Notes: generated by a model from the letters alone, not told the origin. Positions 1 to 64,000 are shown, counted from the first letter of the stretch. The stretch is 64,000 nucleotides of DNA from Marinicella sp. (GCA_965230295.1 OZ246001.1:2784001-2848000), one strand, 5' to 3'. Numbers and translations are program-made.

Positions 1-1
1 T

Positions 2-2557
2 TTTTGCTTATTCTTAGCTGGCACGGGTCAGGTGCACAGCGCTGACGATCATCAACACCACAACGCCATGCGTGCTTTGATTGATGATGAAGACATCACC
101 CATACAGCTGTTGCCAGTGGGTCTTGGTTTGATACCAATACGTGGTCAGGAGGTGTCATTCCGGATGCTGGCGCTTGGGTGTTGATTCCTGCGGGTATCG
201 ATGTGCAATATGACCAGATCAGTGCCGTGCCTTATACTGCAGTGAGGGTCGATGGTGGTTTGTCATTTTCAACCACCCAATCCAGTCAAATGATTGTGGA
301 TACTTTGTTGGTGGAGGCTTCAGGGTGGTTGTCGATAGGAACGGTAAACAATCCGGTTCAGCCAGACGTTTCGGTGTCGATTCAATTCAGTGATGCGGGT
401 GATCTGGATGTGGTTAAAGACCCCAGTTTAATGGGCAGGGGGTTGTTGGCCAGCGGTCCTGCTCAAATGCATGGTTCAATCAAAACAACCCACCTTAAAG
501 TGTCTGTTGACCCGATGGCAGGTCAGAATCAAATTCAACTGGCCTCTCCTCCAGTTAATTGGTCTGTGGGAGACACCTTGGTTGTGGCAGGCACAAAGTA
601 CTCAGGTTGGAAGTGGGATAACAGCATCCAGGCAGTCAGATACCATGGAACCCAAGATGAGGTGGTCACCATCAGTGCCATCAATGGCAGCACCATTACC
701 TTAGATCAGGATTTGATTTATGATCATTTTACCCCGCGGGCAGACCTAAAAACTTCAGTGGCCAACATGACTCGCAACATCACCATAGGCACACAAAATC
801 CGGCTGCCACAGCAACCCATAGACGAGGCCATGTGATGTTCATGCAACAAGCCCCAGTGGATGTGAGGTATGTTGCTTTTTGGCAATTGGGCAGAACGGA
901 TAAATCCTTCTTAACCCTAGAAGCAGCTGATTTTGACGTGATCACACCCACCAGCAATGTGCGTGGGCGCTATGCATTTCATTTACACAGAAAGGGCATA
1001 GCCGATGTTAAAAGCCCGGCCATTGCGATTGGTAATGCGGTGTTTGGTTCACCAGGCTGGGGTTATGTGCATCATGACAGTAATGCCATTTTTCATAACA
1101 ACGTGTCCTATGATACTTTTGGTGCTGGGTTCGTGGCCGAAACGGGCAATGAAATTGGTACTTGGACCAACAATCTGGCGATCAAAGCTGAGGGAAACAG
1201 TGCATTCAACCCTAAAAATGGCAATGACAGGGAGTTGTTTGATATCGGTCGTACTGGTGATGGATTCTGGTTTCAAGGGCGCATGGTCAGAAGCGTCAAT
1301 AACATTGCAGCCAGTGTCAATCATGGCTTTGTTTATTTGCACAGAGGCAGTGGCATGTTGTCATTTCCAGGATCAGTTTTTATGTTGCCAGAGGCCTTGC
1401 GCCGAGGTGCCAATTCCAGTGTTGATGATGCGCCGGTGTTGTCATTCGCCGGCAATGAAAGCTTTGCGTCAACAGTCGGGCTGTATGTGGTCAAGGCCAA
1501 CCCCAATCAGCAGCATGATGTACACAGTCATTTCAAGAACTTCAAGGCTTGGGAGGTGCGAGCAGGTTCAGCGATGGAGTACACGGCACATTATTTATTA
1601 GAAGACTTTGACATCATTGGTAAAACCCCTGAAGCTTTCAGTACGGCTGCTTTTGGAATTGAGTTTGGTACCAACACCAGTGACATGGTGATTAATGGTG
1701 TCCACATTCAAGACATGCCTGTGGGGGTGATTCTCAGTAAAGATTATACGGGTACGCCGCCACCTCCCGAAGTCAACCAGTACGTGGTGATTGATGCGAC
1801 CTATGATCAGGTGCCATTAGAGCTGGAATTTTATGATCCAGCCATTGATCAAGTCCTGACTGCGGCTGACTTGGTACCAGGACAATTTGATGTTGATATC
1901 AATGGCGGGATTTATGAATACCTGTCGCCGGCGACATCCGCTGGTTCAGGCGTTTTCTGGTCAGGGACCAAAACTGACCAAATCGGTGGTACACCAGTTC
2001 CTGCCGGAACGGATGAAATTGGTGTGCCCTCGTATGACATGATTCCCATCACTGAAGAAGATGGGTATTTGCGAACTGCGGGTGGAACGCCGTATGTGGT
2101 CATTGAAGAGTTTTTTACTGAAAGGGCAACAGGTACCATTCACAAGCTGGGTTTAAAAACCTTACTGGGCCCGAATGTGGACGCTGCCTTGGGCAATCAG
2201 TTCACCGCCTGGCGAGATGCATTTCAGGCAGGCATCATCGATTTAAGCAGCAGCGCACCCACACCAAATGATGATTTTGGCACGGCATCCACAGCGCGAC
2301 CTTTGTTGTTGGATTTGTTGCAAAATGACACGGATCCTGACGCAGATGTATTGTCGGTAGATGGCATCATTCAGCCACAACATGGCCGAGTCTATGACAA
2401 CCAGGATGGGACGGTAACATACCTTTCAGACTATGATTATGTGGGTGTTGACCAATTCAGTTATTGGGCCACAGACCGGCATGGCAATTTCTCACCGGCC
2501 AAGGTGAACATCAATGTGCTGAATGATTTGATTTATGCCCATGATTTCAATCAGTGA
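2..2557 (+). CDS. Secreted G8-domain / parallel beta-helix protein (TMEM2/fibrocystin-like) with C-terminal cadherin-like Ig domain and DLIYAHDF tail; 5' end lies upstream of the window
   Basis: The frame is open from base 2 (FCLFLAGTGQVHSA, end of a signal peptide). G8 signature SGSWFDTNTWSGGVIP...VDGGLSF...GWLSIGT. Also GRYAFHLH, beta-helix-type repeats, and a C-terminal PNDD...LLQNDTDPDADVL...DGTVTY Ig-like domain. Confidence 0.75.
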   Translation, partial: FCLFLAGTGQVHSADDHQHHNAMRALIDDEDITHTAVASGSWFDTNTWSGGVIPDAGAWVLIPAGIDVQYDQISAVPYTAVRVDGGLSFSTTQSSQMIVDTLLVEASGWLSIGTVNNPVQPDVSVSIQFSDAGDLDVVKDPSLMGRGLLASGPAQMHGSIKTTHLKVSVDPMAGQNQIQLASPPVNWSVGDTLVVAGTKYSGWKWDNSIQAVRYHGTQDEVVTISAINGSTITLDQDLIYDHFTPRADLKTSVANMTRNITIGTQNPAATATHRRGHVMFMQQAPVDVRYVAFWQLGRTDKSFLTLEAADFDVITPTSNVRGRYAFHLHRKGIADVKSPAIAIGNAVFGSPGWGYVHHDSNAIFHNNVSYDTFGAGFVAETGNEIGTWTNNLAIKAEGNSAFNPKNGNDRELFDIGRTGDGFWFQGRMVRSVNNIAASVNHGFVYLHRGSGMLSFPGSVFMLPEALRRGANSSVDDAPVLSFAGNESFASTVGLYVVKANPNQQHDVHSHFKNFKAWEVRAGSAMEYTAHYLLEDFDIIGKTPEAFSTAAFGIEFGTNTSDMVINGVHIQDMPVGVILSKDYTGTPPPPEVNQYVVIDATYDQVPLELEFYDPAIDQVLTAADLVPGQFDVDINGGIYEYLSPATSAGSGVFWSGTKTDQIGGTPVPAGTDEIGVPSYDMIPITEEDGYLRTAGGTPYVVIEEFFTERATGTIHKLGLKTLLGPNVDAALGNQFTAWRDAFQAGIIDLSSSAPTPNDDFGTASTARPLLLDLLQNDTDPDADVLSVDGIIQPQHGRVYDNQDGTVTYLSDYDYVGVDQFSYWATDRHGNFSPAKVNINVLNDLIYAHDFNQ

Positions 2558-2577
2558 TCGGTTTTATGAGGCTTTGA

Positions 2578-4035
2578 TCAATCAAAATTACTGGCGAAAA
2601 TAAGGTCGTTGAGTACGTTGTATTCATAGGCACCAGCGTCACAAGCGCCTTCATTGGGCCTTGGGTTACCTACTTGGTCTCCAGTCACTTGGGTGCCACA
2701 CCCGGCATTGCCAATCATGCTGTCTACATGGTTGTATAAAATGCTGTTTGGTAAAAAAGTATGAACGCGAACACCCGCATTGTTAAGTTCGATCAAAGGA
2801 CTCAATTGAAGATCACCTGTCGCCAACAGATTGTTATTGCCCAGTATATTGCCTGAAAAACTTTCTATCACCGAATTATTAACTATGTTGCTGTTATTTT
2901 GCATCCAAAGCAATGGAGTGAACGCACTGGATTCTATGATGATGTTGCCATTGGGGCCTACCAAATCACTGACGGCTGCCCCTGTGTTGAAAGCAGAGGT
3001 GACATACCTCAAAGTGACATTTTGACCGTTGTTTGAATTGATGTAGATACCACTGCTCTGGCCTTGGGACTGGTTGTTGCTGATGGTGGTGTTTTCTACT
3101 GTGACATCACTGCCCAAACCACCAGAAATGGCCAAGCCACCCCCATTGCTGCCGGCGCTGTTGTGACTGATCTCTGAATTGATCAGGGATAAGCCAGCAT
3201 TGATTACAGACAAACCCCCTCCTGAATCGGCAGAATCGTTGTCGCTGATTCGCATGTTTTCTAACCGGGTATCGGTGGCGCCATCAATCAAAATACCTGC
3301 ACCTGAATCTGCACCTGTCGTTCTGCCTGCCATGATGGTCAAGCCCGACATGAAAAAGCGCTCACTCATACCAGGTATCAATAATACCCTGAAACTGTCA
3401 TTGCCGGACAAAGAGATGGTCCCAGCACCTGGTCCAATCACTGACAGATCAATTGAGGTGACTGACAGTGGCGAAATAAGGGCAATGGTCCCGCTCAAAT
3501 TTCGTTGAAATTTGACCGTGGTAGGTACCAGGTCTGTAACCGCATAGTCAAACGCCTCTCGCAAGGTGCATTCATTGCCATCACATCCATTGTTACTGGC
3601 ATCAGACAAACTGTTTACTTCAATAAAATTCAAACCTACAGTGGCCACAGCTGCTCCAGTGTTGTTGGCGCTGTTTTGCATCACATATTTAAAATCAAAA
3701 ACCGCTGTTGATGTACTGTTGGAAGTGAACAATACATTGTTGTCGTCTCCGGCACCGTTGATGCTGACAGAACCTGTGGCATTTGAATAGCTGTTGCTGG
3801 TACACAATTCATCACTGGTTCCGATGTCACATAAGCCAACAACTTCTTTGAAATTATCGTTGCTGATGCCACTGTCATCATTGCCCAACACATCCAATAC
3901 GGCAGTGCTGCTGTTGATAGCAGCTTCCAAATTGGGGTCATCGCTGGTTAACGGGATGCCACCGGCCCAACCGGTTGTGGCTGATGTGCATGCACAAAAA
4001 ATCAGAGAATTTATCAAGAGTTTGGTCGGCTTCAT
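2578..4035 (-). CDS. Secreted CSLREA-domain / beta-helix / choice-of-anchor Q protein with DLIFASNFD tail
   Basis: Likely start MKPTKLL with signal peptide. CSLREA-type motif VNSLSDA..GCDGNECTLREAF, GGG-containing polymorphic repeats (DSGGGLSV, NGGGLAI), and choice-of-anchor-Q-type end DQVGNPRPNEGACDAGAYE. Confidence 0.75.
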   Translation of the reverse strand: MKPTKLLINSLIFCACTSATTGWAGGIPLTSDDPNLEAAINSSTAVLDVLGNDDSGISNDNFKEVVGLCDIGTSDELCTSNSYSNATGSVSINGAGDDNNVLFTSNSTSTAVFDFKYVMQNSANNTGAAVATVGLNFIEVNSLSDASNNGCDGNECTLREAFDYAVTDLVPTTVKFQRNLSGTIALISPLSVTSIDLSVIGPGAGTISLSGNDSFRVLLIPGMSERFFMSGLTIMAGRTTGADSGAGILIDGATDTRLENMRISDNDSADSGGGLSVINAGLSLINSEISHNSAGSNGGGLAISGGLGSDVTVENTTISNNQSQGQSSGIYINSNNGQNVTLRYVTSAFNTGAAVSDLVGPNGNIIIESSAFTPLLWMQNNSNIVNNSVIESFSGNILGNNNLLATGDLQLSPLIELNNAGVRVHTFLPNSILYNHVDSMIGNAGCGTQVTGDQVGNPRPNEGACDAGAYEYNVLNDLIFASNFD

Positions 4036-4323
4036 AACAATTGTGATGGCGAAAAAAAGCAAAGATTCTAACTGATTAATCTGGCCAAGTATACTGGCTT
4101 GTCTTTGATGTGTGTGGTGTGTCACGTATTAGATCGTGACTTGTGAGCTATTCAAATTCCGCGACAGGCCTTTTATGATGCTTGAGATATTAATGCTTTA
4201 TTACCATATGGTGCAATTCGTCCAACACCTTGATGATAGAGAGCCACAATGACCAAGCCTTGCTCAGCATCAGATGAAAAATGATGGCTGTTATATTTGG
4301 CTTTAACGAACCACAGTTTGACC

Positions 4324-5940
4324 ATGAAATTTAAACCCTACACACTGACCCTACTGGCAATCATTGCTACATTATTCCTACCAAAACAAGCGCAATCTGA
4401 TACTGCAAAACGATTTGAGGCGCACATGGACTTCCTCGCCTCTGATTTACTACGTGGTCGCGATACCGGAAGTGTTGGTCATGAAGTGGCGGCACAATAC
4501 ATCGCCACTGAATTCGCCAAGATGGGTATCGTCCCTGCTGGTGATGATGGTTACATGCAAAGGATAGAGTTTAAATCTGCCTATTTAGACCAGGATTCGC
4601 CTGAATTCAGCGTGAAAAAAGGTGATGAAGTGTTGTCCTTTGAGTTTTTGGATGAGTTTTCGGTTGGCGCCAACGTCAATCGATTGCGGTCAGAAGTTGA
4701 AGGTGAATTGGTTTTTGTCGGCTTTGGTATAGATGCGCCTTTCCTTAACTATACAGACTTTGATCAGGTGGATTTAAAAGGAAAAATCGCTGTGGTTTTG
4801 GGTGGTAAGCCAATTCATTTTCCGAGTGAGGAAGGTGCTCACTATTCAAGAAAATCAACTGAAGCACTGGTCAAGAGAGGCGCCATAGGGGTGATATCAG
4901 TATGGACCCCCATTGTTGAAAAAGTTTTTGCTTTCTCAAAAACCAAAGAATACATCAATATGCCTCGCATCAGATGGGTGGATAAAACAGGTGCAGTGCA
5001 GAATGGCTATCCTGAAATCCTGGCTTCTGCTTCATTAAGTATGGAAGCGGGTAAAAAATTGTTTACGCAGGCTGGCATGGATTTAGAAGCCTTGTATGAA
5101 CAAATCGAAAACGGAGACCAGTTGGTTGGTCAGGACATGGGATTAACAGCACACATCAGTTACCGGTCGACCCATTCCAGTGTCAACAGCCCCAATGTCA
5201 TTGGCATTTTAGAAGGGACTGATCCAGAATTAAAAGATGAATATGTGTTACTCAGTGCCCACACCGATCACATTGGCGTGTCCGAACACATTGAGTTGGG
5301 TGACAAAATCAACAACGGCGCCATGGACAATGCGGCGGGTGTATCCACGTTGTTGGAAATGGCTCACCAGATCACCCAACTGGGTGAGCGGCCTAAGCGT
5401 TCCATTTTATTTGCCATGGTGACTGCCGAAGAGAAAGGTTTGTTGGGTTCTGATTATTTTGCCAACAACCCCACAGTTCCCATTGACAGTATTGTCGCCA
5501 ATGTGAATTTGGACATGCCGGTTTTGACCAATGCCTTTGATCAGTTGATCGGTTTTGGTGCACAGCACAGCAGCCTTTGGGGCGTGATTGAAAATGCAGT
5601 GGGCAAAAACGGTATGCACTTAATTCCTGATCCCATGCCCGAACAGAATATTTTTGTTCGCAGTGACCAATACAGTTTTGTGAAAAAAGGCATACCAGCG
5701 GTGTTTTTGGTGACTGCCGACAAAGTGGGAATGAAATTTGAAGAACATGAAATTTCCAGCCAGGAATTCATTGTTAAGCATTACCATAAACCTTCTGATC
5801 AATTGGATTTGCCGATCAATTATGATGTGGCTGCAAAATTTGTGGCCATCAATCGAGCCATTGCGATGGAAGTGGCCAATACCCAAGAGCGCCCGAAGTG
5901 GAATGAAGGCAGTTTCTTTGAAACCATGACCGAAGAGTGA
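4324..5940 (+). CDS. M28 family zinc aminopeptidase with PA domain, secreted
   Basis: Signal peptide. Motifs LASDLLRGRDTG, SAHTDHIG, GAMDNAAG, AEEKGLLGS, NLDM, RSDQYSF, HYHKPSD. PA insert VFVGFGI...DLKGKIAVV. Confidence 0.9.
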   Translation: MKFKPYTLTLLAIIATLFLPKQAQSDTAKRFEAHMDFLASDLLRGRDTGSVGHEVAAQYIATEFAKMGIVPAGDDGYMQRIEFKSAYLDQDSPEFSVKKGDEVLSFEFLDEFSVGANVNRLRSEVEGELVFVGFGIDAPFLNYTDFDQVDLKGKIAVVLGGKPIHFPSEEGAHYSRKSTEALVKRGAIGVISVWTPIVEKVFAFSKTKEYINMPRIRWVDKTGAVQNGYPEILASASLSMEAGKKLFTQAGMDLEALYEQIENGDQLVGQDMGLTAHISYRSTHSSVNSPNVIGILEGTDPELKDEYVLLSAHTDHIGVSEHIELGDKINNGAMDNAAGVSTLLEMAHQITQLGERPKRSILFAMVTAEEKGLLGSDYFANNPTVPIDSIVANVNLDMPVLTNAFDQLIGFGAQHSSLWGVIENAVGKNGMHLIPDPMPEQNIFVRSDQYSFVKKGIPAVFLVTADKVGMKFEEHEISSQEFIVKHYHKPSDQLDLPINYDVAAKFVAINRAIAMEVANTQERPKWNEGSFFETMTEE

Positions 5941-5953
5941 TTAAACGAACACT

Positions 5954-6574
5954 TCAGGAGTTATTCTCATTTTTTTGGTTTCTTAGTGTGGCAGCACCTG
6001 TTGCAATGAAACGCAGTTGAGTGATGGCCCTCCGTTCGAGCGCCGCCCTTTGGGTGGGTTTAGCGGCTATGGTTTCTGCACCGGCATTGAATATAACGGC
6101 CACCATGGCTTCGGCTTGATTATAGGCCGAATCTTGATCGAATCCGGTGTTTTGGATGTAGTCAGTCAACTCCACCACAAAGTATTGAATTTCTCTTGCC
6201 ACGGCTACGCGTAAAGCCCTGGTGGTGCCTGAGCGTTCATGAAACAGGATTCTGAATATATTCGGATTGGCTTGGGTAAACTCCATGAATGTTTTCACTG
6301 ATGTGGCGATGACACTGCCTTTTTTCTTCAGCCTTTGTCTGCCTTTTCGCATCACCTGGCGCAATGCAAGTCCGGATTCATCCACTAATGTCAATCCCAG
6401 CTCTTCCATGTCTTTAAAATGTCGGTAAAAAGAAGTGGGCGCAATACCCGCTTCACGAGCGACTTCCCGCAAGCTGAGGCTGGCAAAACTTTTACTTTCG
6501 CTCAATTGACCAATCGCTGCATCGATGATAGCTCGGCGGGTGCGTTCTTTTTGTTGTGAGCGGCTGGTAGTCAA
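5954..6574 (-). CDS. fabR: TetR-family transcriptional repressor FabR
   Basis: [14 protein letters not shown]...[25 protein letters not shown]...[10 protein letters not shown]...ERSGT...AVAREIQYF closely follows enterobacterial FabR. TTG start. Confidence 0.88.
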
Positions 6575-7021
6575 TGGCAGGCTGAGGTTTAAAAATAGCT
6601 AGGTTATCAATTCGATCGAATGTAAGCAAGTCCAAAAGTTGTTGAACCGCATTGATTCAGAGACTTCAGGCCTTTGAATTTGTGAAACTGTTAACAATAA
6701 TGCAACATTTTAGCTGCCAGAATAACAATGGATTTGTACCACTAGGTGCATGTCTGGGGATTTTATCTTTGGTGGGTGCAGGCACAGATCGTTAAAGAGA
6801 GCAATGCTTATTGACATTATAAATAATAAAAACGCATTCAATGGCATTGTGTAAATTGGTTAAAATAAATAAATAATCAATGGAGTGAAGCAGTTACCCA
6901 CGCTTCTCGATGCTGACAACATCTCTGCAGATAGGCAATATGAATTCATTGCTCAGGTATTTGCGTCCAAAGAATGGACTGTGCATTTGTTTTGACTTTC
7001 AACTTAAAGAGGAAGTACAAA

Positions 7022-8257
7022 ATGAAGAATATTAAAAAAATGATCACCTTTGGCTTATTGGCTGGAGGATTGATTGCAACAGCGCAGGCTCAAGTAGACC
7101 TGTTTTATCCGGAAACCAAAACTGTTTCCGGGTTGAAGTCGACATCGACGGTGATTCAGGCCATGTCCAAAAATGACAGTGTCAAATACATCGAACCCAT
7201 CGGCTTGAACACAGCGGCATTACAACCCAGCAACAAGTCTTTCAACTTAAATTTCGCCAAAGACTTACAGTTTAAAACCACCCAGAGCAAGACGTATGCC
7301 ATCGATGATGAGTCCTTTGCATGGATTGGTGAAATTGATTTGGGGTTACAAAAAGTCAGTAAACCGATAGATGATCCGAATGCCATCAATCCCAACCAAG
7401 CTGTTTTTATGGTCAACGGCGAACGTGTTTTTGGGCAAATTATCTTGGATGATTTGGTTTATGAAATCCGCACCATGGAAAATGGTGGTGGTTATTTACT
7501 CATGAAACGTGATTTCTCAGTACTTGGTAATAGAGATGATACACCGGAAAATGATTTTACTCATGATCTCAGTGTAAGGGTTGGTGCCAAGGCTGCTTCC
7601 AATGTGGTTGATGTGATTCAACTGATCACTGATCAAGCCATCAATGACGCTGGTGGTGTTTCATCTGCTGTTGATGCCATGCGATTTTTTATCACTCAGT
7701 CAAACCAGGCATACAGTAACAATAATTTAGATTTGGAAATGCGCAATGCGGGGTTGTACCGGGCTGGGTCTGAGTTGAATACCAGTTCCAGTAACATGTT
7801 GTCACGTTTGCGCAGAACCAATGATGGATATTTAGATGATGTGCCTGGTAACTTAAGGAATCAAACCAATGCTGATTTGGTGGTGTTGGTCACGACTTCA
7901 TTGAGAAATCAAGGGCTGTGCGGACAGGCAGACGGGATTGGTGTCGGTCAAAGCCGGGCTTTTTTCGTCATTGACCATGACTGCACCAACTACACATTTG
8001 TGCATGAAGCAGGTCATTTATTTGGTGCCCGTCATGACAACGACCCAACCGGAACACCTTATAGTTTTGGTCGTGGATTTGTCAGTGCGCCAGGTAACTT
8101 TCGTACCATCATGGCAGTCAGTTCCAATCCTCAGCCCAGAATTGCTGGCTTCTCCAATCCAAATCAGACTTATCGAGGACGGGCGATTGGTACATCAAGC
8201 CGCAACAACACCAGGGTCCACCAATTGCGAGCATCATTTGTGGCAGGTTTTAGATAA
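7022..8257 (+). CDS. Secreted reprolysin-like (M12B) zinc metalloprotease with prodomain
   Basis: Signal peptide MKNIKKMITFGLLAGGLIATAQA, metzincin motif HEAGHLFGARH, Met-turn TIMA, and AGAGGA RBS upstream of 7022. Confidence 0.85.
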   Translation: MKNIKKMITFGLLAGGLIATAQAQVDLFYPETKTVSGLKSTSTVIQAMSKNDSVKYIEPIGLNTAALQPSNKSFNLNFAKDLQFKTTQSKTYAIDDESFAWIGEIDLGLQKVSKPIDDPNAINPNQAVFMVNGERVFGQIILDDLVYEIRTMENGGGYLLMKRDFSVLGNRDDTPENDFTHDLSVRVGAKAASNVVDVIQLITDQAINDAGGVSSAVDAMRFFITQSNQAYSNNNLDLEMRNAGLYRAGSELNTSSSNMLSRLRRTNDGYLDDVPGNLRNQTNADLVVLVTTSLRNQGLCGQADGIGVGQSRAFFVIDHDCTNYTFVHEAGHLFGARHDNDPTGTPYSFGRGFVSAPGNFRTIMAVSSNPQPRIAGFSNPNQTYRGRAIGTSSRNNTRVHQLRASFVAGFR

Positions 8258-8289
8258 AGCCATTGACCCCATGCGAAGTGTGTAGTGGG

Positions 8290-8324
8290 AGCCTCCTGGT
8301 ACTCCAAAGCCAGGAGGCTTTTTT
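8290..8324 (+). terminator. Rho-independent terminator
   Basis: AGCCTCCTGG-loop-CCAGGAGGCT followed by a T run, between convergent genes. Confidence 0.85.
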
Positions 8325-8361
8325 GATAAGAACTGAGTTGCTTTAATCACATTACAATGAC

Positions 8362-9246
8362 TCAAAGCCTGACGGGTTCTACAGTCAATCCTTCTTGTCG
8401 CAATAAGTTGATTACACCGTTTGTTCCACCCAAATGCCCTGCACCAACGGCGAAAAATGTAGGGGATGCTTTAACGATACCAGGTATTTTCTCTACCCAA
8501 TTGATGTTCCTTTTGTCTAACAAAGCCTGTAACATGGCTTCACCATTTTTTGCTTCCAGCATCATGTCTCTGGTCATATCGTACATGGCTGAAACATCTT
8601 GTGAGTTGTATGTTTCGACCAACTGATTGATCACTTCAGGTATCAATCCAAAGGCCGCCATTTCTTCATCTGTCCATGGTTCGTCTGATTTTTCCGGAAC
8701 CAATATTTCAAACAACTCCACCTGTTCAGCTGCCAACTCTAAACCATAGACAGGCAAATTTGCTGCTTGAGCTAAATTCATCAGTTCAATATCCACCGTC
8801 TTTATGGGACAGTCCATGGCAGCCATGGTCAGCATGCTGCTGATGCCAAAAAGCTTGGTTTTATCAAACAAGCTGATGCTGTAATCTGTGTGCTTTTCTA
8901 CCAATTCGCTGAGTTGTTGGTAATTGGTGGGTGATAGCCGTTCCTGCAAAGATTTTTTGGCTACCATACCTGTCAACACTTGTGACATTTCATTTTGGTC
9001 ATCCATATCCAGTTCTAAATACAGTTGTTCTGATTGATTGATCGCATCAACCATGCGCTGGTCCAGGGTGAAATCTTTGGTACAAATCAAATGAATGGTA
9101 CCTGCCAAATAAGAGGGTTGTTCGATGCCAGGACCCGATATTTGCCACACCAAAGAGTCTGCCAATTCAACATCATTGGGGGTTTTGGCTTGGATTTGTG
9201 CACCCAAGATTAAAATAAAAAATGAGGTGATGAGTTTTATATTCAT
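8362..9246 (-). CDS. TraB/GumN family (Tiki-like) protein
   Basis: Signal peptide, PSYLAGTIH, LYLELD, GLE..AEQ, RNINW, and FFAVGAGHLGG..GVINLLRQEG. Confidence 0.88.
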   Translation of the reverse strand: MNIKLITSFFILILGAQIQAKTPNDVELADSLVWQISGPGIEQPSYLAGTIHLICTKDFTLDQRMVDAINQSEQLYLELDMDDQNEMSQVLTGMVAKKSLQERLSPTNYQQLSELVEKHTDYSISLFDKTKLFGISSMLTMAAMDCPIKTVDIELMNLAQAANLPVYGLELAAEQVELFEILVPEKSDEPWTDEEMAAFGLIPEVINQLVETYNSQDVSAMYDMTRDMMLEAKNGEAMLQALLDKRNINWVEKIPGIVKASPTFFAVGAGHLGGTNGVINLLRQEGLTVEPVRL

Positions 9247-9462
9247 AATTTTCCTTTTACTTAATGATTTGTTTGAAGTTATCCAATTGGCTTTTCAGTG
9301 TTTGGCTTACTCAGGGCATCATATTAGAAAGTGGTGGGTTAATGCAAACGGAATAATTCAAACATGGTCATTGATACGCTTGGATGAAAGTTGCCTCAGT
9401 GAATCGTGGTATTAGTGTCCTCACAGGGTTAAAATAGCCTGCTTTTAATTCTGATCCATTGC

Positions 9463-10467
9463 ATGTCAATTTACAACCAAAGACCAGACATTCCACAAGG
9501 TCACATTGAGCACCTCATCATTGACTCTTTGCTGTTAAGAGACAATTCATTAGGGGACCCTTGCAAAAGACAAGTTCCGGTTTACCTGCCTCATGGCTAT
9601 GATGAGAATGACAACTACCCCGTGATGTATTATCTGGCTGCATACACCAACAGTGGCCAAGGTGTGGTTGAATGGCGTGCTTTTGGGGAAAGCATACCTG
9701 AACGATTGGATCGCATGATTGCTGAGGATAAAATGGGGCCAGCCATAGTGGTTTTTCCGGAGTGTTTTACTCGCTTGGGTGGTAATCAATACCTCGATTC
9801 GCCCACCATGGGTCCTTATGCCAGCCACATCCATGAAGAGCTGATTCCATTGGTTGAAAAAACTTATGCGGTTAAGAAAGGGGCAGCTCACCGAGCGGTT
9901 TTAGGTAAATCATCGGGTGGTTTTGCTGCCATTCGTTTTGCCATGGATTTTCCAGGACAATGGGGTGCCATTGCCAATCATTCAGGAGATGCTGGATTTG
10001 ATTTGTTGTACCAGCGGGATTTTCCGGCGGTGGCCGATGTACTGGCCCAGTTTGATGGCGATGTTGACAAGTTCATCAAGCGCTTTTGGAAGGCCAAAAA
10101 AATCATGGGATCACATATTTTGGCCATGATGCATTTGTGTATGGCGGCCACCTATGACGAAGAAATGGTTTTACCTTTTGACCTTGAAACTTGTGAGCTG
10201 GATGAGGTCAGGTGGCAGCGTTGGTTGGCCCATGATCCAGTCAATCGTGTCGAGCAACAGGCGGCGGCTTTGCAGCAATTGAATGGCTTGTATATGGATT
10301 GTGGTTTTCGTGATCAATATTTCATTCATTATGGCATGCGACAGTTGTCGAAAAAGCTTGAAAAAGCTGAAGTTGCACACACTTACACAGAGTTTAATGG
10401 AACCCATTCAGGCATTGATTATCGCCTGGATGAATCCTTACCTTTTTTGTATGAGAAAATAAAATGA
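9463..10467 (+). CDS. Alpha/beta-hydrolase esterase (enterochelin-esterase-like family)
   Basis: VYLPHGYD..YPVMY, nucleophile elbow GKSSGG, DCG..D, and FNGTH catalytic His region. Confidence 0.8.
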   Translation: MSIYNQRPDIPQGHIEHLIIDSLLLRDNSLGDPCKRQVPVYLPHGYDENDNYPVMYYLAAYTNSGQGVVEWRAFGESIPERLDRMIAEDKMGPAIVVFPECFTRLGGNQYLDSPTMGPYASHIHEELIPLVEKTYAVKKGAAHRAVLGKSSGGFAAIRFAMDFPGQWGAIANHSGDAGFDLLYQRDFPAVADVLAQFDGDVDKFIKRFWKAKKIMGSHILAMMHLCMAATYDEEMVLPFDLETCELDEVRWQRWLAHDPVNRVEQQAAALQQLNGLYMDCGFRDQYFIHYGMRQLSKKLEKAEVAHTYTEFNGTHSGIDYRLDESLPFLYEKIK

Positions 10468-11039
10468 TAAAAGTCAGTGAATCAGCCATCGAGTTTTTGG
10501 CAGGTGTGATCAACGAACAAGACATTGAAAACCTACACCTCAAAGTGGATGTACAAAATCCAGGTACGCCTTCGGCAGATTGTCACTTGGGATTTTGTGA
10601 ATCCGATGAAATTGATGACAGTTTTGAAGTTCAGGATTTAGGCCCGTTTAATTTGTACATGGCTAAAAATGACAGTGATTATTTTGTTGATGCTGAAATC
10701 GATTACGAAATCCAAGGTGCCAGTGGTCAACTGAACATCAAAGCACCCATGCTCAAAGGCCAAACGCCAGATGATGATGCGCCGTTGTTTGAACGCTTGT
10801 CATATTTTATTGATGCCACGATCAATCCCATGTTGGCCTCACATGGCGGCAGGGCCAATTTAACCAACATTGAAGGTGATAAAGCATACATTGAATTTGG
10901 TGGCGGCTGCCAAGGTTGTGGCATGGCCAAACAAACTTTATCTCAAGGGATGCAATCACAAATAACGACCGCCTTCCCTGAAATCAGTGAAGTGTTGGAT
11001 GCGACTGATCATGCATCAGGCGCCAACCCGTATTATTGA
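10464..11039 (+). CDS. nfuA: Fe/S biogenesis protein NfuA
   Basis: N-terminal ATC-like domain (NPGTPSADC). NifU C-domain INPMLASHGG...FGGGCQGC...DATDH..GANPYY. Confidence 0.9.
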   Translation: MIKVSESAIEFLAGVINEQDIENLHLKVDVQNPGTPSADCHLGFCESDEIDDSFEVQDLGPFNLYMAKNDSDYFVDAEIDYEIQGASGQLNIKAPMLKGQTPDDDAPLFERLSYFIDATINPMLASHGGRANLTNIEGDKAYIEFGGGCQGCGMAKQTLSQGMQSQITTAFPEISEVLDATDHASGANPYY

Positions 11040-11055
11040 AAATTTAGGTCACTCA

Positions 11056-11859
11056 ATGGAATCCGAGAACAACCCCAATATCTACGATGTCACTGCTGAT
11101 ACATTCATGGCAGATGTCATTGAGAAATCAAAAAACACACCGGTGATTTTAGATTTCTGGGCAGATTGGTGCGAACCCTGTAAAAACCTCACTCCCATAT
11201 TACATTCAATTGTTGAAAAGTATCCCAACGCTTTGGTGTTGGCCAAAGTCAATACCGACCAAGAACAGATGCTGGCTCAACAAATGGGCATTCAAAGCCT
11301 ACCCACTGTGGCCTTGTTAAAAGATGGTCAAATCGTTGATAATTTCATGGGTGTGAAGCCTGAAAGTGAAATCACAGCCTGGTTGGCGAACCATGTAGAA
11401 TTGGCAGAACAGCCATCAGCACCGGTAGCTGATGATGGAGTTCAGAGCCTGATTGATGCGGGCGATTATGAGGCAGCAATGTCTGCCTTGTTAGCACAAC
11501 CAGCTGAACAAGCCGTTTGGCAAACCATTGAGGTTCACTTGTTGATGAATAACGTTGATGCCGCCCAGAAAATGTATGATGCTTTGAGTGATGCACAGTT
11601 GAAAATGCCTGAGGCCGATCAAGCCAAAGCCAGAATTCAATTGGCCAGTGTTGAAGCAGATGACGATCAACTGGCGGCATTCCAACAACAAATCGCACAA
11701 GGTCAAGTAGAACCGGCTGTACAAGGCCTGTTGGATGTGTTGCAGCAAGATTTGGGAAATACTGAGGTTAAACAATTACTCATTGCATCTTTCGGTTTGT
11801 TGAACGACCCAAAACTGGCAGCTCAGTACCGCAGGCGGATGGGTTCAATCTTGAATTGA
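11056..11859 (+). CDS. cnoX: Thioredoxin-TPR chaperedoxin (YbbN/CnoX family)
   Basis: DFWADWCEPCK thioredoxin domain followed by helical TPR-like region ending YRRRMGSILN. Start taken at MESENN. Confidence 0.82.
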   Translation: MESENNPNIYDVTADTFMADVIEKSKNTPVILDFWADWCEPCKNLTPILHSIVEKYPNALVLAKVNTDQEQMLAQQMGIQSLPTVALLKDGQIVDNFMGVKPESEITAWLANHVELAEQPSAPVADDGVQSLIDAGDYEAAMSALLAQPAEQAVWQTIEVHLLMNNVDAAQKMYDALSDAQLKMPEADQAKARIQLASVEADDDQLAAFQQQIAQGQVEPAVQGLLDVLQQDLGNTEVKQLLIASFGLLNDPKLAAQYRRRMGSILN

Positions 11860-11883
11860 TTCTGGTGTATCGGGAGAAACTAA

Positions 11884-12390
11884 ATGCTCAGAAAGTTTAT
11901 ATTAATGTCAACCATGGTGACTACCGGTGTGTTGGCTGATCAGGCTCAAAATTCCTCCGGATATTTAAGCCAAGCCAAACAAGTGGCTGACAACATTTGG
12001 ATTGGTCCACAACCCAATGCCAAAGATTTCAATGAATTGGCTGCCGAAGAGGTGACTGTGGTGGTCAACACCAGAACAGTCGAAGAAGTTGAACAACTGG
12101 ATTATCGACCAGCCGCTCAAGCGGAACAATTTAACATGGCCTATGAATTGATCGAGATAGGTAAAGGCCACGCTTACTCACCTGCACAGTTGGTGGTTTT
12201 CAATGAATTGATGGAGGCCAATGCCGGTGAAAAAATGGTGTTGCATTGTCGTTCTGGTCATCGTGCCAGTCAGTTATATGCCGCTTGGCTGATCAAACAT
12301 CAAAACAAGTCTACTGCCGAAGCATTACAAGCCATTCAGTCAGAGGAAACCACTTTGAATGATTCAATCAAGGCGCTTCTTGGTCAATAA
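11884..12390 (+). CDS. Periplasmic DUF442/BLH-type sulfurtransferase / PTP-like protein
   Basis: Signal peptide, GPQP, VVNTR, and active loop HCRSGHRA (CX5R). Confidence 0.75.
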   Translation: MLRKFILMSTMVTTGVLADQAQNSSGYLSQAKQVADNIWIGPQPNAKDFNELAAEEVTVVVNTRTVEEVEQLDYRPAAQAEQFNMAYELIEIGKGHAYSPAQLVVFNELMEANAGEKMVLHCRSGHRASQLYAAWLIKHQNKSTAEALQAIQSEETTLNDSIKALLGQ

Positions 12391-12426
12391 CAACCCCAAA
12401 TCTATTATTTAAGGAATCTACCAAAG

Positions 12427-13830
12427 ATGAAAGTGATCACACGTTTTGCTCCCAGTCCCACAGGCTACCTCCATGTTGGTGGTGCCCGGACTGCCTTGTT
12501 CTCATACCTGTATGCCAGACACCATGGAGGCCAATTTGAGCTGAGGATCGAAGACACCGATACCGAACGTTCTACCCAAGCATCGGTCGATGCCATTTTT
12601 GAGGGTATGGATTGGTTGGGATTAGAACATGATTCCGAGGTCAATTACCAAAGTAAAAATCTGGCGCGATATCAGGAAAAAATTCAAGAATTGTTAGACA
12701 GTGGCCAAGCTTATTACTGTGATTGTTCTAAGGAAGAGTTGGATGCCCTGCGTGAACAGCAAATGGCTCGTGGTGAAAAGCCCAGGTATGACGGGAGAAG
12801 TCGCGACTTGGGCCTGAAAAAATCTGCCGATACTGTTGTTCGATTCAAAAACCCACTGTCAGGTGAAGTGACTTTTAACGATCATGTGCGCGGCACCATA
12901 ACTGTGGCCAACAGCGAATTGGACGATCTGGTGATTGCCAGGGCCGATGGCATGCCCACCTACAATTTCAGTGTGGTGGTTGATGATGCCGATATGGGCA
13001 TCACCCATGTCATTCGGGGTGATGATCACATCAATAACACCCCACGACAGATCAATATTTATCAAGCACTCAACATGCCAGTACCTGAATTTGCCCATGT
13101 GCCGATGATTTTGGGTGATGACGGTGCGCGTTTATCCAAACGCCATGGAGCGGTCAGCGTGATGCAGTATGCCGATGACGGCTATTTGCCCGAAGCGGTG
13201 CTGAATTATTTGGTGCGATTGGGTTGGTCACATGGTGATCAAGAGTTATTCAATAAAGAAGAAATGATTGAATTGTTCGATTTATCCGGTGTTAACCGAG
13301 CACCCAGTGCCTTTAATACCACCAAGCTGAATTGGATCAACCAACAATACATACAGCAGGCAGATTCATCCAGACTCGCTGAGTTGTTGCAACAACGATT
13401 GTCTGCAATCAATGTCGAGGTCAATTCGGACATTGACTTGGTGGCCATAGTTGATATGTTCAAAGACCGGGCCCAAACCATCAATGAATTGGCTGACATG
13501 GGTCTGTTCCTGTTGCAGCCTTTATCCGGTTACGATGAAAAAGCAGAAGCCAAAGCCTTCAAAGAATCAGCCATAGAGCCCCTCAAAGCTGTCATCAATA
13601 AATGCGAAGGCATTGATGATTGGCCCGGTGCGGACTTACATCAACTGATCGCTGATGTGGTGGCTGAACTGGAAGTGGGTTTTGGTAAAGTCGGCATGCC
13701 TGTGAGGCTGGCGCTGTCCGGTCAGGCGCAAGGGCCTGCCAATGATGTGATCATGCAAGTGTTGGGCCAAGAACAGAGTGTTCAAAGGTTGCAACAAGCA
13801 TTAGAACATGTGCAAAATAAGTATGCTTGA
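12427..13830 (+). CDS. gltX: Glutamate--tRNA ligase
   Basis: TRFAPSPTGYLHVGG (HIGH), LRIEDTD, THVIRGDDH, RLSKRHG (KMSKS-like). Confidence 0.98.
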   Translation: MKVITRFAPSPTGYLHVGGARTALFSYLYARHHGGQFELRIEDTDTERSTQASVDAIFEGMDWLGLEHDSEVNYQSKNLARYQEKIQELLDSGQAYYCDCSKEELDALREQQMARGEKPRYDGRSRDLGLKKSADTVVRFKNPLSGEVTFNDHVRGTITVANSELDDLVIARADGMPTYNFSVVVDDADMGITHVIRGDDHINNTPRQINIYQALNMPVPEFAHVPMILGDDGARLSKRHGAVSVMQYADDGYLPEAVLNYLVRLGWSHGDQELFNKEEMIELFDLSGVNRAPSAFNTTKLNWINQQYIQQADSSRLAELLQQRLSAINVEVNSDIDLVAIVDMFKDRAQTINELADMGLFLLQPLSGYDEKAEAKAFKESAIEPLKAVINKCEGIDDWPGADLHQLIADVVAELEVGFGKVGMPVRLALSGQAQGPANDVIMQVLGQEQSVQRLQQALEHVQNKYA

Positions 13831-14310
13831 ATGACTGTGGCTGCCACCTTCACCATCAAACGTTTGACCAAAGCTGACCTGCATTTGATGGATGGTTTGC
13901 TGGATTGTTTCGCCGTAAATTTTGCAGATCACGATAATTACACCAACAATCGACCTCAACCGAAATACCTTCAATCCTTACTCAATGAACAGGGCTTCAT
14001 AGCTTTGGTGGCATGTGCTGAAAACCAGGTGATTGGTGGCCTGGCTGCCTATGAATTAAAGAAATTTGAACAAGCCCGCAGTGAAATTTATATTTATGAT
14101 TTGGCGGTTGATGCTAAAAACAGGCGACAGGGTGTGGCCACTGCATTGATCAACGCTTTACAACCGATTGCAAAACAGTGTGGCGCTTGGGTGATATACG
14201 TTCAAGCCGATCAGGGTGATGAACCGCCGATAGCCTTGTATGAAAAACTGGGTATAAGAGAGGACGTCTTGCATTTTGATATTCCGGTACAGCCCACTCC
14301 AACCGAGTAG
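13831..14310 (+). CDS. AAC(3)-I family aminoglycoside 3-N-acetyltransferase (GNAT)
   Basis: FIALVA...GGLAAYELKKFEQARSEIYIYDLAV...RRQGVATALI...VIYVQAD.GDEP.IALYEKLGIREDVLHFDI matches the AAC(3)-I signature. Confidence 0.85.
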   Translation: MTVAATFTIKRLTKADLHLMDGLLDCFAVNFADHDNYTNNRPQPKYLQSLLNEQGFIALVACAENQVIGGLAAYELKKFEQARSEIYIYDLAVDAKNRRQGVATALINALQPIAKQCGAWVIYVQADQGDEPPIALYEKLGIREDVLHFDIPVQPTPTE

Positions 14311-14353
14311 AAGCCATTTTTAATGACAACATTTTATCCGTGAAACTCATTCA

Positions 14354-14869
14354 ATGAAAAAATACATTTTGTTATTCAGGGGCATCAACGTGGGTGGTAG
14401 AAATTTACTCCCCATGAAAGCGTTAAAAGCCATGTTACAAGAATGTGGTTATCAGAAGGTAGAAACCTATATTCAGTCAGGTAATGTGGTCTTACAAAGT
14501 CAACAACCTCCTGATGATGTCATCAGTGGACAAATTGAGCAGGTATTTGGTTTCAAACCCCAATTGTTGGTGCTGACTGAAGAACATTTTAAAGATGCCA
14601 TCCAGAACAACCCCTTTGCCACAGATGAAGGCAAGCATTTGCATTTCTTTTTCCTGGCTGAACAGCCACAAGCAAATCATGAAAAGTTGTCACAGTTGGC
14701 CACCGAGACTGAACAATTTTTGGTGACTGATTCGGTGTTCTACTTATTGGCACCTGATGGCATTGGTCGGTCTAAATTGGCTGCTCAGGTTGAAGCGTGT
14801 CTGGGGGTGTCAGGGACTGGCCGGAATTTAAATACAGTCAGAAAGCTGGTGGCAATGCTGGAGAAATAA
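14354..14869 (+). CDS. DUF1697 domain protein
   Basis: YILLFRGINVGG...M..L...VETYIQSGNVV...NPF...TGRNLNTVRKL. Confidence 0.88.
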   Translation: MKKYILLFRGINVGGRNLLPMKALKAMLQECGYQKVETYIQSGNVVLQSQQPPDDVISGQIEQVFGFKPQLLVLTEEHFKDAIQNNPFATDEGKHLHFFFLAEQPQANHEKLSQLATETEQFLVTDSVFYLLAPDGIGRSKLAAQVEACLGVSGTGRNLNTVRKLVAMLEK

Positions 14870-14872
14870 TCA

Positions 14873-15610
14873 ATGAATAACTTCTACAATGTGAGGCTGC
14901 AGTTTTGGCTTTGGTGTTTGTTGTCCGTCAGTCATCAGGTCTGGGCTGGTGAACATGAATTGAAAATAACTGCTTTGAGTGATCAGGTTTATTTACACAC
15001 TTCATTCCACGAAACCGATTCCTATGGTTGGGTGGGTGCACATGGCCTGGTTGTTATTCATGAATCGGGTGCTTACATCATCGATACGCCTTGGTCTGAG
15101 GCGGACACCAAGCAATTGCAGGCGTGGATAAGCGATGAAGGGTATAAACTGATGGGCAGTGTTTCCACTCATTTTCATGCCGACAGGACCGCAGGCATTG
15201 ATCATTTAAATGTCATGAAGGTGCCCACCCATGCATCCAAACTCACCAACCAATTGTTGGCTGATTTAGGACAAGCGCAGGCCACTCATGCTTTTACCGG
15301 TAACACTTTTTCCTGGCTGCCAGAAGTGATTGAGGTTTATTACCCCGGTGGAGGCCACTCGAAAGACAACGTGGTGGTTTGGTTGCCGCAGGAAAAGCTC
15401 CTGTTTGGTGGCTGCTTGATCAGGTCAATTCACAGCAAAACATTGGGCAACACCAGTGATGCGGTGGTCAGTGATTGGGCTGAGAGTGCATCACATGTGC
15501 TGGCCAAGTATGGGGATGTCAAAACAGTGGTCCCGGGCCATGGCTCCCTTGGTGGCATAGAATTGATTAAGCACACCATTCAATTGGCTCAAAAACACAA
15601 TGAAAAGTAG
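14873..15610 (+). CDS. Subclass B1 metallo-beta-lactamase (IMP/DIM/SIM-like)
   Basis: Signal peptide, VYLHTSF, IDTPW. All six Zn ligands are present: HFHAD, GGHSKDN, LFGGC, VPGHG. Confidence 0.9.
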   Translation: MNNFYNVRLQFWLWCLLSVSHQVWAGEHELKITALSDQVYLHTSFHETDSYGWVGAHGLVVIHESGAYIIDTPWSEADTKQLQAWISDEGYKLMGSVSTHFHADRTAGIDHLNVMKVPTHASKLTNQLLADLGQAQATHAFTGNTFSWLPEVIEVYYPGGGHSKDNVVVWLPQEKLLFGGCLIRSIHSKTLGNTSDAVVSDWAESASHVLAKYGDVKTVVPGHGSLGGIELIKHTIQLAQKHNEK

Positions 15611-15748
15611 TCAGCATTGACTCGTTTTCTTCAGACGAAATACAATGAAAGCCCCTGGAGCATCCATTTTATATGGCTTTTAGCATTGGCACGATGGCCT
15701 TGAATATTGCACAATAGGTACCAGGTTCAAACTTCGTGTCAGTCAACA

Positions 15749-17329
15749 ATGAAGCAACAAACACCTTTGTGGGTAACAGGTGAAATTTCCATAGATTCGG
15801 TGGCACTGCGTGCTTATAAGCAGCATCAACCCATTGAACTTTCTGAGTTGTCATGTAAAGTCATGCTGGCTTTGATTCAGGCCTATCCTCAACCCCTCAG
15901 CAATCAAGAGCTGATCGATCAAGTTTGGCAACAAGTGGCAGTCAGTCCGGAAACGGTTACCCAGCGCATTGCCATGATCAGAAAAGCCTTGAGTCAGGTG
16001 GGAATAAACCACAAACAGTACCTGTCATCTACCCGCCATGTGGGCTACCGATGGATCAAAACGGTCAATCATAAGCAGCCCAAACCGCAGAACCCAAAAT
16101 TATGGTTTGCCCTGGCCATGACATTGGTGGTGTTACTGGCAGGGGCCACTTGGTACTTGAATGAACGCCAAGCCACATCCAAATCCATCCACCAAAAGGT
16201 TTCTACGCAGATTTCAGTCGAAGACCTGACCCAACAAGCCTGGGAGTATTTAGACAAACACACGGCAAAAACCAATAGATCGGCAGTGAGTTTATTTCGC
16301 CAGGCCCTTGAAATTGATGCCAATCACGTCAACGCATTGACGGGATTATCCATTGCGCTTTCTCACCAAGTAACAAAATTCAATCAGTCTGATAAATGGC
16401 TGGTGGAAGCCAGATCGGTGGCATTGAAAGCCGTTGAATTAGACGATACCCATGCCCAGGCTTGGGCTGCACTGGCCTTTGTCGATGACGCCTATGGAGA
16501 TTTGGATAAGGCGATAAGCGGTTATGAAAAGGCAATTGCATTGTCACCAGACAACAGTTCGATCGTCAGTTCTCTGGCTTATTTGTATGGTAAAAAAGGG
16601 CGTTTGTTAGATTCATTGCAAAAGAGCCTTTCTGTGTTGGGAACTGATCAACTGTATTTAGATGTTCAAATTGCCCAGGTCATGGAGCTGTTGGGGTTCG
16701 ATATGTTGGCCGAACGTTGGTATCGAAAAGCAGATGTTTTGGCCCCTGACAATGTGTTCGCTACTTACTTGCGAGCCCGTTTCTATTTGGCCAGAAATCA
16801 ACATGACCAAGCCAAAGACATTGTAGAACAGGCCATTGATAGGGGTGTCGTCAGGCCGGAATTACCCATCTTGTTGGGCATGTTGGCTTGGAAGAAAAGT
16901 GACATGCCAACAGCACAACTGTATTTTCAGCAAGCAACCGAAATTGACCCCAATGACACCCATGCGCAGTTGATGTTGGCAACAGTGTCCAAGCAGCAGG
17001 CTTCACAAGCAGAGCGTTTTGTGCATCTGAACGAGATCAAGCAGCAGTATTTCAGTGGTCAACAAACCACATGGCCGGATTACTGGGTTCATCAAGCACA
17101 GGTTTTGGCGTATTTTGGTGCGGATGAAGAAGCAATGGAATATTTACATCAAGCTTATCAGGCGGGTTATCGTAATCTGATGTGGCTTCAGTGGTTACCG
17201 GCCTTTGAAGGCCTAAAAAGCCAGCCAACTTGGCAATCGCTGATGGTTGAGTTACACCAAGACGTCAGTAACCAAAGACAACAATTGCTGTCTGCAGATT
17301 GGTTGCCAACGTCTTTTTTTAGACCCTGA
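15749..17329 (+). CDS. Membrane-anchored CadC/ToxR-type winged-helix regulator with TPR sensor domain
   Basis: OmpR-type wHTH (ELIDQVW..VAVSPETVTQRIAMIRKAL...TRHVGYRW), one TM segment (LWFALAMTLVVLLAGATWYL), then TPR repeats. Start uncertain (15707 or 15749). Confidence 0.8.
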   Translation: MKQQTPLWVTGEISIDSVALRAYKQHQPIELSELSCKVMLALIQAYPQPLSNQELIDQVWQQVAVSPETVTQRIAMIRKALSQVGINHKQYLSSTRHVGYRWIKTVNHKQPKPQNPKLWFALAMTLVVLLAGATWYLNERQATSKSIHQKVSTQISVEDLTQQAWEYLDKHTAKTNRSAVSLFRQALEIDANHVNALTGLSIALSHQVTKFNQSDKWLVEARSVALKAVELDDTHAQAWAALAFVDDAYGDLDKAISGYEKAIALSPDNSSIVSSLAYLYGKKGRLLDSLQKSLSVLGTDQLYLDVQIAQVMELLGFDMLAERWYRKADVLAPDNVFATYLRARFYLARNQHDQAKDIVEQAIDRGVVRPELPILLGMLAWKKSDMPTAQLYFQQATEIDPNDTHAQLMLATVSKQQASQAERFVHLNEIKQQYFSGQQTTWPDYWVHQAQVLAYFGADEEAMEYLHQAYQAGYRNLMWLQWLPAFEGLKSQPTWQSLMVELHQDVSNQRQQLLSADWLPTSFFRP

Positions 17330-17332
17330 TAG

Positions 17333-18385
17333 TTAACGGTTCATTAATACGGGAATCACATGATCAGTGAGGATTCCTTGAGATTGTTGGTGCATGTAGT
17401 TGGTGTTGTAAGCTGTACTGGTGATCACCACTTGGGCATTGAGGCTGGGTAACATGAATAAATAGTTGCCACCATTGCCCGCTGCTGCATAAGCAGTGAT
17501 GGTTTGATCATTGACTTTAAAGTCAAAAATCCACCATAAATACCCATATTCCTGATTGCGTTCAGCATTGATGACAGCACGTCGCTTCAAAGATGAGTTG
17601 ACCCAATTTTTATTCAAGATTTGCTGTTTGTTGAATTGCCCTTGGTTCATCATCAGCTGTCCAATTTTGATCCAGTCACGGGAGGTCATGCGCATCCCGC
17701 CAGCACCATTGGTCACACCCAAAGGGGCTTGACTGAATTTGGGTGGTTCTATTCCCAAAGGGGTGAATAACTTGCTTTGCAGGTAAGTACTCATGGGTTG
17801 TTTGCTGACCCGTTCAACAACATTTGTAAGTATTTGAACCCCTCCACTGCAGTAAGCAAAAGCCCGGCCATATGGACTGTTTTCAGGTGTTTTAGCCCAA
17901 GGCGGCGTGCCTTTGATGGGTAGATCAAGAATAAATCCTGACCAGTCTTCAATGATGTACATGCGTTCTTCATTACCTCTGGAAGCCGGGTTCCAATCAT
18001 CACATTCCAGTTGGCTACTCATGGTTAATAAGTCTTCAAGAGTCATGGTTGTTTTCCTGGGGTCCGGGTTTTTGACGGGTTGTTTGTCTTTGAAATAGGG
18101 CAGTACCGTTTGCTTAACATCTTTGATCATGCCATCTTGAATGGCGAAGCCCATGGCCAATGAAGTCATGGACTTACTGGCAGAGCGCATGTCATTTTTC
18201 ACATTTGGACCGCCTTGATTGAAGTATTGTTCATAGATGATTTGACCTTGGTGTGAAACCACCACACTGGTCATTTGTTGGTATTCATTGTTGTTTATTT
18301 TTTCAGTTAATGACTTGAAACTTGCGCCAGGTGAAGACGTGATGATGCCAAAGAGCAGTATAAAAAATGTAAATGGTTTGTTCAT
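17333..18385 (-). CDS. Secreted serine hydrolase, class C beta-lactamase/PBP-like fold
   Basis: SxxK (SASKS), LLTMSS, FAYCS, LFTPLGI, YGYLWW, AAGNGG. Signal peptide from MNKPF. Confidence 0.85.
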   Translation of the reverse strand: MNKPFTFFILLFGIITSSPGASFKSLTEKINNNEYQQMTSVVVSHQGQIIYEQYFNQGGPNVKNDMRSASKSMTSLAMGFAIQDGMIKDVKQTVLPYFKDKQPVKNPDPRKTTMTLEDLLTMSSQLECDDWNPASRGNEERMYIIEDWSGFILDLPIKGTPPWAKTPENSPYGRAFAYCSGGVQILTNVVERVSKQPMSTYLQSKLFTPLGIEPPKFSQAPLGVTNGAGGMRMTSRDWIKIGQLMMNQGQFNKQQILNKNWVNSSLKRRAVINAERNQEYGYLWWIFDFKVNDQTITAYAAAGNGGNYLFMLPSLNAQVVITSTAYNTNYMHQQSQGILTDHVIPVLMNR

Positions 18386-18566
18386 GGTGTTTATCTCTGT
18401 TGCGAAAAAACATTCACAATAAGTCAATCTTCACAGAGGTGCATGAAATGTCCTTGAACAAAAATAAAGAAAAATAAAAGGCTTTGTAAGTCTTTGAAAA
18501 AGTTACTTTATTTGGTAATCAGCCGTGATTAATCAAGCCAATGATCAAACGGGTTGAGGTGTTGTG

Positions 18567-19031
18567 TTAACCATTGACTGCCAATAAAGCGGCCAGTAGC
18601 AGCATGACCGTCAGGTTCAGTTTGAGCTTAAGTCTGGTATACCAGGGTGGCAAGATGTTTTGATTGTGGGCATGCCAATCCAGTGCCAATGCCGTCAGCC
18701 AACAAAAAAGCAACAATGAGATGCCCAAAAAATCGGCATACGATTGGTAACTGAGCCAGGCCACCACAATGATCAGGAAGTTAAATGCCACATAGCCAGA
18801 ATGATGTTTTTGGTTGAGCACTGCGCCAATTTGTATGCCAGCAAACAAAGCCAATAACAAAGCGGCGTAAGAATGGGTATAAATGTAAGCGTTGATGTGG
18901 GCAAAACTCAGTTTTACGCCAGTGAAAGAGGCCCAGTCTAAGTGGTGATACAAAGCCAGCAACAAGGTTAACAGCAATGGCACCAAACTCATATAGGCCA
19001 GTGCTTTGAATGTTTTTGAAGGTTGCGTCAT
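18567..19031 (-). CDS. DUF3429 family membrane protein (paralog 1)
   Basis: LAYMSLVP, SYAALLLALFAGIQIG, LDW...LPPWYTRLK, with several TM segments. Confidence 0.65.
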   Translation of the reverse strand: MTQPSKTFKALAYMSLVPLLLTLLLALYHHLDWASFTGVKLSFAHINAYIYTHSYAALLLALFAGIQIGAVLNQKHHSGYVAFNFLIIVVAWLSYQSYADFLGISLLLFCWLTALALDWHAHNQNILPPWYTRLKLKLNLTVMLLLAALLAVNG

Positions 19032-19044
19032 GTATGATTAGGTC

Positions 19045-20067
19045 TTATTTGCTGTTGATCAATGCGTTAAAAAATTCAACCAATTCATAGGTCTTGATGT
19101 CATTATGACAGGCGCCCACCTGAATTTCTGTGAACAGTAGATTGGAATCTACCACTTTGGCAAATGGTTTGCATGGGCTGATGCCCAGCTGATTGACCAA
19201 TGATTTGAGTTTGTTGTTGGTGGGGTACAGGTCGGCTTTGATTCTTATTTGAAAACCATTGGTATGGGGTTGTTCAACAATCAGGCCCTCAACCCGTTGT
19301 AATGCTGTAGCAATGTCTTTGGCACGCATGACCCATTGATTGATCTGGTTGAGGTTGTTATCCAGTCCATGAAGGGCAGTGATCAGTGCTGGAAAAGCAC
19401 TCCACATATTAGAGCCCAGACGATCACGCCACACCTGACATTGTTCTAAGAAGTGATTGTCGCCAGCCAACAGCGCGCCGGTGAGGGCGCCGATGCCTTT
19501 GTACATGGACACATAAACACTGTCAAACAAGCGCGATATCCCGGCCCAGGCATGTCCATAGTAATGGGCTGATTCCCACAAACGTGCACCATCCATGTGC
19601 ATGATCACTTGATGGTCGTCGCACCACTTTCGCAGATCAAGTAACTCTTGCCATTGAGCCAATTTAAACCCGGCACGTCGTAAGGGCAGTTCAATCACCA
19701 ACACGGCCACTTTTTCTTCTGAGGCAGTGACGTCTTTCAAAGTAATGGGCTGATCTGTGTTGCCAATGAACACCCCTTCCAAACCCATCAAAGCCTGGAA
19801 GGCATTTTGTTCATCCTGGGCAATGTGTGATTGTGGGTGCAACATGACTTTGGGGTTATTTTGATTGTCACAATGCACTTTCAGGGCGGCCATTTGACAG
19901 GTGGTGCCTTTGTTGAAAAACATGGCATCGGGTTTACCCAGCAGAGCCGCAACCCTGGTCTCTAACTCATCCACCAATGGACCTTCATTGTAGGTGTCAG
20001 ATTCAAAGTGACTGTACCTGGATTCACTCATCAGTTTCAACCAATGATCATGGCTTTGTTTGTGCAT
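19045..20067 (-). CDS. PLP-dependent low-specificity threonine aldolase / beta-eliminating lyase
   Basis: AMFFNKGTTCQMAAL, HPQSHI..DE, IELPLRRAG, HMDGARLWES, FDSVYVSMYKGIG (PLP Lys). Confidence 0.85.
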   Translation of the reverse strand: MHKQSHDHWLKLMSESRYSHFESDTYNEGPLVDELETRVAALLGKPDAMFFNKGTTCQMAALKVHCDNQNNPKVMLHPQSHIAQDEQNAFQALMGLEGVFIGNTDQPITLKDVTASEEKVAVLVIELPLRRAGFKLAQWQELLDLRKWCDDHQVIMHMDGARLWESAHYYGHAWAGISRLFDSVYVSMYKGIGALTGALLAGDNHFLEQCQVWRDRLGSNMWSAFPALITALHGLDNNLNQINQWVMRAKDIATALQRVEGLIVEQPHTNGFQIRIKADLYPTNNKLKSLVNQLGISPCKPFAKVVDSNLLFTEIQVGACHNDIKTYELVEFFNALINSK

Positions 20068-20159
20068 GCCTAAGTAACGCAATTTTGACCCCTTGAAAGA
20101 AATTCCCAATCATTAATTATAGACATTATCGGGAACAAAGTTAATAGACTTATTTCAGC

Positions 20160-20609
20160 TCAACGGATATTTTCAGCATCTTGTGCATTGATAAACAAAG
20201 CAAATAGTTTAATGAAAAACGCGGTACTAACACCGAATAAAATCAATCCTCCAATGGCCTCAAACCCACTGAGTAATTGGTAAGGTTCAGATAAAGTGAT
20301 GTCGCCATAACCCAGTGTAGTGGCTGTGATTGTAGAAAAATAGACGGCTTGACTGAATTCTTCGAATTCGCCAACGCGTATATAGGTCAGTGCCCAGACG
20401 ATAATTTCTATGGTATGGATTAAAATCACATACATCACAGCTACTATCAATAATATTATTTTCTTAAAAAAATCAAATGAGCTTGAAATGCCTTCAATCA
20501 CTGTACTTAAAATCGATAAAATTTTGGTCAGTAATAGCAAAGCCACGACATGAAAAACCACACAAGAAGTGATCAGTAACGAACCGGTTAAGTATTGATT
20601 TGAAAACAT
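20160..20609 (-). CDS. Small potassium-channel-family (Ion_trans_2) membrane protein
   Basis: Pore motif YFSTITATTLGYGDI flanked by TM helices. AT-rich gene. Confidence 0.8.
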   Translation of the reverse strand: MFSNQYLTGSLLITSCVVFHVVALLLLTKILSILSTVIEGISSSFDFFKKIILLIVAVMYVILIHTIEIIVWALTYIRVGEFEEFSQAVYFSTITATTLGYGDITLSEPYQLLSGFEAIGGLILFGVSTAFFIKLFALFINAQDAENIR

Positions 20610-20744
20610 ATCATAGTTTTGTAAATGGTTCCGGGGTGTATAAATTCATTGATGAAAATGACAATCAATTAGATCCATTATGCCATAGAAACCAAGTGGA
20701 TTTTAGTTATAATAATTAGCTAATAATCATCAGATGGCGTTCCT

Positions 20745-23102
20745 ATGAAAATAATAATTACCCTGGTGGTGATCTTGGCCTGTTCACTACAAACCAGCCA
20801 TGCCAAACAAAACTATGACATAGGTTTTATGGTGGACAACCGGTCCAGTGAAACCGATGTGTTGTTGCAGAAGTTACAAAATGAGATCATTGCAGTGGTG
20901 GGCGAAGATGCCAACATCAGGTTTCCTGAACAGCACATGTATGTCAATAATTACCAGTTGGCAGAAGCCCAAAGCCAATACCAACAACTGATCAATTCGA
21001 AAGTTGATATCATCATCGCTTTCGGTGTCATCACCAATGAAGTGGTGAGTAAACAAACCAGTCACCGCAAACCCACTATTTTGTTTGGTGCCATCAATCA
21101 AGATTACAATGATTTGGACATCACCCAAAAAACTTCCGGGATAAAAAATTTCACTTACTTGATTGAGTCAGAGTCATTCAAAGAAGACCTGAGCAAATTG
21201 AAACAGCTGGCCAACTTCAGCAACATTGGTATTGTGGTCGATGCCGGGATTGTCCAGTTTTTGCATTTAAAAGAAACCTTTGATCAAGCCTTGGCTGGCT
21301 TGAACTCAGACTACAAAATCATTGCTTATCAGCAGGTGGACGACATTGTTGGCCAATTGAACGACATTGATGCTTTGTACATCGCGGGTGGCTTTTTTCT
21401 GAAACAGGAAGAGGTGCAATACTTGGCGGAGCAATTGATCAATCGGAAAATACCTTCTTTCACCATCAACGGCGTGGGTCAAGTTAAAAACGGTATCATG
21501 GCCAGTCACCAGGCAGAAGGTGACATCGATCAGTTTTTTCGACGCATTGCTTTGACTGTGGATGATTATGTGTCCGGCACACCCATGGCCGACATGCCGG
21601 TGTTTATTGACTACACCTCGCAATTGACCATTAATTACAACACGGCTGAAGCCGTGGGCATTCCCATCAAGTACAGCCTGTTGGCAGAAACTGACTTTGT
21701 TGGTGAGTTTTATAACATTTTATCCCAGTCAAATTACAACCTGATACAGGTGATTGAGCAGGTTTTGGATAAAAATTTAGGTTTGGAAGCTGCACAGATA
21801 GACATTGATTTGGCTGAACAAAATTTAAAAACCTCCAAAAACAATTACAAGCCCAGCATCAGCACCTCACTGACGGGGGCGTATGTGGATCCTGATTTGG
21901 CTGCCATCAGTGGTGGTAACAACCCGGAGTATTCAACCAGTGGCAACATCACCGTTTCACAAACATTGTATTCTTTTGCAGCCAATACCAACATCAACAT
22001 CCAGCAAAGCCTGTTCAACGCCCAAAGGGAACAGCTCAATACCGAACAATTGGACAGTATATTCAGTGCCATCAATGCTTATTTCAATGTCTTGATCCTT
22101 AAAACCAATGCCCAAATCCAATTGTTGAACCTGCGTTTGACCAAAGACAACTTGAAACTGGCCCAACAAAGCTATGAAATTGGTCAGTCCGGGAAATCTG
22201 ACACGCTGCGTTTTCAAAGTGCCAAAGCACAGAACACCCAGGCCATGGTGGAGGCCGCAAACCAGCTTGAACAAGCCTATTTTCAATTGAATCAATTGCT
22301 GAACAACCCGATTGATTTTGAAATAGACATCAAAGACGTGATGTTGGATGAGGGTGTGTTTGAGAATTACAATTACAACTTACTCACAGAAGTTTTGGAT
22401 GACCCGGCACTGCGTAATTCTTTCATTGAGTTCATCATCCACAAAGCCAAACAAAATGCCCCGGAATTAAAAGCACTGCAACACAACATGGCCGCTGTCG
22501 AAGCTGAGATTGCATTGAATGGGAAACGCAGGTTTTTGCCTACAGTGGCCCTACAAGGACAGTACAACAAAACTTTCGATCGCAGTGGCGCTGGCAGTAC
22601 GCCACCACCAGGTACTTCATTTTTAGATGACAATTACAATGTCGGTGTTTCAGTATCGGTGCCATTATTCAGTCGCAACCAATTCAATACAGATTTACAC
22701 ACGGCCATACTGCGCCGGGATCAATTGGACATCAATAAACTCAATACCGAACAAAACATCGATACCAACATCCGCTCTGGTGTGTTGCGCTTGGTCAATG
22801 AGATGTCAAACATCCAACTGTCCGAAGTTTCAGAGCAGGCGGCCAAAGAATCACTGGAACTGACCCAAACATCCTATAACAATGGCGCGGTCAACATTGT
22901 GCAATTGATTGATGCACAAAATAACTACATCAATTCTCAGTTGGCCAAAGCCAATGCGATTTATAATTTTCTGTTGAATGCCTTACAACTTGAACGTTCT
23001 ATGGGCTATTTCTTTTTCTTGAACAGTCAGGCAGATAATGATGCATTCAAAGCAGAATTCTTTCAATATATTAACCGACCCAAGTCGGCTCAAGGGGAGT
23101 GA
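20745..23102 (+). CDS. TolC-family outer membrane factor fused to an N-terminal ABC-type substrate-binding domain
   Basis: Signal peptide. The N-terminal ~325 aa end in LTINYNTAEAVGIPIKYSLLAETD (ABC_sub_bind-like). The C-terminal part has two OEP repeats (KNLGLEAAQ...PSISTS; FLPTVALQGQY...VGVSVSVPLF...SYNNGAVNIVQLIDAQ). Confidence 0.78.
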   Translation: MKIIITLVVILACSLQTSHAKQNYDIGFMVDNRSSETDVLLQKLQNEIIAVVGEDANIRFPEQHMYVNNYQLAEAQSQYQQLINSKVDIIIAFGVITNEVVSKQTSHRKPTILFGAINQDYNDLDITQKTSGIKNFTYLIESESFKEDLSKLKQLANFSNIGIVVDAGIVQFLHLKETFDQALAGLNSDYKIIAYQQVDDIVGQLNDIDALYIAGGFFLKQEEVQYLAEQLINRKIPSFTINGVGQVKNGIMASHQAEGDIDQFFRRIALTVDDYVSGTPMADMPVFIDYTSQLTINYNTAEAVGIPIKYSLLAETDFVGEFYNILSQSNYNLIQVIEQVLDKNLGLEAAQIDIDLAEQNLKTSKNNYKPSISTSLTGAYVDPDLAAISGGNNPEYSTSGNITVSQTLYSFAANTNINIQQSLFNAQREQLNTEQLDSIFSAINAYFNVLILKTNAQIQLLNLRLTKDNLKLAQQSYEIGQSGKSDTLRFQSAKAQNTQAMVEAANQLEQAYFQLNQLLNNPIDFEIDIKDVMLDEGVFENYNYNLLTEVLDDPALRNSFIEFIIHKAKQNAPELKALQHNMAAVEAEIALNGKRRFLPTVALQGQYNKTFDRSGAGSTPPPGTSFLDDNYNVGVSVSVPLFSRNQFNTDLHTAILRRDQLDINKLNTEQNIDTNIRSGVLRLVNEMSNIQLSEVSEQAAKESLELTQTSYNNGAVNIVQLIDAQNNYINSQLAKANAIYNFLLNALQLERSMGYFFFLNSQADNDAFKAEFFQYINRPKSAQGE

Positions 23103-23109
23103 TTAAACC

Positions 23110-24216
23110 ATGAAATTTGCATTTACAATTGTATTGATTTTGACTTTTACCATGGTGTTGGTGGCATGTGGGGAACAGGCGGTGGTGGAAGAAAAGGTGG
23201 TCAGACCGGTGCTTTATCAACAAGTGGCCTTTGCGGGTAGTGACCGGGAACGAACCATCAGTGGTACGTCTCAATCTGATCAGGTGATTAAACTCAGTTT
23301 CAGAAGCAACGGCATATTGTCTGAGTTGAACATGAAATTGGGCCAAAAAGTAACCGCGGGTGAATTGTTGGCCAAGTTAGACAATATTCAGGCTCAATTG
23401 AATTATGAAAACTCAATTTCAGCCAAGAATGCTTCCGAATCCAGGATGAAAACCGCCAAGTTAAACCTGGACCGCATCAAAGCCTTGTATGAAAAAGGTG
23501 GCTCTTCATTGAGCGATCTTGAAGCCGCCAAAGACGTGTACCGCACATCCCAACAAGACTATGATTCTTCCTTGCGCAATGTGGACATCCAAAAAGACCA
23601 AATCAATTATGGTTATTTATACGCTTCAGCCGATGGTGAAGTGGCTTCTGTCAGTGTTGAGTTGAATGAAAATGTCAGTGCAGGCCAAGTGGTGGGGACC
23701 TTGAATTCCGGTACCATGATGGACATTGCCCTGGGTGTACCAGAAAGCTTTATCAATGAAATCAAAACCGATATGGCTGTGGAAGTGAGCTTTGTTTCAA
23801 TTGAAAATCAAACGTTCAATGGTGTGGTCAAGGAAGTATCGCCATCCATTGACAACAACACCGCGACTTATCCGGTGGTGGTCAACGTCCTGAATCCCAG
23901 CCCGGAAATCAGATCCGGCATGGCTGCCAATGTCCGTTTTAACTATGGTCATGCAGGTGCAGTGACTGAAACTCAAGACTACACTTTAATGGTGCCTGCC
24001 AAGGCCGTGGGTGAAGATTCCAATGGGCGTTTTGTGTTTGTGTTGATGAATGAAGGTGAATCTACTGTAGCACGGAAAAAAACCATCACCATTGGCGAGT
24101 TGACGTCTGAAGGTTTTGAAGTGTTGTCTGGTTTGACCGATGGTCAATTGATCGCTACTGCGGGTTTACAAACCTTGTTGGATGGTCAGGAAGTTTCGTT
24201 GAAGGCCAGCAAATAA
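23110..24216 (+). CDS. RND efflux periplasmic adaptor (MFP) lipoprotein
   Basis: Lipobox LVAC, VRPV, lipoyl-like LSFRSNG...GQKVTAGELLAKLD, LYASADGEV, and GLTDGQLIATAG. Confidence 0.92.
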   Translation: MKFAFTIVLILTFTMVLVACGEQAVVEEKVVRPVLYQQVAFAGSDRERTISGTSQSDQVIKLSFRSNGILSELNMKLGQKVTAGELLAKLDNIQAQLNYENSISAKNASESRMKTAKLNLDRIKALYEKGGSSLSDLEAAKDVYRTSQQDYDSSLRNVDIQKDQINYGYLYASADGEVASVSVELNENVSAGQVVGTLNSGTMMDIALGVPESFINEIKTDMAVEVSFVSIENQTFNGVVKEVSPSIDNNTATYPVVVNVLNPSPEIRSGMAANVRFNYGHAGAVTETQDYTLMVPAKAVGEDSNGRFVFVLMNEGESTVARKKTITIGELTSEGFEVLSGLTDGQLIATAGLQTLLDGQEVSLKASK

Positions 24217-24218
24217 CC

Positions 24219-27200
24219 ATGAACATTGCAAAACTGTCGATAGAAAAAAACCGCATCACTTTGATGATTCTGTTCAGCATCATTCTGATGGGAATGGCCA
24301 TATATTCAACGTTGTCTCGAGACAGCATGCCGCCTTTTACCATCAGGGTGGCTTCTGTCGTTTCTGAGTTTCCCGGAGCCAGTCCGGAACGTGTGGAACA
24401 ATTGGTGACGGATAAAATAGAACAAGTGGCGCAAGAGTTGCCTGAGTTGAAAGAGGTGTCCAGTACTTCCAGAACAGGTTTGTCAGTGGTTTCAGTAACC
24501 CTCAAAGACGAAGTTGATGCCAAAGATTTACAGCCTGTTTGGGATCGTTTGCGCAGAAAATTGGAAAACATCAATGGGTTGCCTGAAGGGGTGGTGCCTG
24601 ATTTGAATGACGATGGAATTGGCGATGTCTATGGCATCGTGGTTGGATTAACATCTGACGGTTTCAGTTATGCCCAAATGAAGGAATATGCGGATGACAT
24701 CAGAGACGATTTGATCAAAATACCAGAAGCCGCCAAAGTCGCCTTGGGCGGCTTGCAAGAAGAGCGGGTTTTTGTTGAGTTCAACAATGCCAAGCTCAAT
24801 GAATATGGTTTAACGGCCAACATGTTGAAGAATTTCATTTCCGCCACCAACATTGTCAGTTCAGGTGGACAGATCAATCTGGGAGAAGAGCGGGTGATTC
24901 TGGAACCCACGGGTAATTTTAACGATGTGGCTGACATCAAAAGCATGCTGATTCCGGTAGGATCCGGAGGCACACAACTGATTCAATTGGGTGACATTGC
25001 CCAGGTGACCCAATCTTATATCGATCCACCGGTACAAATCGTTTCCTTCAACGGACAGCGTGCGGTTTCGTTACACATCAACCTCAAAGCAGATGCCAAT
25101 GTGATAGATCTCGGGGTGAAGGTGGATGAGGCAATTAGACAATGGCAACATCATTTGCCTGTTGGGCTTGAGTTGTCCAGGGTCTCTTCGATGGATCATT
25201 ACATAGAAGTCAAAATTGATGACTTTGTGGTCAACCTGATGCAGGCCATTTCCATTGTTTTGTTGGTGATGTTGGTGTTCTTAGGCATCAGAACCGGTAT
25301 GATCATTGCCAGTTTGATCCCGATTGTAACCATCATGACATTGATGATCATGGGCATGATGAACATTGGTTTGAACCAAGTCACCTTGGCAGCTTTGATC
25401 ATGGCATTGGGGATGTTGGTGGACAATGCCATTGTGGTGGCTGAAACCATCATGGTAAAAATGGAAAATGGCATGAAAGCCAAGCAGGCAGCACAAGAAG
25501 CGGCGTCTGAGCTGTTCATGCCTTTGTTGATCTCAACATTAACCACATCCGCTGCGTTTTTAGCTTTTTACATGTCTCCAACCACCATGGGCGACATTGT
25601 GGGCCCGATATTTGTGGTCATCAGTATCGCGTTGTTGTCATCATGGATCATTGCTTTGACTGTCATCACTTTATTCTGTTACCTGTTCCTGAAGATAGAA
25701 GTGAACAGCCCACAACTGAGTGTGGTTGATCGAATCATTTTGCGCCTTAAGGGCATCTACAAATCTTTTATTTTGGTTGCGTTGAACAACAGAATTAAAG
25801 TGATCGTGGTGGTATTTGTGTTGTTTGTGGGTGCATTGACGGGATTCCGATACATTGAATTTTTATTCTTTCCAGACAGTGACCGCAACATGATTACAGT
25901 CGATGTGAATTTACCTGCGGGTACTCAAATTGAAAGTACCTCAGCTGTGGTCTATGACATTGAAAATTTCATCAAACAAGAACTTGTGGTGAACGAATCA
26001 CGCCCGGAGGGTATCGTGGATTGGTCGTCATACATCGGTAAAGGTCCGGAATCCTATGATTTGGGCTATTCCCAGGAAGAAGCCGACTCCAGTTATGCAC
26101 ACATCTTAATCAACACCTCATCGTTCACGGTCAACAACGACATGATTGCAGCGATTGATCAATTCAGCTTCGCCCAATTCCCCAATGCCGATGTGAAAGT
26201 GGGGGTTTTGGCCGGTGGCGGGGGTGGGCTGCCCATTGAAATCAAAGTTTCAGGTGAAGACCCTGATCAATTGGCGATCATTGCAGAGCAAATCAAATTG
26301 AAATTATCTGCCGTTTCCGGAACCAAAAATGTCAAAGATGATTGGGGACCAAAGAGCAAAAAGTTTTTGATTGATATCGACCAAAACCGTGCCCAAGCCG
26401 CAGGTGTCACCAGTCAGGACATTGCGACCTCGTTAAAAACCGTTTTGGATGGTTTCAAAACCGGTGAATACCGTGAGGATAACAAAACGATACCCATCAT
26501 CATGCGCTCTGATGTCAATCAACAGCAAAGCCTTTCATCACTGGAAACGCTGAATGTCTATGCCCAATCATCCGGGCGCAGTGTGCCGCTGTTACAGGTG
26601 GCAAGCATCATCCCACAATGGCAGTACTCAAAAATAAAGCGGCTTGACCTGGAACGGACCATCAACATCACCAGTAAACTCAGTGCCACGGGCAATGCCT
26701 CAGCCATCACTGCTGTGATGAAACCTTGGTTAGAAGAACAGCAATCCCAAGTTTGGCCGGCAGGGTATGCTTTTAAGTTTGGTGGTGATGCTGAACAAAC
26801 CGCTGAAAGCATGGGGTCTGTGATCAGTTACTTGCCCTTGTCAGGTTTCATCATTCTGTTGTTGTTGATGATTCAATTCAACTCTTTTCGACATGTCAGC
26901 ATGGTCTTAATGACCATCCCGTTGGGCTTGATTGGTGTCACTGTGGGTTTGTTGATTTTTGGCGAACCCTTTGGTTTTATGCCTTTCCTTGGGGTCATTT
27001 CTTTGGCTGGCATAGTCATCAACAACGCCATCGTCTTACTGGATCGCATTGGTATTGAACAACACACCTCCGGACGCTTGCCCAATGATGCTGTTGTGGT
27101 GGCATGTTTACAAAGATTTCGTCCCATTTTACTGGCCACATTCACGACTGTATTGGGTTTGATTCCGCTTTACTTGAGTGGCGGCGAAATGTGGGAAGGC

Positions 27201-27341
27201 ATGGCTGTTAGCATCATGGTTGGACTGTTGTTCGGTACTATGATTACGCTGATATTTATTCCAGTGCTGTACAGTCTGATGTATCGCGTGAACTTCAAAG
27301 GTTATGTGTTCAATGAACAATTGTTGAGTGACAACGACTGA
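24219..27341 (+). CDS. RND efflux permease (AcrB/AcrD/AcrF family)
   Basis: 1040 aa. FPGASPERVEQLVT, GMLVDNAIVV, GIVINNAIVL, RFRPILLAT, two large periplasmic loops. Confidence 0.95.
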   Translation: MNIAKLSIEKNRITLMILFSIILMGMAIYSTLSRDSMPPFTIRVASVVSEFPGASPERVEQLVTDKIEQVAQELPELKEVSSTSRTGLSVVSVTLKDEVDAKDLQPVWDRLRRKLENINGLPEGVVPDLNDDGIGDVYGIVVGLTSDGFSYAQMKEYADDIRDDLIKIPEAAKVALGGLQEERVFVEFNNAKLNEYGLTANMLKNFISATNIVSSGGQINLGEERVILEPTGNFNDVADIKSMLIPVGSGGTQLIQLGDIAQVTQSYIDPPVQIVSFNGQRAVSLHINLKADANVIDLGVKVDEAIRQWQHHLPVGLELSRVSSMDHYIEVKIDDFVVNLMQAISIVLLVMLVFLGIRTGMIIASLIPIVTIMTLMIMGMMNIGLNQVTLAALIMALGMLVDNAIVVAETIMVKMENGMKAKQAAQEAASELFMPLLISTLTTSAAFLAFYMSPTTMGDIVGPIFVVISIALLSSWIIALTVITLFCYLFLKIEVNSPQLSVVDRIILRLKGIYKSFILVALNNRIKVIVVVFVLFVGALTGFRYIEFLFFPDSDRNMITVDVNLPAGTQIESTSAVVYDIENFIKQELVVNESRPEGIVDWSSYIGKGPESYDLGYSQEEADSSYAHILINTSSFTVNNDMIAAIDQFSFAQFPNADVKVGVLAGGGGGLPIEIKVSGEDPDQLAIIAEQIKLKLSAVSGTKNVKDDWGPKSKKFLIDIDQNRAQAAGVTSQDIATSLKTVLDGFKTGEYREDNKTIPIIMRSDVNQQQSLSSLETLNVYAQSSGRSVPLLQVASIIPQWQYSKIKRLDLERTINITSKLSATGNASAITAVMKPWLEEQQSQVWPAGYAFKFGGDAEQTAESMGSVISYLPLSGFIILLLLMIQFNSFRHVSMVLMTIPLGLIGVTVGLLIFGEPFGFMPFLGVISLAGIVINNAIVLLDRIGIEQHTSGRLPNDAVVVACLQRFRPILLATFTTVLGLIPLYLSGGEMWEGMAVSIMVGLLFGTMITLIFIPVLYSLMYRVNFKGYVFNEQLLSDND

Positions 27342-27353
27342 TCATCAGTTATT

Positions 27354-27806
27354 TTAACGATCCCGATTTGCACCAGGATCCGGTTTTTTGACTGATTTTT
27401 TATCAAACACAATCGATAAGATGATCACCAACAACATCACCAAATGAACGGCCACAATGCTGAAAACTGTGATGTCTGCTGAATTGCGTTGGTGCAAACT
27501 GACAATGTGATCAATGACCACATTGCCCTGACAGCAAGCTTCGTTTTTGATGGCATTGATTTGTTGGTAGATGCTGCCCAGGAATGTGGCCTGGGCTTTC
27601 ATCATGTAGTAATTGATCAAGGCAAACCCTGCATAGACCACGATGGCCCCGGATTTTTCTTTTTTGGACAACGGTCTGTCGACATAAATGATGCCACCAA
27701 TCAAAGCCAAATGAACGCTGATGAATAAGGCCCAATGCGTGTCAATGCGGTTGCTTAATGACAGTGCCAAGTCCAGTAATTCATAGGGACTCATGGGTTT
27801 AATCAT
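27354..27806 (-). CDS. Hypothetical membrane protein (3 TM)
   Basis: 150-aa ORF with three hydrophobic segments. No recognisable family. Confidence 0.6.
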   Translation of the reverse strand: MIKPMSPYELLDLALSLSNRIDTHWALFISVHLALIGGIIYVDRPLSKKEKSGAIVVYAGFALINYYMMKAQATFLGSIYQQINAIKNEACCQGNVVIDHIVSLHQRNSADITVFSIVAVHLVMLLVIILSIVFDKKSVKKPDPGANRDR

Positions 27807-27827
27807 CGGCTTTCTCTGACGCAGTCA

Positions 27828-28562
27828 TTACCGGCGACCTTTTCTTTCCCTGCGTTCGCGTTGATCATCACGACGTTCCCTGCGATCTTCTCGACGTTCC
27901 CTCTTGTCTTCAGACAATTCTTGTTGGCTGGCTCGGATGTCTGCTTCCATCAACGCTGCAAACTCATTGATGAGTTGGTGATTGATGCGGTTCGCAGCCC
28001 CTTTCTTTTTGAAATCAAACTTGGCTTTTTGGATTTTTTCATGGATGGTCTTTTGCCTCTCGAAACGTACGACGTATTGCTGCAGATCTCTGGCATCATC
28101 GCTCAAATCACGAACATCATCCCTGCGGTCATAACGGTCTCGGTTCATGTCCCGGCGGTCATCCTTTCGGTCATGTTGGTTGTTTCGGTTGTCTTGTCTG
28201 TTGCGGCGGATTTCACGGTTATCGGTGCTGATTTCGCGGGCACTTTGCTTCATTTCACGCTTGGCTTGGTCGGCTTTGCTTGAGCTTTGAGCCACTTCCC
28301 TGTACATCAACTTAACCAACTTGTCTTTGATCTTGTTGCATTTCTTGCCTTTTTGATTGTCATAGGCTTTGTTGAATTTTGCCAAATGATTGTTGAAGGT
28401 TTCCAATTCATCTTGATCACGTTTCAGGTTCTTTTGGGTGGTTTTGATTTGCTTGGCGTTTTGCACCCCTTCGCGAACATTTTGTGCAAGTCCGTTAAAA
28501 CTGAGTAATGCCATAACCAAGCCACTCATAAGGAGGGTGTTGAATGATGTTGAGTTGCTCAT
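27828..28562 (-). CDS. Secreted Asp/Arg-rich coiled-coil repeat protein
   Basis: GAGG RBS before MSNSTS, signal peptide ending NGLA-Q, and repeats DRKDDRRDMNRDRYDRRDDVRD and EDKRERREDRRERRDD. Confidence 0.75.
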   Translation of the reverse strand: MSNSTSFNTLLMSGLVMALLSFNGLAQNVREGVQNAKQIKTTQKNLKRDQDELETFNNHLAKFNKAYDNQKGKKCNKIKDKLVKLMYREVAQSSSKADQAKREMKQSAREISTDNREIRRNRQDNRNNQHDRKDDRRDMNRDRYDRRDDVRDLSDDARDLQQYVVRFERQKTIHEKIQKAKFDFKKKGAANRINHQLINEFAALMEADIRASQQELSEDKRERREDRRERRDDQRERRERKGRR

Positions 28563-28658
28563 AAATACCTCTTGAATAATGTTTGTTGTCAATTTCCATC
28601 GCATGAAAGCTTATCATGATGATGACCCTCAGTTTCATAAGCTGCCACGTCGATTGAT

Positions 28659-29399
28659 TCAGTGACTGCTTGAGCTACCTGCTTTGAACTTTTCCATTTG
28701 TTCTTTGATGCCTTCTACTGGGTAGTTCTCACCCGTTGAATAAGCAGCAATTCGACTGAGGTGCGTATAGGGTAAACCGGTTTCTTCATGCCAATTGTTG
28801 AATGCCAGTTGTACTTGAGTTAAATCGCGTTTTGATGTGGGGTGGTCATTGGTTTCGTAACCCGCTTGTTTAACGGCTTGGATGGTGTCATGGGTGGTGG
28901 TGAAACAGTCTTTGCCCACATACCTGAGGAACCAAAAACCGGTATTGCCACCCAGTCTAGATCCATGTTTTTTTAAGTAGGCCATCAATCCAATTTGGTC
29001 TGAGGTCGGCCAATCTGCAATGAATCGGGCGAAACTGTCGTGTTCGTCTGCTGTGTAATTGACAAAATTGGCATTGTGCATCATGGCTTTTATTTTGGCC
29101 CAATTGCGCACCACACGTGTGTCTTGCACATAGGCCTCCCATTCTTCGGGAGGTTTGAATGCCAAACGCTTCACATCAAAACCATGAAAGGCTTCTTCAA
29201 ACTGAGGCCACTTGTTTTCGATCACTGTCCAGTTAAACCCTGCTTGATTGATGGCTTTACACATCATTGCCAGGAACCGGTCATCACCCTTTTGTGCCAA
29301 CTGTTCAGGGCTCAAAACTTTGGGTAACAACGATTTAAGTTTTTTCTCACCGCCTTTTCGTTCGGCAGCCCTGGCATAAATGGTATCGAATTTTTTCAT
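28659..29399 (-). CDS. DNA-3-methyladenine glycosylase I family protein
   Basis: DDRFLA.M...QAGFNWTVIENKWPQFEEAFHGFD...VRNWAKIKA...NA...LKKHGSRLGG.TG..FLR..GKD. Confidence 0.85.
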   Translation of the reverse strand: MKKFDTIYARAAERKGGEKKLKSLLPKVLSPEQLAQKGDDRFLAMMCKAINQAGFNWTVIENKWPQFEEAFHGFDVKRLAFKPPEEWEAYVQDTRVVRNWAKIKAMMHNANFVNYTADEHDSFARFIADWPTSDQIGLMAYLKKHGSRLGGNTGFWFLRYVGKDCFTTTHDTIQAVKQAGYETNDHPTSKRDLTQVQLAFNNWHEETGLPYTHLSRIAAYSTGENYPVEGIKEQMEKFKAGSSSSH

Positions 29400-29440
29400 A
29401 TGAGTTTCATAGTGGTTGTAAAGCGGATAATAATGATATT

Positions 29441-29899
29441 ATGACATACAGAGAAAAGTCTAGGGCCGCATTACTTACTTCAGGAGAACAGACATTGAAA
29501 ACTTGGACTGAAAAATTACAGCAAGAAAAACAACCGATCAAGAAACACATTGATAAGTCATTTGCTGGTATGCCAGCAGGCTGCTTGATGTACATTTCAA
29601 CACCTCAGGAAATCAATGATTTTGTCAACAACATTGAATTTGGGAAAGTGGTTACACCGCCCGAAATGCGTGAAGCACTGGCCCAAACCCATGAAGCCGA
29701 ATACACTTGTCCTGTCACCACCGGAATCTTTTTACGCATTGTTGCAGAAGCAGCCTTTGAAGCTTTGAATAACAACCAGAAAATTGACCAAGTCACGCCG
29801 TTTTGGCGAGCTATAGAAGCCGGTTCGCCGTTGGCCAAGAAATTGACCTGTGGCAATCAATTCATTGTCGATTTACAACAGGCAGAAAAAAAGCCTTGA
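29441..29899 (+). CDS. Putative MGMT/alkyltransferase-like DNA-binding protein
   Basis: IEFGKVVT...TCPVTTGIFLRIVAEAA...TPFWRAI resembles the MGMT C-terminal domain, with PFWR in place of PCHR. Confidence 0.55.
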   Translation: MTYREKSRAALLTSGEQTLKTWTEKLQQEKQPIKKHIDKSFAGMPAGCLMYISTPQEINDFVNNIEFGKVVTPPEMREALAQTHEAEYTCPVTTGIFLRIVAEAAFEALNNNQKIDQVTPFWRAIEAGSPLAKKLTCGNQFIVDLQQAEKKP

Positions 29900-29902
29900 T
29901 CA

Positions 29903-30364
29903 TCAGCGATTGAAGAATAATAACAGCATCAAAGTTGTGATCACCAAACCACTGATCCTGATTCGTAACTGCCAAAACCATGACGGGATCAGGCCAGCTT
30001 GGTGAGCATATCGGTCAATCAACAATGCCAAGATAAATGCAAGCAGGATGGTCGATATGCCAATAAAGCTGGCAAATGCAAACAGGCTGAACCACGCCAG
30101 TAAAGCCAAAACATTACTGATGATGAAGTATTGTTTTTCTGTGGCTTGGTTGAGTGAAATTCCCCATTGTATGCCCCCCAAAAAGCCCACGATGACCGCA
30201 CCGTAAGTGTGTGCAACCATATAAGACTTGAATCTGGAAAAGCGCAATTCGGTGTCAAAGAGTGCGTTTAAATCAAAGAAGCCATAGGCGCTTATAGCCA
30301 ATGCATAAATGAAAGGGAGGGTGCCCAGTGTAGCCAGTGCAATGGGTTTGGAAGGGGAATTCAT
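29903..30364 (-). CDS. DUF3429 family membrane protein (paralog 2)
   Basis: LGTLPF, YGAVIVGFLGGIQWG, SNVLALLAW, IDR...PSWFWQLR. Confidence 0.8.
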   Translation of the reverse strand: MNSPSKPIALATLGTLPFIYALAISAYGFFDLNALFDTELRFSRFKSYMVAHTYGAVIVGFLGGIQWGISLNQATEKQYFIISNVLALLAWFSLFAFASFIGISTILLAFILALLIDRYAHQAGLIPSWFWQLRIRISGLVITTLMLLLFFNR

Positions 30365-30558
30365 CAGTCCAATATAAAAGTTTAATTGTCAAAATAACGT
30401 GTAAAGGCAACTTTCTTCATCGTTTAATTTTACTGAAATACAAAAATGTAAATAAAATATATTAATTGATTTGCAATCATGGGTTAAAATGTTGGATAAG
30501 GTTCTATATTGAACCCAATAAAAACGCAACACTAACCAGCTAATCAAAAGGGGGAATT

Positions 30559-33543
30559 ATGAATGCTACAAAGCAATCAATGGGTATGCTGAGTCTGTTG
30601 TTGATCTTTGGCTCAGCCAGTGATACATCAGCACAAGATACGACCGAAAATACAGAAGTCACATCCAGGTACATCGAGGAAAAGTCTCAAAGGGGGTTAA
30701 ATGAAACACTCCATGAAGACAGCCTAGGGGTGGTTAGGCCTGATCTGTACCTGCAGTCTATGAAGGCATTTAAACAGATTCAAATTGGTCCAAGTGCCTA
30801 TTTAGGTACCAATGTGGATTGGCAGCAGATTGGCCCGGCACCTGCAACAGTTAACAGTTATCTTGAAGGGAATGGGCAAATGCCAGGCCCGAATGCCGCG
30901 GCGGTCATTGATATGGTCATTGATCCAAGCGGCGGCACTGATCAAACAGTTTACGCCATAACCAATGATGGTGGTGTTTGGAAAACCACCGATGGCGGAA
31001 TAGTCTGGAGCCCCAAAACTGATCATTTGGGGACCTTGTCCTTTGGCGCCATTGCTTTGGATCCCAATAACCCTCAAATCGTCTATGCCGGTACCGGGAA
31101 TATTTTCAACAATGGGTATTTCAAGGCGATCGGTATTTATGTCTCAACCGATGGAGGAGAAACCTGGAACTTAACGGCTGGCAGTTCAGTATTGAGTGGC
31201 ATCGGTATCAATCGCATCGTTATGCCACAGTCTGGTATCTTGGTTGTGGCAACCAACCAAGGTCTGTTTCGCTCGATCAATTCCGGAGCTTCATTCACGC
31301 GGGTAGAGATTGGTGGACGGACCAATGATTACATTACCGATCTGGATATCCACGAAGGTGGATCTACAATATGGGCTTCAGTCAATGGCCGTGGTATTTA
31401 TGCCTCTACTGATCTTGGCGCTAATTTTGGAACCAATTTATGGAGTGCCGGGAACGGCACAGTCCCAACTGGGTCCTATGGGTTTGTTTCACTGGGGGTC
31501 TCTGTTGATGGGCAAACCATGTACGCCAATGCCGCTTTGTATCCAGGTGTAGGTGTGTACAAGTCCACCAATGGTGGCAGCCACTGGATTGACATCAGTG
31601 CTCAAGCCACAAGAAATGCACCTGGAATCCCGTTTTGGAAACAAGTGAATGCCTGCCAATGTGGCTATGACCAAACCTTGGCAGTGGACCCGGTCGATGC
31701 GAATCGAGTATATATGGGCTTTCAGGACATGTGGTTATCGGAAGATGGTGGTGAGAATTGGAAGGACATTTCCTACAGTTACAACAATGGAATGCCGGAT
31801 AAAGAACAACTTCATGTGGACTTTCATGTCACCGTGTTCAGTCCTGCGCCTCACCGAGGTAGCCCATCCGAACCCACCAGAATGTGGGCGGGGAATGATG
31901 GTGGCATTTGGTCTACCAGTAACGCCGGTGAAAGCTGGACCAATCACAATGCTGATCCTTCCGCAGTACCCAAGTTGAGCTTTGCCACCAACTTGTTCCG
32001 CGGTATTGATACTGGTCGAGGTACAGGAAACAATGTTTACACCTATGGAGGCATGCAAGACACCGGAACGGCTGCTGGTAACTCTACTTTGCAATCTGGT
32101 GGCACATTTCCATGGCGAGAATGGGGTGGTGGAGATGGTGGTCAAGCAGCTGTGAATTGGCAAGATCCTCAGAAAGCTTATGGGATGTGGGGTAACATCA
32201 TCTACACCCATGATGCCGGTGCCAGCTATCATTGGTCAACCGTCCATTGCCCAGATGGGCCTGCGCAAAGTTTTGCAGAACTGGAAACCGGACCTACCAA
32301 TGGATTCGTGTATTTGTCCGGCGCATGTGGAAACATCCCGACTTTGTTTGAAAGCCAGGATGATGGCTTAAATTATTCTGTATACCACCAGTTCAATGGT
32401 GTGAACGGGCAGGTTCGTTCCATAGGCGTGACGCCAGCCAATGCCAATACCATTTATGTGAGTTTATCTGATGGGACTGTGTATCGCTTGAATAAAGCGA
32501 ATGGAGAAGTCAACGCAACAGACATTAACATACCGAACGCCATTGCTGGCCAGGTACCCAAATTAGCCGTTAATCAAGCCAATGCTGACTGGGTACTGGC
32601 TGTCTATGCAGGTTATTCACAGCAGGTTCTTCCATCACGTTCTAAGCATGTGTACTTGTCATGGGATGCAGGTGCCAATTGGCGTGACATCAGCGGCCAG
32701 AACCCAATGGGTTACATACCTGATTTACCGATTTACGCAGGGGTGTTTGATGTCAATTCAGAACCCAATTCAATTTTAGTGGCATCTGACTTTGGTGTGC
32801 TCAGAACCTACGATTTTGGTTTGACCTGGCATGTGGCAGGCCCTGATTTACCCAATGTACATACCAATGACTTGGAAATTGATACATTGGTCTCGCCATC
32901 ATTGGTTAAAGCAGGTACTTACGGTCGCAGCACCTGGTCTGCTGATTTGCCGGTTGGGGATCAAGTCTTTGGCCAACTTTCACCCAAATTTTATCCGGTG
33001 GGGAGCGTAAAATGGGTCAACAACACCAATGAAGATTTGAACATCAGTTGGATTGATCAAGTAGGCCGAGAAAATCCTTATGCCACTATACCAGCAGGCG
33101 CTCCCATCAATACCAATCACATGTATTTCACTGGTGTTTCCGTGGTCCGTGACCAGGCGAAAAATGTGGTTTTACCTTATGTGGTCAATGGCAGCAACGA
33201 CCAAGAAGTGGTCATCAGTCAAGCAGCATTGGACCGGGCCAAGGCCAATGCCCTGACTGGTTTTCCAGGAATGCGTTCGGTTCCCGGCTCGCACCAAGTT
33301 ACTAACTTTCCGGTCAACAACCATTCCAGCCAGACATTGGATGTCAACTGGATCCAACCCGATGGTGAGACCAGGCAGATGATGCAATTGAAAGCCGGCG
33401 GTAAAGCTTCAATAGGTCCGGTGTATTTTGGTGGCACCTTTACATTTACTGATACCAATCGGAAGGTGGTGGGGGTCTTTACAGCATCGGATGCCAGGGG
33501 ACAGTCCATGGACATCAACGATACTTTGATTAACTCTTGGTAG
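30559..33543 (+). CDS. Secreted BNR/Asp-box beta-propeller protein (VPS10/GH74-like) with two C-terminal VHL-beta-like domains
   Basis: Signal peptide. Many Asp boxes (KTTDGGIVW, STDGGETW, STNGGSHW, SEDGGENW, SWDAGANW). C-terminal repeats of the form NxxxxxLxxxWIxxxG. Confidence 0.8.
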   Translation: MNATKQSMGMLSLLLIFGSASDTSAQDTTENTEVTSRYIEEKSQRGLNETLHEDSLGVVRPDLYLQSMKAFKQIQIGPSAYLGTNVDWQQIGPAPATVNSYLEGNGQMPGPNAAAVIDMVIDPSGGTDQTVYAITNDGGVWKTTDGGIVWSPKTDHLGTLSFGAIALDPNNPQIVYAGTGNIFNNGYFKAIGIYVSTDGGETWNLTAGSSVLSGIGINRIVMPQSGILVVATNQGLFRSINSGASFTRVEIGGRTNDYITDLDIHEGGSTIWASVNGRGIYASTDLGANFGTNLWSAGNGTVPTGSYGFVSLGVSVDGQTMYANAALYPGVGVYKSTNGGSHWIDISAQATRNAPGIPFWKQVNACQCGYDQTLAVDPVDANRVYMGFQDMWLSEDGGENWKDISYSYNNGMPDKEQLHVDFHVTVFSPAPHRGSPSEPTRMWAGNDGGIWSTSNAGESWTNHNADPSAVPKLSFATNLFRGIDTGRGTGNNVYTYGGMQDTGTAAGNSTLQSGGTFPWREWGGGDGGQAAVNWQDPQKAYGMWGNIIYTHDAGASYHWSTVHCPDGPAQSFAELETGPTNGFVYLSGACGNIPTLFESQDDGLNYSVYHQFNGVNGQVRSIGVTPANANTIYVSLSDGTVYRLNKANGEVNATDINIPNAIAGQVPKLAVNQANADWVLAVYAGYSQQVLPSRSKHVYLSWDAGANWRDISGQNPMGYIPDLPIYAGVFDVNSEPNSILVASDFGVLRTYDFGLTWHVAGPDLPNVHTNDLEIDTLVSPSLVKAGTYGRSTWSADLPVGDQVFGQLSPKFYPVGSVKWVNNTNEDLNISWIDQVGRENPYATIPAGAPINTNHMYFTGVSVVRDQAKNVVLPYVVNGSNDQEVVISQAALDRAKANALTGFPGMRSVPGSHQVTNFPVNNHSSQTLDVNWIQPDGETRQMMQLKAGGKASIGPVYFGGTFTFTDTNRKVVGVFTASDARGQSMDINDTLINSW

Positions 33544-33619
33544 TCCAAGCGTTGGCTGTGCTCTCGAGATGACTTGAGATCATGTTGGCGCATTCAGGGG
33601 AGGCTTTATTCAGCTTCCC

Positions 33620-35227
33620 CTATTTTTTAGTCATTGTAGATTGCTCGATGGCATGGGCTGCAAAACCTGCGCCGGCTTCAGTGTGCATGTCAAACACGAT
33701 TTTTACACCCGCTTCGTTGAGTTGTGTCATCTCATCCTCAAATTTAGCTGTGGCAGCAATTTTTCCTTTAAAACCAGTTTCTTGAAGCATTTCAACGACC
33801 TCCATGGTGGAACTGAAGTTGGGCAGGGTTAACAGCACCAGTTCGAGCTGGTTGGATTGATTAACCCGATCCCAAAAATCTGGGTCACTGGGATCGCCCA
33901 ATATGACGTTGCGGCTGTCGTTGCATTGGTTGGTCACTGTAGTGGCGTTGATGTCAATGCCTACAACCTTGTTTTTGTGGTTTATATTTAACTGATCATA
34001 AGCACCGGTACCGACCGCACCCATACCGATGACAGCTATTTCGGCATCACCCAAATCAACCAATTGGTCATAGGACAGTCTGTGATCGCTTTGGGTTTTT
34101 TTCAATGTTTTTCGGTGTTGGGCATAAATGTTGTTGGCATGTGCACTGAGGATGGCTGAAATGATGAATGAAAACGCGATGGTCAAGGCCATCACCAGTA
34201 ACCAATCCTGATCAATCCAGTTGTTGGCTACACCGATTGCGATCACTATCAAACCAAATTCACTGTAATTGCTCAAGTTGATGGTTGACAAGAGTGAAGT
34301 TCGGGCCCTGAGGTTGAACTTAACGAATAAGTAATAAAACACACCTCCTTTGAGCACAATTAATGGTGTTAAGGCAGTCGCCATGAAAATGATGTCTGGC
34401 CCTGGTAAACCATTCAGACCCACCGAAAGAAAGAAGCCTAATAAGAACAAGTCTTTAAAGCCCAACATGGTTTTGACCAACTCTTCAGACTTGCGATGAG
34501 ATGCAATCATCACACCCAGTATCAGGGCCCCTAAATCACCTTTAACGCCCACCAATTCAAACACCTCAGCCCCACCCACAGCCAAGAGAAAGCCATACAA
34601 AATCAATAACTCACCGCGGCCCACCCAATCAAACACTTTGAACAAAATCGGTCGCAGTGGGATTAATAGCAACAATGAGAGGGCCCAGACAGAAGGCATT
34701 TTGCCAGTGGATGTGGCCAAAAAGACCACTGCAAAAATATCCTGGATGATCAGGATGCCAATGGCTAAGCGGCCGTGTAAGGAATCCATTTCTCCTTTTT
34801 CTTCCATGGCTTTGACCACAAAGACAGTGCTGGAAAAACTCAAGGCAAAAGCCAATAATGCCGCTTGTTGCAGGGTTATACCTAACAGCAGTGTGGCACC
34901 AGAGGTGGCGGCCAACATGACCAACCCTGTGAACAAAACCACCACCACTGTGGTGTGAAGCAAAGTGACTCCCCAGACTTGTGGTCGGAGGATGTTTTTC
35001 GGGTTTATTTTCAGGCCGATGGTGAACAACAACAAGGTGATGCCCATATCAGCCATCTTGTTTAGCAAATTGCCATCGATGTTACTTTGTGAACTCAGAA
35101 CAAAACCGGCAATCAAAAACCCCACCATCGGTGGCAGCCCCATCCGTTTTGAGATCAAACCTAAAATAAACGCCATGCCTATCCACAGCAGGTCATTCAG
35201 TGCCAAAGCCACCCAAGCGAAATCCAT
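33620..35227 (-). CDS. CPA2 cation:proton antiporter with TrkA-N (KTN) domain
   Basis: GLPPMVGFLIAG, LLLFTIGL, SFSSTVFVVK, GILIIQD, FFLSVGL, SEFGLIV. C-terminal IGMGAVG Rossmann fold. Confidence 0.9.
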   Translation of the reverse strand: MDFAWVALALNDLLWIGMAFILGLISKRMGLPPMVGFLIAGFVLSSQSNIDGNLLNKMADMGITLLLFTIGLKINPKNILRPQVWGVTLLHTTVVVVLFTGLVMLAATSGATLLLGITLQQAALLAFALSFSSTVFVVKAMEEKGEMDSLHGRLAIGILIIQDIFAVVFLATSTGKMPSVWALSLLLLIPLRPILFKVFDWVGRGELLILYGFLLAVGGAEVFELVGVKGDLGALILGVMIASHRKSEELVKTMLGFKDLFLLGFFLSVGLNGLPGPDIIFMATALTPLIVLKGGVFYYLFVKFNLRARTSLLSTINLSNYSEFGLIVIAIGVANNWIDQDWLLVMALTIAFSFIISAILSAHANNIYAQHRKTLKKTQSDHRLSYDQLVDLGDAEIAVIGMGAVGTGAYDQLNINHKNKVVGIDINATTVTNQCNDSRNVILGDPSDPDFWDRVNQSNQLELVLLTLPNFSSTMEVVEMLQETGFKGKIAATAKFEDEMTQLNEAGVKIVFDMHTEAGAGFAAHAIEQSTMTKK

Positions 35228-35367
35228 ACAGTTGATCCATCTGTTAAATCAAAAACAAAAGTGTGCACTGCTCAGCAGATGATTTCAATCTCTAAGTCAT
35301 GAAAAGTTCAGAATTTTAATGATTGTAGGGTGGCATGAATGATTGGTGAGGATGGGCAAGCCATTGA

Positions 35368-37284
35368 CTATCCCTCGAAATCATCTTCATAAATCAAATC
35401 AGCAGGGTTCCACTTGACCAAAGCACGACACAATTGATTTTGTGTATTGGCTTGAAATTCAAATTTGAGCCTGTCGGTTCCAGCACCATCGAAGCTGAGC
35501 TGAAACTGGGCCAAGCCATTCACATCGGTGTTGGTGTTGATCGATGTACCAGCATGGGGTCCTTCGGTAATATTCATGGTAACGGCATGAGCGTCCATTG
35601 GCGCCCCATTCAATTCGTGCAACCACAAGTTGATGGTGGTAGGTTGGGCATCTCCTTCATTGACAAAGCTCATGAAAGTGGTGTGGCAATATCGCCCGAT
35701 ACTGACAGTCTGATTGGCCATGATTGCTGTGCTCAAAGTTTGATTAACTCCGTCAGGCCAGGTAATTTGTATACTTTGGGTTTGGGCTTCAGTGGCCAAT
35801 CCAAAGTGTTGGGTTAACGAGTTGTTCGACAAATAGTTGTTGTCATGGCGCAGTTCTCTGGTTTGGCTCATGCCAAGGGTGTGGACAGTGATTTTTGAGT
35901 TGGTGGCATAGGGGTTACTGCCCGTATCAAACAGTCTGATGGCCAAATGATTGTTGCTGTTGACCAAATTGTTCTGGTACAGTTTATAGCCATCATTATT
36001 TGGCATCACCAAAATATCTAAATCACCATCCAGGTCATAGTCAACGCAGCTGACACCTCGACCTTGTCCTGTGTAGTCCAAACCAAAAGCAGCCGAAGAT
36101 TCAGTAAAAGTGCCATCCCCATTGGCAAGAAACAATCGACTTGGATCCTCATGAAATTCAACACCGATGATTGGCGATGGAAAACCGTTCTCGTGGTAAA
36201 TATCCAGATGCCCGTCATTATTGAAGTCTGCAAAGCAAGATCCCCAGCCCCAATAACCTTCTCGCACGCCTGTTTCATCGGTGGCATCTTCAAATACACC
36301 ATTGCCGGTATTTCGGTAAAAACGATTTCCAGTTACGCCCCAATTGCCTTCTGCAATGCCATCAGGATCCCAAATACTGCTGACGAACCAATCCATGTCT
36401 CCGTCATTGTCATAATCCCCGATGGCAGAACCCATACCGTTTTCATCAGTGATGAATGCCGGTTGAGTTACACTGAATGTGAGCTGGTTATTGAGAATGC
36501 CGTTTGAATATAAAATTCTGGTGGTACCAAAATCAGAAGTCATCAATACATCCAGCCATCCATCGTTGTTGATGTCAGTCACATTTGGGGTAAATGTCCA
36601 TTTATTGAAATTGGCATTTTGAGGAATACCTAAATAGGTTAAAGTCACATCCGTGAATTGACCGTTGCCATCATTCTCCCAAAACAATTGCTTACTGGTG
36701 GTGGCATTGTCAGATGACCAATGGGTCATGAACAAGTCAAGATCACCGTCTTTATCCAAATCAGCCAAGGAGCCACCATAACTGGGCATGCCTGAATAAA
36801 AACCTGAAGTGAGTGTGGCATCTGAGAAAGTTTGATCACCTTGGTTGATGAACAAGCGCGGGCGGTTTTCTAACACATTGATATCAGTACCAACGGGATC
36901 TTTCCAGTGGTTGATAGAAAACACCAACAAATCCAAATCAAAATCACCATCCACATCAGCGAATATGGGCCCTGAGCCTAAGATGTCGTATAAATCAACG
37001 CCAGCGGTCGCCGCCACGTTAATGAAGGTGCCATCGCCATTGTTTTGGTAAAGTGCATTGTGGTTGTTACTGCCACCCAGTAAGTAGAAATCAACATAGC
37101 CATCAAAGTTAAAATCAGCCACCGCACCGCCAGCTGCGATGTCTACTGGCTCTTTGGGTTTTTCTGTGTAATTGGAATGTACCAGATTGATTCCGGCCTG
37201 GGAACTGACTTCATTAAATGTTTGTGCATTGGCAGTCAGACAAAAAAATCCCATGACAAGCAATAACAAATGGTCTGATCTCAT
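35368..37284 (-). CDS. Secreted CRTAC1/ASPIC-UnbV FG-GAP repeat protein with Ig-like domain and DLIYEDDFEG tail
   Basis: Signal peptide from MRSDHLL. FG-GAP repeats (ADFNFDGYVD, ADLDKDGDLD, GDYDNDGDMD, DYDLDGDLD). UnbV domain YLSNNS...HFGL...ITWPDG. Confidence 0.85.
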   Translation of the reverse strand: MRSDHLLLLVMGFFCLTANAQTFNEVSSQAGINLVHSNYTEKPKEPVDIAAGGAVADFNFDGYVDFYLLGGSNNHNALYQNNGDGTFINVAATAGVDLYDILGSGPIFADVDGDFDLDLLVFSINHWKDPVGTDINVLENRPRLFINQGDQTFSDATLTSGFYSGMPSYGGSLADLDKDGDLDLFMTHWSSDNATTSKQLFWENDGNGQFTDVTLTYLGIPQNANFNKWTFTPNVTDINNDGWLDVLMTSDFGTTRILYSNGILNNQLTFSVTQPAFITDENGMGSAIGDYDNDGDMDWFVSSIWDPDGIAEGNWGVTGNRFYRNTGNGVFEDATDETGVREGYWGWGSCFADFNNDGHLDIYHENGFPSPIIGVEFHEDPSRLFLANGDGTFTESSAAFGLDYTGQGRGVSCVDYDLDGDLDILVMPNNDGYKLYQNNLVNSNNHLAIRLFDTGSNPYATNSKITVHTLGMSQTRELRHDNNYLSNNSLTQHFGLATEAQTQSIQITWPDGVNQTLSTAIMANQTVSIGRYCHTTFMSFVNEGDAQPTTINLWLHELNGAPMDAHAVTMNITEGPHAGTSINTNTDVNGLAQFQLSFDGAGTDRLKFEFQANTQNQLCRALVKWNPADLIYEDDFEG

Positions 37285-37603
37285 AAAATATTTAAATTGG
37301 GTTTGTGGTTCGATGATTAATGATGCAACTTTTATATCAACAAATTTTGTTGAGCACAACATAAACAAAGGATTTTAAACCATTTACAGCTAAGCCAGTG
37401 TTTTAAATCAACAGTTACTGAACAGTTACAGTTTAAATTTCAGTGCACTTTGAAATGGCGGGTCATGCAGGTACAATTTTCGGGTTTATTTGTACTTCTG
37501 ATGTGGGTTTAAGTGGATGATTTGGAAGCTGCCGGTGTTTCTCAGGTTAATCAACATGGTCCAATGGTACATCCACTTCAGATATTGCCCATGGGTGACA
37601 AGA

Positions 37604-37837
37604 CTATCTTATGGGTTCACATTTGAATGTGCGTTGTGCTTTACCTGTTTTCTTGTCTTCATCCGTGGACTTGATAACAATTTCTGTGCTGTAAACGGGT
37701 TCGTAGCCGATGGGACACTGCTGTTGGAAATCAGCTTTGCCACCTTGGGTCGGGTCCAAAGGATCGATGGGGTCGGAAGCGCAGCTGGCCAAAGCCAGTG
37801 TCAACATACCGATGACTGGGGTGTTTTTTAGATTCAT
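37604..37837 (-). CDS. Small lipoprotein of unknown function
   Basis: Lipobox LASC after a hydrophobic stretch, with two further Cys (CPIG, KCEP). Confidence 0.6.
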   Translation of the reverse strand: MNLKNTPVIGMLTLALASCASDPIDPLDPTQGGKADFQQQCPIGYEPVYSTEIVIKSTDEDKKTGKAQRTFKCEPIR

Positions 37838-38272
37838 GTTTCCGCTCTTTTTTGGTTGTGCTTAGATTCTAGCAAACAGAAAATTATGATTGTGTGAAAT
37901 CATGCATAAATTCTTATAAAGGAACACTGAGGAAGGCCACAGGTTTTAGCAAGAAATACTCTCATGAAAACGACGACTTCTCATGTTTTTTCGGTGTTTT
38001 GGTGGTACAATATCGGCGCTCAATTATGGTGGCTTCTTAAGTTATGCAGTCCATCACAGGGGGACATCCTGTTTGAGTTCAAAAGGGCTGCAAGACAGCT
38101 CAAATTGCTGCGATTCACTGTTCATGTTTTTGGATGAGGATTCAGCAATGATTTCTAAAGTAAGATTTTGATGCTGAAGACGTGTGCAATGACAAAGATC
38201 GTTGCAACCACGCTGTCTGAAGAAAATCACAGGTAATGGGCTTGGCCCACCAACAAATTAAAAGGTATATCT

Positions 38273-39769
38273 ATGACACGTAAAGTCTCTATGTTTATTG
38301 ATGGTCAATCAGTGATCAGCGAATCTGCTGACTGGTTGGATGTGACCGATCCGGCAACTCAAGAAGCCATTTGCCAAGTTCCGATGGCAACGGAAGCGGA
38401 AATGGAACGCGCCATTGCTTCGGCCAAAAAAGCGTTTGAAACCTGGAAAGATGTACCAGTCACCAAACGGGCACGTATGATGTTGAACTTTCAACATTTG
38501 CTGAAGGAACACCACGATGAATTGGCTGAAATCCTGGCCGAAGAAACCGGCAAAAATTTCGAAGATGCCAAAGGCGATGTCTGGCGTGGTATTGAAGTGG
38601 CAGAACACGCCGCCAACATCCCATCCATGATGATGGGTGAGACGGTTGAAAATGTGGCCTCTAAAGTGGATACCTATTCTTTGATCCAACCTTTGGGTGT
38701 TTGTGCGGGGATCACGCCCTTTAATTTTCCTGCAATGATTCCATTGTGGATGTTCCCAATGGCCATTGTTTGTGGCAACACTTTTGTTCTGAAGCCATCA
38801 GAACAAGACCCCAACACCCCCATGCGTCTGGCTGAATTGTTTTATCAAGCAGGTTTCCCTAAAGACGTATTACAAGTGGTTCATGGCGGTAAAGACCAAG
38901 TGGACCAAATCTTGAATCACCAAGACATCGAAGCCATTTCTTTTGTGGGTTCAGTGCCAGTGGGTGAACACATATACAAAACCGGCACCGATAACCTGAA
39001 ACGGGTTCAAGCGTTTGCTGGTGCTAAAAACCACATGGTGGTGATGCCGGATGCCAACAAAAATCAAGTGATCAATAACATCGCTGGTTCTGCATGTGGT
39101 GCTGCCGGCCAACGTTGTATGGCCATTTCGGTGGCAGTATTGGTGGGTGAAACCAGAGAGTGGATGGATGAGATCAAAGGCAAAATGGCCGAGATGAAGC
39201 CAGGGCATTGGAAGAAGCCTGACTCCTTTTATGGTCCCTTGATTTCACCCCAAGCCAAAGCAAGGGTAGAAGCTCTGATAGCCAAAGGTGTTGAAGAAGG
39301 TGCTGATTTGTTGCTCGATGGTCGTGGTTTGGAAGTTGAAGGATACCCCAATGGCAACTGGCTCGGCCCCAGTCTGTTTGACAACGTCACGACTGACATG
39401 AGTATTTACAGTGAGGAAATTTTTGGTCCGGTACTGTGTGTCATGCACGCAGAAACCCTGGAAGAAGCCATCGAGTTGATCAACAACAACCCTTATGGCA
39501 ACGGTACATCAATTTTCACATCATCAGGTGCTGCTGCACGCAAATTCCAACATGAAATTAAGGTGGGGCAAGTAGGCATCAACATCCCCATTCCAGTGCC
39601 ATTACCATTCTTCTCGTTCACCGGCTGGAGAAAATCCTTCTACGGTGATCAACATGCCTACGGTAAACAAGCCGTGCGTTTTTATACGGAAACCAAAACC
39701 ATCACTTCTCGTTGGTTTGAATCTGACATTCCGGATGATGCGGCACCGAATGCCACCATCAACTTATAA
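38273..39769 (+). CDS. mmsA: CoA-acylating methylmalonate-semialdehyde dehydrogenase
   Basis: [63 protein letters not shown]. Confidence 0.95.
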
Positions 39770-39783
39770 AAAGGTGCCGAAAA

Positions 39784-40944
39784 ATGAATTTTGAATTGAA
39801 TGAAGACCAACAAGCTTTTGTTGATGCCGCCAAAGAATACGCCGCCAGCGAGATGGCCCCACATGCGGCCAAATGGGATGAGGAAAGTTTCTTCCCGGTT
39901 GATGTGATTCGCAACACCGGGGAATTGGGTTTCTTGGGTATTTACTCGCCTGAAGCCTATGGCGGTTTGGGGTTGAGCCGTTTGGATGCATCATTGATTT
40001 TTGAGGAAATGTCCAAGCACTGTACATCGACCACAGCCTACTTAACGATCCACAACATGTGTGCCTGGATGTTAACCACCTTTGGCAGTGAAAAATTGGC
40101 CAGTGAATGGGGCACCAAACTCACCTCGGGTGAATTGTTGGCATCTTATTGTTTGACCGAGCCTGGACATGGGTCTGATGCTGGCAATTTGAAAACAACG
40201 GCAACCAAGACGGACAGCGGTTATGTGCTCAATGGCAGCAAGACATTCATATCAGGTGCGGGTTCTACTGAAATTCTGATCGTCATGGCACGTACTGGCG
40301 AGGCCGGTCCGAAAGGTGTTTCGTGCTTTATGGTACCGGCTGACAGCGCCGGAATTTCTTACGGCAAGAAAGAAGACAAAATGGGTTGGAATTCTCAACC
40401 CACCAGACTGATCACTTTTGAAGACGTTAAAATACCTTTAGAAAATTTGATAGGTGATGAGGGCGAAGGTTTTAAATTCGCCATGAAAGGTTTAGATGGT
40501 GGTCGCATCAACATCGCATCCTGTTCATTAGGAACCGCTCAGGCCGCGTTGAACCAGGCACAGGCCTACATGTTGGAACGCAAGCAGTTTGGTAAAACTT
40601 TGGCGTCATTCCAGGCTTTACAGTTCAAATTGGCTGACATGTTGACTGAGTTGATTGCTGCACGTCAAATGGTTCGCTTGGCTGCACATAAGCTGGATCA
40701 TAAACACCAGCAAGCTTCTGCGTATTGCGCCATGGCCAAACGCTTTGCCACCGACGTTTGTTTTCAGATTTGTGATGAAGCTTTACAGTTACATGGTGGC
40801 TATGGTTACATCAAAGAGTACCCCCTAGAGCGCCATGTGCGTGATACCCGTGTACACCGCATCTTGGAAGGCACCAATGAAATTATGCGCCTGATCATAT
40901 CCCGCAAAATATTACAAGAAGGTGCCGCTGAGGTGATCATCTGA
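39784..40944 (+). CDS. Acyl-CoA dehydrogenase (probably isobutyryl-CoA dehydrogenase)
   Basis: YCLTEPGHGSDA, NGSKTFISGAG, KMGWNSQPT, GLDGGRINI, QLHGGYGY, ILEGTNEIMR. Lies in the mms operon. Confidence 0.9.
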   Translation: MNFELNEDQQAFVDAAKEYAASEMAPHAAKWDEESFFPVDVIRNTGELGFLGIYSPEAYGGLGLSRLDASLIFEEMSKHCTSTTAYLTIHNMCAWMLTTFGSEKLASEWGTKLTSGELLASYCLTEPGHGSDAGNLKTTATKTDSGYVLNGSKTFISGAGSTEILIVMARTGEAGPKGVSCFMVPADSAGISYGKKEDKMGWNSQPTRLITFEDVKIPLENLIGDEGEGFKFAMKGLDGGRINIASCSLGTAQAALNQAQAYMLERKQFGKTLASFQALQFKLADMLTELIAARQMVRLAAHKLDHKHQQASAYCAMAKRFATDVCFQICDEALQLHGGYGYIKEYPLERHVRDTRVHRILEGTNEIMRLIISRKILQEGAAEVII

Positions 40945-42047
40945 TGAATGAGGCAGTCTACGCTGAAACCACTCACAAACTCAGTGAGAACATCAAAACC
41001 AAGTTGGTAGAAGCGGATTTTGGCTTGTTGGGCAAAATCGTTTTGGATAAACCCAAGGCACTGAATGCCATATCGACTGACATGATTGAAGCCATGCAGG
41101 CCACTTTGGATGCCTGGGCTGATGATGGTCAAGTGAAAGCCGTGTGGATAGAAGGTGCCGGTGATAAAGCGTTTTGTGCCGGTGGCGATGTGGTGATGCT
41201 GTACCGATCGATGCAAGAAACAGCGCAAGGCGATGTGCCAGCCAAAGCCCATGAGTTTTTCACCAAGGAATATAAGCTGGATCAAACCATCCACAACTAT
41301 GCCAAACCCGTCATTATTTATGCCGACGGCATTGTCATGGGTGGCGGTTTGGGCGTGGCTGTGGGTGGTTCGCACCGCATTGTGACTGAACGCTCAATGA
41401 TAGCGATGCCAGAAGTGACCATTGGCTTGTATCCAGATGTGGGTGCATCCTGGTTTTTTAATCGCATGCCTGGTAAATGTGCCGAGTTTCTGGGCATGAC
41501 TGGCGCACGCATGAATGCAGCCGATGCCTTGTTCACCAAATTGGCTGATTTTGCGGTGAACACAGAAGATCTGGCAACCATGCAGTTGGCCATTTTACAG
41601 TCTGATGGCACCCATGATGGCATCACTGCGGCGATCCAGTCAGCGCAAATGGAACAACGGGTCCATGAATCGCAGCTGTGGGTTAATTATGAATTGATCA
41701 ATGAGTTGATGGCGCCGGTTGATTTGGCCGATGTGGTGCAACAATTCAGGGACTTGGAAACCGAAGACAAGTGGCTGGGGTTCGCCGCCAAGGCCTTGTT
41801 GGGTGGTTGTCCCATGACTTTACATTTGGTCAGGGAACAAATTCAAAGGGCCAAGCACATGAGCCTGTCTGAAGTTTTTTCGATGGAGCTGAACATGTCA
41901 ACCCAATGTGCCATGCATGCCGATTTACCAGAAGGTATACGCGCTTTATTGATAGATAAAGACAACCAACCCGAATGGAGTGTAGAATCTGTATCAGACA
42001 TCACCCCGGAAATGGTTGAGGTGTTTTTTACCCAGCCACAACTATAA
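40944..42047 (+). CDS. 3-hydroxyisobutyryl-CoA hydrolase (crotonase family)
   Basis: KPKALNA, KAFCAGGD, FFTKEYKLD, GIVMGGG, AMPEVTIGLYPDVG, EGIRALLIDKD..PEW. Confidence 0.88.
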   Translation: MNEAVYAETTHKLSENIKTKLVEADFGLLGKIVLDKPKALNAISTDMIEAMQATLDAWADDGQVKAVWIEGAGDKAFCAGGDVVMLYRSMQETAQGDVPAKAHEFFTKEYKLDQTIHNYAKPVIIYADGIVMGGGLGVAVGGSHRIVTERSMIAMPEVTIGLYPDVGASWFFNRMPGKCAEFLGMTGARMNAADALFTKLADFAVNTEDLATMQLAILQSDGTHDGITAAIQSAQMEQRVHESQLWVNYELINELMAPVDLADVVQQFRDLETEDKWLGFAAKALLGGCPMTLHLVREQIQRAKHMSLSEVFSMELNMSTQCAMHADLPEGIRALLIDKDNQPEWSVESVSDITPEMVEVFFTQPQL

Positions 42048-42064
42048 ATATTAGAGGAATTGTT

Positions 42065-42955
42065 ATGAGTCAAAATATCGCTTTTATCGGTTTAGGTAAC
42101 ATGGGTGGACCCATGGCCAAAAACCTGATCAAGAACAATTTTACAGTCACCGTCTATGACTTGAACCAAGACGCCATGGCTGATCTTAAAGCAGCTGGTG
42201 CTGACACAGTGGATAACGCCAAGGCAGCCGTTCAAAATGCAGATGTGATCATTTCGATGTTGCCCAATGGTGCCATCGTAAAATCTTTGTACATTGGTGC
42301 CAATGGTTTGATCAACGAAGTCAAAGATGATGTGTTGATCATCGACTCTTCTACCATTGCAGCCGACGACGCCCGAGCGGTGGCCAAAGCCTGTGAACAA
42401 AAAGGCATTGCCATGATTGATGCACCAGTTTCAGGTGGTACCGCAGCAGCCGAAGCCGGCACCCTAACATTCATCTGTGGTGGTGAGGCAGCGCATTTTG
42501 AAGCGGCCAAAACAGTATTAACGGCCATGGGTAGACACATTTTCCATGCCGGTGCTTCAGGTGCAGGCCAAGTGGCAAAAATTTGTAACAACATGCTGTT
42601 GGCCATCCACATGATTGGTACGGCCGAAGCATTGAATATGGGCGCTCAACAGGGTTTGGACCCAGCTGTGATGTCAGAAATCATGAAGGCCAGTTCAGGC
42701 AACAACTGGTCATTGCAAGTCTATAACCCATACCCCAATGTGATGCCCAATGTACCTGCCAGCAAGGACTATGCCGGTGGATTCATGGTGGATTTGATGA
42801 GTAAAGACCTGGGCTTGTCACAAGAGTTGGCGGCCAAATCAAAGAGCGCCACACCTTTGGGCGCGCTGGCTACCCAGTTGTATCAAATCCACCAGGCCGG
42901 TGGTGCAGGTGGTCTGGACTTTTCCAGCATCTTACAGTTGTTACAAAACAAATGA
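42065..42955 (+). CDS. mmsB: 3-hydroxyisobutyrate dehydrogenase
   Basis: FIGLGNMGGPMAKNL, DSSTI, DAPVSGG, GQVAKICNNMLL, YNPYP, GGFMVDLM.KDL. Confidence 0.95.
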   Translation: MSQNIAFIGLGNMGGPMAKNLIKNNFTVTVYDLNQDAMADLKAAGADTVDNAKAAVQNADVIISMLPNGAIVKSLYIGANGLINEVKDDVLIIDSSTIAADDARAVAKACEQKGIAMIDAPVSGGTAAAEAGTLTFICGGEAAHFEAAKTVLTAMGRHIFHAGASGAGQVAKICNNMLLAIHMIGTAEALNMGAQQGLDPAVMSEIMKASSGNNWSLQVYNPYPNVMPNVPASKDYAGGFMVDLMSKDLGLSQELAAKSKSATPLGALATQLYQIHQAGGAGGLDFSSILQLLQNK

Positions 42956-42974
42956 TTTAACTGAACTGATGATT

Positions 42975-43005
42975 AAAGCCTTGTTCAGCAGCAAGGCTTT
43001 TTATT
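42975..43005 (+). terminator. Rho-independent terminator of the mms operon
   Basis: AAAGCCTTG-ttcagcag-CAAGGCTTT followed by TTATT. Confidence 0.8.
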
Positions 43006-43024
43006 CGTTACTGTGTTTCATAAA

Positions 43025-43062
43025 ATAGAATACAGCGATATAAACATTCCATTTTACAGAAT
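43025..43062 (+). promoter_or_regulatory. Possible OxyR/LysR-type binding site upstream of catalase
   Basis: ATAG-N7-CGAT (43025-43039) resembles the OxyR ATAG-N7-CTAT unit. The second unit is degenerate. Context is a catalase promoter. Confidence 0.4.
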
Positions 43063-43107
43063 GGTGTAAGTTGCATAAACTGGGTTCATCATAACAACAA
43101 GAGAACA

Positions 43108-44574
43108 ATGATGAACAACAATCGATTAACCACCAGTGCCGGCGCTCCAGTTGCCGATGACAACAACAGCATATCCGTTGGCAGCCGCGGCCCTTTAACT
43201 TTTGACAACGTACAACTCTTTGAAAAATTGGCTCATTTTAACCGTGAACGCATTCCTGAGCGCGTGGTTCATGCCAGAGGTACCGGTGCATACGGCACCT
43301 TCACCTTAAACAAAGACCTGGGCGATTACACCATTGCCTCATTTTTACAAAAGAAAGCGACCCAAACGGATGTCTTTGTGCGGTTTTCTACCGTCGGTGG
43401 AGGCCAGGATTCAAGTGATTATGCCAGAGACCCACGGGGGTTTGCCATCAAGTTTTACACCTCCGAGGGTAATTTTGATTTGGTGGGTAACAACACCCCC
43501 GTATTTTTTCTCAATGATCCGATCAAGTTCCCAGATTTTGTTCATTCGCAAAAGAAAAACCCTCGAACAAACACCGCCGATCCGGCAGCGATGTTTGAAT
43601 TTTGGGCCAACCACCCACAATCGTTACACCAAATGACCATTCTGATGTCTGATCGAGGCATACCTTTAAGCTATCGACACATGCATGGCTTTGGTTCACA
43701 CACATTAAGCTTTTGGAATCATCAAGGTGAACGATTTTGGGTTAAATGGCATTTAAAGACCCATCAAGGTATTAAAAATGTACGCTCAGAAAATGCCCAT
43801 GAATACCCTGCTGATGGTGCACAAGCAGATCTGGTAAAAGCCATTGATGCGGGTGATTTTCCAAAATGGACGGTCCAGTTACAATTATTGTCAGAAGCAG
43901 ACACCCATAAGCTGAGTGTAAACCCATTTGATTTAACCAAAATATGGCCTCATGATGAAGTGCCGTTGGTAGACATTGGTGTTTTAGAATTGAATCGCAA
44001 TGTGAATAATTATTTCGCAGAAACTGAACAGGCCACTTTTGCACCCAGTCATTTGGTGCCTGGAATAGGTGCATCGCCAGATAAAATGCTTCAGGCACGT
44101 TTATTGGCATATCAAGATGCCCACCGTTACCGGGTGGGTGTGAATCACAATCAAATCCCAGTTAACAGGCCAAAATGCCCGGTTAATCATTACCAGCGTG
44201 ATGGTGCGATGGCCGGAATGTGTCCATATGGTCATGATGCACATGGGTCTGTCAATAATCAGGGCAGCGAGGTGAATTTTTATCCCAACGACCAAGTCAA
44301 TCAGGGCGCACCCAGGCCTGATCCGAAAGTGGCAGAACCGCCCATGCCGATGTCAGAAGATGTTTGGATCAAGCCGCATGACCAAAGCCATGAAGACTAC
44401 TTTTCTCAAGCTGGAGATCTTTATCGGTTGATGACAGATGATCAAAAAAGTCAGTTGACCTCTAACATTGCCAGCGGTCTTAAGCATGCCAATGATGACA
44501 TCAAACAACGCATGTTGGCGCAATTTGAGTCAGCGGATTCGGATTATCGATTGCGGGTAGAAGCTAAAATGTAA
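43108..44574 (+). CDS. Monofunctional small-subunit heme catalase
   Basis: FNRERIPERVVHARG, VRFSTV, RDPRGFAIKFYT, GNNTPVFF, and proximal ligand RLLAYQDAHRYR. Confidence 0.97.
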   Translation: MMNNNRLTTSAGAPVADDNNSISVGSRGPLTFDNVQLFEKLAHFNRERIPERVVHARGTGAYGTFTLNKDLGDYTIASFLQKKATQTDVFVRFSTVGGGQDSSDYARDPRGFAIKFYTSEGNFDLVGNNTPVFFLNDPIKFPDFVHSQKKNPRTNTADPAAMFEFWANHPQSLHQMTILMSDRGIPLSYRHMHGFGSHTLSFWNHQGERFWVKWHLKTHQGIKNVRSENAHEYPADGAQADLVKAIDAGDFPKWTVQLQLLSEADTHKLSVNPFDLTKIWPHDEVPLVDIGVLELNRNVNNYFAETEQATFAPSHLVPGIGASPDKMLQARLLAYQDAHRYRVGVNHNQIPVNRPKCPVNHYQRDGAMAGMCPYGHDAHGSVNNQGSEVNFYPNDQVNQGAPRPDPKVAEPPMPMSEDVWIKPHDQSHEDYFSQAGDLYRLMTDDQKSQLTSNIASGLKHANDDIKQRMLAQFESADSDYRLRVEAKM

Positions 44575-44775
44575 TCAGAGTGATTGACACCGCATTGAAA
44601 CGCACTTGGACACCAGAGAATTGGCAACTGTGCTAGCCAGGTCATCACGCACATACCAGATGGCCTGGCCCAACATGCAACATAAAAGTACTTGCTCAAG
44701 ATACATACAGGCATACATTAAGTTATAATTGATACCACATTGAAAATGTAGTGAACGTGATAACCAGTTTTCTGT

Positions 44776-46170
44776 ATGTATAACAACATTTATTCTGAAG
44801 TGAGTGATCTGACCGAAAGACAAACTGAAATATTGTCTTTGGTCAGTAAAGGATGCTCCAACGCCGACATTGCAAAATTGTTGAGCATATCGCCCAACAC
44901 GGTCAAAGCGCATTTGGCTACAGTACTTGAGAGACTTCATGTCAGTAACCGCACCGAAGCCTCAGTGTTGTTTGAAAAACACCTCCATGGGCAAACGGTC
45001 TTTGGGCAGGATGATCAAGAACTGAGTCCTTTTTTAAGCATCAACTTACTCTATAAAAACCTCAGCCGAACACGGGAAATTGCTGAAAATTTATCACGAT
45101 TGATATTGGGGATGGAAGTTTTTTCTGTTGAAGCCCGGGCCTCTGAAAATTTGATTGATGACAGTCATGACATCAACCAACCCTATTTGATTAAAATTGA
45201 CGACCTCAGTGAAATCAATGCAACGGTACAAATTTCTTTGTTCAGTCACGACAGAACAAACAATCATCAAGTGTTGTTGTATAAGTCTGCTCATTCACTG
45301 GAGTCATTTGAACCAGAAACATTGATCAAGCACGCCATCATCATTTACCGACAAGTATTACAGCATCAGACAGAGCAACCACACAACCAACATGATGCAA
45401 CAAACCAAATGACAAGGCAGTTGTGTGAAGTGCTTGAATGGGTAGAAGCCACCAATACCCAACAAATTCAAGCCGCTATGAAACGCTGCGAACAACTGCT
45501 TGAAGTTCGGCCCCAATGGCATCTGCTGTATGCCATCAAGGCGGTGGTGTTGTATAAAATGATCACCAATGGTTTGGCCCAAGATGTCAAAGCGGACATG
45601 GCAACTTTGGTAGAAATGGCCAGAAAATCCCTGTCATTGAAACCGGAAAGTGCTTGGTCTCAATTGGCATTTGCCTATTTTTGTGTGCTAAGTTCAGACT
45701 TGATCATGACCGAAAAACATTTGAAAGCCTGTTTAAAATCGAATCCCTGTCAATACCGAGCCAAGCAACTGTTAGGACAAATCCTGGCATTTTCTGGTCA
45801 GATGGATGCCAGTGTTGAAGTGTTTCACCAAATGTTACACGAATTTCCAGAAAGTGAATCTGCAGGGTCCAGCTGCGGCGCTTTGGCTCTGGTTCATTAC
45901 TGTGCGCAGGATTTTGAACAAAGCAAAAAAATGGCCAACCGTGCTCTGTTGTATAAGGATGCACCTCAAGTTCCAATGATGTTAACCCTGCTTGCAGTCG
46001 CACAACAGCAGCAAGATGAGGTTCAAATCGAGTCTTTATTGGCACAACTCAAGACAGCCAATATTGGTGTTGATGACATCCAAAAGTCATTACATGTGGC
46101 CGGTAAAATTGTCCCCGCTGAATATTTGCAAGGCTATTTGCGCAGCTTGCAACAAGTAGGAGTTATATAA
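44776..46170 (+). CDS. N-terminal LuxR-HTH regulator with C-terminal TPR domain
   Basis: LTERQTEILSLVSKGCSNADIAKLLSISPNTVKAHLATVLERLHVSNRTEA, then a TPR-like helical region. No TM segment. Confidence 0.85.
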   Translation: MYNNIYSEVSDLTERQTEILSLVSKGCSNADIAKLLSISPNTVKAHLATVLERLHVSNRTEASVLFEKHLHGQTVFGQDDQELSPFLSINLLYKNLSRTREIAENLSRLILGMEVFSVEARASENLIDDSHDINQPYLIKIDDLSEINATVQISLFSHDRTNNHQVLLYKSAHSLESFEPETLIKHAIIIYRQVLQHQTEQPHNQHDATNQMTRQLCEVLEWVEATNTQQIQAAMKRCEQLLEVRPQWHLLYAIKAVVLYKMITNGLAQDVKADMATLVEMARKSLSLKPESAWSQLAFAYFCVLSSDLIMTEKHLKACLKSNPCQYRAKQLLGQILAFSGQMDASVEVFHQMLHEFPESESAGSSCGALALVHYCAQDFEQSKKMANRALLYKDAPQVPMMLTLLAVAQQQQDEVQIESLLAQLKTANIGVDDIQKSLHVAGKIVPAEYLQGYLRSLQQVGVI

Positions 46171-46190
46171 CTTTTCTTGCCTTCAGGCCA

Positions 46191-46234
46191 TAGCCCGTTC
46201 GGGTGATGGTGCTGTCTGCCAAATTGATTAACAT
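46191..46234 (+). promoter_or_regulatory. Candidate activator site plus -10 element for the C92 enzyme gene
   Basis: TAGCC-CGTTC-GGGTGAT (46191-46207), then 21 nt, then TAACAT. Matches the site at 47876-47860. Confidence 0.5.
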
Positions 46235-46263
46235 GGAATCACTTAATCGCAACAGAGGTCAAA

Positions 46264-47262
46264 ATGACAAACAAAGAACAACAAATCACATTGAACGAAT
46301 TGGTGCCTGGTGACGTACTGGTGATGCAAGGAGCACAAAATGTATCCTGGCCTACCATCATTGCTGAAGGTGATATGGATGCCGCCTTGATTCAGGCAAT
46401 CATGTGGCTGACCCATTCAGATGTGTGCCATGGTGCCATCTATTATGGTGCCAACAATCAATTACACAGTTTAATTGATGATGGTGAGAAAGGGGTGGGC
46501 CAACATGGTATGACCACGGGTGACGGAAAACCTGATACTTGGTATGTACGCCGCATGAACGGTACCGAAAGCATGCAGCCAGTCTTGGCTTTGGCTATGA
46601 AATACAAAGGTGAAAAAACAGCCTATGATTGGGAGTTATTGACTTTGTTGGGCTTGTTATTGATTTATAAAAAAGTCACACCAGACAGCAGTTACTACCA
46701 AGGACTGTTGATCATTTTAGAAAAGTTGGTGGTGACCATTGATCAATTAACCCATCAATCCTCCACCCATTATTTTGTGTGTTCACAGTTTGTGGCTGCT
46801 TGTTTTGACCAAGCAGGTTCCTCATATGAGTTGGATGTCGTTGACGGCAACCTTTCGACAGGATCTTATGCCACCGGCATTTCAGTGGTTGACCATTGTG
46901 TCAGTCACATGAGTTTAAATGATCTGACTGTAAGTCAACCCATAACAGATTTGCCGTTAACAGCTGAAGACCTGAAGTTGTTGGTCGAAACAGATGAAAC
47001 TGAGGTCGCCGCTGCCCCGGCGTCAGTGGATGACCAAAATCGCATGACCCAAGCTTGTGACCAATTTCTGAAGCTGTTCTTTACTTTGAATGCTGAGTCG
47101 CTTGGCTTAAGCACTGATCAATATGCAACCGCAAAACAAAGGATGCAATTGGCACAAAAGTACCAGGCAGATTTTGTGACCCCAGCTGATTTAAAAAGCC
47201 ATTGCAGCAATTTAACACCGATAGGGATGATTGAGTTTGTATATGGTAAGGCCATGCCTTGA
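46264..47262 (+). CDS. Permuted papain-like NlpC/P60 enzyme (YiiX/YaeF, peptidase C92-like)
   Basis: PGDVLV, His motif SDVCHGAIY before Cys motif FVCSQFVAACF, plus YDW and FVTPADL. No signal peptide. Confidence 0.75.
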   Translation: MTNKEQQITLNELVPGDVLVMQGAQNVSWPTIIAEGDMDAALIQAIMWLTHSDVCHGAIYYGANNQLHSLIDDGEKGVGQHGMTTGDGKPDTWYVRRMNGTESMQPVLALAMKYKGEKTAYDWELLTLLGLLLIYKKVTPDSSYYQGLLIILEKLVVTIDQLTHQSSTHYFVCSQFVAACFDQAGSSYELDVVDGNLSTGSYATGISVVDHCVSHMSLNDLTVSQPITDLPLTAEDLKLLVETDETEVAAAPASVDDQNRMTQACDQFLKLFFTLNAESLGLSTDQYATAKQRMQLAQKYQADFVTPADLKSHCSNLTPIGMIEFVYGKAMP

Positions 47263-47280
47263 CAGGCATGTATAAAGGGG

Positions 47281-47308
47281 AAGGCAGGTTGAACAACCTG
47301 CCTTTTTT
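47281..47308. terminator. Rho-independent terminator between convergent genes
   Basis: AAGGCAGGTT-gaac-AACCTGCCTT followed by TTTT. Confidence 0.85.
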
Positions 47309-47316
47309 GTGCTTGT

Positions 47317-47778
47317 TTATTTCAAACAGTACAAACGTTGATGGATGTGTTTATGCTGCCAGCCTAAGATTGGAAGGTATACTTTGCCATCCCAATCGAC
47401 AAACATGCAGAAATGGTTGAAGTCTTCACAGCCAATGGTGATTTTTGCTTTTAAGGCCACCAGGTCAAGATCATAAGAAATCGATGATTGGTTCTTGTCA
47501 ATGGTACCACCACCACTCCAAACTTCATTACCAAACAGCGAAACCTTGACCCTGAATTTGATGTGCCAATCATCACCATCCAGTTTCAAATCAGCGCAAA
47601 CGCCAATGTCCACCACCTTCAATACCCCAACGCTGGCGCAGCGTTCACTGCTGGAGGCAGATTCAGCAGCCATTTGTTGACTGATGGGATCCAATTCCAT
47701 CAGGCTCTTGGTGATGGTTTCTAATTCAGCAATGGGTTTGCCAGTCAATTTTTCTAATTGTTGGTTCAGTTCATTCAT
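47317..47778 (-). CDS. Hypothetical protein: helical N-terminal segment plus Cys-containing beta-rich domain
   Basis: AGGAGA RBS before ATG. 153 aa with alternating beta-strand pattern after SSSERC. No family recognised. Confidence 0.7.
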   Translation of the reverse strand: MNELNQQLEKLTGKPIAELETITKSLMELDPISQQMAAESASSSERCASVGVLKVVDIGVCADLKLDGDDWHIKFRVKVSLFGNEVWSGGGTIDKNQSSISYDLDLVALKAKITIGCEDFNHFCMFVDWDGKVYLPILGWQHKHIHQRLYCLK

Positions 47779-47831
47779 GATTTTCTCCTAAAGTTAATAT
47801 TAAAATGTCGCTATGGAATGCCGACGATTAA

Positions 47832-47876
47832 ACTTTAGTAAAGACTGCATGATTTGGTAATTACCCGATGAGGTTA
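47832..47876 (-). promoter_or_regulatory. Candidate activator site plus -10 element for the 47317..47778 gene
   Basis: Minus strand TAACC-TCATC-GGGTAAT (47876-47860), then 22 nt, then TAAAGT. Matches the site at 46191. Confidence 0.5.
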
Positions 47877-47994
47877 ACCCGTTATGCTGAGTCACCAATT
47901 TCCCCTGATTTTCAATGACTGATTGAGTAGCCTTTGATCGTTTGATTGAGAAAAAGCTTCGTAGTCTCAGGGATGGACCCTGGCAAGGAAGCGG

Positions 47995-48261
47995 TCAATT
48001 TTTACTGTTTGAGTCTGACGTATTGCTGTCTTCGTGGTTCGGTTTAATTTCGGGTACCGGATCAAAACCACCTTCACACATGGGTTGACACCGTCCCAGT
48101 CTTTTAAAGCCTAAATACATGCCTTTAAACACCCCAAAGCGGCGTACTGCTTCTATCATGTATTCAGAACAGGTGGGGTGAAAACGACAACGATTTCCAA
48201 GCAATGGGCTGATAACATATTGATAGCCTCGCAGAAATGAAATTAATAGGCTTCTAATCAT
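47995..48261 (-). CDS. yidD: Membrane protein insertion efficiency factor YidD
   Basis: [24 protein letters not shown]...FG..KG..L..KRL.RC.P...GGFDPVP. Confidence 0.93.
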
Positions 48262-48414
48262 TAAAAATGGTTGCTCATTGCGTCAGTTTCAGGTATAAAG
48301 TTCGCCTTAAAAAATAAGTTGTTCAGTGCTTCTGTTGCAGAAACATTGAAAAACAAGAAACAGTCCATATTTTAGCACGCGCTGTTATACGCGAAGCATT
48401 TAAAGGAGATAAAA

Positions 48415-48873
48415 ATGGCAGAAAGAAGTATCAATGATTTGCCCGCAGATTATGTTCCACAAATGGATTTACCTGACGGGTATGTGCCGAAAGACAAAGA
48501 TGAATACATGTGCGATGAGCATTTGGAATACTTCAGACGCAGGATTGAACAATGGAAAGAAGACTTGTTAAAAGAGTCCAATGAAACCATTGCCAATTTA
48601 CGTTCTGAAGCCCGAGACATCAGTGATGAAGCTGAAAGGGCTTCTCGAGAAACTGAAAACACATTTGAATTGAGAACCCGTGATCGGTACCGCAAATTGT
48701 TGAAAAAAATCAACAAGGCATTAGACCGGTTTAAGACAGGGGATTACGGCTATTGTGAAGAAACCGATGAAGAAATTGGTTTACCTCGGCTGATCGCCAG
48801 ACCCATTGCTACCTTGTGTATTGATGCACAAGAGCGTTGGGAACTGAAACAAAAGATAACCAAAGAAGGTTAA
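48415..48873 (+). CDS. dksA: RNA polymerase-binding factor DksA (two-Cys type)
   Basis: EYM...LEYFRR, coiled-coil tip DEAERAS.E, ELRTRDRYRKLLKKI, YGYCEETDEEIGLPRLIARPIATLCIDAQE. Confidence 0.93.
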   Translation: MAERSINDLPADYVPQMDLPDGYVPKDKDEYMCDEHLEYFRRRIEQWKEDLLKESNETIANLRSEARDISDEAERASRETENTFELRTRDRYRKLLKKINKALDRFKTGDYGYCEETDEEIGLPRLIARPIATLCIDAQERWELKQKITKEG

Positions 48874-48891
48874 TCAGGACTAACTTATACC

Positions 48892-49987
48892 ATGGAAATA
48901 GCTCCACAAGTCGCCCAATTAGATGACTTCCAACAGCGCACTGATGCGCTGTGGAGGTATCTTTGACTACGAAAACAAGAAAGAACGTCTCGAAGAAGTC
49001 AATCTAGAACTCGAAGATCCTGATGTATGGAATGATCAGGAAAAAGCCCAAGCGCTCAGTAAGGAGCGTTCCACTTTAGATCACATTGTATCCACGATCG
49101 ATGACCTCAAAACAGGAATTGTCGACGCCACAGAATTCCTGGAAATGGCCAATGAAGAAGATGATGAGGACAGCCTCAATGAAGTGCTGACCATGATCGC
49201 TGATTTAGAAGGCAAAATTGAGAAATTGGAATTTCAAAAAATGTTCTCAGGCCAAATGGACGCCAACAATGCCTTCGTTGATATTCAGGCAGGCTCTGGC
49301 GGCACCGAGGCTCAGGATTGGGCTGAAATGTTGCTGAGGATGTACCTCCGTTGGATCGAATCACGTGGCTGGAAAGGTGAATTGATTGAAGTCTCGGCAG
49401 GTGATGTGGCCGGTATCAAATCAGCCACCATTAAAGTCAATGGTGAATATGCTTTTGGTTGGCTCAGAACTGAAATTGGGGTTCATCGCTTGGTCAGAAA
49501 GTCACCCTTTGATTCCAGTAATAAACGCCACACCAGTTTTGCTGCAGTGTTTGTGTCACCTGAAATCGATGACAGTTTTGAAATCGACATCAACCCAGCG
49601 GATTTGCGGATTGATGTGTATCGATCTTCTGGTGCTGGTGGTCAGCATGTGAACAAAACAGAGTCTGCAGTGCGGATCACCCATGTGCCAACCAATACTG
49701 TTGTGCAATGTCAAAATGGCCGTTCTCAGCACCAAAACAAAGCCACAGCCATGCAACAACTGAAAGCCAAGTTGTATGAGTTGGAAATGCAAAAACGCAA
49801 TGCCGAATCTCAATCTTTAGAAGAAACCAAATCTGACATTGGTTGGGGCAGCCAAATCCGCTCTTATGTGTTGGATCAGTCACGCATTAAAGATTTGCGC
49901 ACCGGTGTTGAAAACACCAACACCCAGTCTGTATTAGATGGAAACCTTGATAAATTCATCGAAGCCAGTCTCAAACAAGGCCTATAA
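48892..49987 (+). CDS. prfB: Peptide chain release factor 2 with programmed +1 frameshift, join(48892..48963,48965..49987)
   Basis: ATG at 48892 gives MEIAPQ...WRYL, ending at CTT TGA C (48961-48967) preceded by GGAGG. The +1 frame continues DYENKK and contains the SPF and GGQ motifs. Confidence 0.96.
48953..48967 (+). other. RF2 programmed ribosomal frameshift site
   Basis: GGAGG-TAT-CTT-TGA-C: internal SD, slippery Leu codon and UGA. Confidence 0.95.
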
Positions 49988-50027
49988 TTGATGGCCTATA
50001 ACACCAAGATTAATAACAATAAGAATC

Positions 50028-51506
50028 ATGATTGAAGACAATAAACTCATCGCTGAAAGACGCGGCAAATTAGATGCCATCAGAGCGGAACGCAATGCCT
50101 ATCCCAATCAATTCAGACGCACCCATTTGGCCACTGACTTACATGCACAATACGATGCGATGGACAAGGAAACCTTGGATCCACAAAAAGTTGAAGTGGC
50201 TGTGGTCGGTCGCATGATGAGTCAGCGTTTGTTTGGTAAAGGTGGTTTTGCTGTCATCAAAGACGTTTCAGGTGACATTCAATTGTTTGTGCAACTGAAC
50301 GGTGTGGGTGAAGAGGTTTTTAATGACTTCAAGCATTGGGACATGGGTGACATTGTTTACGGAAAAGGCGTCTTGTTTAAAACCAAAACCAATGAACTGT
50401 CAGTGAAAGTTTCTGAGCTGAACCTGGTCACCAAATCACTGCGGCCACTGCCGGAAAAATTTCATGGTCTGTCTGATCAGGAAACCCGATACCGTCAGCG
50501 GTACGTTGACTTGATTGTTAACAATGAATCTGCAGATGTGTTTAAAGTCAGATCGAAAATGGTTTCGCACATAAGGCGGTTTATGGAAGACCTGGATTTT
50601 TTGGAAGTGGAAACGCCCATGATGCACATGATTCCAGGGGGCGCCACTGCCAAACCTTTTACAACGCATCACAATGCATTGGATTTGGAGTTGTATTTGC
50701 GCGTGGCTCCTGAATTGTTTTTAAAGCGTCTAACCGTTGGCGGCTTTGAAAAAGTATTTGAGATCAATCGCAATTTTCGCAATGAAGGTGTGTCAACCAA
50801 GCACAACCCGGAGTTCACCATGATGGAGTTCTATTGGGCTTATGCGGATTACGATGATTTGATGGATTTGACTGAACAACTGTTCAAGTCTTTGGCAGTC
50901 GAGGTTAAGGGAACTTCTGAGTTTAACTATCAAGGGCATGTCCTTGATTTCTCAAAACCTTTTAAGCGCCAATCAATGGCGTCATTGGTGGCAGAATACA
51001 GTGATGGCTTATCTGAAAATGACTGCAATAATTTGTCACAAATGCAAAAGTACTGTGATGACAAGGGCGTTTCATACAACAAAAAGTGGAAAAAAGGTGA
51101 GTTATTGGCGGAATTGTTCGATTTATATGTTGAAGAGAACCTCATTCAGCCCACATTTGTGACAGAATATCCCATAGAGATATCACCTTTGTCACGAAGG
51201 AATGATGAGAATCCTGAGATCACTGATCGATTTGAATTGTTCATTTGTGGAAATGAAATTGCCAATGGGTTCTCTGAGTTGAATGACCCGGAAGACCAGG
51301 CAGAACGTTTCAAACAACAGGTGGCGAATCTTGAAGCGGGGGATGACGAAGCCATGCATTACGATGCAGACTACATCCGGGCACTGGAATATGGCATGCC
51401 ACCAGCAGCCGGAGAAGGTATTGGCATTGATCGATTGGTGATGTTGTTCACAGACTCAGCTTCTATTCGTGATGTATTATTGTTTCCATATATGAAACCT
51501 GAGTAA
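50028..51506 (+). CDS. lysS: Lysine--tRNA ligase (class II)
   Basis: LRPLPEKFHGL.DQETRYRQRYVDLI, FLEVETPMM, LYLRVAPEL, FRNEG, YGMPPAAGEGIGIDRL. Follows prfB. Confidence 0.98.
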   Translation: MIEDNKLIAERRGKLDAIRAERNAYPNQFRRTHLATDLHAQYDAMDKETLDPQKVEVAVVGRMMSQRLFGKGGFAVIKDVSGDIQLFVQLNGVGEEVFNDFKHWDMGDIVYGKGVLFKTKTNELSVKVSELNLVTKSLRPLPEKFHGLSDQETRYRQRYVDLIVNNESADVFKVRSKMVSHIRRFMEDLDFLEVETPMMHMIPGGATAKPFTTHHNALDLELYLRVAPELFLKRLTVGGFEKVFEINRNFRNEGVSTKHNPEFTMMEFYWAYADYDDLMDLTEQLFKSLAVEVKGTSEFNYQGHVLDFSKPFKRQSMASLVAEYSDGLSENDCNNLSQMQKYCDDKGVSYNKKWKKGELLAELFDLYVEENLIQPTFVTEYPIEISPLSRRNDENPEITDRFELFICGNEIANGFSELNDPEDQAERFKQQVANLEAGDDEAMHYDADYIRALEYGMPPAAGEGIGIDRLVMLFTDSASIRDVLLFPYMKPE

Positions 51507-51512
51507 AGAGAA

Positions 51513-51860
51513 ATGAGTGACAGCCAAGGCATAAGATATGCCAGAAAAACCATCGATGCATCTTGCCTCCTTCTACACAAAGGACACTCTTGTGTCACGC
51601 GTGTGAGAAACATTTCAGCATCCGGTATTTTGGTTGAACCCATAGAAGATGAGTGCATAAAAGACCTTGTGCTCAATGCCATTTGTATTTTGGAAATAGT
51701 AGTCAACGAAACTTTCAATTTACATGTGTCATCCAAAGTCACTCGAATTTCTGATAACCAAATCGCTTTACATTACATTTCGATTCCAGAAGATAAGCAA
51801 GTGGCCTTGTGGCAGTTGTTGGGTGATCATGTGCATGAAGTCGAAACATACGGCACCTAA
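51513..51860 (+). CDS. PilZ domain protein
   Basis: RYAR N-terminal loop, NISASG motif, SKVTR..IALHY beta-barrel pattern. Confidence 0.65.
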   Translation: MSDSQGIRYARKTIDASCLLLHKGHSCVTRVRNISASGILVEPIEDECIKDLVLNAICILEIVVNETFNLHVSSKVTRISDNQIALHYISIPEDKQVALWQLLGDHVHEVETYGT

Positions 51861-51896
51861 ACCCTTTCCTTTGCATTAACTCAATCAGCGGCTTCG

Positions 51897-52508
51897 ATGT
51901 CTGTATACCTGAGTTTTATCATGACCTCCATTTTATTGGCTCTGACACCAGGGCCTGATGTGTTGTTGGTGGTGGCCATAGCGGCCAAAGAAGGGTTTAA
52001 AAAGGCATTGATGCTGACCTTGGGTTTAGCCAGCGGTGTCATTTTCCATACATTATTGATCATCCTTGGATTCTCTGCGATGATCATAGCCAGCCCGTAT
52101 GCCATGAAAGGCATCGCTGTTTTTGGTGCTTGTTACTTATTGTATTTGGCCTGGCTAACCTGGCAACACCGTTCTGATGTCATCACCGCTGATGCCCAAA
52201 AGATAAAAGGCTCATATTTTTGGCGGGGTGTCATCATGAACATTTCAAACCCCAAAGTGTTGCTGTTTTTCCTGGCGTTATTTCCTCAATTCGCCATGCT
52301 GGATCAGCCGGGATATCACTGGCGCATTGCGGTGTTGGGTTTGTTGTTTATTGCGGTCACTATTTTGGTGTTTGGTGGTCTGGCTTTTCTGACGGCTAAA
52401 AGTACGCAAAACTTCATGCAAAACCCCAAGTTTAAATTGGGCATGGATTACTTGACGGTCGGTATTTTTGTGTTGTTGGCCAGCCTGTTGATTTATTCAG
52501 TATTTTAA
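51897..52508 (+). CDS. LysE/RhtB family translocator
   Basis: LALTPGPD, GLASG..FH, GACYLLYLAW, FWRGVIMNISNPKVLLFFLALFPQF. Confidence 0.92.
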   Translation: MSVYLSFIMTSILLALTPGPDVLLVVAIAAKEGFKKALMLTLGLASGVIFHTLLIILGFSAMIIASPYAMKGIAVFGACYLLYLAWLTWQHRSDVITADAQKIKGSYFWRGVIMNISNPKVLLFFLALFPQFAMLDQPGYHWRIAVLGLLFIAVTILVFGGLAFLTAKSTQNFMQNPKFKLGMDYLTVGIFVLLASLLIYSVF

Positions 52509-52509
52509 G

Positions 52510-53094
52510 ATGCTGCTGAAACCGGTTTTTATCCTCCAGATATTCATTCTATTTGCTCATGAGGCTGCATCAAATGACAACAAACCGGTGAATGAATTCT
52601 CGTACACCACAACCACTCAAGATCAGATTGAAATCAAGGGCACCCATCGCTTTGTTACTCGCGTGGTTTCTTGTTTGGATCTGATTAAAACTAATGACCT
52701 TGAGTCCTATGAGTTTATCAACAAATACATCGGTGTTATTAAACAACATCCCACCAGTGGCATGGATGCAGCTGCCGATCCACCTACGTTTGAAATGAGT
52801 ACAAAGACGGCATTTTATTCCCTGACCTGGTGTGCCAGCAGCATTGCACATGATGCTTATCATTCTTACCTGTACCAGAAACATCGGCCGAAGTTAGGGT
52901 CCAAATCTCAGCACAAAATGTGGATGGGGGCCAGAGCGGAAGGCAAATCCATTCATTTTCAAAGGCGGGTGTCACAAAGAATTGGTGCACCTCCCGAGGA
53001 ACTTAACTACTTGTTGAACCTCAAGGGTACCCATTCTGATTTGGATGGGGATGGTCGCTTCACCCAAAAAGATTATGAAAAGCGTGATTGGTAG
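52510..53094 (+). CDS. Hypothetical exported protein with HDxxH zincin-like motif and EF-hand-like loop
   Basis: Signal-like N-terminus, IAHDAYH...AE, and C-terminal DLDGDGRFTQKD. Confidence 0.55.
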   Translation: MLLKPVFILQIFILFAHEAASNDNKPVNEFSYTTTTQDQIEIKGTHRFVTRVVSCLDLIKTNDLESYEFINKYIGVIKQHPTSGMDAAADPPTFEMSTKTAFYSLTWCASSIAHDAYHSYLYQKHRPKLGSKSQHKMWMGARAEGKSIHFQRRVSQRIGAPPEELNYLLNLKGTHSDLDGDGRFTQKDYEKRDW

Positions 53095-53097
53095 CAG

Positions 53098-54855
53098 TCA
53101 TTCTGCACCACCGGTTTGGATGTCCCAAAGTTGTCGATAGCGACCGGTCAATTTCACCAATTCATCATGAGTGCCACTTTCAATGATTTTGCCTTGTTCT
53201 AACACATGAATCTGATGGGCATGAACCACCGTGGATAGTCGGTGAGCGATCAAAATGATGGTGCGTCCTACGGCAATTTTTTTCAACGATTTCTGGATGG
53301 CTGCTTCGGTCTCATTGTCAACAGCTGATGTGGCTTCGTCTAATATCAATATGGGAGGGTTTTTTAACAATGCCCTGGCCAAAGCAATGCGTTGTATCTG
53401 GCCACCCGACAGTTTGACGCCTTGTTCACCGACAGGTGTTTGGTAACCTTGGTCCAGCTTGGCTATGAATTCATGGGCCTCAGCCAGTTTAGCCGCTTCA
53501 ATGACTTGTTGTTCTGTGGCTTGGTCATTGCCATATTGAATGTTAGCAAAAATACTGTCATTGAACAGGAAAGTGGTTTGTGAAACCAAACCTATCTGTG
53601 ACCGCAATGAAGCGATGTTTATGTCTTGAATGTCATGTTGATCCAAAATGATGTGGCCTTGGGTGGTGTGGTAATACCGCATCAATAGCTTGATGATGGT
53701 GCTTTTACCTGACCCGGTTTGGCCCACAAAGGCATGTGTCTCGCCCGCATTGATGTCAATGTTGATGTCAGTTAAGGCAGGTAGGGACTGTGACTCGTAT
53801 TGAAACGTAACTTGATCAATCGACAGGGCACCTTGTAACTCAACATCTTTGGCTTGATCGTGGTCTTTGATGTGAATGGGTTCATCCAACAACCCAAGTA
53901 TACGCCGCGCAGAGGCCATGCCACGCTCATACAGGTCCATGGTGTTGGCCAAATCACGAAATGGCCACAACAGGCGTTGGGTGAGGAACACCAGCACTCC
54001 ATAAGCACCTACAGCCAAATCACCATTCAAGGTGTCCAAACCGCCGACAATAAATGTGGCCAAAAACCCTGTCAAAATGGCCATGCGAATCACGGGTGTG
54101 AAAGCAGAACTGATCTTGATGGCAGATTCATTGGCTTCGACATAGCTGTGACTGATGTCAGCTATGCGTTGTTTTTCATGGTTCTCTTTGGTGTAACTTT
54201 TGATGGTAGCCACGCCAGCAATGTTGGTATTGATGGCTTCAGCAATTTGTCCTGCTTGCTCACGAACCCTGGCATACCTGGGTTCGGCTTTGCGTTGGAA
54301 ATAAAAGGCGCCAAAAATGATCACAGGAATCGGGGTAAAGGCCAATAGGGCCAGTTTGGTTGATATCAAAAAGAACACCGCACCCACGGCCACAACTGAA
54401 GTCAAGACTTGCAAAATGTCATTGGCACCTATGTTCAGGAAACGCTCTAATTGGTTCACGTCATCATTCAAAATGGCTGTGAGCCTGCCGCTGGATTGGT
54501 CTTCGAAAAAACGCATGTCCATGCTTTGTATGTGCCCATAGCAGTCAACCCTGAACCTGTGTTGAATCTTTTGTGCCAGTTCACGCCAATTGCGCAGATA
54601 CAGGTATTGGAAAATTGATTCACCTGCCCAAATCAAAAAGGTCATAAAACCCAGTAAATACAGCTGATCTTTCGGGTCCACAACACCCAGTTTGGCCACA
54701 AAAGAGTCCTCCTGATTGATCACCACATCGATGGCAATACCAATCAAAATTTCAGGGGCGATGTCAAACAACTTATTGACGATTGAACAAATGCTGGCCC
54801 AAATGGCTTGGGCTTTGAAGCCTTTACCATAGGAAAGAACTTTACTTAGAGTCAT
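53098..54855 (-). CDS. ABC exporter, fused permease/ATP-binding protein (MsbA-like)
   Basis: TM domain, Walker A GQTGSGKS, signature LSGGQIQR, Walker B ILILDEATSAVD, IAHRLST. Confidence 0.95.
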   Translation of the reverse strand: MTLSKVLSYGKGFKAQAIWASICSIVNKLFDIAPEILIGIAIDVVINQEDSFVAKLGVVDPKDQLYLLGFMTFLIWAGESIFQYLYLRNWRELAQKIQHRFRVDCYGHIQSMDMRFFEDQSSGRLTAILNDDVNQLERFLNIGANDILQVLTSVVAVGAVFFLISTKLALLAFTPIPVIIFGAFYFQRKAEPRYARVREQAGQIAEAINTNIAGVATIKSYTKENHEKQRIADISHSYVEANESAIKISSAFTPVIRMAILTGFLATFIVGGLDTLNGDLAVGAYGVLVFLTQRLLWPFRDLANTMDLYERGMASARRILGLLDEPIHIKDHDQAKDVELQGALSIDQVTFQYESQSLPALTDINIDINAGETHAFVGQTGSGKSTIIKLLMRYYHTTQGHIILDQHDIQDINIASLRSQIGLVSQTTFLFNDSIFANIQYGNDQATEQQVIEAAKLAEAHEFIAKLDQGYQTPVGEQGVKLSGGQIQRIALARALLKNPPILILDEATSAVDNETEAAIQKSLKKIAVGRTIILIAHRLSTVVHAHQIHVLEQGKIIESGTHDELVKLTGRYRQLWDIQTGGAE

Positions 54856-54861
54856 GTGGTT

Positions 54862-55191
54862 TCAGTGCCTGGTTAGTTGAATGGTTTCAATGTCGTTGTC
54901 ATGGAAAAATTTAATCTCTATGACAATTCCTCCGTGGTGGGTAATGACACCATCAAAACGCCTGGCGTCAACATCAGAAAACTCAAACTTGAATTCTCGA
55001 TAAAGTGAAATTTTTCCCAGCCTGGTTTTTATCTTGATGGTTTTTTGCATCAAAGAATCATCCAGAAAGGCCCAGCCTTTTTGCATGGTGATTTGTTTAC
55101 CTGCCAGCCTTGAAGTATCTAAAGCGGTGACTTGGTTGTGCCAATAGTACCCCAGTAGGGCAAAGGCCATGATGACAGTGAGTTCTAGCAT
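54862..55191 (-). CDS. DUF3301 family protein
   Basis: N-terminal TM ending YYW, then FLDDSL, YREFKFEFS...RRFDG. Confidence 0.7.
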   Translation of the reverse strand: MLELTVIMAFALLGYYWHNQVTALDTSRLAGKQITMQKGWAFLDDSLMQKTIKIKTRLGKISLYREFKFEFSDVDARRFDGVITHHGGIVIEIKFFHDNDIETIQLTRH

Positions 55192-55466
55192 AATGCAAGG
55201 GTTAGTAGTTGAGTAACCGATATAGGTGCCGTTGATGAATTATACAAGGTATCAGTTATCTTCTGGAGAGTAGTTAACACTGCTCAGTATTAAAAATACC
55301 TGCCTGTCGGTTTCAACAACCTACTGTTTATCGCTTTATGCGGTAAAAATGTTTTATTATGTCCAAAAATAATGCACTGATTGGATCGTTGGTGTAAAGT
55401 GTTTCGACCAATCCTCACTTATGTGAGCCAAGTGATGAGATTTAACAAACAAAATAGGGGGAAACT

Positions 55467-57017
55467 ATGAATTCTGAATCTACTGAAAACCATGGTCTAG
55501 ATACTTTTGAACATGTGGTTGTCTTGATGCTTGAAAACCGTTCTTTTGATAACCTGCTGGGTTATCTGTATAAGCAAGGTGATGTTCCAAGTGGAAAAAA
55601 ATATGCGGGTTTGGATGGTCATGAAATTGAAATGCCAGTGCCTGATTGGGCCAAAGATTTCAAAGAACATCCTTTTGTAAAACCCAGCAAAGCCACCAAT
55701 TATCACCAGCCATTTCCAGATCCTGGTGAAGTTTATCAACATGTAAACACACAGTTATTTAATTACATCAGCGAAGGAAATTGTCGGGTTGATGCCACCG
55801 ATATGGTGACACCTTATAACATACCAAACCCAACGCCTGACCCACCGCCGATGACCGGTTTTGTGAAAGATTACATCAACACATTGTCTGCACTAACTGG
55901 CCACAAAAGTCCGCCATATCATGACCCTGGTTTTGATTTGTACAGTGTGATTATGCAATGTTTTGAGCCTGATCAAACACCTGTCATGAGTACTTTGGCC
56001 AAGGAGTTTGCGGTCTTTGACCATTGGCACTGTTCAGTACCCAGTCAAACCTGGTGTAACCGAGCATTTTGGCATGCCGGAACATCAGGTGGTAAAGTGG
56101 CCAATCCAACTGGCATCAAATCCATGTATTCATGGATGAAAGATGTGTGGTCACAAGACACCATTTTCACCAGAATGAAAGAAAAACAGATCTCGCACGC
56201 TGTTTATACAGAAAACCCTGTTTCTTTAACTTCATTGGTGAATGGGCCTTTTCAGCATGAACATGTGATTCGTACAGGTGATCAACTCAGTCGTTTTAAA
56301 CACGACATCAAACACAACAAGCTGCCTCAATATGCATTCATTGAACCTAAGTTCATTGGCAAGCACAATGACCAGCACCCCTCGTCTTTGAATTCGCACC
56401 TGGTTGATCCGTTGAACAGAGTTGGTACTGTATTGTTGGGCGAACAATTGATTTGGGACGTGTACAACACCATAAAAAACAGTGATGACTACCGTGATAA
56501 CACGTTATTGATTATTACACATGATGAACATGGTGGTTGTTTTGATCATGTATCACCGCCTGAAATAGATCCAACAGAACCACCTGGACAAATGGGGTTT
56601 CCTTTCAATCGTTTGGGGGTCAGGGTGCCCATGGTTATGGTTTCAGCCTATTTGGATAAAAACACCATTGTCAATGAAACCTATGAACACAGTTCTTTTA
56701 TCAAAACCATGTGTGAAAAATGGGATTTAAAAGGGTTGACTCAAAGAGCCATGAATGCCCGATCTTTTGGTTCGATATTCAGTCATAAAAAACGCACTGA
56801 TTTTCCAGACATTCCAGAACCGGTCATCCCCCAAGGCGATGACAGTGACTACCTCCATGACGAGCTCAGTGATTTTCAGCAATCGATTCTGGTTGGGGCG
56901 CATTTTATGGCAAACAAACATTCAGATCCTGATAGCATGGGTGATGTATTAACAACGGTTAAAACTGTTGGCGATGCCATGGAGTACATTGAGACAATCA
57001 AAAATAAGCTTAGCTAA
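55467..57017 (+). CDS. Phosphoesterase family (phospholipase C / acid phosphatase) enzyme
   Basis: HVVVLMLENRSFDNLLG, LAKEFAVFDHWHCSVPSQTWCNR, DQHP, LLIITHDEHGGCFDHV, LGVRVP, YEHSS. No signal peptide. Confidence 0.9.
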   Translation: MNSESTENHGLDTFEHVVVLMLENRSFDNLLGYLYKQGDVPSGKKYAGLDGHEIEMPVPDWAKDFKEHPFVKPSKATNYHQPFPDPGEVYQHVNTQLFNYISEGNCRVDATDMVTPYNIPNPTPDPPPMTGFVKDYINTLSALTGHKSPPYHDPGFDLYSVIMQCFEPDQTPVMSTLAKEFAVFDHWHCSVPSQTWCNRAFWHAGTSGGKVANPTGIKSMYSWMKDVWSQDTIFTRMKEKQISHAVYTENPVSLTSLVNGPFQHEHVIRTGDQLSRFKHDIKHNKLPQYAFIEPKFIGKHNDQHPSSLNSHLVDPLNRVGTVLLGEQLIWDVYNTIKNSDDYRDNTLLIITHDEHGGCFDHVSPPEIDPTEPPGQMGFPFNRLGVRVPMVMVSAYLDKNTIVNETYEHSSFIKTMCEKWDLKGLTQRAMNARSFGSIFSHKKRTDFPDIPEPVIPQGDDSDYLHDELSDFQQSILVGAHFMANKHSDPDSMGDVLTTVKTVGDAMEYIETIKNKLS

Positions 57018-57051
57018 ATCAGTCGGGCATTTGTTTTTCAACTGCTGTAGC

Positions 57052-57060
57052 TGTTATAAT
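57052..57060 (+). promoter_or_regulatory. Extended -10 sigma70 promoter element upstream of ppnN
   Basis: Perfect TGnTATAAT, with TTGTTT 18 nt upstream. Confidence 0.5.
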
Positions 57061-57077
57061 CAAAGCAAATCTATCAT

Positions 57078-57102
57078 AAGCCAGCTTCTATGCTGGCTTT
57101 TT
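57078..57102 (+). terminator. Terminator-like hairpin
   Basis: AAGCCAGC-ttctat-GCTGGCTT followed by TTT. May terminate the phosphoesterase gene or act within the ppnN leader. Confidence 0.6.
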
Positions 57103-57303
57103 AGTCAAAACGACAGAAACATGTTTTATGCTGTTGACGTCGATCGTTTCCACCCCTCCACAGGGTGGCAACCAGCGGAATATAGTCCGCATTGAATCAC
57201 TTCATGGTGCTAAGGGGCGATCTTGATCGGAATCAAGATTTGGCTTTGGTGACCCTGTTGGTTTGATTCGCCATAATAATAAGAATAAGAAAAGGAAAAA
57301 AAT

Positions 57304-58686
57304 ATGAATAACGAAAATAATTTAAAAATCATAGAAAAATGTACCATTGCTGCCCGGGGTGGCATGACCTTGTTGTCTCAAGAGGAAGTCAACATGATGA
57401 TGGAAGTCGGTAAAGGCGGCGTCCATGAATTGTTCAGAAAATGCTGTTTGGCAGTCTTGAATTGCGACGCCAAAGAAGACGATGCCATGGCGGTATTAGA
57501 ACGCTATCCAGATTTTGATGTGACCTTGATTCCCAGAGAACGTGGTATCCATTTGGAGTTTGTCAATGCACCGGCTCAAGCTTTCGTAGATGGCAAAATG
57601 ATCTCAGGTATCCGTGATTCAATCTTTTCAGTATTGCGTGATATCGTGTTCCAAAGCACTGAAAAAGGTGAGGGTCATTACAACCTGGATGAATCCTTTG
57701 ACATCACCAATTTCGTGTTTGAAATTTTGCGTCGAGGTGAAGTTCATCAGTACGGCACGGAGCCTAATTTAGTCGTTTGTTGGGGAGGTCACTCCATCAA
57801 TCGTGTCGAATACCAATACACCAAAGACATCGGGTACCAGTTGGGTCTTCGAGGAGCGCATATTTGTACCGGCTGTGGCACTGGTGCCATGAAAGGACCG
57901 ATGAAAGGGGCCACTGTTGGACATTCTAAACAACGGATTAAAGATGGCAGATACATCGGTTTGACTGAACCAGGCATCATTGCTGCGGAGGCGCCAAATC
58001 CGATTGTGAATCATTTGGTGATCATGCCGGACATTGAAAAGCGCCTGGAAGCCTTTGTGCGTTTGGGTCATGGCATCATTGTGTTTCCAGGCGGTGTTGG
58101 AACTGCCGAGGAAATTCTGTATTTGATAGGTATCTTGGCCAATCAAGAGAACCAGGGTGTACCATTCCCATTCATTATGACAGGACCTGAAGAATCGGCT
58201 GATTACTTCCACAAGATTGATGAGTTCATCCGCTTTGCACTGGGTGATGAAGTGGCCAATATGTATGAAATCATCATTGATGACCCTGAAGAGGTGGCCG
58301 TTAAAATGATGACAGGTATGGAAGCCGTTAAGAACTATCGAACTGACAATAAAATCAGTTATTATTTCAATTGGGGGTTGCATATTGAAGATTCGTTCCA
58401 ATTCCCATTCGTGCCTTCGCACGAAAACATGGCTGGCTTGGAATTGTATTTGGACAAGCCGGTAGAGGAATTGTCTGCCTCATTGCGCCGAGCATTCTCA
58501 GGCATTGTTGCCGGTAATGTGAAAGAGTACGGTGTCAAGCAAATCAAAAAACATGGTGTGTATAAAATCAATGGCGATCATGCATTGATGGAAAAACTGG
58601 ACGACTTACTACAGTCTTTCATTGCTCAAAAACGCATGAAATTGCCTGGCAGTACCTACACGCCTGTGTTTGAGGTTGTGAAATAA
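57304..58686 (+). CDS. ppnN: Nucleotide 5'-monophosphate nucleosidase PpnN (YgdH, LOG family)
   Basis: LLSQEEV, LFRKCCLAVLN, PNLVVCWGGHSI, TGCG.GAMKGPMKGA, MPDIEKRLEAFVR, FPGGVGTAEE, RRAFSGIVAGNVK, RMKLPGS.Y.P. Confidence 0.93.
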   Translation: MNNENNLKIIEKCTIAARGGMTLLSQEEVNMMMEVGKGGVHELFRKCCLAVLNCDAKEDDAMAVLERYPDFDVTLIPRERGIHLEFVNAPAQAFVDGKMISGIRDSIFSVLRDIVFQSTEKGEGHYNLDESFDITNFVFEILRRGEVHQYGTEPNLVVCWGGHSINRVEYQYTKDIGYQLGLRGAHICTGCGTGAMKGPMKGATVGHSKQRIKDGRYIGLTEPGIIAAEAPNPIVNHLVIMPDIEKRLEAFVRLGHGIIVFPGGVGTAEEILYLIGILANQENQGVPFPFIMTGPEESADYFHKIDEFIRFALGDEVANMYEIIIDDPEEVAVKMMTGMEAVKNYRTDNKISYYFNWGLHIEDSFQFPFVPSHENMAGLELYLDKPVEELSASLRRAFSGIVAGNVKEYGVKQIKKHGVYKINGDHALMEKLDDLLQSFIAQKRMKLPGSTYTPVFEVVK

Positions 58687-58708
58687 TTTTTCATTCCCGG
58701 TCGCAAAC

Positions 58709-58737
58709 AAAAACCCGCTAAAGAAGCGGGTTTTTTT
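58709..58737. terminator. Bidirectional rho-independent terminator
   Basis: AAAAACCCGC-taaagaa-GCGGGTTTTTTT between convergent genes. Confidence 0.9.
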
Positions 58738-59368
58738 ATGCCTTAATCTGGCCCATCAGTCCCAATGGCCGGCCATCAGGATCATTAAAAAAGGCCATCC
58801 ACTCTTCTGTACCATCTGTATGGGTGTGTACTTTATGTGGTGAATGTGTGAATTCAACGCCTTGTTCTTTGAGATTTTGATGAGTTCCTTTGATGTCATT
58901 TGTTTTGAAATAAATGATGGACTCAGAGCACAGTTGTTCATTCTCAGACAGCATCAAACGCACCCCGTCGACATCAAAGAATGTCATTTTATCAAATGTG
59001 AATAAGTGCTTCAGTCCCAGCACATCGCGGTACCACTTTTCAGCTTTTTCGGCATCAGAAACCGTGCGGCCAACTTGTCCAATGGTCAGGCTTGAATGGA
59101 TTGATTTCATAAGGGTTCTCCGGTGGAAGGCGCTGCCTTTGGGTGCGCCCATGAATTGCAACAAGGATTTTTTATCGGTGACTTGGTTGTCAGGTAAGGT
59201 CTGTAATTTGCTGATGACATTGCCGATGTGGTACTTAACAGCATTGATACTGACTTGTAACTTTTCAGCGATTTGTGGGTTGGTCATGCCATGTTGGGCA
59301 AGACTCACCACCCGCCATTCAGCAGGGGTCAGTATGTCTTGGTGTGGTGGTCTGCCAGTTTTGTTCAT
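58736..59368 (-). CDS. LuxR-type HTH fused to a VOC/glyoxalase domain
   Basis: LTPAEWRVV...GMTNPQIAEKLQVSINAVKYHIGNVISKL, followed by IGQVGRTVSD..KAEKWYRDVLGL...IIYF...WMAFFNDPDGRPLGLM. Confidence 0.85.
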   Translation of the reverse strand: MNKTGRPPHQDILTPAEWRVVSLAQHGMTNPQIAEKLQVSINAVKYHIGNVISKLQTLPDNQVTDKKSLLQFMGAPKGSAFHRRTLMKSIHSSLTIGQVGRTVSDAEKAEKWYRDVLGLKHLFTFDKMTFFDVDGVRLMLSENEQLCSESIIYFKTNDIKGTHQNLKEQGVEFTHSPHKVHTHTDGTEEWMAFFNDPDGRPLGLMGQIKA

Positions 59369-59433
59369 GCCATTATTTTAAACGGCACTTGGGGTAATTT
59401 CCCTACCTGATGGAAATATTTCTGATTGATGAA

Positions 59434-62157
59434 TCAGCGACTGACACCAATTTTAATCAAGGCCTGGTTTTCATCTGTGGTTTGAGTTTGTTCTACAAAT
59501 ATTTTTTCAGCAGCAATTCCAGCGGTTTCAATCAGGTAATTTTTGATGTTGAGGTTTCGTTGATTGACCAGTGCATCAATGACTTCCTGGCTGATGGTTT
59601 GTTCTGCCGCCAAAGTTTGCCACAGAAGATTGAAATCAGTGCCGCTATCAGAAGCATGTTGGTTCAATTGTTCTGCTGTGACTTGCGCGCTGATCCATTG
59701 TGTGGTCGCCGTGTCAGTGAAGTCCAATTGGCTGAACGGTGCTTGCTTCAGTAACTGTTCAGACTGCAGTGCCAAACGGTCAAACCCCGCACCGATATGA
59801 GGATTTAATTGTAAATTCAATTTTGGTTTTTTCTGTAATATTTCTGCAATTTGATTCAGTTTGTTTTGTTCCGATGCCAACAATTCAGCCTGACCCGCCG
59901 TGAATTGAATTTCACTTAAGTTTGGATCAGGATTCGGAATCAGGGCCCCAAGAATTTTAAAAGGCGAGGCCACAATGCTGGTGATCAACTTAAAAAATGC
60001 CTTGCCCACCAAACCACCATAACTGAACTCCGGGTCATTGATGTTGCCTGACACAGGTAAATCAATTTTCATTTCACCGTTCATGTCTCTGAGTAAAGAC
60101 ACGGCCAGCTTCAAAGGCAAATTGACCGCATCGGGTGATTGGGTGCGGTTGCCCAATTTGAATTGTTTGAATAACATGTTGTTCTTACCACGCAATTCAT
60201 TTTTGTTGAGGCTGTATTCTAATTCCAGGTTCAGCTTGCCACCATTGATCGGGAAGGCCAGGTAGGTGGCTGCATAAGGAGAGTAAGCCAACAGGTCCAA
60301 ATCTTCGACCAATACTTTGATGTCTGTGTAAGCCTCTGAACTTAACGGGTTGATCTGTCCTTCAATAGAAAGCGGAGAAAATTGGTTGAATTTACCCGTG
60401 ATTTTCACATCTGCTTTGCTCAGGTTTTCGGATGACAAACCTTTGATGGCGCCGTTCAATTCTGAAATACTGGTGGTGACGCTGGGTTCAATGCTTTGGT
60501 CAATCAAAGCGGTTGACGTGTCTTTGATGTTGATGGCACCCACTTTGATGATCCAGTCACTTGGTCCAGTGTCCTGAGACGTTTCAGTGGCTGTTTCATC
60601 TGTGGTGAGGTTTTGGATGTTGATGTTTTTATCGGCATCTATGATGATGTTGCCTTTGGCTTGGTCAAGATTAATTTGATCAACTATGATGGTTTTGTCT
60701 TGGCTTGAGATGGCGGTGTTACCAATCACCAACTGTGCCACCTCGGCAATGTTCTGGCTGTCCTTATTTTCAATATTGGCTGCTGTCAGTGACAACTCGC
60801 CTGTGATGTTAAAGTTATGATCTTTGATTTCTACAGTTTGTTGGGTATTCAGGGTTCCTTGGGTAAATACCAGACCACTTTGGTCATTGATCCAAGGTGT
60901 GAGTTGTGGCATGGTCAAATCAGTCACCACCCAATTGCTGGTTAATATCAGCGGTTCAATAGATTGTTCGCTGTTAACGGTTACTTGGCCACCTTGAGGC
61001 AAGGTGATTTGACTGGTTAATGCGAAAGGTTGAGCTTGGTTGTTGGTATTGGTCAGTGACAATGCGTCAACTGACACCGGCAGTTCAGCATTGATGGCGT
61101 TGTCAATGAACAACAGCGGCCAGTTTTCAATTTGAACTTCTTTGATGGAAACTTGCCATGCTGGTGAAGAAGTTGGTGACGCTTGGTCAGAATCGGTTGA
61201 ATTTTCTGGGATGGTTAAGGGCCAATTCAACTGCCAATCAGCCTGATTGGACTGTATGGCATCAATGGATATGCTTTGTGTCTCGGTATCAATGATGGCG
61301 GTGGAAAATGAAGCATGAAAATTTTCTGTATGTACTTCATTTTGCCAGCTGCAATTTAAGTCAATAATTTCAACGGTTGAAAGCTTAAATTTTGGTTTGG
61401 TTTTCAGCAGCCAATCCATGTCGCCTTTGGCATGTATAACACCCGCTTCACTGATGAGCATTAAATCATCCGGAATAAATTTATTCAGTGTAGAGGCTTG
61501 CCATCCATTGAACTGCAATTGGCTGTAAACCTTTTGTTGATGGTGGTTGTAATGACCATTCAATGTCAGGACTTCATCGGATTCAGTGGTTAAGGTGATG
61601 TCAAATTGGGTGTCTTCATCTTTTAAACTCAGCTTTTCATGTTGAATTTCGACCCGTTTGAAGTTCAATGAAAAATTTTCTTTGATGTTATCTGCTTTGA
61701 ATTGTAAGGTACCTTGCTCCAATCTGATGTCGTCAATGACCAGATCTATGGCGGTCCCTGTATCCTCACTGGGCTCCAACGATGGAATAGCAGGGATCAC
61801 CACTTGACCTGCTTGGTTGGTTAAGACAGTGATGTTGGGTTTTGTGAGTTGTAAATCAGAAAATTTCCACTCACCCCAGATGAGATTTATGGGGTCAAAA
61901 TTAATCAATGTTGACTCGCTGTTGTACCAGTTTTGTTGATTTTCATCGGTTAAGCTTAAGTCATTGATGGTGGTTGAAAATGTCAGCGGGTTGAACCTCA
62001 CTTCAGACATTCCAGCCTGCATGTTGAATTGTTCACTCAGTTGCAGCTTAATTTGTTGTTGGATGACTTTGGGGAGATAAAAGATACCAATCAACAGATA
62101 GGCAGCAGTCAGTAAAAGTAACCAAAATCGTTTGTATCTATAGAATTTTTTATTCAT
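59434..62157 (-). CDS. DUF748 domain (AsmA-like) envelope protein
   Basis: N-terminal TM anchor, VRFNPLTF, beta-rich repeats, LPLKLAVSLLRD.NGEMKIDLPVSG...P.FS.GG...IVASPF. Confidence 0.85.
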   Translation of the reverse strand: MNKKFYRYKRFWLLLLTAAYLLIGIFYLPKVIQQQIKLQLSEQFNMQAGMSEVRFNPLTFSTTINDLSLTDENQQNWYNSESTLINFDPINLIWGEWKFSDLQLTKPNITVLTNQAGQVVIPAIPSLEPSEDTGTAIDLVIDDIRLEQGTLQFKADNIKENFSLNFKRVEIQHEKLSLKDEDTQFDITLTTESDEVLTLNGHYNHHQQKVYSQLQFNGWQASTLNKFIPDDLMLISEAGVIHAKGDMDWLLKTKPKFKLSTVEIIDLNCSWQNEVHTENFHASFSTAIIDTETQSISIDAIQSNQADWQLNWPLTIPENSTDSDQASPTSSPAWQVSIKEVQIENWPLLFIDNAINAELPVSVDALSLTNTNNQAQPFALTSQITLPQGGQVTVNSEQSIEPLILTSNWVVTDLTMPQLTPWINDQSGLVFTQGTLNTQQTVEIKDHNFNITGELSLTAANIENKDSQNIAEVAQLVIGNTAISSQDKTIIVDQINLDQAKGNIIIDADKNINIQNLTTDETATETSQDTGPSDWIIKVGAINIKDTSTALIDQSIEPSVTTSISELNGAIKGLSSENLSKADVKITGKFNQFSPLSIEGQINPLSSEAYTDIKVLVEDLDLLAYSPYAATYLAFPINGGKLNLELEYSLNKNELRGKNNMLFKQFKLGNRTQSPDAVNLPLKLAVSLLRDMNGEMKIDLPVSGNINDPEFSYGGLVGKAFFKLITSIVASPFKILGALIPNPDPNLSEIQFTAGQAELLASEQNKLNQIAEILQKKPKLNLQLNPHIGAGFDRLALQSEQLLKQAPFSQLDFTDTATTQWISAQVTAEQLNQHASDSGTDFNLLWQTLAAEQTISQEVIDALVNQRNLNIKNYLIETAGIAAEKIFVEQTQTTDENQALIKIGVSR

Positions 62158-62206
62158 CAGAAGTCTTGTTTTCCTTGTTGATCAATCTGCGGTCGTTTGA
62201 TCTAGC

Positions 62207-63154
62207 TTAATTGTATTGGCTTAATATGTGTATCAATTGTTGATGAAAATTTTGCCGCAATGATGCTGGCTTTAAAATTTCTGCTGCAGTTCCTAATCGC
62301 ATCACATCAGCTATCAGCTCCCGATCGTCGTTGTAGGGCACATGTAAGCAGATGTGTCCATCATCCAGACGTTCAATTTTTTGTTTGGAGTGCCAATGTT
62401 CGAACACAGTCCAAGGTGCCTGTTGGGTATTGATCTTTATTTTTGCCGTTAGTTTCATGGGACCGGAAAAAATACCATAACTTTCAGCATAATGGGCCTT
62501 AAGCACTTTGGTAGATACTTTTTTGGCCCTTTCAATGTCAGGTTTGATGGATTGAATCTGTTCCAAAGCAAACAGACGAATACCATCGCGTAAATGACAC
62601 CAGGCATCTAAATACCAGGCATTCTTATAGCTTGTGAGGCGCAGGGGTGATACCAACCTGTGGGTGGTTTGTTGTTGTGATCGGGTCTGGTAATCGATGG
62701 CAATTTTTTTCTCAGTCTGTAACGCCGTCATCACCACCTGAAATACATTGGGGTCAGGTTTTCTGGACAAGGCAGGGATGATTTGGATCAGCCGTCGGTT
62801 TTGAATGCCTTTTTGCTGTAACACTTTATCAATGTTGTCGAGGATGCGCTGCATGGGTTTCTGTAAAGACTCAGACTGTAAATCTTCCAGTAATTGGGCT
62901 GCCATCAACAAGCCTTGTGTTTCTTCGGCATTCAAGCGGATACCTGGTAAATCAAATTGAGAAGAACGCTCATAGAAAACGCCGTTTTCATTGCTCTCAA
63001 TGGGTGCGTTGAACTCGTCTCGCATGGTGGCGATGACTCGGTATACAGTGGCTTGTGAGCACTCAAGTCGTTCCATCAGTTGCTCGATCGCAATGGGTGT
63101 CCGCCGTTCTTTCAGGATCTTGTCCAGTAAATAAATGCGATCGATCTTTTTCAT
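62207..63154 (-). CDS. HTH-WYL-WCX transcriptional regulator (YafY/PafBC/DriD-like)
   Basis: N-terminal HTH (LMERLECSQATVYRVIATMRD), VSPLRL..YKNAWYLDAWCHLRDGIRLFALEQI, YGIFSG, AEILKPASLR. GGAG RBS before ATG 63154. Confidence 0.9.
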   Translation of the reverse strand: MKKIDRIYLLDKILKERRTPIAIEQLMERLECSQATVYRVIATMRDEFNAPIESNENGVFYERSSQFDLPGIRLNAEETQGLLMAAQLLEDLQSESLQKPMQRILDNIDKVLQQKGIQNRRLIQIIPALSRKPDPNVFQVVMTALQTEKKIAIDYQTRSQQQTTHRLVSPLRLTSYKNAWYLDAWCHLRDGIRLFALEQIQSIKPDIERAKKVSTKVLKAHYAESYGIFSGPMKLTAKIKINTQQAPWTVFEHWHSKQKIERLDDGHICLHVPYNDDRELIADVMRLGTAAEILKPASLRQNFHQQLIHILSQYN

Positions 63155-63166
63155 GACCACTCCACG

Positions 63167-64000
63167 TCAGTGTTGTAACTCAGGCAAGTTCTTATACAAG
63201 TCCAAGGCTTCGGGGTTGGCCAGGGCATCGGTGTTGGCGACGGCTTTGCCATGAATCACATCCCTGACTGCGATCTCAACGATTTTTCCGCTGATGGTTT
63301 TGGGAATTTCTGTGACTGCCAGGATTTTGGCAGGCACATGTCTGGGTGTGGTGTTTTTTCTGATGGTTTGACAAATTCTAAGGCGCAAGTCATCATCCAG
63401 GTGATGGCCTGGTTGCATCACCACAAACAGCACGACACGGGTGTCATCTTGCCATTCTTGCCCGACCACAATGGATTCCATGATTTCAGGCAAGGCTTCA
63501 ACTTGTCGATAGATTTCAGCGGTACCAATACGAACACCACCTGGGTTCAGGGTGGTGTCAGAACGGCCATAAATCACCATGCCACCTTGGGCTGTGATTT
63601 CAGCGCGATCAGAATGACACCAAATGTTGTCGTACTTATCGAAATAAGCCGACTTGTATTTGGCATGGTCTTGATCATGCCAAAAATACACCGGCATTGA
63701 AGGGAAGGCTTGATCGCAGGCCAATTCGCCTGGTGCACCGGTAATGCTTTGTCGGTTTTCATCCAAAACCTTGACTGCCATGCCCAACCCCAAGCATTGT
63801 AACTGGCCCGCGTAAACAGGTAAGTTGCTGTTTCCCAGCGCAAAACAAGAACAAATGTCGGTGCCGCCAGATATGGATGACAGGCAGATATCTTGCTTGA
63901 CATCCCGGTATATATATTCAAAACTCTCGGGCATCAGTGGCGAACCGGTAGAAAAGATCGTTTCCAGGGTATTCAGTTGGTGTGATCGTGCTGGCACAAT
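63167..64000 (-). CDS. Acetoacetate--CoA ligase (3' part; gene extends beyond the window)
   Basis: STGSPL, LSSISGGTDICSCF, PFPSMPV-like AFPSMPVYFW, GRSDTTLNPGGVRIGTAEIY, TPRHVPAKI, IPKTISGKIVE, ALANPEAL. Confidence 0.92.
   Translation of the reverse strand: MVPARSHQLNTLETIFSTGSPLMPESFEYIYRDVKQDICLSSISGGTDICSCFALGNSNLPVYAGQLQCLGLGMAVKVLDENRQSITGAPGELACDQAFPSMPVYFWHDQDHAKYKSAYFDKYDNIWCHSDRAEITAQGGMVIYGRSDTTLNPGGVRIGTAEIYRQVEALPEIMESIVVGQEWQDDTRVVLFVVMQPGHHLDDDLRLRICQTIRKNTTPRHVPAKILAVTEIPKTISGKIVEIAVRDVIHGKAVANTDALANPEALDLYKNLPELQH

Follow-up and report, generated by a model that had tools for sequence, protein, structure and literature searches.

A nine-residue C-terminal tail on exported proteins of a Marinicella-like genome as a candidate sorting or docking tag linked to type II secretion

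About a hundred unrelated proteins predicted to be exported from a Marinicella-like genome were found to share the same nine-residue end, apparently an address label that is undescribed in the literature searched. This tail travels with a type II secretion system (T2SS) of the GspC(PDZ)-GspL-GspM kind across the order to which the genome belongs, an observation that is new here. On the basis of sequence comparison, the tail is probably (at a rough probability of 0.55) a very short C-terminal tag, specific to this lineage, that sorts or docks T2SS cargo by way of a putative reader.

The tails of three window proteins

The window (the whole stretch of 64,000 nucleotides that was analysed) possesses three genes ending in the tail, as follows.

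2..2557, plus strand: ORF of a G8 / beta-helix / cadherin-like Ig (Big_9) exported protein, its 5' end lying off the window start; the full gene is at G000:C1:2783948-2786557, where G000 is the window's genome
2525..2554, plus strand: tail DLIYAHDFNQ of the G8 protein, the motif with one extra residue (Q); stop at 2555-2557
2578..4035, minus strand: CSLREA / choice-of-anchor-Q beta-helix exported protein (485 aa in the database copy P0001)
2581..2607, minus strand: tail DLIFASNFD of the choice-of-anchor-Q protein, at the exact C-terminus
35368..37284, minus strand: FG-GAP / UnbV_ASPIC exported protein, the start being taken as the Met preceding the hydrophobic N-terminus
35371..35400, minus strand: tail DLIYEDDFEG of the FG-GAP / UnbV_ASPIC protein, the motif with one extra residue (G)

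The two convergent genes (G8 and choice-of-anchor-Q) have an identical stretch, NVLNDLI[FY]A, which is longer than the general motif.

The initial annotation had described a tail shared by three proteins with Sec-type N-termini and unrelated bodies. All three tails were confirmed in the ORFs, the N-termini are hydrophobic and Sec-like in each case, and the Pfam content is indeed unrelated, with G8, CEMIP_beta-hel and Big_9 (ending at residue 828 of 841) in the G8 protein and FG-GAP_3, UnbV_ASPIC and a weak Big_1 match (577-641 of 666) in the FG-GAP / UnbV_ASPIC protein. The NCBIfam choice_anch_Q match of the remaining protein stops at 503 of 515 in the long ORF. The placing of the motif at the extreme C-terminus holds for the choice-of-anchor-Q protein, which ends NVLNDLIFASNFD (2581-2619), but one further residue follows in both the G8 protein (Q; end NVLNDLIYAHDFNQ, 2513-2554) and the FG-GAP / UnbV_ASPIC protein (G; end ADLIYEDDFEG). 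The codons reported for the two adjacent genes (AAT GTG CTG AAT GAT TTG ATT vs. AAC GTA CTC AAC GAC CTT ATT) differ in six cases out of seven, always synonymously, which supports the suggestion of selection on the peptide rather than recent DNA copying.

The tail appears to be a separate tag and not the last strand of a domain, as is supported by sequence comparison and structure models. In the AlphaFold model of the G8 protein (mean pLDDT 89.8) it lies past the last strand (residues 837-847 of 858) and the last block is coil with a mean pLDDT of 47, while residues 476-485 of the choice-of-anchor-Q protein have a pLDDT of <50. The tail is thus unstructured, low-confidence coil in both models. 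The domains end earlier, and among the 120 G8 orthologs listed, 103 carry the tail and the remaining 17 are tail-less and finish with the last Ig strand, so that the possibility raised earlier of a final strand of a folded Ig domain is not borne out. Across families, the spacing and identity of I-F-x-x-x-F are kept at 45–80% body identity. In other lineages, the slot of the tail in homologs of the choice-of-anchor-Q protein is either empty or taken by a T9SS domain, a Lys-rich tail or a TM/Arg anchor, in agreement with the proposal that the tail occupies a slot of interchangeable sorting signals. It was also correctly said to match none of the catalogued signals: no model in Pfam or NCBIfam covers the tail, the three window tails gave no NCBIfam match at E up to 10, and no description was found in the literature searched.

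Scale, distribution and link to type II secretion

The consensus of the tail is D-h-I-F-x-[DNS]-[GD]-F-[DE] followed by 0–3 residues, with two Phe and three to four Asp/Glu. Ninety-nine of the 3375 called genes (~3%) of the 4.0-Mb genome end in it, with no residue after the motif in 68, one in 17, two in nine and three in five; the motif itself finishes with E in 59 genes, D in 32, Q in five and N in three. When a strict motif (D.[IVL][FY]..[GDNS]F[DENQ]) was applied to the set of 3375 non-overlapping genes, it was located ≤7 residues from the C-terminus in 90 genes, internally in 17 and N-terminally in two, compared with 0–1 C-terminal motifs and 1–10 anywhere after every protein was shuffled (20 shuffles). 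Good copies of the motif at internal or N-terminal places number ~10. Because of these, and because 31/99 tails have 1–3 extra residues, a free carboxylate directly after the motif does not seem to be required.

A Sec-like N-terminus was predicted by a crude script for 90/99 bearers vs. 1115/2727 other genes, and six of the nine bearers missed by the script show one by eye. The proteome scan proposed in the initial annotation therefore gave an enrichment at C-termini far above chance, as well as the signal-peptide enrichment expected of the bearers. Every second bearer (50/99) was scanned with Pfam and matches were obtained for 36 of these 50, belonging to about 25 different families which include M12B, M28, S8, M14 and M64 peptidases, endonuclease I, arylsulfotransferase, FG-GAP, cadherin-like, Calx-beta, DUF285 and others. 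All of the matched domains stop ahead of the tail.

Only the order to which the window belongs has the tail. This order includes the proteolytic, cell-preying Wenzhouxiangella and the marine Marinicella, and the tail is conserved in at least nine of its families. Lineage variants have G/D, and S or R at position 5, with the R-variant being borne by proteins named Wenzhouxiangella (P0039, P0163); the 'IFxxGFE' tails mentioned in the initial annotation were thus seen in relatives. Orthologs outside the order are without the tail, which is therefore dispensable for this kind of protein in general.

The link to type II secretion was examined in 121 genomes of the order, each at least 90% complete, with GspC-PDZ, GspL and GspM as markers. 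Tails were scored from DNA patterns, and the counts are to be read as indices since these patterns catch only some tails (40 of about 99 in the window's genome). Among related, and so not independent, genomes, 74 of the 77 with a tail score of ≥5 hold at least two of the three markers, and 19 of the 27 with a score of 0–1 hold at most one. Family f12 has five genomes with all three markers, and these are the same five that have tails (5, 4, 13, 20 and 2 pattern-1 matches), the other nine being without. Within a single genus, genome G109 has both T2SS and tails and G094 neither. A GspC with PDZ is present in each tail-rich family, and the genes of the window's genome are the following.

G000:C1:654370-659829: GspC/D/E/F, with a C-terminal PDZ domain in GspC
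G000, about 2630226-2631742: GspL and GspM

T2SS substrates are expected to reach the periplasm by Sec or Tat and to share their genome with a T2SS, and both Sec-like N-termini and Gsp genes are found here. However, there are counter-cases. Family f8 has GspC in 0/14, GspL in 1/14 and GspM in 0/14 genomes, and yet a few real tails occur on large exported proteins (1–2 per genome in 5/14), with tail scores of 5 and 7 in G031 and G060. Conversely, eight genomes (six in family f2, G100 and G124) have a T2SS but a tail score of 0–1, although at least one tail of G100 was missed by the pattern. A large secretome and T2SS could also co-travel for ecological reasons. The co-distribution narrows the route of the tag, not its reader. 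With regard to the dedicated secretion or display partner that had been predicted, the T2SS does co-occur across the order, but no dedicated partner was found.

Proposed route and alternative explanations

It is proposed that the bearers would cross the inner membrane via Sec, as suggested by their Sec-like N-termini. Folding would follow in the periplasm, the tail staying flexible and free past the last domain, as the domain limits, the ortholog series and the two models indicate. Exit from the periplasm would take place through the GspC(PDZ)-type T2SS, in line with the co-distribution and the exoenzyme/adhesin cargo, and a putative reader would recognise the tail as a short linear motif. The point of reading that is tentatively and slightly favoured is the cell surface, where the exported protein would be docked or retained, because of the analogy with GlyGly-CTERM and MYXO-CTERM and because of a cell-bound protease in a Wenzhouxiangella strain. 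It is reported that GlyGly-CTERM and MYXO-CTERM proteins need the T2SS to reach the surface and that TraA without its tag is released (PMC11980579), and that protease activity of Wenzhouxiangella AB-CW3 is cell-associated and undetectable in the supernatant, its authors invoking the T2SS (PMC7691419). Cargo selection by the secretion machine itself, e.g., by a GspC PDZ clamp, is the more doubtful of the two points of reading.

No reader emerged from a search of five PDZ proteins and the ECF/kinase modules; the four PDZ proteins other than GspC did not fit, and neither did the modules. PDZ domains bind C-terminal peptides, canonically those with a hydrophobic last residue and a free carboxylate, but the end of the tail is acidic or polar, extended in 31/99 cases and found internally or N-terminally in ~10. 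As a free carboxylate is apparently not required, canonical PDZ or TPR-clamp reading is a poor fit.

The acidic-aromatic tail might also act without any protein reader, sticking proteins to the outer leaflet/LPS by insertion of the aromatics and bridging of the acids by divalent cations, with T2SS linked only as the cargo route. Such a physical anchor is improbable, even though it would suit the Phe- and Asp/Glu-rich composition, the cell-bound activity of Wenzhouxiangella AB-CW3 (PMC7691419), the lack of a specific reader among the PDZ proteins and ECF/kinase modules searched, and the copies at C-terminal, internal and N-terminal positions. The retention of the exact I-F-x-x-x-F spacing and identity while bodies diverge argues for a shaped binding site over bulk chemistry, and Arg at position 5 in lineage variants weakens a pure cation-bridge model. 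Quite improbable, too, is a handle for periplasmic quality control, by which the tail would protect against, or be sensed by, Prc/Tsp, DegP/DegQ and DegS-like proteases, as are the YxF C-termini of OMPs, and would not be an address. The window's genome does encode Prc, two DegP/Q-like, DegS-like and tricorn-like proteases and RseP, all with PDZ, and the acidic end is the opposite of the non-polar C-terminal ends which tail-specific proteases prefer. However, these proteases are near-universal and the tail is limited to one order, being missing in T2SS-lacking relatives that are presumed to keep them; homologs elsewhere manage without it, and protection leaves the conserved I-F...F core unexplained because a simple acidic end would do.

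A signalling role, with the tail of a neighbouring protein read by the periplasmic TPR part of membrane Ser/Thr kinases controlling ECF (PF07638) sigma factors, is very unlikely. It was suggested by gene neighbourhoods, since the commonest non-tail neighbours at 120 tail loci of other genomes are Pkinase-TPR (21 ORFs, 18 loci) and the PF07638 sigma factor (10 loci), and in the window's genome a tail gene lies no more than two genes away from 6/10 ECF-kinase pairs (random mean 1.57, P about 0.002). The single TM helix of the kinases puts their TPR part on the periplasmic side, and eukaryotic TPR clamps are known to read acidic C-termini. Nevertheless, there are about 99 tails for 10–15 kinases, and PF07638 counts, while rising with tail number, reach 1–8 in tail-poor genomes too. 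The other four pairs adjoin exported proteins without the tail, and the link may therefore be just that ECF modules adjoin exported proteins. The view that the tail has no function of its own is already contradicted, whether the tail is taken for the structural end of the last domain or for something that arose by recent copying of DNA or by gene conversion among paralogs. The long identical stretch of the convergent genes would suit it, but not their synonymous codon differences, the about 25 unrelated Pfam families among bearers, the domain models stopping ahead of the tail and the coil in two AlphaFold models, the tail-less orthologs ending at the last strand, or the keeping of the motif in at least nine families.

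How the T2SS chooses its folded cargo has been an open question for decades, and we know of no linear signal. A tag for T2SS cargo that rarely occurs without one particular T2SS type may show how this cargo is sorted, and the question becomes directly testable because the tag marks ~3% of genes, fills the slot of a sorting signal and is nearly restricted to that type. It also lets the exoproteome or surface proteome of the whole order be read from sequence. More speculatively, the GFE tail might be the first short, linear and transplantable T2SS signal, a nonapeptide that, when read by the machine (e.g., a GspC PDZ clamp) or a coupled partner, decides export and surface retention of a folded periplasmic protein. 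If so, cargo would be predictable from sequence, reporters could be routed at will and the tail could be developed into a portable tag for surface display or secretion.

Comparison with known systems

The OMP beta-signal (BamA/Omp85, DegS) is likewise short and rich in aromatics, lies at the very C-terminus of Sec-exported proteins and is read as a peptide (PMC1634882). However, it has an aromatic end and belongs to beta-barrels, whereas the GFE tail ends in Asp/Glu in 91/99 cases (otherwise Q/N) and is carried by soluble enzymes and repeat proteins (peptidases, nucleases, FG-GAP and cadherin-like repeats). Type I secretion substrates lack an N-terminal signal peptide, and the bearers have Sec-like N-termini. 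The NCBIfam model NF050076 (sort_motif_YLP) also stands for a putative C-terminal sorting motif of only 11 positions with no transmembrane part, but its motif is YLP as opposed to IFxDGFE; it gave three weak matches in the window's genome (13.5–15.5 bits, tiny frames of 22–65 aa), and it does not match the tails, the threshold being 15 bits at a protein's C-terminus. The PDZ domain of EpsC/GspC, present at the C-terminus of GspC here, is a selector of a subset of T2SS cargo, although the PDZ-dependent information in Vibrio cholerae resides in the VesB Ig fold rather than in a linear tail (PMC12369372). The GFE tail also differs from canonical PDZ ligands in its Asp/Glu end, often with 1–3 extra residues.

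GlyGly-CTERM/rhombosortase (VesB, V. cholerae) and MYXO-CTERM/myxosortase (TraA, Myxococcus xanthus) similarly place a C-terminal tag on many unrelated Sec-exported proteins per genome. Both features recur here, with the motif shared by 99/3375 genes (0–1 in shuffles) and signal peptides predicted for most bearers (90/99 by the crude script and six by eye). These signals are tripartite (motif, transmembrane helix and Arg cluster), are cut by an intramembrane protease and lead to lipid attachment; a hydrophobic segment long enough for a transmembrane helix is among their defining features (bioRxiv 10.1101/2023.06.07.544157). In contrast, the GFE tail is of nine residues without hydrophobic segment or basic cluster and ends the protein, with 0–3 residues following in 99/99 and E/D/Q/N as the last motif residue, and having no membrane-spanning segment it could presumably not reach an intramembrane active site.

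The C-terminal domain of the T9SS (type A/B, PF18962, Bacteroidota) marks ~100 exoenzymes and adhesin-like proteins per genome, a scale like that seen here, and serves a system which combines one outer-membrane route with surface attachment. Behind choice-of-anchor-Q and beta-helix bodies it takes the place that the tail has here (P0029, P0043, P0048, P0049), while no such domain (PF18962 / TIGR04183) was detected by Pfam/NCBIfam in the 3 + 50 tail proteins scanned. Unlike the T9SS signal, which is folded and of about 70–100 residues, the GFE tail is predicted to be an unstructured nonapeptide.

A conserved C-terminal nonapeptide on exported proteins

A conserved, free acidic-aromatic nonapeptide ends about 100 Sec-type proteins of the window's genome (G000), in the slot otherwise held by sorting signals. 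The initial annotation described this GFE tail (consensus here D-h-I-F-x-[DNS]-[GD]-F-[DE] plus 0-3 residues) as DLI[FY]xx[DN]F[DEN] on three secreted window proteins with unrelated bodies. The window ORFs bear this out, as the tails lie at the positions claimed, all three starts are hydrophobic and Sec-like, and the Pfam content differs between the proteins.

2..2557 (+), G8 protein with G8/beta-helix/Big_9 domains (Pfam), ending NVLNDLIYAHDFNQ
2578..4035 (-), CSLREA/choice-of-anchor-Q protein, matched by NCBIfam choice_anch_Q and by no Pfam model, ending NVLNDLIFASNFD
35368..37284 (-), FG-GAP/ASPIC protein (Pfam FG-GAP/UnbV_ASPIC), ending ADLIYEDDFEG

The first two genes are convergent, with 20 bases between their stop codons, and have in common NVLNDLI[FY]A (2513-2539, plus strand; 2593-2619, minus strand), which is longer than the general motif. 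The claim that six of the seven codons for NVLNDLI differ synonymously between them was found to be correct. Three other window proteins are without the tail despite a Sec-like start, and the tag therefore marks only a subset of exported proteins.

4297-5940 (+), M28-like peptidase
6974-8257 (+), metalloprotease with an HExxH motif
30559-33543 (+), 994-aa repeat protein

The genome G000 is a single contig (C1) of 4,008,074 bp with a G+C content of 44%; the names attached to close homologs put it in or near Marinicella. Of 7046 six-frame ORFs with a length of 80 aa or more, 68 have the loose motif exactly at the C-terminus and 103 have it no more than three residues from the end. A set of 3375 genes was obtained by greedy, non-overlapping calls with a simple script of our own, and 99 of these end in [LIVM][FY]..[DNGS]F[DENQ] followed by no residue (68), one (17), two (nine) or three (five). 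The columns of these 99 tails read D 80 at -2, I 88, F 93, x, D52/N23/S15, G59/D24, F, E59/D32. The enrichment at C-termini and among exported proteins that the initial annotation anticipated was observed in both respects. Ninety genes have the strict nine-residue motif within seven residues of the end, 17 have it internally and two N-terminally; when every protein was shuffled 20 times, it turned up 0-1 times at the end and 1-10 times anywhere. A Sec-like N-terminus was detected by a simple and crude script of our own in 90 of the 99 bearers and in 1115 of 2727 other genes of at least 150 aa; of the nine bearers missed, six have a Sec-like start by eye and three are fragment-like.

Copies elsewhere in proteins were also seen. 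A 2340-aa protein (C1:1551084-1558106, minus strand) has a perfect copy, SIDLIFATGFEAP, at residue 38, directly after the signal peptide, and further good mid-protein copies precede Pro/Gly/Ala-rich linkers (1225667, 1827755 and 3566529). Such copies indicate that the motif can function at positions other than the C-terminus. Three large proteins (C1:1421560-1424421, 1502239-1506363 and 3172793-3178705) have a common C-terminal domain of ~90 residues with DLIFxxGF[EN] at its start and a calcium-site-like D-x-D-G-D-G..N..D motif at its end; in these the tag opens a larger module as its first element.

Domain limits, orthologs and structural models show the tail to be an appendage lying outside any fold. 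Big_9 is complete at residue 828/841 of the G8 protein (Pfam) and choice_anch_Q at 503/515 (NCBIfam), in both cases before the tail, and the last 30 residues of the window bearers gave no match on the tail at E up to 10. In a Pfam scan of 50 of the 99 bearers (every second along the genome), 36 had matches, and all domains stop before the tail. AlphaFold2 models built with alignments have a mean pLDDT of 84.1 for the choice-of-anchor-Q protein, with residues 476-485 below 50, and of 89.8 for the G8 protein, with the last strand at 837-847 and the last block averaging 47; the tail is a low-confidence coil in both. Of the 148 G8 orthologs found, 120 were listed, of which 103 have a tail and 17, including Cellvibrionaceae- and Arenicella-named proteins and one partial sequence, end right after the last Ig strand. 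Domain limits, tail-less orthologs and both models thus contradict the possibility, raised in the initial annotation, that the tail is simply the last strand of a folded Ig domain. The Marinicella-type G8 orthologs P0122-P0147 have their own sub-dialect, DDLI[FY]x[NH]DF[ASNT][EQ], with the final acid shifted by one residue.

The choice-of-anchor-Q homologs (64 at E up to 1e-5) conform to what the domain name predicts. After the domain end (...CD[AI]GA[YF]E) five proteins stop, four continue into a T9SS domain, several carry Lys-rich tails and one a TM/Arg anchor. A GFE-type tail is located 2-8 residues past the domain in 23 Marinicella-type orthologs and in four others, P0039 (named Wenzhouxiangella), P0040, P0062 and P0024 (short extension).

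The Pfam content of the 50 scanned bearers includes M12B (2), M28 (2), S8, M14 and M64 peptidases; endonuclease I, arylsulfotransferase and glucose/sorbosone dehydrogenase-like enzymes; FG-GAP (9), cadherin-like/Big_9, Calx-beta, DUF11 and beta-helix domains; and DUF1501, DUF285 (3), CBM96 and Spondin_N. Such a mix of exoenzymes and adhesin-like proteins is what the T2SS or T9SS exports in other bacteria.

Distribution, dialects and type II secretion

The nonapeptide was found to be restricted to one order and to be co-distributed with one type of T2SS. Its distribution was followed with a back-translated DNA pattern for I-F-x-[DN]-[GD]-F-[DE]-stop (pattern 1), with the reversed pattern as control; such patterns under-count tails, and the values are indices rather than counts. 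Pattern 1 matched 40 times in G000, 9-51 times in each of the 23 other genomes of the genus and 60 times in a sister genus (control 0-1). When 185,579 species genomes were scanned, the 80 matches listed of at least 120 were dominated by Marinicella, Marinicellaceae, Dokdonella, Rudaea, Tahibacter, Rhodanobacteraceae and 'Lysobacterales', with Alcanivoracaceae-labelled MAGs and a few singletons in addition. None of 250 other genomes across the class had more than one match (nine had one; control one match in three), none was clearly above control with a looser pattern (G000, 57 vs 6), and two members of this sample, G248 (flagged as unpublished) and G349 (flagged as limited), were at background, so that the result is the same without them. 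The tail is thus confined to the window's order, which was sampled as 121 genomes at least 90% complete.

GspC homologs and pattern-1 tails by family (genomes with matches/genomes in the order sample)
Family; GspC; pattern-1 tails
f1; 14/14; 13/14
f2; 2 weak matches in 15; 0/15
f3; 7/7; 7/7
f4; 14/14; 14/14
f5; 2/2; 2/2
f6; 2/2; 0/2
f7; 14/14; scarce, 1-2 matches in 5/14
f8; 0/14, one PDZ-only match set aside; scarce, 1-2 matches in 5/14
f9; 9/10; 10/10
f11; 14/14; 14/14
f12; exactly 5/14; 5/14

Families f6 and f7 and the genome G100 had been regarded as tail-free T2SS owners, but this was an artefact of pattern 1, as variant tails were found. The M14 peptidase ortholog of G100 (locus L232) ends ...NDLIFKHGFE; that of an f7 genome ends ...LFEDRFEQ, beside an ORF ending ...VFEDRFELLP. 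In a second f7 genome, the sequence matched by the M14 search has the end ...IFDDRFEEPAG. With a second pattern, F-x-D-[R/S]-F-E, all nine genomes of f7 genus g8 had 12-83 matches (control 0-3). Of the ten f9 genomes, eight had 9-39 and the remaining two 4 and 5, while f4 reached 21 and f6 gave 7-8 (control 0). Read in frame, such matches were at most two residues from the stop in 6/7 cases in G029, 9/9 in G040, 5/7 in G075 (a sixth being eight residues away), 3/5 in G090 and 0/4 in G130. Taken together, the M14 variants and these matches give the family consensus h-F-x-[DNSH]-[GDSR]-F-[DE], followed by 0-3 residues and rarely by more. Its dialects, for which loci L233, L234 and L239-L268 (G029, G040, G075, G090) were read, differ at position 5, with Gly/Asp in the window's family, Ser in f6 (F-[AS]-D-S-F-E) and parts of f4, and Arg in f7 genus g8 (F-x-D-R-F-E) and f9. 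The group with a T2SS and no tails was accordingly reduced to f2, G100 and part of f7. G100, a 2.2 Mb genome of the same family as the window's, has T2SS markers and two ECF sigma genes and matches neither DNA pattern. It would be a useful natural contrast in a search for the putative tail-recognising partner (reader).

The T2SS genes of G000 are located as follows, and its GspC has a PDZ domain at the C-terminus.

654-660 kb, gspC-D-E-F
near 2.63 Mb, gspL and gspM

Over the same 121 genomes, the distribution of GspL (PF05134) and GspM (PF04612) agrees with that of GspC. Phylogenetic profiling had been suggested as a route to a transporter or other partner; of the candidates compared here, the T2SS markers go with the tails, and none of the four other PDZ proteins tried is tail-specific. 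A tail score was taken as pattern-1 plus pattern-2 matches above control; across these related genomes, which are not independent, at least two of the three markers were present in 74 of 77 genomes scoring at least 5, and at most one in 19 of 27 scoring 0-1. Three genomes break the pattern at the high end: G045, with GspC as its single marker, and two members of f8, a family in which no T2SS marker was found and in which large exported proteins nevertheless bear a few genuine tails. At the low end the machine is present in eight genomes (six of f2, G100 and G124). Family f12 is the cleanest contrast, since all three markers occur in G035, G055, G071, G087 and G109, the same five genomes that have pattern-1 tails (5, 4, 13, 20 and 2 matches, respectively; none in the other nine), and one genus contains both G109 and the tail-less G094. 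What the association shows is that tail proteins accompany this T2SS; that the machine reads the tail does not follow.

Possible roles of the tail and candidate readers

Tail bearers would be cargo of the T2SS, and the tail a short linear motif bound by a putative reader. That it serves the T2SS route as a tag for sorting or docking is given a probability of roughly 0.55. Within this reading, surface docking after export is a tentative proposal. It is favoured by precedent, as GlyGly-CTERM and MYXO-CTERM cargo use the T2SS with retention decided by the tag (PMC11980579; bioRxiv 10.1101/2023.06.07.544157). It is also favoured because the protease activity of a Wenzhouxiangella strain is cell-bound with none released; the authors assume anchoring to the outer membrane by unspecified means (PMC7691419). 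An R-type tail (Arg at position 5) occurs on proteins named Wenzhouxiangella.

Cargo selection by the T2SS machine itself is somewhat more doubtful. Selection by GspC is favoured by its PDZ domain together with the Vibrio cholerae precedent, where just one cargo depends on the EpsC PDZ (PMC12369372). Against it stand the acidic final residue, the 31/99 tails that run on for 1-3 residues and the ~10 internal or N-terminal copies. When the GspC PDZ (A1, 180-288) was co-folded with the C-terminal 31 residues (A2, 455-485) of the choice-of-anchor-Q protein, in a run without controls, the scores were 0.01 and 0.00 (mark 0.32), values that carry no weight either way on binding. When the GspC PDZ of 21 genomes with G-type tails was compared with that of 17 others, the loop before strand B (G-[KRQ]-h-x-G-h-R-h) was kept in 21/21 and in f6, was 4-6 residues shorter in 14/14 f7 genomes (R-type or few tails) and was altered in G100; this match between loop and dialect is suggestive, but it is entirely confounded with phylogeny and is no proof.

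Four other periplasmic PDZ proteins of G000 were rejected as tail-specific readers. The Asp-protease+PDZ protein (L127) occurs in 3/120 other genomes and in none of f1, the PDZ+hydrolase (L125) in 1/5 and the M61+PDZ protein (L124) in 2/5 tail-rich genomes. The two-PDZ protein (L126) has a wide distribution that takes in tail-poor f2 and f8 and leaves out tail-bearing f5.

A minor alternative is that the tail is a ligand of the TPR domain, predicted to be periplasmic, of membrane kinases in ECF/kinase modules. The commonest non-tail neighbours of tail genes at 120 loci in other genomes are a TPR membrane Ser/Thr kinase (18 loci) and the PF07638 ECF sigma (10), and a tail gene is at most two genes away from six of the ten ECF-kinase pairs in G000, against a mean of 1.57 at random (P about 0.002), at

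C1:1157202-1162668, ECF-kinase pair
C1:1520012-1525769, ECF-kinase pair
C1:2288610-2293972, ECF-kinase pair
C1:2520369-2526443, ECF-kinase pair
C1:3153229-3160447, ECF-kinase pair
C1:3240874-3250166, ECF-kinase pair

However, the remaining pairs flank exported proteins without a tail, and the PF07638 family also occurs in tail-poor genomes; present in 105/120 other genomes, it was discarded as an unspecific co-distribution marker. The modules are read as regulating neighbouring exported proteins.

Comparison with known sorting signals

Motif strings returned nothing relevant from the literature, and the GFE tail is named nowhere in the titles and abstract openings of work on choice-of-anchor domains, sorting and ultrashort signals. 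Set against the features of C-terminal sorting signals laid out in bioRxiv 10.1101/2023.06.07.544157, the tail agrees in ending many unrelated exported proteins that have signal peptides, and differs in having neither a transmembrane helix nor a basic cluster. It is also unlike the T9SS domain, the OMP beta-signal, the T1SS signal and the canonical PDZ ligand, and it does not match the ultrashort YLP motif, for which an NCBIfam model exists. There is a real chance that the GFE tail will prove to be the first linear signal for the T2SS route.
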